64,000 nt of DNA from Pavona decussata (lineage: Eukaryota). A program made the position numbers and the translations under genes. The stretch spans positions 62,001 through 126,000 of the forward strand of contig CDRNST010000034.1 in assembly GCA_977016875.1 (NCBI GenBank). The letters are read 5' to 3'. The notes beneath the pieces are model-generated. The model searched no databases. It had not been told where the DNA came from and worked only from the letters and a program-made list of their open reading frames with translations. The first letter of the stretch is position 1. Each line of letters begins with the position of its first letter. Shown in pieces: positions 1-64,000 of the stretch.

Positions 1-128
1 ACTCCATCAAAAATCTAATCTTATTCTGTATAATATTAACCGACAATAACTAACATTAATATTAATAACTGTATTATTATTATTATTAAATGTGAATTAG
101 GGAGAAACGAAGACTCGGAAAAAAATCC

Positions 129-205
129 GAGTCCCAGATGGGATTTGAACCCACTACCCTCCGTGATCTAGTCGGATGCTCTAACCACTGAGCTACTGGA
201 GACTC
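129..205 (-). pseudogene. tRNA-derived repeat head (SINE-like), not a bona fide tRNA
   Basis: Minus strand has A box TAGCTCAGTGG and B box GGTTCAAATCC, an imperfect anticodon/acceptor stem and a downstream T run; embedded in a larger repeat (85-520). Confidence 0.6.
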
Positions 206-406
206 TATGGTGAGCAGGGGATCAAATTGTGGGTATCGACTGGAACCGCATCGCGCGGCTACACAGTCACGTACTGACTCATATGAACTCACTAACAGCA
301 TCGCGCTGTCACATTAAGGCATCTAGCACATATGAACTCACTAACAGCATCACGCTGTCACATTAAGGCATATCGAGATGCGTCCAACCAACCTCCCAAG
401 TGAGTG

Positions 407-520
407 TACTTAAAGGAGAAACAACAGCAACAACAGGATATTAAATGTGAATTAGGGAGTCTTCGTTTCTCCCTAATTCACATTTAGTATCCTGTTGTTG
501 TTGTTGTTTCTCCGTTAAGT
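407..520. repeat. ~50-bp inverted repeat (hairpin) whose inner arm also repeats 85-116
   Basis: tacttaaaggagaaacaacagcaacaacaggatattaaatgtgaattaggga ... tccctaattcacatttagtatcctgttgttgttgttgtttctccgttaagta. Confidence 0.75.
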
Positions 521-599
521 ATATTAATATTAATATTATTATTATTATTATCTATGTTTTTGTTATCTGTTAATAAAAAGAAAAAAAGAAAGGATGTCT

Positions 600-3500
600 A
601 ACGTCAAACAGGCAAAAACGAACTGAACAAAGTAACGAAGAACAGTGACGAAAGAGAGTAAGGACAAAGGCCGAGTGGGAACGAGAGAAAAGCAAGAAAC
701 AGAGAACATACAGTAAGGACAAAGCGAGAACAGAAAGAAGGGCAAGAATCAGAAAGTAGACAGAAAGGGACAAGCGAGAACAGACAGACAGGCAAGAATC
801 AGAGGGCAGACAGAAAAGGGACAAGCGAGAACAGACAGAAAGGCAAGAATCAGAGGGCAGACAGAAAAGGGACAAAAGAGAACAGACAGAAAGGCAAGAA
901 TCAGAGAGCAGACAGAAAAGGGACAAGCGAGAACAGACAGAAAGGCAAGAATCAGAGAGCAGACAGAAAAGGGACAAGCGAGAACAGACAGAAAGGCAAG
1001 AATCAGAGGGCAGACAGAAAAGGGACAAGCGAGAACAGACAGAAAGGCAAGAATCAGAGAGCAGACAGAAAAGGGACAAGCGAGAACAGACAGAAAGGCA
1101 AGAATCAGAGGGCAGACAGAAAAGGGACAAAAGAGAACAGACAGAAAGGCAAGAATCAGAGAGCAGACAGAAAAGGGACAAGCGAGAACAGACAGAAAGG
1201 CAATAATCAGAGGGCAGACAGAAAAGGGACAAGCGAGAACAGACATACAGGCAAGAATCAGAGGGCAGACAGAAAAGGGACAAGCGAGCACAGACAAAAA
1301 GGCAAGAATCAGAGAGCAGACAGAAAGAGCAGAGTTAGGAAAGAAAGCAAGGGCTGACAGTAAGGACTGAGTCAGAGTAGACAGTAAAGACAGTGAGAAC
1401 AGACAGTAATGAAATAGAGTGTGGATAAACAGTAGGGAAAGACAGCGAGGACAGACAAAAAGGATAGAGTGAGGACAGACAGTAAGGACAGAGAGTGAGG
1501 ACATATAATAATGACTGGGTGAGAGCAGACAATACGAAAAGAGTACGAACAGAGAGTAAGGACAATAAAGACAAAGTGAGAATATGCGGAAAGAAAGGAC
1601 AAAATGAGAATAAACAGTAAAGACAGAGTGAGGACAGACATTAAGGACAGAGTGAGGATAGACAGTAAAAACATTGAGTGAGAACAGACAATAAGGACAG
1701 AGTGAGAACAGAAGTTAAGGACAGAATGCCAACAGACAGTAAGAACACAGTGAGACAAACAATAAGGACAGTGAGAAAAGAAATTAAGGACATATACAGT
1801 AAGGAAAAGAGCAAGGATAGGAAGTAAGGAAAGAATGAGGCCAGACAAAAAACCTTAGGCAGTAAGGAAAGGGTAATGACCGGCAGTAAGGACATAGTGA
1901 AACCAGACAGTAAGGACAAAATCAGGGTTAAACAGTGAAGATAGACAGGACAGAAAGTAAAGACACAGTGAGGAAAGAGAGTTATTACAAAACAAGAGCA
2001 GGCAGTAAAGACAACCCGAGCGCAGACAGTAAAGAAGGAGTGTGGGCATCCAGAAAGGACAAGAGAGAGGACAGTGTAAAGAAGGAATGAGGGCAGACAG
2101 AATAGACGAGAGAGAGGACAGACAGTAAACGAAAGAGTGAGGGCAGACAGAATAGACGAGATAGAGGACAGACAGGAGTGAGGGCTTGCGAGGGCATCCA
2201 GTAAAGACAAGAGAGAGGACAGACAGTAAAGAAGGAGCGAGGGCAGACAGAATAGACGAGAGAGAGGACAGACAGTAAAGAGGAAGCAAGGGCAGCCAGT
2301 AAAGACAAGAGAGAGGACAGAAAGTAAAGAGGGCTTGCCAGGGAAGCCAGCTAAGAAAGAGAAAGAGGGCAGAGAGTAAAGAAAAGAGCGAGGACAGACA
2401 GAACAGACGGGAGGGAGGACAGACAGTAAAGAAGGAGTGAGGAAAGACAGAATAGACGAGAGAGAGGACAGAAAGGAATGAGGGCTTGCTAGGGCAACTA
2501 GTAAAGACAAGAGAGAGGACACAGTGTAAAGAAGGAATGAGGGCAGGTAGAATACACGAGAGAGAGAACAGACAGTAAAGAGGGAGTGAGGGCAGACAGA
2601 ATAGACGAGAGAGAGGATAGAAAGTAAAAAGGGAGTGAGGACAGAGAGACCAGACGAAAAAAAGGACAGAGAGGAGTGAGGGCTTGCAAGGCAGTAAAGA
2701 AAAGAGAGAGGACAGACAGTAAAGAAGGTGTGAGGACAGACAGTAAAAAAGGAATGAGGACAGATAGTAAAGAAGAAATGAGGACAGATAGTAAAGGACG
2801 AATGAGAATAGACAGTAAAGAAGGAGTGAGGACAGACAGTAACGAAGGAGTGAGGACAAACAGTAAAGAAGGAGTGATGACAGACACTAAGGAAGAAGTG
2901 AGGACAGACAGTAAAAAAGAAGTGAGAACAGACAGTGAGGAAGGAGTGAGAACAGACAGTAAAACCGGAATGAGGACAAACAGAAAAGAAAGAGTGAGGA
3001 CAGACAGTAAAGAAGGAGTGAGGACAGACGGTAAGGAAGGAGTGAGGACAGAAAGTAAGGAAGAAGTGAGGACAGAAAGTAAAGAAAGAGTGAGGACAGA
3101 CAGTAAGGAAGGAGTGAGGACAGACAGTAAGGAAGGAGGGAGAACAGACAGTAAGGAAGGAGTGAGGACAGACAGTATGAAGGAGTGAGGACAGAAAGTA
3201 AAGAAAGAGTGAGGACAGACAGTAAGGAAAGAATGAGGACAGACGGTAAGGAAGGAGTGAGGACAGACAGTAAGGAAGGAGTGAGGACAGACAGTAAGGA
3301 AGGAGTGAAGACAGAAAGTAAAGAAAGAGTGAGGACAGACAGTAAGGAAGGAGTGAGAACAGACAGTAAAAACGGAATGAGGATAGAGAGTGTAGAAGGA
3401 GTGAGGAGAGACTGTAAAGAAGGAGTGAGGACAGACAGCAAGGAATGAGTAAGGACAGACAGTAAGGAAGGAGTGAGAACAGATAGTAAAAACGGAATGA

Positions 3501-6500
3501 GGACAGTGAAGAAAGAGTGAGGACAGACAGTAAAGAAGGAGTGAGGACAGACAGTAAAGAAAGCGTGAAGACAGACAATAAGGAAGGGGTGAGGACAGAC
3601 AGTAAGGAATGAGTGAGGACAGACAGTAAGGTAGGGGTGAGGACAGACAGTAAGGAAGGAGTGAGAACAAACAGTAAAAACGGAATGAGGACAGAATATA
3701 AAACAAGGAACGAGGATAGACAGTAAAGAAGAAGTGAAGACAGACAGTAAAGAAGAAATTAGGACAGATAGTAAAGAAGGAGTGAGGACAGACAATAAAG
3801 AAGGACTGAGCGCAGACAGTAAAAAAGGAATGAGTATAGACAGTAAAGAAGTAATGAGGACAGACAGTAAAGTGAGCACAGACAGTAAAAAAGGAATGAG
3901 GATAGACAGTAATGAAGGAATGAGGAGAGACCGTAAAGAAGGACTAAGGGTAGACAGTAAAGAAGGAATGAGGACAGACAGTAAAAAAGGAAAGAGGACA
4001 GACAGTAAGGAAGGAGTGATGACAGACAGTTAAGAAGGAGTGAGTACAAACAGTAAAGAATTAGTGATGGCAGGCATTAAGGAAGGAGTTAGGACAGACA
4101 GTAAGGAAGGAGTGAGGATAGACAGTAAGGAAGGAGTCAGGACAGACAGTAAGGAAGGAATGAGGACAGACAGTAAATAAGGAGTGGGGCAGGCAATAAG
4201 GAAGGAGTGAGGACAGACAGTTAAGAAGGAGTGAGTACAAACAGTAAAGAATCAGTGAGGGCAGGCAGTAAGGAAGGAGTTAGGACAGACAGTAAGGAAG
4301 GAGTGAGGATAGACAGTAAATAAGGAGTGGGGGCAGGCAGTAAGACAAGAGTGAGGAGGGTAGACAGAAAAGACGAGAGAGAGGAGAGACAGTAAGAAGA
4401 GAGTGAGGTCAGAGAGAAAAAGGGAGGGCAGACACTAAAGAAGGAGTGGGGGCAGACAGTAAAGACGAGACAGAGAACACAGACAGTAAAGACACAGTGA
4501 GGGCAGACAACAGACGAGAGAGAGGACATACAGTAAAGGAGTAGTGAGTGGAAACAGTAAGGAAGGAGTGGGGCAGACAGAAAGAGGGAATGAGGACAGA
4601 CAGTATAGACAGAGTAAGCGGGAGAAAGTAAACACAGGATGACAACAGATAGTGACAGAAAGGTGAAGACAGTAAAGAGACAGTGCAAAAAGACAGTATT
4701 AGGGCAGCGTGGAGAGACTTTAAAGACAGGGTGAGGAAAGAGAGTAAGGATAGAGTAAGAAGAGGACAGACAGTAAGGACAGAGCAAGGACAGATAAAAG
4801 GACAGAGTGAGCACAGACAGTAACGACAGATTGAGGACAGACAGTAAGGACAGCGTGGGGACAGACAATGAGGACAGAGTGAGGACAGACACTTGGGACA
4901 GATTGAGTGTAAACTGTAAGGACAGAGTTAGAACAGAGAGTAAGGACCGAATGAGAACAGATTGTAAGGACAGTCATGAGGATAGATAAAAAGGACAGGG
5001 TAAGAACAGAGTGAGTATTAACAGTGAGGAAAAGGTGAGGGGAGAGAGAAAGGACAGAGTGAGGACAGACAGTTAGGACAGTCAGTGAGAACAGACAGTA
5101 AATACAGAGTGATGAAAAACATTTAGGAAAGAGTGAGAACAGGTAGTAAAGGCAGACTGAAGGCAGACGGTAACGGCAGAGTGAGGACAAACAGTAAGGA
5201 GAGATATTAAGGACAGAATGGGAAAATACAGCAAGGCCAGAGTCAGTGAAGACAGTAAGAGCCGAGTGAGGACACACAGTAAAGACAGATTGACGCGTGA
5301 CAGAAAAGACAGAGTCAGGACAGACAGTAAAAGAGAGAGTGAGAGCGGACAGTAAAGGCGGAGTGAGAAAAGACAGAAAAGAGAGAGTGAGTAGAGGCGG
5401 TAAAGACAGTGTGATCACAGACAGTAAGGACAGACTACTAGTGAGGCCAGACAGTAAGGACCGAGTTAGAACAGACAGCAAGGACAGAGAATTTAGGATA
5501 GACAAAGAGACAAAGTGAGGAAAGCCAGTAAGGACAGAGTCAGGGCCGACTAAGAGGACAGACAGTAAGGAAAAATTAAGGGAAGACCGTAAAGATAGAG
5601 TGTGTGTAGACATTGAAAACAGAGCGAGGACAGAAAGAAAGGAGAGAGCGACGGACTGTTAGGACACCGTAAGGGCAGACCAAAAAGACAGAGTGAGGCC
5701 AGGCAGTAAAGACTGAGTGAGGACAGAAAACAAGGTCAGAGTCACGGCCGACATAGGACAGAGGACAGGGTGAGGCGAGGAAGTAAGGACAGAGGGAGAA
5801 CAGACAGTATTGACAGAGTAAGGGCAGACATTAAACACAGTGAGGACAACAGACAGATAGGACAGAGTGAGGACAGACAGTAAGAACTGAGTAGGCAGAC
5901 AATGAGGGCAGAGTGAGGACAGACACTTAGGACAGATTGAGTGTAAACTGTAAAGACAGAGTTAGAACAGGGAGTAAGGACCGAATGAGAACAGATTGTA
6001 AGGACAGTCATGAGGATAGATAAAAAGGACAGGGTAAGAACAGAGTGAGAATTAACAGTAAGGAAAAGGTGAGGAGAGAAAGAAAAGACAGAGTGAGGAC
6101 AGACAGTAAGAATAGAGTGAGGACAGATAAAAGGACGGAGTGAGGGCAGACAGTAAGGGCAGAGTGAGGAGAGACAATAACGACAGTCAGTGAGCACAGA
6201 CAGTAAGGACAGAGTAAGGAAACAAAAATGATAGAGTGAGGACAGGCAGTAAGGACAAACTGAGCACAGACAGTAAGGACAGACTGATGACAGACAGTAA
6301 GGACAGTCAGCAAGGACAGATAACAACGATAGAGTGTGGACAGACAGTAAGAGTAGAGTGGGCAGACAACGAGGACAGAGTGAGGACAAACAGAAATTCA
6401 GAGTGAAGAGAGGCCGAGAGGACAGTGTGGGGGGAGACAGTAACGTCAGTGAGGACAGAGTGAAGTCCGACAGACAGTAAGGACCGTCAGTTAGGACAGA

Positions 6501-6730
6501 CAGTATGAAAAGAGTGAGGGCAATTTGTAGGGACAGACAAGGAAAGATGGTAAAAAGAGAGTAAAAAAGGCAAACAGAGCAAAAAACAACAGATTGAGAT
6601 CAGGCAGTAAGAGCAGAGTGGACGGACAACGAGGACAGAGTGAGTACAGACAGTAAGGAGAGAGTGAGGGTAGACAGTAAGGACAGAGTAAGGGTAGATA
6701 CAGGGAAAGGATGAAGACACGCAGTAACAG
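600..6730. repeat. 6-kb purine-rich compound minisatellite in an intron
   Basis: 51-bp unit at ~770-1325 (starts at 820, 871, 922...) and degenerate 24-bp units (gaggacagacagtaaggaaggagt / ...gacagagt) over ~1350-6700. Confidence 0.9.
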
Positions 6731-6842
6731 TTTCAACACTAAAGTTTGTTGAGCAGTGGAGGCAGTAAGCGCAGTGGAAGGGCAGGCATTTGAGGCAGTA
6801 AGAACAGCAGAAATGATAGCTAGTGGTAAAAGATTACATCAC

Positions 6843-9800
6843 CTCTTGATTGAGAACTATGTTACAGACAAAGTAAACCACGCCCTGGAAAAGAATTAGA
6901 TCAAAAATTTAGTCAAAGATCTGCAAATTACATATATGAGGCTAGGTTTTAAGCCGTAAATTAACGAAAGACTTCCGAAACAAGAGCCGTGAATACCCTA
7001 AGTGGCTTTTGTTGTTAAAGTGTTATAATAAAAGAAAGATGTAAATGATGAATTCTTTGTGGTAAAGAAAATACGAGCAAATAAACTGTATGTACTGGAT
7101 TAGGGTACAGAGAGTTTCTTGGTTAAGAGTTGCTATCATTATCACCTGAGAACAGCTAAGAAGAACAAAAGCGTATGACATCACTGGTGAATCAGAGTTC
7201 AACTGAAAGAATCCTAACAACCACGTGACTGCAAGCAATGGTAACAGTATGAGGCATCCCTTTAGAGACATTCTGTGGATACAGTAAAATAACATATTAT
7301 CAGTTTAATATTGCTAAATGCGGCAAAGGGCGCACAAGGCAGATTCAGTAGGAAAGACGACAGAAAAGAAAACATCTTGACTTTAAGGGCGAGACTTTTT
7401 CAGCAAGATTTCAAATCGCCTGAGTAAAGTACTCAGGTGACATTTGCTTTGATCTCACGGCAATTTGTTTTACTGTAATGAGAGCAAAACACCTTTGTTG
7501 TCAGCAAAAAGGCTACCTTCAAGGACCCCCAGGGGAACGATTGCGTGTTCTTGCTCGCGTCACAATTTTCCAGGGAGAGGGGTAGGGGTTCTTTCTGATA
7601 GAAGCTTTATCAGTCTGTACTGACGCTTTTCAACCTTTTTGGTCAGAAAGCAGACACATTTTTTTCATCTATTTTGGTCTGAAAATCTGGAAACAAGTAG
7701 AGTTTTTAGCAGTCAGTTCTGAACGCGGGTCTGGAAATTACACAGGTCAGTCAGCAAACCCCTACAAAAATTTGAAACGTACTTTTTTCCTTGGCGCAAC
7801 TGCTTCGATTTGCCCTAATCGCAACAAAATTGCAATCAAACGCCAATAAATCGTTGAAAAATGTTAGTTAGCACAAACAGGCAACTTTAAATCACACTTA
7901 AAATCACCCGAAAGACTGGGAACGGGCCAGTACGACTTTGTAATACAGTTTTTAGTGTTAAGTGCTTCCTGGAGTTAGCATGCCTCAATCTCGTTTCCAT
8001 AAAGTGGCCATGTAGAACTGAATTCCGCTTAAAACATGGAATGGTTTTATTAATTTTAAGTAATTTCAGGGATGGCGCAAGAACAGTGTCAATAATAGTC
8101 CCGATTACCTGACATTGTAAATAAATGTCTTATCATTGGCTTGTTTCTGGCGTCTCTCTGCTGTGGGAGATATCAGGACACCAATCACCATTCCTAGGAT
8201 GACCACATTCGTCTGAAAACCAACATCAAATCACCATTTGTGAGTTAGACAGGAAACACAACTAAGATATCTCAAATATTCCACCAATCTCAGTAGCGGG
8301 TCCAGACCTTCAGGAAAGTATCTTAACAACGGCTAAGCCTGAAGCGTCGTGGACGAAACTTTGTAGATGTCTTAATAAAGGATAGAAACATAACCACCAA
8401 CCACTCACCAAAATAACCACAACAACTGGTGGAAGGAAGAGGGAAAACAGCACAATTTCTGTCATCCAGCATCTACAAGAAAGGCATTAGCTGATTAGAC
8501 AAATTGCTTTAACACACTATGCTTGACGTTTCCTGAATATAAACCACTAAAACTTGAGTACTGATAGCTGATAAAACTGAAAGCAAAGCAGAAACGCAAA
8601 CTCCTGTTAAGGCCGATTTAGATGATACGACTTTGTAGTATGCGACAAGCTGACGACAAGTCTGCGATATGAATTGTTTTGTGAACTACACCTACAACTT
8701 ATCGCACACGATACCTAACCTGCATTTGTAATTTGAAACATGTTTTACAATCCTACGACAAACGTAGCCGAGCTTAGGCAGTGTTGAATGACGAGGGTTG
8801 TATCCGAGTTTTTACATTACGTGAGCACTACAGAAGTCTAAATCGACCTTAAAACTTCTCAACGAGTGTTACATTAAAATTATCATACAACTATAACTAA
8901 GGTAAAGGCAAAAGAAGTCAGACCATAATGGTAATATATACTTAGATGACAAAGAAAAAGTAAATGAAGAAAATCATCGGAAAAAAAGTAAAAACGTTTA
9001 ACAGTACTCACATGTTTCCTGTTCCATAATTATCCCAGAAAATAGCCATGGAAAGTGCAGTCATACCAGCTGGTAAACCTGAAAAGAATAAACGATGAAA
9101 AAAAGGTTCATTGCCCACCCTTAATGTGCGACATACCAACCGTAACTGATAGAATATTGTTTGTTGATGACTTGATTGTCTGTGTGAAGTTCTACTCAAT
9201 AGCGATAGTAATAACGATATTAATAAAAAGGCTTTATGTGAACTGAAGCATTAACCAGCTCATTTAAGGTCAGGGAATGTTTTCCCTGGTGGTTTACAAC
9301 TGTAACAGTTACTGTGGGTCTTGTTAGTAAGCTAAGGCTATGACACCACAACAACAAGAAATAAAATAGGCTCACCATATCCTAAAATGTAGTATCTCTT
9401 AAGTAAACTCCTTTTTTGTGTACAGAACACTTCAACAAGAGCCAGATACAAATGCCACCCTTCTACTAGCATCCAGGAAAACATGGCAGTCAGGAAGAAA
9501 TGTAGCGCGATGCCCACAGCTTTGCATAACCACTAAGGAGATAAGCACAGAAAAGACAATTAAGCGAGCATCAAATATGTTGTTGGGAAAACAAACCATT
9601 CTGAAGTTACCAAGTCGTCAGATCGACCTATGTCGTCTACATCTACACAATTATTGGGCTCGATTGTCCATAGCCGTCTCGCTGTCTCAAGACGACACCA
9701 GTTACTTTCCTGGTCTTCCCAGTTTCCTTTGTTAATCTAGTATAGTGAGACTAAGCCATATTGTATTGAACGGCGCACTTGAATGAAGCGTCGAGTGTGT

Positions 9801-10727
9801 ACACGTCCGGGAAGCTTGGCTGAACTTTGTTTAATGACTTCAGTAATCTGTCTTCTCTCACGATATACACATTGAATTAAGATATACTCGCCGATATCCG
9901 ACACGAATATTGAATACTTTTGTACAAGGCGGCAAGCCAACTTCATGGACAGAGTACCTTGCAAACGTGATATGCTTATGTTTAAAAATAACAGTGAATA
10001 TAAAGACCTTGTTTCAAAGTAATGAAATCAAAATAAAACAAAATTTCCTGTGGATAAATAATTCTTCCATTTTACCTTGTTAGAAGCCTGATTCACTCCG
10101 AACAGGAAAACAAGTTCAACTACACCCATGTTAAAGGCCAGATTTTTGTGTACGTGAATGTGATCTCCCTTGAGGCTGAAATACACAATACAGCAGCAAT
10201 TATGTTTTTTTTTATATATAAGAATTAGCCATGCTATGTGTTCGGCTATTGGTGCAGGAGATATCGGAAACGAGGACACAAAGTTTTGTGAATCTGATCC
10301 AGATATCTGTATCGAAAGTTAAGCTGGAGTACTTAATTAATGATTAGACACGATTATCGTTGGTTTAGAATTGCTGTTTTCATTACTTTTAACTACGGAA
10401 GCTGTTTATTTATTTTTTTCAAATGTCACAGAGAAACAGTCAAAATTCTTCTATTACGTGAACTAACGCATAACCTATTTGAGCCTTCAGCAATTCGGTT
10501 TTCACCGTTAACCGTTAAGGGTAAGAAAAGGAGTTGAACCAAACCCAGCATTCACCTTCCAACTCAGTATAAACAACTTAATTTGCGTCGTTACTATAGA
10601 GACCTCATGCTACTTACTGTAAGACGCTGAAGATTAATATGGCAAGAAAACAGCAGGTGGCCGACAACCCACCTCCCACGTAGGACATAATTATCAATGT
10701 TCTGTCATGAACTTGAGCTATGGTATC
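6843..10727 (-). CDS. 7TM-coding exons of the adhesion GPCR
   Basis: Exons 10727-10618 (TM1 [19 protein letters not shown]), 10175-10076 (IHVHKNLAF), 9532-9376 (TM3), 9078-9012 (TM4), 8472-8409 (CWMTE), 8212-8109, 7272-7146 (TM6/7), 6884-6843 ([14 protein letters not shown]); phases match at every junction. Confidence 0.9.
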
Positions 10728-13700
10728 CTGTTACGAAAAAATATTTAAAACGTCTTATTCAGCTTATTTAAACAATCACTGTCGTTTCGTAAGCAACAAA
10801 ATGTAAACAGTAATTGCTCTTTTTAATCTGTTATCACAAAATTATAGTCATTAGAAGAACGTTTAGGTGCCATTGTAGAGTAAAAAGATGATGATGACAA
10901 TGATGGTGGTAATAATGATGACGAAAACGCAGACTGACTAAAAGTCCTCCCTCGTGACCTTTAACGCTGTATATTGCTTACTTCCTGACTAGTTTCGTAG
11001 ATCAGCTTCCTTTTCGTTCACAGACGTGATTCGTTTCCACCAGACAACTGTTTCTCCATACTCTTAGAAGTACATTAGCATTTTAGCTAAGGTTTTCGTT
11101 CTTGTACAACCGAGAAATGACGAAAGTGGAACTTCACCTAATGAACAAATACAACAACGAACATAACGAGGTGAGGTCAGCGGACTCGCGTCTGGTGGGC
11201 GAATAACGGGAAATCTAAAACCCGCCGGCAAGAACAGCTTTTCAGTTAGTTTAATGGTACGCTGACAGTTGCTACTTCCAAACTATATCATTTATGGCGT
11301 GTTGTAATCTTCTGATAGCTTGCAAATTGGATACAGAACTTGTTGGATAGACACTGACATACAGTCAATTAGTTTTTTTTTATTTTGCCAATTAAACAGT
11401 ATTTGTAATACCGTGGATAATCGTTTTATGCTGAAATAGTTGAAAGTAATCCTTAACGTCTTCACTAAAGTACATCCAATCCAGTATGCACAGTAAACTA
11501 TGAAATTTATTTCTGAAGGGAAATACGACAATTAATTTTTTAAGACAACGTCAATACCCAATGCGGTTGTCATCGAAGTAGCAGCACCTAATAGAGTACA
11601 ATTGCAGTAAATTACCTCAGCCTCAATAAATGTGAGATTTGGCTTCTTACCGGAGAGCCATATAAGTCGAATAACAGAGCAAAGTTTGTGAGGTGAGAGC
11701 AGTGGCACACAGTGTGAGTCTTGTTGGTGTAATACATGTAACATCCATTGCCAAGCCATCGATCATCCGGACTGCTGTAAGGGAACATGTAACAACAGTT
11801 ATACGCGTCACCAATTCGTATGAATACCGTCAGTACTCAAGAAAAGATTCCTTTTGATTGCAAATAAGCAAATATTACTATAGGAAATGCATCTGATAAA
11901 AAATACAATTCAACTCTCCCCTTGAATGGGGACAGATCTTGAAGACGCAAGTGTTAAGAGGTTGAGTCGACATAAATGTTATCCTTTTAAGAACAATTTA
12001 TTGGTTCTATTCGTAATATGTTTTTCTTACTAGTATACATATTTGAAGTTTGAAAGAATTTATCTCCTTATCGGTGCCTTATTCAGTACAATGTCTGTAT
12101 GGTAAAAATGAATTTTTATTCTTTGGGAACCAGTTATCCCTGTTGTTTGTAATACGTTGTCTGTATTTATTTAATCGTATCAAGAAATGATCCATTATAC
12201 CGGATCAAATTCGTCACCTCTCTTGTAAACAAAAGTCTTGTGTTGTTTATATGAAGTTTAAACGAATTTTGTTTCTTTTGGAAGCAAGTTATCTGAACGG
12301 CTGTTAATAACGAACTTTGTCTCTTAGATCTAAGTGATTTGAACTATCTGTAATAGGAAAGTGTCCGTAAGGAGAAGTGTCACATGAGACAAAACAGATC
12401 TACAATACACTATTGACTGACTGAAGGCGTTGCACTTACTTTGAATCCATGTTAAGGTAACCGCAGATAACAGGTGTGGTGTTGTTAGGGTCCTAAAACG
12501 TGGAAGGGGCATTCACATTAACAAGACATTACGTTATCTACCGGCGGAAAAATATGCTAGCTGATGGCTATAAGTATGTTTATAGCGCTTATTTGATTAG
12601 ATTTCTATCCGAATGCAAGAATGTTTCTGTAAGTTCGATGGACTGGTAAGTGACCTACACCTTATATTTCAGTTTTGTACTCACATGAAAAAGTCATACA
12701 TTCACAACCTCCAGTTACTACGCATTGTCACTGAACAATTTAAGGGGACTTGTGCAGATAGATCCTTGTTTTTAATTAATTGTTTTTTTTTTCTTTTAAT
12801 GAAAATCTTATCTGACACTGTTTTTTATTACACTTATTGTTGTTTGAAAATAGTGCAATACATTCCGTCGTACATTTTAGAAATATGATTGTATTGTTAT
12901 ACATGAATTTAAATCTGATTATATGCTTCAAATGATTATTTTCAAATGATTATTTTATTACGTTAAATCAAATTAAATTGTAATTCAGTATTCCAGTGAC
13001 AAAGGCGACCTTAAAACAAACGTAGTTAATGAATACAGTTGTTTCGTCTTGCGGGTATGATGAAGATCCAAGAGGTCTGATTTATTTCAAGTCTCTTACC
13101 AAGTGTTCAAAGGCAAGCACTATTGGGTCTGGCAATGACTGATAAAACCCTGCTTCTCCTGTGACTATTTTGCCGGATATAATAATGGCGTTAAGTTGGG
13201 ATTTGTTGTAAGGTTCCAGTGCTCCCATTTCTTCCAGGGATCTGAAAAAAAAAATTGGTTTTGTTCAATCTTTGGGAATTACAAATCGAAACAACGGAAG
13301 CCAGATGTAAACAACAGCACTGTAAAATTTGCACCAGCAAAGTGTGGGTGGATAGCAAAAACCTTCCGGAGTATAGTATTAACGGAATCACTACAATTGA
13401 CGGTTATATCCTCTTAGGTTGTTTGGCTTATACTAATTTATATTAGTAAACAAACAAAACATTTTCCGTTTTACTATAGTGTAAGGATAAATCTGTTCTA
13501 TTACAGATGTTGTAATCTGATTGGCTCGACTCGCGCAGTTTAAACTCCAAACTAACAATTTAAAATAATTAAAACGTTTCATTTTAGAGCGGTTTCTAAT
13601 TCAGTGTCGTAAAACCAAAACCAAGTAATTATTCTGGCCAATTTCAACATACGCAGACAGGCTAATTTTAATTAAAATGAGCCAATCAAAATTTAAAACA

Positions 13701-16700
13701 TGCCAAGCGTGGGAAAAGCCGGCGAACGAGTAAGTCACGATTGGTTTCAGAGATTGACAAAGTGGTGCAAGGCTTGCTAACCAATCACAGAACGTAGTAA
13801 AGAAAAACCGAAACAAACTAGAAATTACTTTCGACACTCAAATGAAAATAGCTCTAGTGGAATATCAATCAAATAAGATTTATTACAAGTACTAAAAAAG
13901 TGGATTATTCGCTCTCAATTTCTATGAGTTACAGATAATACAGGATGCGTCCGCATCATCTATCTCGCGATAGTCATCTAAAGCTCATCATCTCGTTCTC
14001 ACAATCCAATTCAGGTTCAATAAAAACACTAGTAGAAGTCTGGGAGACCGAGAAGCTGTTGTGTCTGGAGACAGAAGCCGTATGCGAATGCTTTCACTGC
14101 CTTTCCGAGTTCTCTCGAATTCGCTTCTATCAGTCTTTCTTTCAGTTCTATAAAAACACAGACGAAATGTTTTCCGTTTGGTTCAGAAACAACCCACATG
14201 AAATTTACCTTGTTTTTGTAAAGATATAGAAACACTTTAGTCAATCAAAATGCACGTCAGTTCTCTAACGCACTTCAGTACTAACTCAGCCTCTGACTTA
14301 ACATGGTTTTAGGTTTTTGAACTGATTAAGCAGAGGTTTGGAGTATTCCATCGCAATAATGTCAAACAGTTTTCTCACCTTATCTTTAGTAAAGGATCAG
14401 ATATTAGTAATTCCTCCAAGTTCTTGTAGAATATTGAACACAAGCATGTATAGTATGCTAGAAAAACAATCATTACAAGGGCGTTAAACCTTGTTCTCTT
14501 TTCATTTTGGTTACCAATGTGCCATTAATTAAAGATGATCATAGGGATCAAAAACAACAAATTCTACGGAAGGTTGAAACCAGTTCTGTCGTGTCACAAG
14601 TTTATTATGTTATTATGAATTCAAACGAGTGTTTTGTGTCATTAATCATTGCTAAGCAAGGGCCACGGGGAAATATACAGAAGGGGATGCACATTTATTT
14701 TCTCCCAATGAATGGTTAGCTTGCGGTGTGACTTCTACAAAAGATACCTTCTTCGTGGATTGGTTCAGTGGCAGTGCAGATAAAATCCCGTTGACATTTT
14801 GACTTTGAGATGCTAATTATTTTAGCTAGCCATGAAATGAGAACTTAAACAACAGGAAGAGTAAACTGCGCATGAGCAGCAAATGTATTGAACTACTACA
14901 AATAATTCGTCTTTTATTTTCCCTATTTCAATCAATCTAAGAGGCAATCTTTTACTGAAGCCTTACCATTGATGATGTACACATCATTCGCAAACATGCC
15001 TCCTTTCCCATTCACGCAGTTTATCGCTGTGCCATATTTATTGTAGGTGAGATGCGCGGTAGGACTGGATGCACACCAGCCGCCATCTTGGACAGCAAAT
15101 ACTTTCCAACCACGACTCCTGGTCACCTCAGCACACTTTTCCACGGCATTCTTACGAGTGAGGAAGCTTCCTTTTAATAACTGATGTGTCCCCTCCATGG
15201 TTGGAACTGCTCGGTCTTGATCGTTATCTCCAAAACAGCCCAGACTGGAATAGAATCCTGGAACACACCAACACGAATAGACATCAAAATGTTATAAACT
15301 GTGATTGCAAATACGTTGGCACAGAGGCAACAGATTTTTGCTAGAAAATTTTCTGTTTTGAGAAAAACTAATTTTTAATTTTCTTGCCTTCTTTGTCAAT
15401 CCATTTCAGAATAAAAGCTACCCTATGTATGTGAAAATACACTGGGGGTTACTGTAAATTAAAACAATTTAAGGTACCCACTAAACTATGCGAACATTAA
15501 ATGTGATTCCGGTAATGTCCAATTTAAACGTCATCTTATACATATATTTTAATACTGCTGTAGCAAGAGAACGCTTTCAAACATTTATTTGAGCTAGTCT
15601 CACCAAATGCTAAATCTTAAGACACGGCATTGAAGCGTTTTTAAGTCCGTAAAAGTAATTTTTTTGACAGAGTATTTTGCTTAATTTGTTTTTATTTGTT
15701 TATTGTCCTTGAGAAGCCTCAACTGGAGGAAAGTCAATAAAGTATGAATGAATGAAAAGTATAAAATGATTTCCAGTGTTTCGACAGTGATACTTCTCTT
15801 GTGACCACGGCACAAGGGACCATTTAGCAAAAGCGCTATTTTTACTGGCGAATGATTGTTAGTATTAATTATAATTGCTATTTGCTAGGATTAAGGTATC
15901 CGCTGGTACTGAAAACAGAAGGCTTACCTGAAGCTAACTTATCAGCGAGTGCATCTCTAAATAAGGACGAAGGAAAACCAATCTGATTGCGCGCGAGTGT
16001 TTCGTTTCGGCTGTCCGGCTTTGACGAGTTACGTACCATGGAAAATGAAAGGCCCTTGAACTCAATCATCTCAACCACAACAACTGATATTTCTGTTTTG
16101 AGGGTACAAAAAAAGTCAATAATTCATGCGCGATAAATATTTACCTGCTGGTGCAATTTCACATTTTTCAAAGGGATGTTTGAGAAGAAACTTTAAATTT
16201 CAATTATATGTTTCACTTTGTTTGAGTAGTTTACTTTGGGACATAGAGTTGTAACTTCTTTCTATACTGCAGGTTTTTTTATGCAATTCGGTAAGAATCT
16301 CAAACTGATTTTGATCCCAGCATCCATGAACAAGGAATAAAAACAAGAAGCAAGAGTTGTTAATCAGTCAAAGCTAGGCTAAGTTAATGGAAACGTTCTT
16401 ACCAACATTGGAAGATTTGGTTTTGAGTCCAAGATTGTTGAACTTATTCGGGTCAGTAATTGCGTTATTCAACATGTCTTGAAGCTGTTGTTGAGCGATG
16501 ACTTCAGTGGTGTCCTCTAAAGCTTTCACCATCTCCGTGGCCCTCAGTGAAATCTACATATACAAATAAGTTTATGTTTCCGGTTTAATAATTTAGTAAT
16601 GAAGTAAAAGTCATGCCTTTTGATCATTTGCAAAACAACCAATCATAGCAGGCGGCTAGACAGTTCCATGTTTAAACCGGGCCTAAGATCCTCGCCCAGC

Positions 16701-19700
16701 AGCCGCAGGAATCAGAGATTCATTATATTTTACCTTTTCCATGCCGTTCCACGCCTGCCTGTTTTCACGGTCCAACAGATTGTTCACTGCCTCACCTATG
16801 TTCTGTCAAAACACCAAGATTTTCTTGTCAATAAATGCCAAATATCCATTACGATCTTGAGCACGAGATCGCCTTCTTGTTACTGCTGTTATTGTTTGTT
16901 TCGTGGCTTACCTGCAGACTAGGTGGTGCGTTGCTACAGACATTGCTTATCAGGTTTATAGATGGTACCTTTACTCATAGCAAGTGTGTCGTCCACGTTA
17001 AATGAAGTATGTATTTCTCTTTGTCTTATTAGAAGAGTGCCCGTTCGCTGTACGTTCACATGTCAAGGCTAATTATCGAGCAAATATGCAAAGTCAGTAA
17101 AAAATCTTACCTCCAAATAACAAGTTAATTCCTCTTTCGTAACGTTCTGCATTGTGCGGTTTGCTTCTCGATTCAGAACATTCATAATATCAATTGAAGC
17201 GTATATGTCTCCTGCGTAAATCTTGTCAATTTTCGGGTCCAGAATATTTCGCAATTCCTTGCCAATGTCAAGCAAATCTGAAAAACTTGCACCCCTTTTA
17301 AGCAGTTGTGTCAGCTGCGGAGGAAGAGATCGTAATTCAAAATTGTAAGCAAATTGAAATTAAAGTTTATATGATTCTTTTAACTTCGACAGACACAGTA
17401 ACTATCACAGAAATGCCATGAAAAGATTCAAACCATCAGTACCGAAGGAAAAATCAGGTACTTGCCTTTTGTTGCAGTTCATACATGGCCTTAGTAATGC
17501 AGCGCGTGAGATCCGGTACTCCCCACACCCCTCTGGTAATTCCATTGTAGCATGTCCTCTGAGCCTCGCCTATGTATGAGTTATAAATTTAGTGGGTAAG
17601 CTTGTCCAGGATGGGGGAGTAATCACACTGAGTTCGAAATGAGGAGACTCAAGTCAATAACAAGAACATTCCATCAAAAGAATCCTTTGTATACTCTGAC
17701 AAAACATGTACGTGCAAAGCAACTTGGCCTGGAGGTACAAAATCTTCAATTGCTAATTTTCATACAGTAGTATTTTCTTTATCGATACAGGAGAAAGTGA
17801 ATTTTTTCTCCAGAGAGAACGACCGCTCATGCCACATCATGGCACAACCTGCTCAGTTACCATTTCATTCCTTATTTAATTAACCATTCCAGAATGGAGC
17901 CTTACCCTTCAAGTAATCTTGTGGACAGGCCTTGACATCTGTACTGCTGGCCACAGTGTGACTCCATAGAATATCTTGACGCCATTCAGCTGCACAGTAG
18001 GCGAAGTCACCCTCCGACGCTGGGTATAAAAAAAGAAAGAGTCAGTTATATCACATCATACTTAAGGTTATGAGCATCATCTATTCAGCTTACCTCGGCA
18101 TTGTTTTCTATCGCTGTGAAGAAGAAAACCTCGGTTACACAAGCAGTGGTAGCTACCATCTGGACTGTTGATACACACGTGCTGACAGCCGCCATTGTTA
18201 ACAGTGCACTCATCCAGGTCTGACGTTTGCAAAAAAGATGGAAAGAGAAAGAAGATCAGCAAGAAAGTGAGCCAGCTACTTTAATTTGTTCAATAACCAC
18301 AATAGCTCATCAAGACTAAAGCTTAATTGATACACAGCATACTTAGCGCTTTCTGTGTGATTGTAGTTGATGGTAATGGAAATAAAGTCGTTGGCCCAAG
18401 CACATCGTTTGGACGAGAAGGGTTCGCTCCATGGGAATTCATTCGGGGTCCAGTGGGAGGGATAAGATCGATTCAACAGAACAAACGTAAACACTGAAAA
18501 TTTGCATCGCAACACTAGATGTATTTCTATATTTACGTTCACGTGGATAAAGCTAAAATAGCAACTTTAGCAAGATTGAAAGCTTCTTCCGATGTTATAA
18601 GACGCTGACAGAAGCGGCAATAAATTTCATTCGGGTCATTCGGGATACAGCGTGTGCGATGAGATCGATTCAACAGAACAAATGTAACCACTGAAAAGTT
18701 GCATCGCAACGCTTGATGTATTTCTATATTTACGTTCACTTGGATAAAGCCAAAATAGCAACTTCCCGATGTTATAAAACGCGCGCTTTTTCGTCGATTG
18801 GCAAACACGCAAAACCACCAAAAGAACGCACACGTCCACCGTTGCGTTGCTTCGCGTATCGAAAGGAATCAGAGTGCGTGTGTAATTTAATTGTTTTATT
18901 GTTTATACATAATGTATTCCCCTAATGAGGCATGGCGTCAACGGATCCTTTTAGCGTAGTTTGCTGCGAGTACCGCTTTACGGTTACCACTATTCACTTC
19001 TGCACTCATGTGTTGCTCACAGGAGCCTTAATTTTTTTTTTCCATTTGAAACCGAGGGGCAGGTTCGGGGATTAAGTAGTCTTACACAAGAACCCGACGA
19101 CAAGGTCAGAGTATTGGAACGGTTTCAGAAAGGGTTTGGAACGACTGACCATTGCGCCAGCGTTAAGTGAGGGGTAGTTACTGTCTTTAAACTTGAGCAT
19201 GATAAACCTTTGATTTACTTTATCGATAAATTGCAATCTGATTGACGTGACAGATCTGAGCCTCTTGGGAGATTGCTGGAAGCGTCTCCAAAACGTTCAA
19301 CAGTAAATCATATTTATCGACATTGTGAATTCAGTAGGTGGGTCCCTCGTCTATTTAACTGCTCGTCCTGTTTGTACCAACTTTAAACAGTGAACTCGTT
19401 TTTTTTTTCGGTAGAAACCTCAAGATTTTAATCCAGTATCATTGAATGCCAGACTTACCGATGCACTCTTTTCCGCCACCAATGTAACCTCTTGTGCATA
19501 CACATTCAAAGGAAGTTCCGTTCCTTGCACAAAAAGCATGCTCGGAACATTTTAATGGACAATCTTCTCTCTCTGTTTGTGAAGAAAAAGGTGACATTGG
19601 TTAATTCAAGTTTCTAGTTCACTCTATTCTTAATCTTCGTTTCCGCGACTGAAATTGTAACATACCCACTACTTGCTTGACAGCATAATCATCCATCTCT

Positions 19701-22700
19701 ATGGCCAGGTTTTTAAGTCTTCCTCTCTTGACCGCCAGGTTAAGAGGCCTGATTGGCAGGACTGCGTTAGAGGCAAACACCATCCAGAACTCAGCAAGTA
19801 CGATCCCATCCCTTAAGAACAAAACCATTCAGTTAGTTCTTCTAAATGATTCGTTTCACTTAATATGATATATGAATATTTCGTTTGCGTTATTGAAAGT
19901 GTATCTAGTATTGGAACAAAACAAAGAGCACGAGTTACGTCACTCCGTTCTTATTTCTTTTCCTTGATGATATGAAGTCACTCATACCTGTTATGTAGAT
20001 TTACAACATACATGCGCAAGAACGTGTCATCATTTCGGTAGATGTCTTCAACCTGAAAATATAAATGATTCGTTTTCTTAATTGTTTATTTTTTTTTTCA
20101 AGCTAGAACAAATGATTTGTTGGCAACTACTTCATATTCTCCGGACGTACTTCATTGAAGTCAATGTTAAACAATTAATTTCCCCAAAATTTCCTTCTTT
20201 AAACATGCACAGTTAATGTTGTTCATGCAGCTTAATATTTTGTTTCCCATTATACGTCGGGATTCTTGTTATAATCAACGACAATTAAGTTCATAACAAG
20301 TAACATGCGTCAATAGTCATATGATACTTATTTTTAAACTGACTGGGTACTAAGTTTGGGGACGCCATTTACATATGAAATGACTGGATATCAAAGCCGG
20401 GAAATATCAATTTGAAGACTGAGATAAGATCCAGGGGCCCTGGAGATGATAATAAATGACATGAAGCGCTAGCAAACCTACTGAGAGATGCTCTTTTTAA
20501 TGCAAGCGATAATCGCCTTTTTAGTAAACCTTTCACAAGTCTAAGTGCCACTCATACTATAATATAAAACATACCCCGTTTTCAATTTCCTTGGCGAGGT
20601 TTACGAATTGCGTGGTGTTTGACATTCGAAATTCCTCACGCCATCTATTTGACGAAAACTTCAGGTCAACCATGTAAATTTCGTGCAGTGCTAAAACAAT
20701 AATAATAGCATTTATAATCAGTGTTGAAACAATATTGATAGCATCACTATTCCACGTTGTAACAATGACGTTAATAACAGCAGTCAGTGCTGAAACATAA
20801 AGATTGCAAGTGCAAAAAAGACCTTTGACGCAGGTGTTTATACAGCACTATAACACAAACTCATCAACTACGCAAGTATATAATACCAACTCACACTTTC
20901 CAGTTCTGATGGGTTGAAATACCGCTACTCTGGTATTTTGCGATCATGAGTACAAATGAGTCCCGTTCAAGCTTTTTTATTTTATTCTCGAACGACGTGC
21001 GATTCTCTTACGTCCTCAGCACAGCAACTGACCCTGCGTAACTGATGCTGGAGGGTATCGGTGTAGCACAGAGAAGAGCGTAAACAACATACTAACCGAC
21101 GCAATCAATTCCATTTCCTTTAGAGCCTAGTGCACAGGTACAGAAAAAATAAGGCGCTTGATTGGTGCAGACACCATACTTCACGTGACAATTATGTCTT
21201 TCCTCTTTACACTCGTCAATATCTGAAGAATGAAGAACAAACGAGCAGTGGTATAATAGATGGCTTGCAAGAGGTAGGCAGAGAGAAAGGATGGTTCCCA
21301 AAAAGTGATGTGTCTCAGCCAATTTTAGTCCGATTCTAAGCTCCCAATGACAGCAAAGCAAGAGCTTAGGTTGTTATGAATAGAAGTTGCTAACACTTTA
21401 TTACCACAACCAAAGATAAATATTTAGTTCCTTAGTAATTCAAAAAATTTGCAATGTTCAGAAAACTGTTTGGCGCAGCTAATGGGAGCCCTCACCCCCT
21501 CCCCACCCTCTCATGAAACGACAGGGAATGCAAAGAATAGTTTGGAGATAGAACAGACTCTAATCGCTCCCTACAAAAACCAGAGACAGTGAAGACTTGT
21601 ACCATGAAAATAAGGAATGTTCGTTTTTTTATCACATGCATTCTCAAAGAATTTTGAAAAAGCAACTACTGATCTGGATGGCCGTTGAAAGTACGTTCTT
21701 ATTTAGAAGGAAAGGGTGAAATGCCCCAAGAAGGAGAACTGTTCATGATTGCAACGAGGGATTGTGTTTTTTTAGGAATACTGTTATTTATCTTGCACCT
21801 ATTAGCTAATCGTGCACTGCAAGAACTACAAGAGGAAAATAAAGAGCATCAGGTGCGAAACAATCTCCGTATCTTGGCTAGTCTAGAATTTTACCAATTA
21901 ACGTCTCTCTCAACAACATAAGTTGGCCTCAAGTAATCAGGCTCTGCAGCGGCAAAACGTTTCTTCACTGAGCTGACCAAAGAAGGGGAGGAAACCAGAC
22001 TCATCAAAAGTACGGGAAGGGGGGAGTTCAAACCCCGGTTATCTCCACTGAGAGAATATTTCGAGATTTCGAAAATTGCATGGTGTATTTTGCTAGGTAT
22101 ATAAGCTTACCCCAGCAATCTGTGCCATTGTAACGGAATCCCGGCAAACAATAGCAGATGAAGCTACCAAATGTGTTGTTACACAGTGAAGTTCCGTTAC
22201 AGTCATCTGTCCTAGCTAAACACTCGTCCAAATCTTCAAAACAAAATTGCAAGAAACATCCATTGATCAGTAACGACTCATTGTATCTTTATCGTGATTC
22301 TATTTACAAACGTTACGGATAAAAAGGAACGATGTTTTACAAAGTCATTACCGTAATAATTTAATTTTACTACGCTATATTATTTGGATAAGACAACAAT
22401 TACCTGTTGCTGCCCAAAACAAATCGTTGCCTTAAGAATTCGCGCAACACTGTTAGTATTAAATATTTGATTCGTTTGACCAACTTCTTTATGAATGTTG
22501 GACGATGTTGTAGGAAGTTTGATTTCCACGAAAAATGTTTAGCTTGTACATTCACATGCTTGTAACTCAATAACCTTGCCGCATTGAGCGGCTAATCGGA
22601 TAAAAAGGAACGATGTTTTACAAAGTCATTACCGTAATAATTTAATTTTACAACGCTATATTATTTGGATAAGACAACAATTACCTGTTGCTGCCCAAAA

Positions 22701-25700
22701 CAAATCGTTGCCTTAAGAATTCGCGCAACACTGTTAGTATTAAATATTTGATTCGTTTGACCAACTTCTTTATGAATGTTGGACGATGTTGTAGGAAGTT
22801 TGATTTCCACGAAAAATGTTTAGCTTGTACATTCACATGCTTGTAACTCAATAACCTTGCCGCATTGAGCGGCTAATCGAATAAACGTCGCTCCAAGTTA
22901 ATTAACTTAGTACTCGTCAATAGAAATAGACATTTATACCTTCACAGTGGGTTCCATTTCCATAGAAACCAATAGAACAGTTGCAGTAGAACGAACCATT
23001 AATATTTGAACACTCCGCGTCATTGTGACAGTCATGGGTTCCAATCATACATTCATTGATATCTGAAAATAGTGAATGCAAACATTCAACAGTTTCAGTA
23101 TTGTTGTGCAAAGCTAATAAAGGATCTCAACACGTGTTTACTGCAGCATCCAAGAAACCAAAAGTTTGAAATTAGTCCACCAGTATTCATCAGAGTTCAT
23201 CGTTACTGGAAATGGATGACTATTTCCCAGATCATTGTACTAACTTAGCCCCTGTGGGTCGTACTTCAGACAAACTATCGATACTTCTATGTCAAAACCC
23301 GTTTACAGCTAAGTGTTCTGTTATCCTGTTTTTACAGTTACATGCTGATGATTCAACTCTTCCGAACTTGAAATTTTGACCAGACACTACAAAAATTACT
23401 TGAAAGGTAAGGCTTGGCAAGTAAAATTAGAAACATTTCCGTAACATAAACATGAATTAGAAGGACGATAAAAATGATTAACATTCTCTTACCAACACAA
23501 GTGAAACCATCTCCTGAATATCCTGAAGAACACGTACAGTAAAACGATCCTTTATTGTTGAAGCAGGTCGCCCCCCAGCTGCAGTTGTGGGTGTCTGTTT
23601 CACATTCGTCAATATCTAGGAAAAAGGGAATGGCCGAGAAGTGGTATATTGGACAAATAATGCTTCAAAGGGACAAGCAAGATTATGTCCAGGATACACA
23701 TGTCAAGAATAGTTGATACACAATGAAAGGTGAACGTGGCTGCAATTTTTCCTGTTTTCTTTTTTGAATTTAAAAAGTGCAACGGTACTTTTGGCATAAT
23801 CTCACTATCTAGTAGTTATTGTACTATAACATAATCATCTGCAGTACTCTTAAAAGAACTAAGAACAGTAATGAACCTCTGCTAATGCACGCCTCCCGTG
23901 GGCGGATGCTTAAATGTCATCTCAAAACTGTCCAGTTATGGAACACTAGTGGAACGTTGTATTGGAACACGCCTTTAGAAAACTAAAACTCCAGTCAATC
24001 AACTTTCTTTAAATAGACGTCTGGTACTATTGCATTCTGTATAAAATTATTTTCTACGTTTAACAGATATGATAGAATTTTAACCAGCTAAGATGATTCT
24101 ATCCACTCAGTTTACCCGCACAGGAAACTCCATTGCCAGAGTAGCCAATCAAACAGGTGCAGTTGAACGATCCATTAGTGTTAGTACAGAACGCATCAGC
24201 ATGGCAATTGTCCAGGTCATATTTACATTCATCAGTATCTAAAAACGGAATATAATGACCTTTGAATATCAGCACACTTTAAGTACTGTGATAAGAATAT
24301 TTTAAATTGGGTTACTTGAGGATACACATTTCTGAACGGACATTTTTTTCGCTGATGTTTCTGTCCAGCTCCTTTTTTCAAAAATGTATTTGCAATTACA
24401 TTATTGTTACTTTGTAAGATATATTTTCCACCTAATTTCCGCACTTTTGTATAGTTTCAGTGTGTATAGATTATCCTTATCTTTCCGTTTGTTCTACCTT
24501 GTTCTACATTTAACCGATCATTCTCGTGTTCCTGGAATTCATACAACGCTTGTACGTCATTATTTTATTATTTTTTAATTGTAACTATATTTTCGTGGAA
24601 CGTTGTGCGTTTGTTCTTCACGTTCTTGTCTATTTCTTTTAGTTCGTTCGTAGTCGTAAGCAACTGAATCTCAAGATTTCAGTTCTCAATTGAATCTTGA
24701 GAGCGCATTGGCTCAAATAGAAAGCGTGATTGAACATTGTTGTTTTGCCTGATTCGGCGTACTTATTAATAATAACACACTCCAGAAGCTCTTAACAGTT
24801 GCTGATTATAGCGCGCCATTCGGCACGTACCAACACATTTCTGCCCAGTGCCATGGTATCCTCGGTTGCAATCACATAAGAATGATCCTTTTGTATTGGT
24901 ACACGTAGCATGTTTATGGCAATTATGTGTGCCCAGGCTACATTCGTCCAGGTCTATAAAAAAAGTAATGATCAGGAATAAGTGGGTAAGAAGGGACTTT
25001 GAAAACACCTTTATCTTTGAAAGCTCTCGAGCCACTGGTGGAAGTCTACAGAATTAGATTGTCTTTCACACCATTTTTCTTTCGAGACAGACAGGTACTG
25101 TCCACAACATTGAAACTCGTGTTCGAAAAAGCACATAACACGGGAAATGGGTATTTTTTAACTTATGTTATAAAACGAACTACAAAGGAGGTTTTCCAAA
25201 ATATTTACCTTTGAATTTCTATCTTTGACGAGAACTTAACCGATTTTGATAACACACCTGGCGGACGCTAGGCCAAACCTGATGACAGGGTCTTGTTTTG
25301 GTACAAAAGCAAGTATAAACTTATGGAAGATTTTCCCGTGGACGGGGGAATGTTGAATTGCGTCCAGTTTTGCAACGGTCAAATTCAAGATCGAAAGAAA
25401 CTTTAAAATTGATAAAAATGAATGGAAGAACAAGATTTAAAGAACCATGAAATAGAGATATTTTGTTTACTTTTCCATTATTGGATACCTGAGCAGTTGA
25501 CTCCATCGCCAGTGTAACCGACTTGACACGTGCAGTAAAATGAACCGTTTGTATTGGTGCAGAAGGCATCAGCATGACAGTTGTGTAGATCAGCTGTACA
25601 TTCATTTATATCTGACACAAGAAAAAGAATTAGGTGAGTTTTAAGCAGGTTTAGTCCTTCAGTAATTTTCAAAGTTCATATTTTTTTACACATCACAGAT

Positions 25701-28700
25701 CTTTTTAGTTTCAAGAAGCGACTTCTGCAAGATTTACTATTTTAGCAGTGACTTTAACCTTTACAAATTTTTCATTCAAGTGCATGTGCTTGAAGCAATT
25801 ACGCTTACAGTGATAATCTTAACAAATGAGATATATATTAATTTTTCACACACAAGTAAAGTTGATTAACAGGTTTCCTCTTGCATATCTCGAGACAAAG
25901 AAACAGCAAACAAAAATCCCAGAGAAAAACAAAAACAAGCAAAAACCTAAAGCCAAAAAAGGTTTCCAATAAAAACCTGCTGATCTGTCGGCTACCTCTT
26001 GTTTACTTTACTAAGAAGAAATAACATAAATTTACCTTCGCATGCAACTCCATCTCCAGTAAAACCAATGTTGCAAGTGCACTGGAAAGATCCCTTAGTA
26101 TTGTTACAATGCGCGTTGACGTCGCAGTTATCAGTATTCGTTTGGCATTCATCAATATCTAACAAGCGATAGCGAGTACTCAGTTAGTGACAAAAGCGTT
26201 TAAAGGGAAAGGAAATGCAAACATAGATTTATGGTGAGGGACATGAACACGTGAACTCTATTTAGCTGGTCAAGAGCATGGCGCTGTGTTAGATAATATT
26301 AAATGTATGATTATGATTCGTATCTTAAAGTTAACCTACCTAAACACGTGACTCCGTCTCCACTGTATCCTATGTGACACGTGCAATAAAACGATCCCTT
26401 GTTGTTTGTACAGTTAGCGTCATCATGGCAGTTGTGAGCATAATGTGAGTGAAGAGCTGTTAGTCCCTCTAGTGAGCACTCGTTAATGTCTAGCAAATCA
26501 AAACAGGGTAGCAAACCGTTATCATATTAGCCTGCACACTGGAAAGACTAAGACATCTTGCCCTTCGTTTCTGTACCGGTATTTTTCAGAATCAGTTTGA
26601 CCTCTGAAATCGCTACACCCAATATCAAATTATCTCCCTATATTTCGTGTCCAATAAATGCAAATATGTACATCGATGCTTCAGTCATGTGATAGGCAGA
26701 ACGTGGAACGGTTTTAAAGTGGAATGGTTTCATAGAATCCTCCCTCCCTGGCGTCTCCTATAAGGAATTGTTATCTAGAATGGTAAGGACAGGTAGGAAG
26801 TACAATTGCTCAACGAGTTTTGTCCTGGAAAACGAAAAGTAGAGGAAGAATACGAAGAAAGAAAACCCTGGAAAATATCATCATCAAGGACCTGGTTAGG
26901 AGGAAAATGGCATGGAATTATTTATGGCGTCCAGAAAAAAACAGGCCAATACGAGCAAACTGTCAGTACACTGTGCACCTGTGAAAGGGTCTGATGGGCA
27001 TATGTATATATATATATATCTTAAGCACAAGGGTCACTGCTAGTGTTCGCAAGGAGAAATCGACCTATGAACAGCCAACTAAATTTTTGAAACTCAAAAA
27101 GGAAAAATTCCTACCCTCGCAAATAACGCCATTTCCAGAGTATCCCGTATGACACGTGCAGTGGAATGATCCTTTGGTGTTCGTACAGTTGGCATCAGTA
27201 TGACAGTTGTCAGTGTTTGTGCCACACTCGTCGATATCTAAAAATAAGCAAGGAAAGTTTTGAAGAAAGGCAGAAACCAAAACATTCCTTAATCATTATA
27301 CCCATCGATCGCATATTTTAGTTCGGAATATAACATTTCCACATACCTCTGCACATGACTCCATCTCCGCTATATCCTAAAAGGCAGGTGCAGTAAAACG
27401 AGCCCTTTGTGTTGGTGCAAATGGAATCATTGTGGCAGTTATGTACCAAATATTTATAGAAGTCACTGATTCCATCAGGTTCGCACTCATTTACGTCTAC
27501 AAAAGCAAAGGACGTGTAAAGTCAGTTCATGGAGAGTGCGAACAAAAATAATAATAATAAAAAAGAATACATAAAAATTGACTAACCAACACAGGTGACT
27601 CCATTTCCAGAATAGCCATTGAGACAGGTGCAGTAGTACGATCCTTTAGTATTTGTGCAGTTGGCATCACCATGACAGTCATGTGCATAGTGTGTATGAT
27701 TGATAGACAGGGTATCCGAACTGCATTCGTTTATATCTGAAATAAGACATTCATTCATTTTCAACACTTTTTGAACAGGAAATGCTACTTCTTGCTCCTA
27801 AATTATTTTGACAATGTAGCCTAGTCATTGCCTTACCTACACACGTGACGCCATCTCCAGAGTATCCCGTATGACACGTGCAGTAAAAAGATCCTTTGGT
27901 GTTGGTACAGTTGGCATCAGAATGACAGTTATCTTTATCCGTTAGGCACTCATGTATGTCTTGCGAACAAAACAAAAAAAAAATAAAGAAAATAATATAA
28001 AATTTAGGTTCCATCTATTTCAAACTTAAGAGATAGTTACTCCGAGTTGTCAAGAATAAAGATGTTTTGCTACTGTTACTGACGCTTGTCTCGATTGCGA
28101 GTGGACAATTCTTTTGCCTGGAGAAAGAACCTGAATAAATTATTTTATCATCACGTACACAGCAATGCTACAGCCTGCAGGAGAGAGTTGATAACATCAG
28201 TCAAATAAATATTCAGCCGTTAGAGCTGTTCGAGGCCAAGAGGAACAGTGTATACCAAAATAACATTGACTCGAAAGCAGAGGTAAAGGATGAAAGATTA
28301 CGTTTCATTAGTATGGTAAGAGCAGATTAAAGTATCAGATATTACATGACAAACAAATTTTCACTTGCATCGAGTTATGTGTTATGGAATATACAAACTA
28401 TAAACTTAAGCGGGTGAGCATTTCCGTATTAAACCCGCGCANNNNNNNNNNNNNNNNNNNNNNNNNNNNNNNNNNNNNNNNNNNNNNNNNNNNNNNNNNN
28501 NNNNNNNNNNNNNNNNNNNNNNNNNNNNNNNNNNNNNNNNNNNNNNNNNNNNNNNNNNNNNNNNNNNNNNNNNNNNNNNNNNNNNNNNNNNNNNNNNTTA
28601 AGGTTAAAAAAGCGCGAAATGTATTTTACGCTATATTAAAAATGGATCAGGAGTTAGTTAGATTAGATGTGACGCAGTTTCGAAACCCACATTAACACTA

Positions 28701-31700
28701 ACAACATCTACATTGATCATCCTCGTCAATGATAATTCTCCAAAGAAAAACTCACCCACACAATCCACTCCATTACCAGAATAACCATTAAGACACGTAC
28801 AGTGGAATGATCCTTTGGTGTTTGAACAGTTTGCATCAGCATGACAGTTGTGAGCAAGATCACGATATTCATCTGATATCTGATCAGGGAAACACTCGTT
28901 CACATCTGCAACAAATGGAATGGGTGTACTCTATTGAACAGTTCGACTTACAAAGTTGCCGAATTTTGTGAGCGAGTTGTCAACTTGGATGCGCTGAATA
29001 TTGCTTACAGTATAGTAAATACATTTGGCAAGGCCAAAGCAACGACTACAATCCAGAGTTGTCTATGGGTTCCACTCGATGCCGTCGTTCACATGCGTCG
29101 TGATCACATTTACGTCGGGATTGAATGGAATAATGGGGAAAATAAACAATGGCGACTGAGACAATCAGATTGGATAATAAGGAACTCTATGAAATCATGC
29201 TGAAAGTGTACTAATTACTATTGTATTTTAAAGAAAGACAGTAACATTAAAAAAAGCTTTCCAGTGCGACCCCTCCCCTAGAAGATAGATCTCCTTGTGA
29301 GCATGTGCCATACCTACACACGTGACTCCATCTCCAGAGTATCCTGTATGGCACGTACAGAAGAAAGAGCCATTAGTGTTGGTACAGTTGGCGTCACTAT
29401 GACAGTTATGGGCATAGTGGCTGTGTACTGAGGCCAAATCATCCGGTCGGCACTCGTTGATGTCTTGGTAAAAATTAAAATAAAAATGATTAGAAGTTTT
29501 ATATCTGGCACGTCATTCGCTCTACAAGTACTATAGTTGTATGAAAACAAATCAGGGAAATCTAACATTGGTACAATGGTAAAAACCTACCTACGCATCT
29601 GACCCCATCGCCAGAGAATCCATTTTTACATGTGCAGTAGAAAGACCCGTTGTTGTTTGTGCAATTTGCATCGCTGTGACAGTTGTGAGCAAGATGAAGA
29701 TATTCATCAGAAATCTCACCAGGGAAGCATTCATTAATATCTGAAAATCAATAGAGGAGAGTTAAAGAATGCTCACTTTTAGACCTATGGAAAGAACATC
29801 AAGTATAAATGGAATACACTTGATGGCATATTTTAAGCCTGGTGAATGAATGAGAACGATGTATATTATTCAATGATTAACACAGGCATACTCGGTAAAA
29901 GGAAATCCAAGTGCTTTCTACCAGGAGTCGATCCTAAGACCTTGAAAACAAATCAGAATATAATTACAGGGACGGAATAAAGTCACACTTATACCATTGT
30001 TGTAGGCGTCCCATAAATGCGAAGGGTAAAGAATTTCTGTACCATTTCTACTGCGCCTGCAATGGGTATCTATTTTATCGCTTGCTTACTCCAAACATTA
30101 TGATAAGTTTGTTTAAAGTATCGATGGTATCATTTCTAAACACCAGAGTGATAATTTAAAGCACAAACGTTCTAGTTTAAAGCCGAAGGTAAACGTCCCA
30201 ATGACTTGTTATATTGCAATTGTCGACCAAATTAGCTTCCGATCCAATAATCACGCACCTTTTGTCAGTAAATGAAAAAGAACTACATGAATGAAATACG
30301 GTGCGTTACCTTCACAGCTGACTCCATCTCCTGAATATCCTAATAAACAGCCACAGTAGTAAGATCCCTTGGTATTGGTGCAGTTTGCATCATCATGACA
30401 AATGTGAGCCAAGTGTTGGTAATCGGAACTCAATTCATCAGGAAAGCACTCGTTTATGTCTGGAAGAACAAAAATTGAGAATAAAACATTCAATAACAAC
30501 TTTCATTAACTGGCCTTCTGACGAGCATTGCTTGTTGGAGATATGGAGACAGGGTGAAACATATTCAGTCAGCACCCTACGTTCGTATGGAAAATGTCCG
30601 GCTAACGGATTCTGTTCGAATAAGCAAAGTCTATGGAGTAAAAGGCCCGATAGGGATGATGTTGAAATACTGCATCCAGCTTAAGTTACCTTCACACGTG
30701 ACCCCATCTCCCGAGTATCCCGTATGACACGTGCAATAAAAGGAACCTTTGGTATTGGAGCAGTTGGCGTCGTTGTGACAGTTATGAGCAAGATGTTTAT
30801 ATTTATCAGAAATACCACTAGGAAAGCATTCATCGATATCTGAAAAATAATTAAGAATATGGTTAGGTTAAACCTGGTTTTCACTTGTTTTGGGAATTCC
30901 CAGAACATTGCAGCTGACATTGGGCATTTAAATTTTTCCTTTGACAAAAGATCCAGAATTTAGACGATAAAAAAAAGTCGAAGGAATATTTGACCGATAA
31001 TCTCTACGGTGATCGGAAAACAACATACAAAACCCCCGATTAAAGAGCTTGACAACAACATATTTTACGATCCGCTACAGAGAATGGTTTGTTTTTCCCG
31101 ATATTAAACACTTAAAACTTTTCAAACGTATGCCAGGTGGAATTCATTTTAGTTGTTACCAAATGTGATGTAGAAGTGACTTTCACTGAACACTGGTTTG
31201 CCTGGTTTGGTCTTTTTTTTTTAGAGGAGAGGCACGCATTACAGATATTCCGAAAAAAAAGAACTCCGTAAAGCTTATGTTGTTCCATGTTGTTTTCATT
31301 ATCAAGCAGCGAAAAAGTCCAGTCAGGCCAAAGTAAATTATCAGAATAACCTAAACACACCCCAATAAGGCGCACCCTGAACGAATCCAATATAAATATC
31401 ATTATTGAAAAAATTATACATCTCATGAATAACTACTACTATCGCAAGGTATGCAAAGAAACGAAATTAACTGGCAGTATGCGCAGCTACAGTAGGGTCA
31501 TACAGCCGTTTCGCGAATAGATTGACACTCACTAACCGCTGGAATTTTCAAGGCTTAATAGTCTTTAGATTTCTCAAGTTTGTTTTCTACAAGCTAAGCT
31601 GTGATGTAACCAATTCGTTTACACACATACCAACACAGCCAACGCCATCTCCTGAGTAACCAGTCAAGCATGTACAGTAGAATGAGCCCTTTGTGTTTGA

Positions 31701-34700
31701 ACAGTTGGAATCAGCATGACAGTTGTGTGTTCCGACGCTACATTCGTTAATATCTGAAAGACATGAACGAGTGTTGTGTTAGAGTCTGTTAGCCCAGATC
31801 CTCTACTCTAGTTAGCATTACTTTTTTCACGTGTTATTACTGACATCATCGAAATCATCGAAATCATCGCACAAAATTCTTTTACCTTCTACCAAAACCA
31901 AGATGTGTACTTACCTGAACACAGTACTCCATTTCCAGAGTATCCCGTATGACACGTGCAATAGAAGGATCCTTTAGTGTTTGAACAGTTGGCATCAGCG
32001 TGACAATTGTCCGTATCAGTGCGGCACTCCTCAATGTCTGTTGTAAAAACAAATTAAGAAAACCCCAATCGTTGCCATTGCCGCCAACGGCAAATGACGA
32101 TATGATCAAAGGATTAGATTAGGATTAGATCAAAGGATTAGCGACAGTATTAATTAGAATCGTTAGAACGTTAGTTGTTACAAGTAGTTAAACAAAAAAG
32201 TGTTTGTTATTGGTTATGGATCAGGAGTTAGTACGTCAGTTAATGTTTTATTAAAGTTGGCTTAATTTTTTTGCCATTCTAAGTAATCGGATACCACATG
32301 CTAAAATTTGCGTTACCGGAACAGATTTTAGCATAATTTATTTCAAATGATTTGTTTGTTCTTTGTTAGGATGACAAGTTGGTACTAGCAGTTTGACTAA
32401 GCATGTTCTTCATTTAGTCATTTACGTTGTCAAGTTGCGGTACCCGCTCACTTGGAATGCTGTTTTGCATACCTGTACAAGAGACACCATCCCCAGAATA
32501 CCCAGTAAGACACGTGCAAAAGAAAGAGCCCTTGGTATTGGTGCAGTTTGCATCGTCGTGGCAGTGGTGTCCAAGATGAGCATATTCCGGTGATAGTTGG
32601 TGCGAAAAACATTCATTGATATCTGTAGCAGAGTGAAATAATAATCGAATGAGATTAAATTTTGGACAAACATACATTAGCTTACATTAAACTGTTTGAA
32701 TTTTATTTTTGTCACTTGAAAGTTATGTCATGGCGACATTGAAAAGTTGTGCAAAACTCTTATCGCTAATTTTTATTTTAAGAGTAAAATAAATATGAAT
32801 AACCCTAGAGTAATAGCTCCCACGATAGTCAATTCATACCTATGCTACAGTTGATTGCTTTGTCCTGTCAACATTCATACGACCGATACTAATCGCTGCC
32901 TTTATTAATGTTCCAAGTAATGGAAGTACACATTGGAATTTAGCCTTTCTTATCTTTTGGATAAGAACATTAGTTAAGTTTATGTTTAGATTTATAAGGT
33001 CCCTACCACTAACAGGCCTTTCAGATACATTTCGCAGAAAGGAAGAAAAAGGTAGATAAAGTTTTTGTTACAAAGCAAACAAGTGCCATTAAGAAACATT
33101 CACGGCTAAAAATATCTAGTTATAATAGTAAAACCGATCGATTACCGTTGCAGAAAACGCCATTTCCGGAGTATCCTGTATGACAGGTGCAGTAGAACGA
33201 GCCTTTGGTATTGGTACAGTTAGCGTCGTCATGGCAATTATGGGAATAATGGCTGTGATGACTGGCCAACGCTCCAGCGTGGCATTCGCTAATATCTAAA
33301 TAAAAGGTAATATCGATAGAAAAGGTGTACGATTAGGAAGACAATGGTACGAATACGCATTGGGTGCAGTAAAAACCTTAACTGATTACACCAAAATACC
33401 TTCACACATGACTCCATCTCCAGAGAACCCCGTGTGACAGGTGCAGTAGAATGACCCCTTGGTGTTGGTACAGTTGGCATCAGTGTGACAGTTATGCGTT
33501 CCAGAAGTACACTCATCTATGTCTAAATAAAATTTAAATATTGTCCAAATTACCTTACAGTTCAATTAGTACTTTTTTTTAAATAATTAGTAATATTTAT
33601 GTACCTATGCACTCTCGTCCGCTTCCGTAGTAGCCCTCCTGGCAGCCGCAGTTGTAAGATCCTTTGGTGTTCGTACAGTTGGCATCCTCATGACAAATGT
33701 TGGCCAGGTGTTTATATTCAGAGGATAATCCAGATGGGTCGCATTCATTGATGTCTGTATAATAGAAATTTTAAATAAAATGTCCATAAAAACTTGTTTA
33801 ACAGATAAGCAAACGAAAGGAAGATATCGGATAGCATTACCAACACAAGTGACACCATCTCCAGAGTATCCAATATGACACGTGCAGTGGAAAGAACCCT
33901 TAGAGTTGGAACAGTTGGCATCAGCATGACAGTTGTGAGCAAGATGCTTGTAGTCATTAGATATCTGATCAGGGAAACACTCATCGATGTCTGAAATAAA
34001 ATGAAAGGGATAAAAGGTATCTTTTCCATTGAAAGTGTTTTTTCATGTTTTCAAAGTTGAAATGCGATAGAAACGTATCTCGTTATCACGGCAATGGCCT
34101 TTTCCATCCTTTTGTTCTCCTTTTACAAGTAAGTTTTGTGCACAAAATCTTAAGTACAATGATAGGATATTATCCTCTTACTGTAACGTTCAAGACGTTT
34201 TTCTCCAAATGGCCTTTTTACGCATTTAACAAAGGATATCATTTAAAGTATTTGAGCAATAGATTTGATGTTTTCACTTTAGGTTGCTTTTTAGGATAAG
34301 AATTTGGTTTTCCGGTATATTCACTGTGTAAAAGTTACCAATACATCTAAAAGGTATTAAATTGGGCTTTCAACCAAAGAATTTATTTGATAAGAAGGTT
34401 CTCTGCTCAATAGCTTTTATGCCCTCTATTGATGTAAACAACTCAAAATTCAGTGGATCCATCAATTTACCAACACACGCGATTCCATCTCCTGAGTATC
34501 CCGTATGACACGTGCAGTAAAATGATCCTTTAGTGTTTGAACAGTTGGCATCAGTGTGACAATTGTGAGCTAGATGACGGTACTGGTTAGGTATCTGATC
34601 AGGGAAACACTCGTCCACATCTGCAAGTAAAATTTTATTAGAATTACAAGATCCTCAATTATTTTTTGGCACGAGATGGCAAAGAAAATCAGGTGTGATA

Positions 34701-37700
34701 TTTAACTGATTTATTTATTTCGCTTTACTCACCATTGCACCTGACTCCATCTCCTGAGTAACCATAATGACACGCGCAGAAGAATGAGCCCTTGGTGTTC
34801 GTGCAGTTGGCGTCAGCGTGGCAGTTGTCCGTATCTGTGGTGCATTCTTCGATATCTTCAGAGCAATAATGTCAATAACAGATTGAGTAAAAAGGTAAAA
34901 TTTGACTTTTTGTTCGTGCTGTGAATTGAGAATTAAAAGGCAATGTCCCTAAAAGTGTTCCACTCGATTTCAGACTCGAAAATACTTTTGCCTCATATTT
35001 ATATCATCAATACCACTATCCATCCTTATGACGAAAATGCAGTTAGAATGAGAAAATAGTTTATTTTACTGCCATTATCAGCATTTCATCTCTGAACGAC
35101 CGTTACCGGCTAAAATATGCAAATTTTAGACGCTGTTATTCAGGTTTTTCAAGGATCGTTAAAAGCTACTGCGGGCCGTTAAAACCTAGACCATTTGTAC
35201 TCATTTGGAAGTATATTGCTTCTTCTTACTGTTCCAATACGATTTAGCCGTATTTCTCTGTAATCAGCAAAAACAGGTTATCGTTATTCTAGTAATTCAA
35301 TTAAGTAAGCAAACTGCACCAAAATATGCCTCAGAAATTTCACAAAATTCTTAAAAGTGGCACCTAACCTAGACTTAAAAACATGTTTTAGTTAAAGATA
35401 AAGAGGTATTCTATCAATTTATGCAATAAAACTTGTGGCACAACGCGATTCAGACTTGAAGGTTTCGACTCAAATTTACATATTGATGCAGAATTCGCGT
35501 TCCGTGACACCGGCTGCTTCGACGGGAAATTTCTCCAAATACTTGCCGCTCGGAAGTAAAATATGTTTTTTTAAACGAAAAAAATTATTTTTCTTCGTCT
35601 TCTTCCTTTTTCAATAAATAGATCTTTAGAAATATAATTATTCCTAAAAGTTCAGCAGCCAAACCTTAATTTTTATTTACTAAATCGTTTTAACGCTTTC
35701 ATTGGAAGCATAGTCTTTAGAAAGGTCATCGCATTTGCTTGTTGTAATATTTTGTTATAATTATTGATATTATTAAGCTTAAAAATAATAAAAAATGCCA
35801 TTAGGCAACTTTTTTGTACTTTATTTGCAGGAAAACCGAATGGAAGTGTAGACCATTAAGTTTACTTTGCCACTAACCTTTGTTAGTCTCGCCCTTCCAA
35901 ACGTGCTTTGTTCGACATACAACAGTTGTGTTTTTAGGGAACATTTTTTTTACCGGTAAAATTAAGTATTTACATTTTACAGCGGGCAAGTCCTTCACGA
36001 ATTGACCTTTACGCTGTATGGGACGAAAGTACACGGTAGTCCTTAAAGATAAGTTGTGAAAACGAGGATTGGACTCCAAAAGCCGAGGAATCGAAAACCA
36101 GAATAGGGTGTCTATTCACGTCTAGTCCACATTTTAATTACATGTTTATGAATTCCCATCACGACTAAACTGATTGCTATTTTTGCTTGAAAACGGTGAA
36201 ATGTGTACAGTCAATGTCTAGATACCTTAACTTAAGTAACTTTAGTAATAGTAGGTCATATAGTACATTATTAAGGCGTGATGAATCAACCAACCACTAA
36301 TCGCAAATATACTAGGCCGTGCTACACGTTGTCAGTAGCTTAAGTTCGATGTATGAAAATTCTAGCATCAGTCATAATGGTCATATTTCAGTCTGTATTT
36401 GGTTTGTTATTCTATGTGCTTTCTCTTCTGGGAATTCCGAGACAGACTGGACAGTTGAAGATCGAGCCTTGAATTCCAGTTGGAATTTTGATTTCTCGAA
36501 CTTTGGTTATTCCTCGACGGAGAGTGAGTTAAGTGAGAGCTACAGTGTTCGATTGGCGGGTTTATAAGAAAACAATTAGATTATTTAAATATTTTATCGA
36601 ATTAAGCGTCTCCGTTTCGTGTCATCGGGTAAAAGTCACATAACAAATACGAAAAAACTCAACATGCCAAAGAATTTTCGGGAAAAAAAAATTAACTAAG
36701 ACTTGCACAATAAAAGCTTAATTGATTCAGTTACAAGAAGAAATATTGTTGTCCCTTTTGTCTGAAAAAAGGGACAGTAGACTCTATTCAGCAGTTGCAT
36801 TCTTGGATAACCTCCGTTAACAACCTAATAAGGTCTGCCTTTCTATCTTTTGCTCGGAAAGGTACTTCAAAGTGCCGAAGAATAGTCTTGAGCATTGCAA
36901 CATTGAAGGCCTGTAGCTTTCCTTCCTTGTGATAGACGCAAAGATCATATGTGTCATATACTATCGGATGCTCTAGTCCAATTTTGCTTTGAATGTCGTC
37001 AAGCAAATTGTTGCGATCAGAGTCTCCAATGAGGGCGTCGATGTCGTCATTCTCATCTGCTGTAATATCAAATGTCTGTTCTTTTGATGTAGCTTCCTGA
37101 CCGCGAGTTCTCTGCCGTGAAGCGAGGCGTGAAAAAAACCCCATTATTTGAGTCTTGGTGAGCCACTCCTCTCTTCGAAACAATCTTTCATTCCGTTCAT
37201 TTCTGGCGTTGCGCATTTGACGTTCGATCTCTTCTGGATTGGCTTTTTTGCCCGTTCTTTCTCCCATTTCAAACCTTGTTGTAAGGTACCGTCTCACGTT
37301 CTCAGAAAAACGAACTCCGCCAGTTCTACCTTTGTTAAGAGCCCATCCGATACTTAGACGAGAATTTGTGCTGTTAACAGTCAGACCAGTGGAGGATTTG
37401 TTGCTTGTTAACTTCTGGTTCTCAATGGAAGAAAATTTTTCAGCCCAGTTTTTCCGTACTTTATCATAAAGACTTTCCGACTTCCTGTTATCATGTATTC
37501 CTACGTCTGTATGCAACTCAAGTTCGGAGAAAGAGTCAAAAGTGCAGTTACAGCCTTCTTCAGGGCACACAAACATTGATGGCTGATCATCAATTTCGAC
37601 GTTGTCTTTCCTTGCTTGACACTTTCTTGGGCGATGAAGGTCTCTTATTTCTGTGTTGGTGAAGAATCCTTTTCCCTCCATTAATGATATATTTGTGCAG

Positions 37701-40700
37701 CCCTGGTGCCGTATGTACAAAGATTGCCAAGGGATAAGCTTGCCGATCCCAACAGCGTAAGCTTTCCACACTCTTATCCCACTCTCTTCGTATCTAAAGT
37801 TGTGCAACTCACTAAATTGTTTTATCTTCTGAACCTCAAGAATTTTGGATGACTCATCCAAAATGGCTACAGCCGCTGTCGTTCCTTTGACAGGCCGTTC
37901 CTTAAGGGCCTCGTGCATTGCTCCTACGTTCATGATGTCATGGCCTTCCGCGCAATACTTTCTTATGGCTGCTTTCATGGGACAAAGCACCCTGTCACAA
38001 ACATCCTTTCCTTGCTGGGGTTCTGAAAAATCATAACGTGCAACTGTAATTCCCACTCGATCTCCAATATCTTTGACTGCTGCTATTAGGTGATTGCAAT
38101 GGTAGCAGCCAGCCTCGTCAGAACGTAGAAATGCGTGCTTAACATTTGGAAAATTTATTTTGATGTTTTGAAAAAGGTTTTCTAAAATAGATACCACCGC
38201 ATACCAATCTTGACAACACGAATCTAATAAATGGGCATACGACAGGACCTTAGCTATCTGCGTTTCTTGGTCTTTTGAGATCACACTGCTTATATGCCAG
38301 CTAAGGCCTCTTTTAGCAAACCATTCACTTTGTTTTTCTCTGTATTTCATTTGAAGAAATTTCATGGCCCAGTCAATAACAACAAGGACTGACTGACTGT
38401 CAAGACTTTGGAGGGCTTCTTGTTTAGCAGATTCTTGGTTGACAGAGCGTAAGGCATGAGATTTCCAAAGAAAAATGCAATTCTTAGATCTTTCAAAATC
38501 GTAAAGAAGATCATGCTTTTGTTCTTGGCTGTAACGATGGCTGGAGTGTTTCTTTATACTTTCTTCCATCTCGTCTAACGTTGCCTTCAATTGTTCGCAT
38601 TGTTCACACACCATATTGTGTGAATGTGAGCACTGATGGTTGAAGCATGGATCAACTGGATCGCTTAACGCAAATTTTCTGCAGTGGTCTGCGCACTCAC
38701 TCTCCTCTGCTGAACAGTTCACTTTAAACTCCGTCTTCAGGTATCTTTTCCCATCGTTCAATTTCTTTGCCAGTTCCGTAACTCTTCTTTTGTCGGCACC
38801 AGCCTGATTCAGCTCTTCTAGAATACTCAACAGCCGCTCAAAAGATGCGACCCCTTCTGCTGCAATGTTGTCCAGACCACTGAGAGACTTCTGCTGTGAA
38901 GCCTCTCTCACTTCAAGAATGCGACAAAGGGTTGAGCGGCTAGCCGGTTCAAATGATTCTTCTTCGCAATGTTGAAGGTACTGCATAATCATGGTCGATC
39001 TAGTCACGGTCCGGATTACGTTGGGCATTGTTATTTTGCCTCCCCTATCTAAGGTCAGTGTTCGCGTTCCAAAGGCCACGTCTTGGTAGAAATAAGGACG
39101 GTTTACAAAATCTATAAAGTGGTCGACTTTGTTTGTGTCCAGACGTACTCGATGGCTGAATACTTTCGGGACATTTGACCCCGGCCCTCGTTTTCTTGCA
39201 TGCAATCTCGCCCTTTTTATTTGTCTCAAACTTATCTTTTCATAAGGCTCGTGGAATTTCTGTAACAGCTTCATGGTATACCGATAAGCATAGATGCTGA
39301 GTATTTGAATCTTTACATTTTTTGTCATGGCATCTCGATATGCCGACATCAAGGCAATAAGATCCTCTGTTGGTTCATCAAGATCGTTCGCGATAGGCTG
39401 GTGTATCGCTTGAAAAAGTTTTTTGCCGTCTTTCGGAGCTATAACACTGCAGATTACTTCACATGCTTTTGTTGCTTTCTCTATGCAACTTTTTCTTTCA
39501 TCCGGTATTGCTTCCCAAGTCGTGGACAGTTGGAATGTTAGTGGCGTGTGGTCTTCCCTTTTTGAATGTCTAGCTATTTTCGCCATTCCCTCGTTAAAAT
39601 CAGCAACGACGTCATCGGATACTTCAGGAATTTCGTCTGTATGTATGTCTTCCTGCGAACTACCACTACCAACCCCACTCCAACATCCAGGCGTCCAGTT
39701 AGCGCCAGCAAGCCTGTCCATTTGTGGGGTCTCAGGCGCGAAAGTTTCATTTAGCAGCCTGATAAAATAAAAGGCGTCTTTAAAATTTGTTTTGTTAACG
39801 TTGTTAACACTGCACTACAGTTCGCCAAGAGTTGGAAACAAAACATTTGGCACTTTTGGAAATGACATCTTAAGTAAACCGACATATGTTATGGACGCAA
39901 TATTGCGTCACCCTTGATGAAGTGCTGCCTCTATTTAAAACCCCACCCCACCCCCGCCCCCAGTGAAAGCAAGAAAACACAACCCGAACATGACACTCTA
40001 CCTGAAACAGTGTGGGAAACTTATTTTTGTGGCTAGCACTGTTTTGCAGTTCAGAACTGCAAAAGTTAGCAAGCCCATTCTTTTTCCGCCAAAAGTAACC
40101 ACTTTTTTTTTTATAAATCTTTGAGGATTTTCAAGTAAACGCCGCCCTCAAAATAATCGCATTCCGCAAATGAGCGCAGCAGTTGAGTCGCAAAATCGGA
40201 ATGATATATCCCGCAGTGCGTAATTTAGTAAACCCGGTGTGTACCTTTGGTCCTGAACGGGCCAAATGCGGATCTTTCAGAAAAGTGTTTAGATATCCCA
40301 AGACCTTTAAGGGGTTTGTTCAGAGGTCAATTTTTTACATCATCAACACGGAGAATGGAGGCGTCCACAAGGAGAGGTAGATAGCCACCAACAACGATCG
40401 TTAACCTGTTTCTTAAGCCGTAAGCTGCAGCACTGTGATGCGGATCGCATTCTTCTTCCTTATCAGGATCTAACTTAAGCCATTTCCTACTTTTGTCCAT
40501 CACTTCCTTATGTTTGCTTCTACACTTCCCACATATTGCTGAACAGAAAAGATTGAGTGAACTACTGAGTTCATCATGGTCTTGCAATTTTTATGGCAAC
40601 AGTAACAATTACAGTACTTGGTCATCATCGTCGTCGTCGTTATCATTATCATCAAAAATTTTTCCCTTTTCCCGTTGTCTTCTCAAAGAAGAAAAACACT

Positions 40701-43700
40701 CATCTTGTTAAAGAATTAAGTAATTAAATTACCGTAAAATTCCGAAAATAAGCCCCTCCGTGTATAATTAAGCCCCGCCAAATATAAGCCCCCCGGGGCT
40801 TGTACTTGGAAAATTGCCCTTAAATACAAAGTAAAACAAAGCAAAAACGGTAAATGTACTCCTATGGCTAGCCCAATCGATTTTGACACTCAAATTTTCC
40901 TCCGTATATAAGCCTCTCCAAAAATAAGCCCCTCAAAAACGGTCTTTGAAAAATATAAGCCCCGGGGCTTATTTTCGGAATTTTACGGTATTGCTGGTTG
41001 GCACGTGACGTCACGGCGGCCATGTTGGTGGTCAAGAACAAAAGCATTTCTCTCCCCAGAAAACTAAAATCTATTTTCATGTAAATTCTTCGAGGAAATA
41101 TTCTTTTGTTTTGACCCCCACCATGGCCGCCTCGTCACGTGGTATTTTTAATTCTTACGTGATCCTATTCCCACGGTGACTTTGAAAACCGACTGTATGT
41201 TCTTCGCAGTCTCCAAACCAATTACATGCCTTTCGTTACAATGTTTTTTTCTTGGTCCACTGTGCGATGGATACTGGCAAGAACGAGGTGGCCGCCAAAA
41301 TTTTCCGAGTTTATGCCGATGTTGTGGGCAAATTACCATCTGTTGTATTTGATCTTTCGTAAGGTCAAAATGACCGGCCCTTGACAGTATTAGTTCCGCT
41401 TCACTGAGTCCAGACTTTGATAGATGACAGGTTTCAAGCTGAGTCGTAATTGTGTCCTGACATTCATCTACTTTAACCATTTGGGACAAATTGCGCGAAC
41501 TTCCACACGCTATTTTCTTAATTTGCCTAAAGCTGCACGATTCGAAATTCATGTTGAAGTTGTGGTATCAGCGCTGTAGTATTTGCGCGTGCCAACTCCG
41601 CTGCCAACTGGCTGTGAAAGTGGAGTAGCGTTGGATCCCGGACTGTGGACCAAGGAGCGTGTGCGATATAGCTGACCACTCTCAATAGAAGAAACAGACA
41701 GTGACAGGACGAAACCATCTTATTGAAATTTCACTAGAAAAGGTCTTTAAATTAGATAAAGATGTGTGCTCCTGTTAAGTGATAATTAAATAAAGCAAAA
41801 CTATTTATTCGCGGTCCGCATTCCAGTTCTTGTAGTCCTTGTCCAAAAGTTTCTGACCTATTTGCGCATACTTAATAACGCTGTGGGAGATTTACTTTTT
41901 TAACATCTAACATTCATTTTTAAAATGTGCTGGAGATAAAGTCGTATCAAATACTGGGTAATGCAGCTGCTTCACACTGGACCACATTATAAAGTAGAAG
42001 AGGTTTGCTTCTGAAAAGAAATTTGAAATCTGCATCTTGACAATTTAAAGAACACTGCACTTTAACACAAATGTTGGGATTTATCAAGCTTAAAACTGCA
42101 TCTTACGTACACCTGTGGCATTTGTGAACAACAGGTATCATTGAAGAAGGAAGAACTAGAGAGATAAAGTTTTTGGTTGGAAAATAGAAGACGTGGCAAA
42201 TATTTGAATAACTGGACGAGAAATTTTTCTGTCAAAGCAGCCTGTGTCACGCAATGAAAATTCAGCATCAATATGCAAATTTGAATCGAAAACTTTAATC
42301 CTGAACCGCGTTGTGCCACAAGTTTTATTGCATAAATTGATAGAATACCTCTTTATTTTTAACTAAAACATGTTTTTAAGTCTAGGTTAGGTGCCACTTT
42401 TAAGAATTTTGTGAAATTTCTGAGGCATATTTTGGTGCAGTTTGCTTGCTTAATTGAATTACTAGAATAACGATAACCTGTTTTTGCTGATTACAGAGAA
42501 ATACGGCTAAATCGTATTGGAACAGTAAGAAGAAGCAATATACTTCCAAATGAGTACAAATGGTCTAGGTTTTAACAGCCCGCAGTAGCTTTTAACGATT
42601 CTTGAAAAACCTGAATAACAGCGTCTAAAATTGCATATTTTAGCCGGTAACGGTCGTTCAGAGATGAAATGCTGATAATGGCAGTAAAATAAACTATTTC
42701 CTCATTCTAACTGCATTTTCGTTATAAGGATGGATAGTGGTATTGATGATATAAATATGAGGCAAAAGTATTTTCGAGTCTGAAATCGAGTGGAACGCTT
42801 TTAGGGACATTGCCTTTTAATTGTTTCAACTACATACTCATGCTCAGTACGTTTCTGTATATTCCTAGTTTAGGAGCAAAAAGGCTGTTAGTAGCTGTTT
42901 TGTTGTTGGTCGGACGTGAGTTAGAACAGCAGAATACGGTTTACATTTCCTATTTGTTATCATTAAATAGCATATAGTCGATTGTGCAGGTACAAGGAGA
43001 ATACAACAAGATCTTGCTGAACTACTATGAGATCTTAAAATCAGACTAGCAGAACATATTACATGATAAAAAACTTTCAACTTGCAATGCGCTAGTTGAT
43101 TTTAGCGTATGGAGCGTATTATAAGTTATATTAGACATGGATCAGGAGTTAGTTGGATTAGTTGTGTGATAAACCTGCATAATCAACACTGAAAAAAGAA
43201 GCGTGAAATACCAGGTGAAAATACTCTCCAACATCAAACTCACCCACGCAATTCACTCCATTACCAGAATAACCATTCAAGCATGTGCAGTAGAATGATC
43301 CTTTGGTGTTGGTACAGTTGGCATCAGCGTGACAGTTGTGAGCAAGATGCCGATATTCGTCAGATATCTGATTAGGGAAACATTCATCAATGTCTGAAAT
43401 AAAATAAAAATGATAGAAACATTATTTCACTATATATCGAATTGATTCCGTGGTTCATTTCAGGAAGCATTTGTTCACGTGCTTATGCTTTAAGATAAAT
43501 TTAAAAATAATTGAAAGATTAAAAATACAGTCAACTCTTTCTAAGGCGGACACCCTCGGTACCAGATTTACTGTCCGCCTTAGAGAGAGCTTATGTAAAC
43601 TGATACCCGAACATCAAAACTGAAACCAGTGCTTTATTACTTTAATTACAGTGTACAATGTAGTCATGACGGGCCGGATGTGTCTCTTTTATATATTCCT

Positions 43701-46700
43701 TACGGAATCCAACACAGTTCATGCACACTTTGAACATTTGTGAATCAACCTTAACAAAACTCGTTTGTGTCGCTTGTTATTTGACAGTACGTGGAGTCGG
43801 GGTTCATAACCCCTATTCACTACGAAAAAAACTTGTTAAGCTGCACTGTTGTTGCATTAATCTACACCCGCTATGTCAGTTGTTTCCTGGACCTTGAATC
43901 AAGTAGCGTCTCTTGTGAAGTTACGGCAAAAAGATTAAACCGTGGGGGTGGCTACGGGCTTGAAGTCCCATGCAAGTACAAGTTTCAAGGTTTTCCAAAG
44001 GTCGTGGCCTGGATAGCAAAGTGCATAGGTAAAGAAAACGAGAAGATTACAACTGCGGTTGATCTAAACCAAGACGCGAATAAGCGAAGGAAGAATACAA
44101 GTGACTCAACTGATTCCAGTAAACGGCAGCGCAAATGGGTTGTTGTATAAATGACGGGAAAAGTGACTTTAATTTTGCATTAAGACCTATTGTAAGGTCT
44201 GGTATATTTTATTAAAACCACTGTTATCAGATTGCGCTAATTTTTTGGAATTTTGGACCTGATATAAAATTTCAAAAATATCCGGTGTCCGCTTTGAGAG
44301 GTTTTTTGAACCAACATACTGGAAAAAAGTGTCTGCTGTCCGCCTTAGAGAGAGTTCAGTTACAGAAAAACAAGTGAAATTCGGCAGGGACTAAATTTTC
44401 TGTCCGCCTTAAAGAGGTGTCCGCTTAGAGAGAGTTGACTGTATGTGTGGAAACCTTCAGTACACTATTTCTTGTTCTGCATCAGAAAAGAAGAGCGTTG
44501 TAGGTATGTTACGCACCTATACAAGTGACTCCATCTCCCGAATATCCCATGTGACACGTGCAGTAGAACGATCCTTTGGTGTTAGTGCAGTTGGCATCAG
44601 CATGGCAGTTGTGAGAGTATTTGTCATAGTGTTCTAGAGCCAAACTGTCGGCATTGCATTCGTTGATATCTAGGAAAAGAAATGACGTGAAACAATTATA
44701 GATTATAAATAATGCAAGGAACAATTGGTTGGGTTAGGTGAGATGCATCTTTCCTCTTTTCGCTGGTTTGCAACATCTAATATCCAAATGGCAATAAACA
44801 GCATTGAGAAGATGAAAGGGGAATGGATATTTCAATTAACGTTGCCGTATTTCCAAACCTCAAGTCCGTAAAGGGAGTATGGGTGGCTGTGAATTCACGG
44901 TTGGGAGCGCAAGAGGATAATTGAAAAGCCATTAACATTTGCCTCTGGAAATTACTCAAAGCTGCATTAAATAGTTTGGTTTGGTAAATTGCTTCATAAA
45001 ATACCCATATCACCTTGCAGTGTTGTCGTGTAGGCTTTCCGAAAACGTTAATCGAAATATCTTAATATCTTTGATTCGTGAGATGTGCCTTAAGGCAATA
45101 TGGACGTGCCTTTCACATTAGCCAAATCCATATGCGTTTATACAAAAACAAAAATTCTGCGCGCTGTAATTGGTTATAGTCCATGATTTTTTAAAAGACA
45201 GATACATGGATGACGTCAGCGAGTGGTGCGACTTGAGTGTGTGATCAGGGCCCAGAGTCCAAATACTGATAAAAAATGTCTTGCAAACTAGTTTGCCATA
45301 TTTTACTTAGTCCAGAACAAAAACAGACATTATTTTTTCCCTAAACTTAAAATGTCCCACAATAACTGTTAAAAACGACTCAAACATCAAAAGGTTAGAA
45401 TTTTGTTGTGAGGTGAAGAGAAGGAAGTGTTTGCTCAATTTTTGTGGCCCTGAGGAATCCAGGAAGGATAAGGATGGCTCACAAATCACTGTTAAAGATC
45501 AGTTTGAGGTTATTTCTTAGATTACAAATTTCTAACTGGATTAGAGGTTAGTTAAGAAATCGTTTGTTGACTTATTTTGATTTATGTTCTGATCGGGAAG
45601 TTGACTAATTATGATAACTATTTGAAACTTCTGTAAATAATTAGCTTACTTTCAACAATACGCTCGCCTGGGAAATTTATTTGTTATTGTATAAACCAAA
45701 TAGATTTAACGGACGTCAAAATATAGTAAGCACGCAAATGATATTCGCAGGCGACTCGTTTGCCACTCCCCCCTCTTTTGACGTCGTTTGTGATAAAACA
45801 AAACAGCCGCATGGTAAAATGGAGTCCGTTGGTTAATTCGTATGCATTTGTAAACAATTATTTAAGTTTAACCACATTTTATAACAAGCAATGTAAATTA
45901 AGATTAACACCTGGTGTGTTACGTTGCCATTTCTTAACTTGGTGCCTATGAATTGAGAGCCTTACCGACGCACGTGACTCCATCTCCAGAGTATCCCGTC
46001 TTACATGTGCAAAAGAATGATCCTTTGGTGTTGGTACAGTTGGCGTCAGCGTGACAGTTATGTGTTCCAGATGAGCACTCGTCTATGTCTAACAAAGAAT
46101 GGAGGCAAACATATTTGTTTAAAATTTTATTAAACCAAATCTTAATAAATGGGAATCGCTATTATAGAAAACAGGAACCAAAAGCGCCAATAAACGTATG
46201 GAATTTAAAATCACGATAAAAGGGTAATTTCAAGTTGTCGCGTCTCACTAGTGCTTTAATTACAACATTTCGTTGGTTGTTAGGATTCACTCTGTGCTAA
46301 GATGGAGTATTAACAGAATGATATTCTGACTATTCTGAGGTACGCGTAAGGGCTAAAATATTGCAATAATGATGGGTCCTCAAGTGCTTCATTGCATAGA
46401 ATTAACTGCTGTATTTGCTTTGGAAAGCTTTACTTTTATTCAATGCTCGAGTGTGTTAGAGCGATTCAACAACACTACTTCATACCACTAGTAGCTACAA
46501 CAATTAGGCTATCTTTACGTACTATTTTTATTTACCTTGACAGGAAATTCCTTCCCCTGAGTATCCCAGCAGACATGTGCAGTAGTACGATCCTTTGGTG
46601 TTTGTACAGTTAGCATCATCGTGACAAATGTGAGAGAAGCGCTGGTACTGAGAGGTTAATCCTGATGGGTTACATTCGTTGATATCTAAAGCAATAAAAT

Positions 46701-49700
46701 GGTTGAAAACTTCATTTAGCATTCAAGGGAGAAGAGAAAAACAAAAAAATCAGACCGTTGATACTCTTCCTTCACATGAGCTTTGTGTCAGCCATAAGAG
46801 AGGACCATAGTATTTTTATTCCAAAAAATACCGAGTTCTCAACTATATTATTTAGTAGAAATTTATTCCAAGAAAAACCTATCATACCAACACACGTGAC
46901 TCCATCTCCAGAGTATCCTGTATGACAGGTGCAGTAAAACGATCCTTTGGTGTTTGAACAGTTGGCATCAGCATGGCAGTTGTGAGCAAGATGTCTGTAC
47001 TTATTAGATATCTGATCTGGAAAACACTCATCTACGTCTGCAAGATAACGGAACGAATATTAGCTACTTTTGCCATTGCGTTGTTATCAATTTTAATCTA
47101 GTTTTGGACAAACTTCTTAAAGGAAAAATACCTATTTCCTTTCTTTCAAATGACAGAAGGCTTTCTTTTTCATGAAACAATTGCCTCAGAGGAAACTAAT
47201 TGTCAAGTTTTGTGGAAGACCACCATATACATTATTGCTTTGTTGCAGGCAACTTTTCCACCAGAATCAGAAATTAGGTTAATCCACCAGATCAAGCGTT
47301 TTCCGTCGGTATTAACGGCCTATTGCCTCTAATAGAAAACTTCGAGTTACCAACACACGTGACGCCATCTCCAGAGTATCCCGTATGACAAGTGCAGTAG
47401 AAAGATCCTTTGGTGTTTGAACAGTTGGCATCAGCGTGGCAGTTGTGAGCAAGATGGCTGTAATCGTTAGATATTTGATCAGGGAGACATTCGTTCACGT
47501 CTGTAAGAAAATGAAAGGAATGTTGGGTTTCGGTACTTGTGGTTCATATGCTTCTCAATCTCCAACACGTAATAAAATTAGTGTATTTATCTGTGTTAAA
47601 CTAGGCATAAAGAGCTGGTCTGAAGATTGATCTTCTAAAACAACTCTGTATACTTATGAAATAATCTACCTGAATTCCAATTGAATACTTACCGAGACAC
47701 GTGACTCCATTTCCTGAGTAACCATGGTGACATGTGCAGTAGAACGATCCCTTGGTGTTGGTACAATTGGAATCAGCATGGCAGTTATCCATTTCTGTGA
47801 CACATTCTTCAATGTCTGAAAATATGGAATTGCTATTCTCTTGATCCTTAGATAATGTGTAATCTATTTTTAACGCAAGTAAATCTTCATTCCTACTTAC
47901 CAAAATAACATGTTATTTTAAAATGTTTTAGGAATCTTACAATGTCGATATGTCAGACAATGTAGTAGTAAGATGGAATCATTATTACAGAAAAAAGGAC
48001 AGGCTGGTTTCCATAAGATCACCAGCAAACGTTGGGAATTGCTGCGTACTTAATGAGCAATCGTCAGTGATAGTATGGAGACCAGTCATATTACAAGTAT
48101 TTCAATAAGTTAGTGTAACGTACTTGTTTGAAATACACATATACAGTTATTATCATTGGTAATAATTGATTAGTAATGGATCAGGAGTTTATTAGAGATC
48201 ATAACGTTCTTTAGTTCAACACGCAACGTACCGATACACGTGACTCCGTCTCCAGAATAACCAGTCAAACACGTACAGTAGAATGATCCTTTGGTATTCG
48301 TACAGTTGGCATCAGCGTGACAGTTGTGAGCGAGATGACGGTACTTATTAGATATCTGACCAGGGAAACACTCGTTTAGGTCTAAAGAAAAAGAAAACTT
48401 AAATGAATTTTATTTTATTATAGATGCACTGAGAAGATGGGCGTGAACAAAAATCAATATATACAAAGACAATGAAACAATAATACACCGGAAAGTTTTC
48501 AACACATGGTTGTAACGTCGGTGAAGTAAGACACCCTGAAGAGATTCGAGAGCTGACGTTTCGAGCGTAAGTCCTTCATCAGAGCGAATCAATCGAGTAA
48601 AACCCGAATCACCTTACGGTGGCCAAATAACGTTATCGACTCAGTTGTTAAAACTGACTATTCGTTTCCGCTCCCTTGCCGACGCGGCACCCCAGTCTGT
48701 CAATCAGTGAATCATACAGTCATTGAGGGAGTCAGCCAGACAACAAATCATTCAATAGATCTGTCTAGCCGTCAGACAATCAGGCAATAAGCCAATAGTG
48801 GCTATTAATTAATTAATTAATTAATTAATTGATTAATTAAAACCTAAGGGAATAACAAAGGAATTAATGAATAAACGTATTCAAATGTACCTGTACATGC
48901 GACACCGTCACCAGAGTACCCCGTATGACATGTGCAGTAGAAAGATCCTTTGGTGTTGGTACAGTTGGCATCGTCGTGACAATTATGGGCATAATTGCTG
49001 TGGTGCGGTGCTAGGTTGTTATCATCGCATTCCGTAATATCTACAATTTCAGTGACAGACGACAATAAAAAATAGTCATAACACGAGTAATGTCCTTTTT
49101 AAAACAAAAAATAATTAATTGAAAAATGACAAATATGTAACGAATGGTGAGATTAGAACAATTCAACCTGTTACAGGTTATAAACTGCCGTCAGAAACCT
49201 TTGAAACATTACGAAACTCCATTGTTTATGCACAATTTAACTTTTTGAAGGGACTTGGTGTATAAACACAACGAAATCTTACCAACACACGTGACTCCAT
49301 CTCCAGAGTATCCCGTATGACACGTGCAGTAGAATGATCCTTTGGTGTTGGTACAGTTGGCGTCCGCGTGACAGTTGTGTGTTCCAGATGTACACTCATT
49401 GATATCTTAAAGAAATACAAGACTCAAATCATCAGTTTCTGTTTTTTAATTAATAATGAATTCCTAAAACTGAGAAAAAACTCTCTACTTGTCTCATTGT
49501 TTTTATTCACAGAGTACACCTTTTTCAAGATCTAATTTCCTCAGCCAGTTGTTATGGTGCATTGAATTGGGTTAAGAGTGAGTGTTTGTGTTTTGACTGT
49601 TTTGAGTAACATACATAACAAACGTTTACCCGTGCAATGTTCTCCCAAGCCAGAGTATCCCACCAGACATGTGCAGTAGTAGGATCCTTTGGTGTTTGTA

Positions 49701-52700
49701 CAATTAGCGTCATCGTGGCAAATGTGAGCCAAGTGCTTATACCCAGAGGATAATCCAGACGGTCGACATTCGTCAACATCTATAACAAACGTAAATTCAC
49801 AAATGAACTTAAACATGACGCGTAAAGTTATTTACAATTTGGTCGAGTTTGAAGAGTGTTTAAATGGTTAGAAGGGGTTGTGGTTACAAATTCCTTTACG
49901 TCAGTTCAAAGATCGAAGTACTTGATTGGGTGCTATAAGTCAAGCTACTTGGAAGGACAATTCGAAGTTTTTGCATACCAGTAGAACAATAACAAAGACT
50001 CTATATCGTGACGCCTAAAAAGAAATCCTGACAATCTAGTTCAGTTTATAAATCTGCCGTTGTCTTAGCAGCAATATACACATCGATGACACCTGATTAA
50101 GGGACACGAAAGAATCACATAACCTACCTACACACGTGACTCCATCTCCAGAGTATCCTGTATGACACGCGCACTGGAATGACCCTTTGGTGTTAGTACA
50201 GTTGGCATCAGCATCGCAGTTGTGGGCAAGATCACGATAATCAATGGGTATCTTATCGGGAAAACATTCGTCCACATCTAGAATAAAGGAAGAATTGTGA
50301 CCAGCAAGTTAATTAGTATATATTTACACAAGTCATCAGTTGTTTGTTTGTGTATATCTGTGTGGGACAGTAGAAGGATCATCCTTCGAATGTTTTAGTG
50401 AGACTGCTACCTTTTAATGTCATCATATCAATATTTACAATCATTATAAATTGATGTGTACGGCATTGGATAAACCAGAAACAGGAAATATTTAAAGGGC
50501 CCTAGTCAGCCAAACCTTTGTTTTTGTTTATATGCGAGAGTTTGGCTATTATATTTTATTCGGAGCATGTCGAAATGGACGAAATCACTGTGAAACTACT
50601 AAAGATAGTGAAACATAATTTGAGGAACACAACTTACACTGAGTTAAGCAATAAGATTTCGCTTCACCATGCAATATCAATAATTTCGACGCCATCGAAA
50701 ATGGCGGAGGCTGACTAGGGTCCTTTAACACAACAATCATGTTTTTTATTGATTTCCAACACTAGGGACAATTTGTACGTTATGACCAGCTTTTACAAAG
50801 TAAGGGTTTATTGATGGTCAAAAGACGTATTTTTACCAATACACGTGACTCCATCTCCAGAATATCCCGTATGACACGTGCAGTAGAATGATCCTTTGGT
50901 GTTTGAGCAGTTGGCGTCAGCGTGGCAATTGTGAGCAAGGTGACGATATCCTTCAGATATGTGATCAGGAAAGCACTCGTTCACATCTGAAAGTGAACAG
51001 TGTCAACTTTAATTGAAGACTGTCTGGATTGATCATGAGCAAAATGAGTTCACTAGGAAAATGGATTGAGCCTTACCACTGTTAGTTTCTGTTTCACATT
51101 TTCATGTAGAATGTCATTCAAAGTTCCTCACTTACCGACACATGTGACTCCATCTCCTGAGTATCCCGTATGACACGTGCAGTAGAATGATCCTTTGGTG
51201 TTGGTACAGTTGGCGTCAGCGTGACAATTGTCCTTGTCTGTGATGCATTCTTCAATGTCTGGAATGCAGGTTTATCGTTATTTTGGTTTTGAATGTTGTA
51301 ACCGTCGTCGACATAAGAACTCTTCAGTTACATGTCATAGAACAAGAAGTCGGTCAACCTTGTATTTTACCGTTGTGTTTTTCTATTTGTTAGTATCCCG
51401 TCTGAAAGAGTGAATAATTCGTCAAAACTAAAAAAATAGGAAAAGATCAAATATTAATCATATGGATCAGGAGTTTCGGGCCTTGCAGAAAACCTGAATT
51501 ATTTACGTTTAACTATGTTGCTGTTTGGTGAGATCTTTTGACTCATTTGGTGACTGTTGTTGTAAACGTCGGCAATATGAGATATTTTAAAGATATGAAA
51601 TAAAATAGAGATACCTCTGACGACATGCGGATGAGTCCTTTATCACCATCACCTACCTACACAATCGACTCCATTACCAGAATAACCATTAAGGCACGTG
51701 CAGTAGAATGATCCTTTGGTATTTGAACAGTTTGCATCAGCATGACAGTTGTGAGCAAGATCACGATATTTATTAGGTATCTGATCAGGGAAACACTCAT
51801 CCACATCTAAAAGAAAAGCGAACAACAAAACACTTCGTTATTAGCATCACTGCAAGAAGAATGTGGGAAGATAAACTTACACTGTTATACTAGCTTCATT
51901 TATTTCAGTTGTGGGTACTGTATTCAAATATTTCACTAAATGTCTTTCCAAGGTTTATTCGAAGGAAGAAGTTATTTTCCTACTGCTCATCGTTGCATAG
52001 TTTAATTGTTTTTTGTCTTGTGTATCAACATTCCTTTCCTTTCAAAAAGAATCTATTACCTGAACAAATGACACCATCTCCAGAGTATCCCGTATGACAT
52101 GTGCAGTAGAACGATCCTTTGGTGTTGGTGCAGTTGGCGTCGTCAGAACAATTGTGGGCATAATGGCTGTGATGAGCCGCTAGATTTTTATCATCGCACT
52201 CGGTTATATCTTTTAAAGAAATGTAAAACAGGAGTTAGTGCCACTCATATGGCACCGCCTTCAACCCAAGAAAATCAACTGCTCCCAGGGGACCACTCAC
52301 CAACACATGTAACTCCGTCTCCAGAGTACCCCGTATGACACGTGCAATAAAACGATCCTTTGGTGTTGGTACAGTTGGCATCAGCGTGGCAGTTGTGAGT
52401 ACCTGACGTGCATTCATCAATATCTAGAACGGGAAATAAACAACGAATTCTTGTAAGAAACAATAGCTAAGTTGGCGTTTCTAGGAATGGAAATACTGGG
52501 TTAAGATGTTGTATTGGTTCGCGTGATAAGCATTATGGTGCGTAAAACGTTCGAAATGCATGTTTTCATTTAACGTTTGAGTAGATCACAAAATTGATTA
52601 GATTGGTGTCCTATCTCAATTTGTCTTGTTGCTAATATAAATTAAAAGATGTTGCCTAACTTGCAGTCGTCCCTGAGAAAAAATAATGCTGTGCTCCTGC

Positions 52701-55700
52701 TTTGATTTGCACCCCTCAAAGGACTTTAATTAGACTAGTAGTAATCAAAAATTAGGGAGTTCGTTCAATGATCTCGATTTCAGGCTCTCTCTCCTTTGCC
52801 AAGTTGGTGATGATGTCATCCGCCCCTGCAAAATCTGCAGGGGATGCCAGATACACGTCCCAAGATTCATTCATTCGTTGCTTGTCCCATACAATCTCGA
52901 CTAGAAACTGTATTAAGAGTGTGTTCTTTCTACGTCGAACGCAATACTTTCCTAGTTAATGTAGTTTTGCAATTCTCAACTGTAAATATAAATTCTAAAT
53001 ATTTGGTTAGTTTTGTATTGACAGCTCTAGCGAATATAGTTCTCTAATACCTAGGAGATATTTCGCTTTAGATCTCAAATTTAAAGATAGTTTTTACCGT
53101 TACAATCTTTTCCATTTCCAACATAGCCCTGTTGGCAGCCACAGTTGTAAGATCCTTTGGTGTTTTTGCAGTTGGCATCAGCATCACAAAGGTTGACCAA
53201 GTGCCGGTGGTCACTGGATAATCCAGATGGATCGCATTCGTTGATGTCTGTTAACAAAGAATAGTATTGGTGAAAGGAGTAAGTTCTGTTTTTCTTCCCA
53301 AAATATGGTGCGTTTAAGGATTTTGTTTACCTTTTTCATTATTTTTTAAGTTATTTCCATTTTGAATAGTTTGTTTCGCTTCCCGAAACATGCTTTGAAA
53401 TCAAATTCAGTTGTTCGAATAAGCTTTTAAAAAAGCTAACGTCATGTGAAAGAATAATTACCAACACACGTGACTCCGTCTCCAGAGTAACCAATATGAC
53501 ACGCACAGAAGAAAGATCCTTTGGTGTTGCTACAGTTGGCATCAGCGTGACAGTTGTGTGCAAGATGACGATATTCATGAGAAATTTGACCAGGAAGGCA
53601 CTCGTTAACATCTGAGGCAAGAAAAACAAAGGACAGAAATCACTCTGTTTTCTTATTACTTTATGTACCTTCGTTGTTCTCTTCTTGCTTTAAACATTAA
53701 TATAACATTAAAATTATTCTTCCTGTTGCTTGTGTTGCGTCGGGTAATGGAGAATTTTCAACGTGTTTAAGGCAACAGAATTGTACCAGATGCCAGTGTG
53801 GCGGTGATTTCCTGGCTCAATTACGTTACTGCAAGAAAAGTAGTTTACTCACACCTACCTACACACGTGACTCCATCTCCAGAGTATCCCGTATGACAGG
53901 TGCAAAAGAAAGATCCTTTGTTGTTGGTACAGTTGGCATCAGCATGGCAATTGTGAGCAAGATGACGATAATCATCTGATATCTGGTCAGGGAGGCACTC
54001 GTTTACATCTGCATTTAACAATTGAAACATTACAATAAGACACCTTTGTTTGAAACAAGTTCAGTGAATAGAGCTCGACACATCTGAATTAAGATGAAGG
54101 TTAATGAAAGATGTTACTGGTATTTTCTAAGCTGAGGTAAAAGAAAGCCTCGTAATTTGTTTATTTACCGACACACGCGACTCCGTCTCCAGAGTATCCC
54201 GTATGACAGGTGCAGTTGAAAGATCCTTTGGTGTTGGTACAGTTGGCGTCAACATGGCAGTTGTGTGCTCCAGTAGCACATTCCTCTATGTCTGAAAATA
54301 TGAAGAGAACGGAAAAGTATATCATATCTTTTTTAAAGAGCTTTTTTTGCTCCTCAAAAGTAAATGGAAGTAGACGAATTTCACGACATTCATTTGTCTA
54401 GTCGAGTTGAGATTTGCATGCGTGTCCATTCCGCTAATCCTGTCACGGATGGAAAGAAAACAAAGTAGTTAAAAGGTATTTTAATCCAGCCTGGGAATCT
54501 ACAGGTACTCATATGTAGGTATTGCTGTGAAGGTAAATTTGTTTCCTTGCTCAAAGCGTACTTATAGTACCTTTAGTACCGTAGCACGATATTTCGATGG
54601 AAGCCGTAGAAAATAACGTTTGTCCAGTAGGCATGTTTAGGTTCGAAGGTTGTTGTAGTAAAAGTGTAAGGTCGTGTTCCATTCAAATATCATTCAAAGT
54701 TTGTTTTCTCGACAAGTCACAGCGGTGCTTAATTTCCTTATTAACAAATCGTCAAGGGCGTGATGCCATAAGATATCATCCAGAAAATTGATATCTTATG
54801 ATGTCCCTTATTGGCAGGTCTATTATTGGCAAGTTTTTTTTTTTTTTTTTACCGCAAGCCATATATGGTAAAACGTTTACTCAACATCTCGGATTTGGAT
54901 CAGGAGTTCTCTGGCTTTAAGAAAGTAAGATTTCCTTGTACCTGTCTGTTTACGTACCCACACACGTAATTCCATTACCAGAATAACCATTTAAACAAGT
55001 GCAGTAGAAAGATCCTTTTGTGTTACTACAGTTGGCATCAACGTTGCAGTTGTGAGCAAGATGACGATATGCACCAGGTATTTGATCAGGGAGACATTCG
55101 TTTACATCTAAAGAGCAAAATAAATATGTCAATATAAATGATGTAGAGTGCAAGAACACTCATAAAAGAAAGATTATACGTTTTCCAGGTTCATGCCTTC
55201 CATCTATCCTATTGTGGAACAAACATTAAGCTATTTCTTTTCGTTTTCTAAGAACTCAAATTTTCTAACTCGCCTGCCAATGAAATCGTCTGAACTCAAA
55301 TTCTATTTGCTCTTTCAAGAAATCTCTTAAGACGAAAATTATTACATAAATATGAACAATATTAAATCTACCGGGTATCTTTTAGCTTCTTTGTTTGAAA
55401 TCGACTTTACGCCTTGTGATTAATTGTAATCATACTCTAATCATACTTAGTTTGGGGATACCTTACCACACATAAATTTTCTAGTTTATTGTAGGCCTCT
55501 TTGTCACCTTTTCTTTACATTTTTGTATACATAATCGATTTATTGTAAAATAGGTGAAAAGTGAACTAATTTCCTACCAACACAATCAACACCGTTTCCA
55601 GAGTATCCTGTATGACATGTGCAGTAGAATGATCCTTTGGTGTTGGTACAATTGGCATCAGTATGACAGTTGTGAGAATAATTGCTGTGATGCGGCAATA

Positions 55701-58700
55701 GGCCTTTCGTGTCACATTCAATTATATCTGAATTAACAGAATATAGCAAGAATTACTGAAGAATTATACATGTCACAACGTTTACCTTATGCAAAGATAT
55801 TTCTAAAAGTCATTTAAAGAAAAGACGACATATCCCCACCTTCACATATGACACCATCTCCAGAGTATCCCGTATGACACGTGCAGTAGAATGATCCCTT
55901 GGTGTTGGTGCAGTTGGCATCAGTGTGACAGTTGTGTGCTCCAGATGTACACTCATCAACATCTATAAAACACAAGGTCATTGCTACAATGAATAAATGC
56001 ACGGACAAACGAACGAACAAAAGAACAAACAAACGAAGGAACGAGTGAATGAATAATCACTTTGTGCTTACTGAAAACATAGTAAATTAAAGAAAATAGT
56101 TTAAGGAATTTAGAGAAAAATTTCTACACAATTCGATTTCAGTGAAAGGTGGTTGTCCAGTTCATTATTTAGTTAGTGTGTAAAACTCGGATGGAAATAC
56201 CATGATACTAATAGATCTGGTGAACAAGAAAACGCCATGCAAAAGTCCAGTGCTGCAGACACTAGAACACCCTCCCTTTTAAATTGCCCTAAGACTTCGT
56301 TTATTCGTATGTGTATTGCTAGTCGACAGAGGTGGTGAATTTTTTATAGTAAGGATTGTTTGACTGTTTTTCATACTATCAGGGCTTTGGCTTTGGTTCA
56401 TTAAACATGTGTTCTTCCTTTACAGGTTTTCTTAAAAAACTTCACACTTAGGCTAGTTTCGGTACATTCCTTGTTTCATTTTCTAGCTCTTTCAATATAG
56501 ACCCTGTTCGGTGCCTTTAGGTGTAGTAACACCGAAGAGAAAGTGTTATTAAAAACTACACCTGTTATCATTAGAACCTACCCTCACATATGATTCCATT
56601 TCCTACATAGCCCTCCTGGCAGACGCAATTATACGATCCTTTGGTGTTGGTACAGTTGGCATCCTCATGACAAATGTTGGACAGGTGTTGATATTTGGAT
56701 GATAATCCAGATGGGTCGCATTCGTTTATATCTGTTAATAAGGAACAAATAGATCGTGACTGGCTCAACTGCACATCGCTCACAAAACTTAATGTACAAA
56801 ATAAACAGAAAACAAAACCACAAATTAAACATTTACCAACACACGTGGCTCCATCTCCAGAGTATCCGGTATGACACGTGCAGTAAAAAGATCCTTTGGT
56901 GTTGGAACAGTTGGCATCAGCGTGGCAGTTATGAGTAAGATAACTGTACTCATTAGATATCTGATGTGGAAAACACTCATCGACATCTAAAATAAAAGGA
57001 ATACAGCATATGACATCTCAATCGTACTAAGGTAAAACACACTTTGCTTTAACGAATCATATGAGGAACACCATTAGGTTGCTCGGACATTCCATTTCTG
57101 CCACTTTATAATCCGTATTATTTTCTAAAGCGACCCACTCGTTGGGCACAGTATACGAAGAAAATAGTAACATATCCTGAGACAAACACGCTGCGAAAAA
57201 ATATCATGACCAATGAAACCTGGCTTTGAAGGTTTGTCTGTAAATGATACCCCGATAACCAGAAACCTTCCATTAGCAGAACGGCGTGAGTATTAAAACT
57301 GTAACGGGAAGCCTCTATCAACAATGGAGGCGAAGACAATGACGAAAATAATTTAACGCTAGCTAATTGAAAACAAGCCGATGTATGTACTAAACATATT
57401 GACCTTAATTTGGAAACATACCAACACACGTGACTCCATTTCCAGAGTATCCCGTATGACACGTGCAGTAGAATGAACCTTTGGTGTTGGTACAGTTGGC
57501 ATCAGCGTGGCAGTTATGGGCAAGATGACGATAATCATCTGATATCTGTCCAGGAAAACATTCGTTCACATCTAAAAGTGATAAATGATTGGAGGAAAAC
57601 ATCATCACCTCGAACGTTGACATTAATTCTATAATAACGTTTTTACATCAGCTGACCTATAAGTGTCTGTGCCTTTATAGCGAAAGTCAGGATTTCAAAT
57701 CTTATTCAAGAGAGTAATGTTCTTTACAGAAGCTTTTCTGGTTGCACTCGGAGCGTTTCTATAGAGTATATGTAAGTAATAGTAATAGTCTTTATTCTTA
57801 CTGACAAAAACTCATGTCAATAGCTACAATCTGGAAAATAAAGAAAGCTAACGAACAATATTAAAATATAGAAGCTTTATTTATATTCTATAACTGTAGA
57901 CTCTGCTCTGCTTGTGTGTTTGTTACATCCTAAAAACTGTTAGCTTAGGAGTGACTTTCTTTAGTAGAACTAGTAGGTCGCAAGTAAACGTGGTGGTAAT
58001 TTATTAATTGCATTAACTTAAGGACAGATTGCTTACCAACACACGTGACTCCATCTCCCGAATATCCCGTATGACACGTGCAATAGAATGATCCTTTGGT
58101 ATTAGTGCAGTTGGCGTCGGTATGGCAGTTGTCTTTTTCTGTGGCACATTCCACGATGTCTAAAATACAAGTACATCACTACTTGGACTTTGACCTGGTC
58201 TTACCCTCTACCGCGATAAAAATACAAACATTCACACTAGTAATCTCCACTTCTCTTAAATCTTAACCTCCGCGCTTAAAACTTGATATTCCTTAACACC
58301 CTTTACTTACAAAACTGATAACAAGTTTTCTATTATGTGTCTAGGTATCCCGGCAGCGATAAATTTCCATTATTTGATGATCGATGTTTTGAACATTTTT
58401 TTTTTGATAAGTAAACCAAAAATCTATCTTCATTGATAGAGAGTCATATTTTAAGCTTTTGTCGATGAATGCCTTTCTTAAAGATTACGGGATGAATGAA
58501 ATGGCACTCGTACACAGTTGACCTTTCATTTTCCATCTACCACGCCATTTTAAAGCGTAACACGTAAAATGGAAAATGAAATATCAGAGACAAGAATTCT
58601 AGTAACAGTACATAATAAAACTGAAGGAGGAAGAATGAATATTGGCGTGGGTTCACTATTAAACCTTGGCAAGAGAGAATGATTGAGCCTCCTGATAACA

Positions 58701-61700
58701 ACAAATAAAGGACAAGAACAGCTGAAACAGAATTTCTGTCACTGTTGTTTTCATTCAAAGTATCTATATAAGTGGTATTGTGTCAAATTTGGCGCACTGC
58801 CCAGTGTTAAAGTGGAGAAGGCATCAAGGTGACTGGGAACACTCAAAATATAATGAAAATATAAGGTTACATTTCCAAGTTGAAATTTATTTATGAAAAG
58901 TTTTTTTTTTTTTTGTAACTTTTACATTCTATCGCAGGGGTTTTAACTTAAGGCCAAACAGCATTCAAGAAAGTAGAATTAACCGTACGCTCATGAGAAA
59001 GAGTATATATTGACGAAAAGATATGTTTGATTTCTAATGTCTTGAACAAATATCTGATAACTAAGGATTTGGAAAATAGTCTAAAAAAAGCTAGCAAGAA
59101 TACAAGTATGATTAGTTAAAACTTAGAAAAAACGAGTCACCCTCACCAATCCACCTTTGCCTTCTCTCTTTTTATTATGTACTGTACATGGGCTTTAACA
59201 GCATGGATCAGGAGTTCCTTTGATTGTAGAATATGTCATTCTACGTTTGATATGCTTGTTTGGAACGTATACCTTTCATGGCCACAGCATAATTTCTGAT
59301 AATGGCGCATGGCATCTAAAAATCGGCGCTGTTTTGTTACAGAGGAGCAAAATGAAATATTTTAAGATCATTTACTTTTTTACAAAGGTGATGATTTAGT
59401 GATATCTCTCGTGCCACGACTTGCGTCCTTTTTTGAAATCACCTACCTACACAATCCACTCCATTACCAGAATAACCATTTAAACAAGTACAGTAGAATG
59501 ATCCTTTGGTGTTGGTACAGTTGGCGTCAGTATGACAGTTGTGAGCAAGACCACGATATTCAGCTGGTATCAGTTTGGGAAAACATTCATTCACATCTAA
59601 AACGAAATGCGCACAAAATGCTTAATTATTAACTATTGTAATATGCTTGTTCGAAGAAAAATCCAAAGAATCATTGTTATTAATAGAAGTGCTCTATTTA
59701 AACTTTGTTGAACTGGCCGATTTGCAGACTTTCCATCATACGTTCAGTAAGTTTTATAAATGAATAATACCTGCACAAATAACTCCATCTCCAGAGTATC
59801 CCCTATGACACGTGCAATAAAACGATCCTTTGGTGTTGGTGCAGTTGGCGTCAGCATGGCAGTTGTGGGCATATTTGCTGTGATGGGGAGCTAGGTTTTT
59901 ATCATCACACTCTGTTATATCTTTGACAAATGAAAACGGCAATAATTACAATGGAGGACCAAATCTAATTTGTTAAATGCAGTTTACATCTAAAAACATT
60001 GTCTTCACATATATAACATCAAGGCAGTCGTGCAGTAACGTGATGAGTTGATAATAGTGCAACTTACCAACACACGTGACTCCATCCCCCGAGTATCCCG
60101 TATGACAGGTACAATAGAATGATCCCTTGGTGTTGGTACAGTTGGCATCAGCATGGCAGTTATGTGTTCCAGCTGAACATTCATCGATATCTACATCGCA
60201 AAAAAGTACGTTACGAGCCAAAAGTGGCTGGAACTTGTTTTAAGAAACGGCTTTATACTTGCTTAAGAAGTAAAATTAGCGTTATGGATACTCTTAATGA
60301 TGTTCCATCTCTATCTTCAATATATTGAAATCGATGATAGTTGTAGTTTTAACCAACGATACCTGTAGTAAAATCTTGAATATTCCTATACGTGTCCTAC
60401 ATTCTGATCAGGCATACGCCATGGATTCGTCATTTCATTGACTTCGTAAATCGGCAGCAGGAAGGGCAACTGTTAAGGGTGTCAATTTTCATGTAAAACC
60501 CAGTTGAGCTGAGGACGTTTTTTACTACTCGTTGTCTTCCTTAAAACTTTTCTTCGTTCCAATAAAAGACACGTTTTACAACAAATTCAATATAACCTTT
60601 AGGAGAATCCTGTAAATATAACATTGATATGCTAAAATCCGCTGGGCTTAAAGCCGCCAGAAACAACGGGTTGCATAGAAAGGCATTGGAAAAATGACTA
60701 TTGGCAACCTCAAACTAATCGTATTTGGATAGTTTCTGGTGCCGAAAAATTCTCATACCCAAAGCATCTTTTGAAAACTATGAATCAGCTCCACAAAAAC
60801 CCTTGGGAGAGTCCATGGAGTGATCTTCACAACCTTTCTAGATGCTATTCCGTTATTGAGATAGAGAGGCAGTGTCGACTGAGTTTATCAATCTCTTGCA
60901 CTACTCTTGCAATGTCCAGGGCGTCACAGACGATGTTGTAAAACAACTTTCGTTTTGTGTCCTACCATTACAATCTCTTCCATGTCCAGAGTATCCCACC
61001 AGACATGTGCAGTAATAGGATCCTTTGGTGTTTGTACAGTTGGCGTCATCGTGACAAATATGAGCCAAGTGCTTGTACTCAGAGGACAATCCAGACGGGT
61101 GACATTCGTTGATATCTGAAGGGATAAATAAAATAAATATTAAGAACGTATAGAAAATGTATCGTGATTTGAGTAATTAAGCGAATTCGAGGACGTCGAC
61201 CTTATGCTCATTTCGTTTCAATCACGAGAACCTGAGAAATTCATTTGTTTAGTAATACTGATTTATTACGACCATTAACAAATTCGTCAGTTTCTAAAGA
61301 ATAAAAAATGAAATCATTTACTACCTCTTGATCTTGAAAATGAAAACCTTGTCTCCTGGTTACTGAGATATCGTTGCTAAATTATCGTCCCCGTAATACG
61401 CCAATTTCGATGTATTAAAATTCTAACTTGGCTCTGAGGCTGAGGCGAATAATAATGAAAAAAATCAAACCTGAACCCCAATGAAATTTCTTTCGTTTTG
61501 TTTTTCTAAATAAGAATTTTAGACCTTTTAGAGGGTGGACACATAATTTAAGAACATCTCGTAATTACCAACACATGTGACTCCGTCTCCTGAGTATCCC
61601 GTGTGACACGTACAGTAGAATGATCCTTTGGTGTTTGAGCAGTTGGCATCAGTGTGGCAATTGTGAGCAAGATGACGATATTCGTTGGATATTTGATCGG

Positions 61701-63944
61701 GTAAACATTCATCCACATCTAAGATGGAAAAAGTGGAGACATGATACGTTGAACAAGATCTCCTGATTAGTAGCGCGTAGCTTTTTGGTGTTATTTCTAA
61801 ACTAACTTTATAGCAAAAACACAGTGTGTGGGTTGTACCTATAGGGATCAGCATTCCGTTCGCGTTTCGTTTATACATAATAAAGTTTTTGCTTATTATA
61901 AATACCTAATTAGTTTATTTAAGTTTCGTTTCAAAACGTTTAAAGCTCAAAAGAGAAACCCACGTACCAACACACATGACTCCATCTCCAGAATATCCTG
62001 TTTGACAAGTGCAGTAGAAGGACCCTTTGGTATTTGAACAGTTAGCATCAGTGTGACAGTTATGAGCAAGAGGGCGGTACTCGTTAGACATCTTATCTGG
62101 AAAACACTCATCGACATCTGAAAAAATAAAGAGGAAAGACTGTCACACAATTCCGCGGACATGAAGTTCACCTAAATTTTTTTTATTTTTTTTTAATGGA
62201 ATTCGTTTCTTAAGTCATCGAGTTAAAAATAGAAGTTGTATGATGATTCCAACGGCTATACCGGATGGGACTTTTTTTTCGTCTGTGATGGGTCTCACCA
62301 TGCTTTTTGTGCCACGTGGTTCATAACGCACACATCTATATTTAACTCACCTGCACACGTGACGCCGTCTCCAGAGTATCCCGTGTGGCACGTGCAGAAG
62401 AATGACCCTTTGGTGTTGGTACAATTAGAATCACTGTGACAGTTGTCTTTCTCTGTGGCACATTCCTCGATGTCTAGAATGGGAGAGCGTAATTTTCTAT
62501 TTGGCACTGTTTTATTTTGTTACCTAAGCAAGACCAGGTTTGTGATCTCAACTCTGATCTGTAAACTCTGTCGCAAGTCTCAGTAACGCTAAACAAAACT
62601 GAATGTAATGCCAGATTCGCCTGATTCCGTTTGAAAATTGCAAATGATGACAGCACGGAAGCACAGAAGGCAAATAACTACCGTCGCTAATCTTTTCAGC
62701 TCACAAAGAAAGCCATAGTTCCTGTGCGAATAAGATGGAAACTTGGCTCCTATACAAATTTTCGAAACCTTTTTGTTTTCAAGATGCGTCATAGAACGAA
62801 ATGCCCTTGCTAACGCTCCTTGAGGGGAATAGAGACTCCACTGCTACGCTGACAGTCCAATTGAGATTCCACAAGTTCAGTTCATGTCGATACGCATGTA
62901 ACCGTGACTGCATTTCTGTTGGTAACTACCTTGAAGGGATGCCTTCCTAGTATTGACTTGTTTTACAAAAAAAAATAATAACTGATTTGCTTTAATGAAG
63001 CCATTTTGTTCATCAGTTGTAAATGACTTCAAAAATTTGGTTTTATAAACCGTGTTTCCAAAACAGGTTTATCAACCTTCGTAAATGTATAGTCATGGGA
63101 ATATCAAGAAATATGGATCAGGAGTTTCATGCTTTAAATGTACGAGAAAAATATAAATATTTTCTTGGATCAGTGGAGGCACAAGGTTGCACTCATAGCA
63201 GCATGTTATATGAATGATGGTTGGACAATAAGTACAGCTGTTACATTTAATTTTGAATTTCTGCATGTATAGAAAACCCATCAATACTGCTAAACGAACT
63301 CCTTACGTCAAGACGGCCTTGCAAATGAGGCGAGATATAATACTAAAATTCCAGAGTAAACTAATGTATTCGCCCCTTGTCAAGTTATAAGGTTAAAATT
63401 AAACTGAGTTGAAATTCAAAACTAAACAAATCTACCACATTAATAGCCACAATTAAGTTAGAATGGTATTTTTTAAGTTGTAGCACGACCCCACAAGCTA
63501 TTGCGTTGAAACTCATCGTGTATAAATGAAAGTTATGGTATGATATGGTAGATAGATGATATTGAACCCATTGGGAACTTTAACCCCACTGATGCGAAAC
63601 ATCTTTTCGTTTCTCATATCTCAGTTTAGAATCAGCCATACCCAATGGCATATGAAAATCAGCAGATAAACACAAACCATTAGAAAGTAGAAATACAGAT
63701 TGAAGTCGATTGTATGGAAGAAATTGAGACAGTTTTCAGAACCGCGCGGTACACTTTGAAGCTAAAGGTTGGCAGAGTACCCCCGGCCACCTACCTACAC
63801 AATCCACACCATTACCAGAATAACCATTTAAACACGTGCAGTAGAAAGATCCTTTGGTGTTGGTACAGTTGGCATCAGCGGGGCAATTGTGAGCAAGATG
63901 ATGATATTTGTCAGGTATCTGATCAGGAAAACACTCGTCCACAT
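6843..63944 (-). CDS. Giant adhesion GPCR (EGF-TM7/latrophilin-like architecture): >=63 cbEGF - SEA - 2 EGF - HRM - GAIN (with WSC-like insert) - GPS - 7TM; multi-exon, 5' end and C-terminal tail outside the window
   Basis: About 87 exons with AG/GT (one GC) boundaries that join in consistent phase without stops. GPS motif WLGNGC..VCHCSHL|TNFALL; secretin/adhesion-type TM motifs ([47 protein letters not shown]). Confidence 0.93.
8611..8848. mobile_element. MITE (PIF/Harbinger-like ends)
   Basis: ttaa|ggccgatttaga ... tctaaatcgacc|ttaa inverted termini. Confidence 0.55.
11651..12492 (-). CDS. GPS (autoproteolysis) exons
   Basis: Exons 12492-12440 ([17 protein letters not shown]) and 11774-11651 ([41 protein letters not shown]). 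Confidence 0.9.
13100..18019 (-). CDS. HRM and GAIN domain exons
   Basis: HRM 18019-17906 ([17 protein letters not shown]) and 17569-17466 ([16 protein letters not shown]). GAIN 17314-17111, 16802-16734 ([13 protein letters not shown]), 16553-16403, 16092-15928, 14457-14379 (FYKNLEELL), 13241-13100 ([12 protein letters not shown]). Confidence 0.85.
13585..13856. mobile_element. MITE-like inverted-repeat element
   Basis: tagagcggtttctaattcagtgtcgtaaa ... tttcgacactcaaatgaaaatagctcta imperfect TIRs; internal ccaatca repeats. Confidence 0.55.
14967..15257 (-). CDS. 291-nt phase 1-1 exon encoding a WSC-like cysteine domain, located inside the GAIN region
   Basis: cag|GA...G|gtaag boundaries; translation [43 protein letters not shown]...[20 protein letters not shown] follows the WSC-type pattern (GCF-D, C..C, FAVQ-G-WC, GG..AN-VY). 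Confidence 0.75.
18094..19572 (-). CDS. Two membrane-proximal EGF exons
   Basis: 19572-19459 ([27 protein letters not shown]) and 18219-18094 ([28 protein letters not shown]). Confidence 0.88.
18464..18778. repeat. Diverged local duplication (~110-130 bp)
   Basis: agatcgattcaacagaacaaa...tggataaagc.aaaatagcaactt occurs at ~18464 and ~18662. Confidence 0.7.
19666..20690 (-). CDS. SEA-like domain (3 exons)
   Basis: Exons 20690-20575, 20052-19988 and 19811-19666 splice in frame to ..[47 protein letters not shown].., which follows the SEA pattern. Confidence 0.7.
21097..27959 (-). CDS. cbEGF exons 51-63 (membrane-proximal, more divergent part of the array)
   Basis: Phase 1-1 exons: 27837-27959, 27587-27736, 27347-27496, 27115-27237, 26340-26489, 26036-26158, 25489-25611, 24831-24953, 24116-24238, 23493-23615, 22940-23062, 22111-22233, 21097-21222; D-I/L-D/N-E-C and C-x-N-x4-F/Y-x-C-x-C consensus. 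Confidence 0.9.
22316..22879. repeat. Near-perfect 281-bp tandem duplication (2 copies)
   Basis: cggataaaaaggaacgatg starts at both 22316 and 22597; the copies are nearly identical. Confidence 0.9.
28442..28597. other. Assembly gap (N run)
   Basis: 156 N bases. Confidence 0.99.
28642..28655 (-). promoter_or_regulatory. Conserved intronic 14-mer, copy 8 (after EGF exon 50)
   Basis: atggatcaggagtt on +; function inferred only from periodic conservation. Confidence 0.6.
28756..32037 (-). CDS. cbEGF unit 7 (exons 44-50; variant exon order)
   Basis: 31915-32037, 31631-31753, 30690-30839, 30310-30459, 29591-29740, 29314-29463, 28756-28905. Confidence 0.9.
32216..32229 (-). promoter_or_regulatory. 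Conserved intronic 14-mer, copy 7 (after EGF exon 43)
   Basis: atggatcaggagtt on +; overlaps TACTAAC in gene sense. Confidence 0.6.
32473..34855 (-). CDS. cbEGF unit 6 (exons 37-43)
   Basis: 34733-34855, 34471-34620, 33841-33990, 33605-33754, 33400-33522, 33146-33295, 32473-32622. Confidence 0.9.
36788..41552 (-). CDS. Spliced transposase (~1165 aa) of the Sola3-like element
   Basis: Predicted exons 41552-41159, 40538-40406 and 39758-36788 join in frame (..GIGS|PICGKCR..; ..LRNR|LLNETF..). Putative catalytic motifs [25 protein letters not shown]; Cys/His clusters; C2H2-like CPEEGC..H..H; SAP-like C-terminus. Confidence 0.8.
40732..40988. mobile_element. Tc1/mariner-type MITE nested in transposase intron 1
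   Basis: TA|ccgtaaaattccgaaaataagcccc ... ggggcttattttcggaattttacgg|TA: perfect ~25-bp TIR, TA TSD, internal ataagccc repeats. Confidence 0.85.
40991..41143. mobile_element. Short palindromic MITE-like repeat
   Basis: cacgtgac..ggcggccatgttggtggtcaa ... ttgacccccaccatggccgcc..gtcacgtg imperfect inverted arms. Confidence 0.6.
43137..43150 (-). promoter_or_regulatory. Conserved intronic 14-mer, copy 6 (after EGF exon 36)
   Basis: atggatcaggagtt on +. Confidence 0.6.
43244..47815 (-). CDS. cbEGF unit 5 (exons 30-36)
   Basis: 47693-47815, 47351-47500, 46888-47037, 46536-46685, 45966-46088, 44517-44669 (153 nt), 43244-43393. Confidence 0.9.
43528..44441 (+). mobile_element. pogo/Tigger-type non-autonomous element carrying a HIRAN-like ORF fragment
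   Basis: TA|cagtcaactct..taaggcggacacc ... ggtgtccgcttagagagagttgactg|TA; subterminal repeats tgtccgccttagagagag; ORF 43791-44150 contains [26 protein letters not shown]. Confidence 0.75.
48176..48189 (-). promoter_or_regulatory. Conserved intronic 14-mer, copy 5 (after EGF exon 29)
   Basis: atggatcaggagtt on +. Confidence 0.6.
48232..51258 (-). CDS. cbEGF unit 4 (exons 23-29)
   Basis: 51136-51258, 50837-50986, 50128-50277, 49630-49779, 49283-49405, 48891-49040, 48232-48381. Confidence 0.9.
48543..48590 (-). ncRNA. Minimal hammerhead ribozyme motif (Penelope-like element type)
   Basis: Minus strand gattcgct-CTGATGA-aggacttacgctc-GAAA-cgtc-agctctcgaatc: core boxes present, palindromic ACGT in place of stem III, flanks pair as stem I (gattcg/cgaatc). 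Confidence 0.6.
50496..50724. mobile_element. TTAA-targeting MITE (Kolobok-like termini)
   Basis: TTAA|agggccctagtcagcc ... ggctgactagggtcct|TTAA. Confidence 0.75.
51462..51475 (-). promoter_or_regulatory. Conserved intronic 14-mer, copy 4 (after EGF exon 22)
   Basis: atggatcaggagtt on +. Confidence 0.6.
51657..54291 (-). CDS. cbEGF unit 3 (exons 16-22)
   Basis: 54169-54291, 53859-54008, 53462-53611, 53098-53247, 52301-52423, 52060-52209, 51657-51806. Confidence 0.9.
54895..54908 (-). promoter_or_regulatory. Conserved intronic 14-mer, copy 3 (after EGF exon 15; 13/14 match)
   Basis: ttggatcaggagtt on +. Confidence 0.6.
54958..58159 (-). CDS. cbEGF unit 2 (exons 9-15)
   Basis: 58037-58159, 57422-57571, 56837-56986, 56582-56731, 55840-55962, 55578-55727, 54958-55107. 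Confidence 0.9.
59203..59216 (-). promoter_or_regulatory. Conserved intronic 14-mer, copy 2 (after EGF exon 8)
   Basis: atggatcaggagtt on +. Confidence 0.6.
59447..63944 (-). CDS. cbEGF unit 1 (exons 2-8) plus the last exon of the preceding unit (exon 1 of the window)
   Basis: 63795-63944; 62351-62473, 61968-62117, 61569-61718, 60966-61115, 60068-60190, 59771-59920, 59447-59596. Confidence 0.9.
63113..63126 (-). promoter_or_regulatory. Conserved intronic 14-mer, copy 1 (after EGF exon 1)
   Basis: atggatcaggagtt on +. Confidence 0.6.
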
Positions 63945-64000
63945 CTGAAAGGAACAGTTCAAGATTATTATTAGTTATTCACACTTAAGAATACAAATAA

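What the first reader, a model, noticed from the sequence alone, without database searches (positions are those of the whole stretch)
28642..63126. An invariant 14-nt intronic element marks every 7th EGF exon: candidate selector/boundary system for modular splicing of a giant adhesion-GPCR ectodomain
Seen: ATGGATCAGGAGTT (pre-mRNA AACUCCUGAUCCAU) at 63113, 59203, 54895 (13/14), 51462, 48176, 43137, 32216 and 28642. These fall after EGF exons 1, 8, 15, 22, 29, 36, 43 and 50: exactly one per 7 exons, always in the same paralogous intron, and I saw no full copy elsewhere. The host introns differ greatly in length and look unalignable by eye, and the motif sits ~40-670 nt from the donor. It therefore appears to be kept by selection rather than passively copied. 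All EGF exons are phase 1-1, so skipping any block keeps the frame. Established: Dscam1 exon clusters use repeated intronic selector sequences that compete for one docking site. Inference: competing pairing with a single docking site (or binding of one trans factor) could loop out whole 7-exon blocks and give isoforms whose stalk differs in ~332-aa steps. I found no full complementary docking site in the window by eye; it could lie in the 5' part of the gene beyond position 64000. Alternatives are an RBP or small-RNA site, a DNA-level factor site, or a recombination signal.
Basis: partly seen in the sequence, partly recalled or inferred. Interest (0 to 1): 0.92.

Follow-up and report, generated by a model that had tools for sequence, protein, structure and literature searches.

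The report
Docking-and-selector RNA pairing in coral receptor
A giant coral cell-surface receptor gene carries one short intron sequence near its start and ten perfectly or nearly complementary copies spaced along its repeated EGF exons. The arrangement is conserved across corals and matches the RNA-pairing "docking site/selector" system known from insect Dscam1, so it could set the length of the receptor's stalk in steps of seven EGF domains.

Summary
The gene lies on the minus strand and encodes an adhesion GPCR: CUB, 79 phase-1/1 EGF exons, GPS, 7TM.

- **Selectors.** AACUCCUGAUCCAU (pre-mRNA sense) occurs once per 7-exon unit, after exons 9, 16, 23, 30, 37, 44, 51, 58 and 65, always before a 123-nt "B" exon. 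Eight of these copies are in the window. An 11/14 copy lies in intron 5.
- **Conservation within the gene.** Apart from one microsatellite, it is the only intronic 9-14-mer shared by six or more introns. Flanks are at random identity (0.31).
- **Genome count.** The 602-Mb genome holds 13 exact copies, against about 4.5 expected by chance.
- **Docking site.** One exact reverse complement lies 9.9 kb beyond the window end, 176 nt after the exon-5 donor. It is the only such site in the gene.
- **Other corals.** Two corals reached through the CUB exon have the same docking 14-mer at +179/+180 of the orthologous intron. Seven more metagenome contigs have it at +166 to +171. Three other assemblies keep the selectors in introns that otherwise do not align.

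Best reading: a Dscam-type competing RNA pairing that joins exon 5 to one of ten B-type exons, skipping nested blocks in frame.

No RNA evidence could be obtained, so the splicing outcome is inferred. It is a new variant of a known kind.

The parts
63113..63126 (-). Selector copy (14/14) in intron 16, 667 nt after the donor of A-type exon 16 and 640 nt before B exon 17
59203..59216 (-). Selector copy (14/14) in intron 23
54895..54908 (-). Selector copy (13/14; last base A instead of U) in intron 30. The same variant occurs in two other coral assemblies, in an intron after an exon with the same ending (..NGVTCM), so the unit is probably the same one.
51462..51475 (-). Selector copy (14/14) in intron 37
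48176..48189 (-). Selector copy (14/14) in intron 44
43137..43150 (-). Selector copy (14/14) in intron 51. This intron is 8.4 kb and contains a 1008-aa ORF.
32216..32229 (-). Selector copy (14/14) in intron 58
28642..28655 (-). Selector copy (14/14) in intron 65. This intron also holds the 156-N gap at 28442-28597, which was left untouched.
62351..62473 (-). B-type 123-nt exon 17 (DIEEC...). It stands for the acceptor exons that follow each selector. The others are exons 24, 31, 38, 45, 52, 59 and 66, at 58037-58159, 54169-54291, 51136-51258, 47693-47815, 34733-34855, 31915-32037 and 27837-27959.
63795..64000 (-). Placeholder at the window's upper edge (A-type exon 16 at 63795-63944, then the window end) for parts of the system that lie BEYOND the window on the same contig and strand. 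Coordinates are window-equivalent; add 62000 for G000:C34.
- First periodic selector (14/14): 67808-67821, in intron 9, 37 nt after the exon-9 donor.
- Selector 0: 72783-72796, in intron 5, UUGCUCCUGAUCCA, 11/14 complementary plus an upstream UGCG that can pair with the docking flank CGCA; 312 nt before B-like exon 6.
- DOCKING SITE: 73877-73890, AUGGAUCAGGAGUU in pre-mRNA sense, the exact reverse complement of the selectors; 176 nt after the exon-5 donor and the only such site in the gene.
- Conserved ~120-nt hairpin: 73895-74014, ending 5 nt before the docking site.
- EGF exon 5: 74067-74189.

Best explanation
The 14-nt elements are selector sequences, and one upstream intronic element is their common docking site. 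This is a competing long-range RNA-RNA pairing system inside the pre-mRNA of a giant adhesion GPCR.

The docking site sits 176 nt after the exon-5 donor, at the foot of a conserved hairpin. It can pair with only one of ten selectors at a time, with predicted duplex energies of about -24 to -30 kcal/mol.

- Pairing with the selector inside intron 5 brings the exon-5 donor next to exon 6, giving the full-length form.
- Pairing with a later selector loops out exons 6-9, 6-16, ... 6-65 and brings the exon-5 donor next to the B-type exon that follows that selector.

All EGF exons are phase 1/1, so each choice stays in frame. The constant head (CUB plus EGF 1-5) would sit on a stalk that shrinks in 7-EGF (332-aa) steps after a first 4-exon step. 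The looped-out blocks could also be released as circular RNAs.

Shown: the sequence elements, their complementarity, the uniqueness of the docking site, their placement, and their conservation across corals. Inferred: that the duplex forms in vivo, and what it does to splicing.
For: 1. Uniqueness and non-randomness.
- The whole 602-Mb genome has 13 exact copies (about 4.5 expected by chance). Nine lie in this gene, eight in sense and one in antisense, and one lies in a truncated paralogue.
- An exact antisense 14-mer somewhere in about 90 kb of pre-mRNA is expected about 3e-4 times.
- No second docking-like site exists, even with G-U pairs and one mismatch allowed.

2. Placement fits the model.
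- The docking site lies downstream of exon 5 and upstream of all selectors.
- Every selector precedes a B-type exon, and exon 6 is B-like too.

3. Selection within the gene.
- The motif is the only intronic 9-14-mer shared by 6 or more introns.
- Flank identity is 0.31, and four-fold sites between units are 54-69% identical.
- The selectors' invariant block coincides with the complement of the docking site.

4. Conservation across corals.
- Two assemblies reached independently through the CUB exon (74% and 66% aa identity) carry the exact docking 14-mer 180 and 179 nt after the orthologous donor.
- Seven metagenome contigs have the exon-5 orthologue and the docking site at +166 to +171.
- Three further assemblies have the same 7-exon units, with the selector only in the A-to-B intron.
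- blastn between species finds only 22-37-nt matches centred on the selector.
- Introns 4 and 6 do not align, while the first 215-265 nt of intron 5 are 78-82% identical.

5. Variation fits a helix.
- Most changes sit at the duplex ends (positions 1-3 and 14).
- One internal change, C to U in L039 and L042, keeps a G-U pair. One copy in L028 has two disruptive internal changes.

6. Presentation of the docking site.
- It is single-stranded at the base of a conserved hairpin (z = -2.4).
- One hairpin pair covaries between A-U and G-C across eight sequences.

7. Precedent.
- Dscam1 exon 6 has a docking site downstream of constitutive exon 5, and looping-out of exons by intron pairing is established (PMC11802352).
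- Duplicating one arm of an intronic stem along with the exons produces competing selectors (PMC6071210).
Against: - There is no RNA-level evidence. The four metatranscriptome runs were held only as contigs, barely covered the exons, and showed no exon-exon joints.
- There is no compensatory covariation between docking site and selectors, because the docking site is invariant in all sequences seen.
- The seven metagenome contigs were found with the docking sequence itself, so they say nothing about species in which it differs.
- Selectors lie closer to the upstream donor (37-667 nt) than to the downstream acceptor (179-8282 nt). This suits back-splicing as well as linear skipping.
- One A-to-B-type intron in another coral lacks a selector, and one copy elsewhere is degenerate, so not every unit needs one.
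- A DNA-level or protein-binding role for the 14-mer cannot be excluded from sequence alone.
Confidence: 0.6

Rival explanations
1. The same docking-selector pairing exists, but its main product is circular RNA. The inverted complements in intron 5 and in introns 9, 16, 23 and so on bring the donor of an A-type exon to the acceptor of exon 6. This releases exon 6-to-N circles, with little or no effect on the protein.
For: Selectors sit close to the A-exon donors: 37, 48, 41, 92 and 99 nt in five of nine introns. Intron pairing that loops out exons is regularly accompanied by back-splicing (PMC11802352).
Against: The docking site is held at a constant 166-180 nt from the exon-5 donor in all ten docking-bearing sequences examined, including the window. 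It lies 1.4 kb or more from the exon-6 acceptor. An intron-internal selector 0 serves no purpose for circles. No back-splice data exist either way.
Confidence: 0.12
2. The 14-mer is a binding site for a sequence-specific protein, either an RNA-binding splicing factor or a DNA-binding factor such as a boundary or enhancer protein. The factor marks each unit, and the antisense copy is simply one more site read on the other strand.
For: The element is short and invariant, occurs once per unit, and is conserved across species. A DNA-binding factor would read either orientation.
Against: An RNA-binding protein would not recognise the antisense copy. A DNA site gives no reason for exactly one inverted copy at a fixed distance from the exon-5 donor, for the G-U-compatible C-to-U variant, for changes clustering at the duplex ends, or for the extra CGCA/UGCG complementarity with selector 0.
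Confidence: 0.12
3. The copies are passive relics of the tandem duplication that built the array, or a fragment of a dispersed repeat or a product of gene conversion, and have no function.
For: The units did arise by tandem duplication, which copied the element along with the exons (model in PMC6071210). The recent paralogue on contig C241 keeps a copy together with its conserved flanks.
Against: Flanks are at random identity while 13-14 nt are invariant in 9 old units. There are only 13 copies in 602 Mb. Gene conversion would homogenise the flanks as well. The element is kept in other corals in introns that do not align. An exact antisense partner exists and is conserved.
Confidence: 0.03

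Closest known systems
Dscam1 exon-6 cluster docking site and selector sequences (arthropods)
   Same: One docking site lies in the intron just downstream of a constant exon. Many selectors, one per variable unit, are all complementary to it, so only one duplex can form at a time. Both elements are the most conserved parts of their introns (PMC11802352; PMC6071210).
   Different: Here each selector heads a block of seven exons (four for the first block), not a single exon. The geometry predicts nested in-frame deletions that change repeat number, not mutually exclusive choice of one exon. No repressor of the unselected exons is implied. The host is a cnidarian adhesion GPCR. The core duplex is 14 bp. 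Nothing has been tested at the RNA level.
Origin of competing RNA structures by duplication of one arm of an intronic stem-loop (Ivanov and Pervouchine 2018, PMC6071210)
   Same: Intron 5 still holds a docking site and an internal selector, forming a stem within one intron. The selector arm recurs once per tandemly duplicated unit, as that model predicts.
   Different: The duplicated unit is a 7-exon module. The model was proposed for mutually exclusive exons in bilaterians.
Exon looping-out by complementary intronic sequences: Alu pairs, and the TERT intron-6 38-bp repeats (PMC11802352; PMC3948165, abstract seen)
   Same: Pairing between distant introns removes the exons in between, sometimes several at once, and can yield circular RNAs.
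   Different: Those cases use long or repeated, recently acquired elements and a single pairing option. Here a short single-copy docking site, conserved across corals, faces ten alternative partners.
Competing long-range structures in ATE1 (PMC7797038, abstract seen)
   Same: Conserved intronic elements compete for a common partner over long distances, up to an ultra-long-range structure.
   Different: ATE1 has two mutually exclusive exons and five elements. The coral gene has an ordered series of ten selectors along a repeat array.

Membership tests
Docking-site/selector competing RNA pairing (Dscam1 exon-6 type) | A single docking site in the intron downstream of a constant exon | tested here: met
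   One antisense 14-mer lies 176 nt after the exon-5 donor. No second site exists in the gene, even with G-U pairs and one mismatch allowed.
Docking-site/selector competing RNA pairing (Dscam1 exon-6 type) | Several selectors all complementary to the same docking nucleotides, so that pairings exclude each other | tested here: met
   Ten selectors were found: eight 14/14, one 13/14 and one 11/14 with an added 4-bp extension. All cover the same 14 nt, with predicted duplex energies of -24 to -30 kcal/mol.
Docking-site/selector competing RNA pairing (Dscam1 exon-6 type) | One selector associated with each alternative unit, upstream of the exon it selects | tested here: met
   Each selector precedes a B-type 123-nt exon. 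The unit is a 7-exon block, not a single exon.
Docking-site/selector competing RNA pairing (Dscam1 exon-6 type) | Docking site and selectors conserved between species within otherwise diverged introns | tested here: met
Docking-site/selector competing RNA pairing (Dscam1 exon-6 type) | Compensatory covariation between docking site and selectors | tested here: inconclusive
   The docking site is invariant in all ten sequences. The only signals are one G-U-compatible C-to-U change and changes clustered at the helix ends.
Docking-site/selector competing RNA pairing (Dscam1 exon-6 type) | Alternative splicing outcome tied to the pairing: isoforms observed, with disruptive and compensatory mutations shifting them | not testable with these tools
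   The one reads call returned only metatranscriptome contigs with almost no exon coverage. Mutagenesis is bench work.
Mutually exclusive exon cluster | Exactly one exon of the cluster is included in every mRNA | not tested
   The geometry (selector before every 7th exon, all exons phase 1/1) predicts nested block skipping, not one-of-N choice. There are no RNA data.
Adhesion GPCR | Long adhesive ectodomain followed by a GPS motif and a secretin-type 7TM | tested here: met
   Pfam matches: CUB 4e-26, EGF_CA/EGF_3, GPS 5.5e-11, and 7tm_2 1e-4 above its cut-off. There are 79 EGF exons.

The most novel reading that the evidence does not exclude
Stony corals use a Dscam-like docking/selector RNA switch, the first outside Bilateria. 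It does not pick one exon out of many. It sets how many 7-EGF modules an adhesion GPCR carries, giving up to ten nested isoforms with the same CUB-EGF head on a rigid stalk of graded length: a genetically encoded, splicing-adjustable molecular ruler.
Probability: 0.4. Interest if true: 0.9.

Novelty: new variant of a known kind. Interest (0 to 1): 0.85.

Why it matters
Docking/selector pairing is the textbook case of RNA structure directing complex alternative splicing, and it has mainly been described for mutually exclusive exons in arthropods and a few other bilaterian genes. Two literature searches here turned up no cnidarian case.

A conserved system in corals would show that this logic is older or more easily evolved than thought. 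It would also show that it can count repeat modules, not only choose among variants.

It gives a concrete mechanism for how giant repeat-array surface proteins could vary their reach. It also makes a sharp, cheap prediction: ten specific exon 5-to-B junctions, which any coral long-read transcriptome can test.

Tried and rejected
- **Dispersed repeat.** Rejected. There are 13 genomic copies, and the docking region is single-copy.
- **Passive relic or gene conversion.** Rejected on flank identity and cross-species data.
- **Known RNA family at the docking hairpin.** The only Rfam hit (mir-1260b, E 0.27) is far below its threshold and lies elsewhere.
- **RNA evidence.** Four coral metatranscriptome runs laid on a 5.8-kb stretch (exon 8 to exon 5) gave only short contigs, mostly on an intronic inverted-repeat element. 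There were no exon joints, so this was uninformative.
- **Representative-protein search with the CUB exon.** It was swamped by multi-CUB proteins and was of no use.
- **Search with the exon-5 ORF.** It found only unrelated EGF genes. One fetched locus (L027) was not an orthologue, and one hit was not on record.
- **Paralogous arrays in this genome, sought for covariation.** None found. Only a truncated paralogue on C241 exists, with one selector and no docking site.
- **CUB-exon hits L033, L035 and L036.** These were other paralogues, or loci that end before exon 5.
- **Conserved 127-nt block before selector 0 as a poison exon.** Not pursued. It aligns only with one other species.
- The N gap at 28442-28597 was left as it is.

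Full report
**1. What is in the window**

The window is G000:C34:62001-126000 of a 602-Mb coral genome. Public runs that hold the stretch are labelled coral metagenome. The gene lies on the minus strand.

- A splice-aware scan found 79 EGF exons of 123-153 nt. All start after AG, end before GT, and are phase 1/1. They run from window-equivalent 76541 down to 18094.
- Upstream lies a CUB exon. Downstream lie a GPS motif and 7tm_2 exons (Pfam). The product is a giant adhesion GPCR.
- Exons were always searched singly by reference.
- From exon 10 to exon 65 the exons form 7-exon units (B, C, D, E, F, G, A types; 996 nt = 332 aa). Exons 6-9 form a shorter 4-exon unit.

**2.

- One search finds the 14-mer at the eight stated places, seven exact and one 13/14. 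Nothing else matches at up to 2 mismatches, against 0.49 expected.
- In pre-mRNA sense it reads AACUCCUGAUCCAU. It lies in the introns after exons 16, 23... 65, always before the 123-nt B exon.
- A ninth periodic copy lies just past the window end, after exon 9, at window-equivalent 67808.
- A k-mer census of all introns shows that, apart from an (AATC)n microsatellite, pieces of this motif are the only 9-14-mers shared by six or more introns.
- Thirteen columns are invariant in the nine periodic copies, while ungapped flank identity is 0.31-0.32.
- Four-fold codon sites of paralogous exons are 54-69% identical, so the units are old.
- The genome holds only 13 exact copies on both strands, about 4.5 expected by chance.

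Passive inheritance, gene conversion and a dispersed repeat are therefore excluded.

**3. The predicted docking site exists**

- Of the 13 genomic copies, one is the reverse complement on the same contig, at C34:135877-135890, which is window-equivalent 73877-73890.
- It lies in intron 5, 176 nt after the donor of EGF exon 5. In the transcript this is upstream of every selector. In pre-mRNA it reads AUGGAUCAGGAGUU.
- A search of the whole gene for sites able to pair with the selector, with G-U pairs and one mismatch allowed, returns only this site.
- An exact antisense 14-mer in about 90 kb is expected about 3e-4 times.
- The surrounding 268 nt are single-copy in the genome.
- Intron 5 also holds a tenth, weaker selector (CUCCUGAUCCA, 11/14) 312 nt before exon 6, which is itself B-like. 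An upstream UGCG in this selector can pair with the CGCA that follows the docking site.
- Predicted duplex energies for all ten pairings are -24 to -30 kcal/mol.

**4. Conservation in other corals**

Orthologues reached through the CUB exon:
- ORF-level protein searches followed by contig look-ups gave loci from other assemblies.
- Two of them, reached independently of the motif, carry the exon-5 orthologue followed by the exact docking 14-mer 180 and 179 nt after the donor. They are L034 (CUB 74% aa identity) and L037 (66%).
- L034 also keeps selector 0 before exon 6.

Extent of intron conservation:
- In three-way and pairwise comparisons, the first 215-265 nt of intron 5 are 78-82% identical.
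- Introns 4 and 6 give no alignment at all.

Metagenome contigs:
- A scan of metagenome contigs with the 24-nt docking pattern returned seven coral-host contigs (L038-L044).
- Each has an exon-5 orthologue and the docking site at +166 to +171.
- These were found with the docking sequence itself, so they show breadth, not independence.
- L039 spans the docking site, a selector 0 that reads AACUCCUGAUUCAU (its C-to-U change keeps a G-U pair), six exons, and then a canonical selector before a B exon.

Selectors in other assemblies:
- Three other assemblies (L028, L029+L031, L030) show the same 7-exon units.
- The selector, or a variant with one or two changes, occurs only in the A-to-B intron.
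- blastn between the window's selector introns and theirs finds only 22-37-nt matches centred on the motif.

Pattern of variation:
- About two dozen selector copies were seen in all. Most changes fall on positions 1-3 and 14, the ends of the duplex.
- One copy in L028 is internally degenerate.
- One A-to-B-type intron in another species has no copy at all.

**5. Local context of the docking site**

- A conserved imperfect hairpin of about 120 nt ends 5 nt before the docking site.
- The docking site is unpaired in the minimum-energy fold (z = -2.4).
- With eight sequences, RNAalifold keeps the hairpin, and one pair alternates between A-U and G-C.
- RNAalifold also proposes a weak, fully invariant pairing of part of the docking site with an upstream element that contains UGCAUG. 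This could be a local lock, but it has no covariation support.
- No Rfam family matches.

**6. Mechanism**

The arrangement is that of Dscam1 exon 6: a docking site downstream of a constant exon, and many mutually exclusive selector pairings (PMC11802352). Its likely origin follows the published duplication model, in which one arm of an intronic stem is copied together with the exons (PMC6071210).

The difference is that each selector heads a 7-exon module. Pairing would loop out exons 6-9, 6-16, ... 6-65 and bring the exon-5 donor next to the following B exon. Because every exon is phase 1/1, the result is a nested, in-frame series. The CUB-EGF1-5 head is kept, and the stalk ranges from 74 down to 14 EGF domains.

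Looping-out is known to be accompanied by back-splicing. Circular RNAs of the looped blocks are therefore a possible by-product or an alternative main product.

I put the functional RNA pairing at about 0.6, and the specific linear block-skipping outcome somewhat lower.

**7. What is missing**

- RNA evidence is missing. The only reads call laid four metatranscriptome runs, all held as contigs, on window-equivalent 68600-74400 (5801 letters, within the operators' limit). Exons were hardly covered and no exon joints appeared.
- In one run a 107-nt contig with no differences (depth 14) covers the docking site and the 3' arm of the hairpin, while exon 5 is not covered. This is unexplained and could be pre-mRNA or DNA.
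- No compensatory double changes could be seen, because the docking site never varies.
- The 156-N gap in intron 65 was left untouched.

**8. Verdict**

The system is a new variant of a known kind, pending RNA-level proof.

Note on coordinates: the docking site, selector 0, the first periodic selector, the hairpin and exon 5 lie beyond the window's upper end. They are given as window-equivalent coordinates (add 62000 for G000:C34). In the parts list they are described under one placeholder entry at 63795-64000.

Noticed in passing
window 36791-39814 (minus strand), inside intron 51: An uninterrupted 1008-aa ORF with only a weak HeH/LEM match lies in this intron, which is 8.4 kb. The A-to-B intron that appears to correspond in another coral (L030, judged by exon similarity) is 499 nt. 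It is probably a transposon-derived insertion.
   Followed up: partly
window-equivalent 69909-70058 (G000:C34:131909-132058), intron 7: A type-C/D EGF exon-like stretch is interrupted by a TGA, so it is a decayed pseudo-exon. In coral L034 an intact exon of this type directly follows exon 6. The (AATC)n microsatellite lies nearby, at about 69050-69400.
   Followed up: partly
G000:C241:53157-59283 (loci L020, L021): A truncated paralogue with seven EGF exons, resembling exons 1-3, two C/D-type exons, 9 and 10. It has one selector whose flanks are also conserved, and no docking site. L032, from another assembly, carries identical EGF exon products preceded by a CUB exon 94% identical to this gene's.
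   Followed up: partly
window-equivalent 72867-72993, intron 5: A 127-nt block about 85% identical to coral L034. It is preceded by two TACTAAC branch-point-like motifs and an AG, and followed by GTAAAT. In the gene's phase it has an immediate in-frame TGA in both species. It may be a poison or terminating cassette exon that the pairing of docking site and selector 0 would loop out. It was not found in the L039-type corals.
   Followed up: partly
window-equivalent 74029-74034, intron 5 at +33 to +38: UGCAUG is invariant in all eight aligned corals. From my own knowledge, this is the hexamer bound by Rbfox-type splicing regulators. RNAalifold pairs its surroundings weakly with part of the docking site.
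   Followed up: no
window-equivalent 73853-73994 (L025:5254-5395): In metatranscriptome run X1 only, short contigs cover the docking site and the 3' arm of the hairpin (one 107-nt contig, depth 14, no differences). Exon 5 has no coverage. The cause is unknown: a stable intron fragment, pre-mRNA or DNA carry-over.
   Followed up: no
window-equivalent 70346-70733 (L025:1747-2134), intron 7: An inverted-repeat (MITE-like) element with very high summed contig depth (20,000-33,000) in all four metatranscriptomes. Rfam gives only sub-threshold miRNA-precursor-like hits.
   Followed up: partly
window 1-7000: A strongly strand-asymmetric, repetitive stretch (GC skew up to 0.57, AT skew up to 0.68), with long overlapping Cys/Leu/Ser-rich open frames on the minus strand. 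It lies downstream of the 7TM exons. Its nature was not examined: a cytoplasmic-tail repeat or a satellite.
   Followed up: no
window 14935-15291 (minus strand): The exon noted earlier as WSC-like gives only a sub-threshold Pfam WSC match (E 5e-4, 20.7 bits against a cut-off of 27.8).
   Followed up: partly
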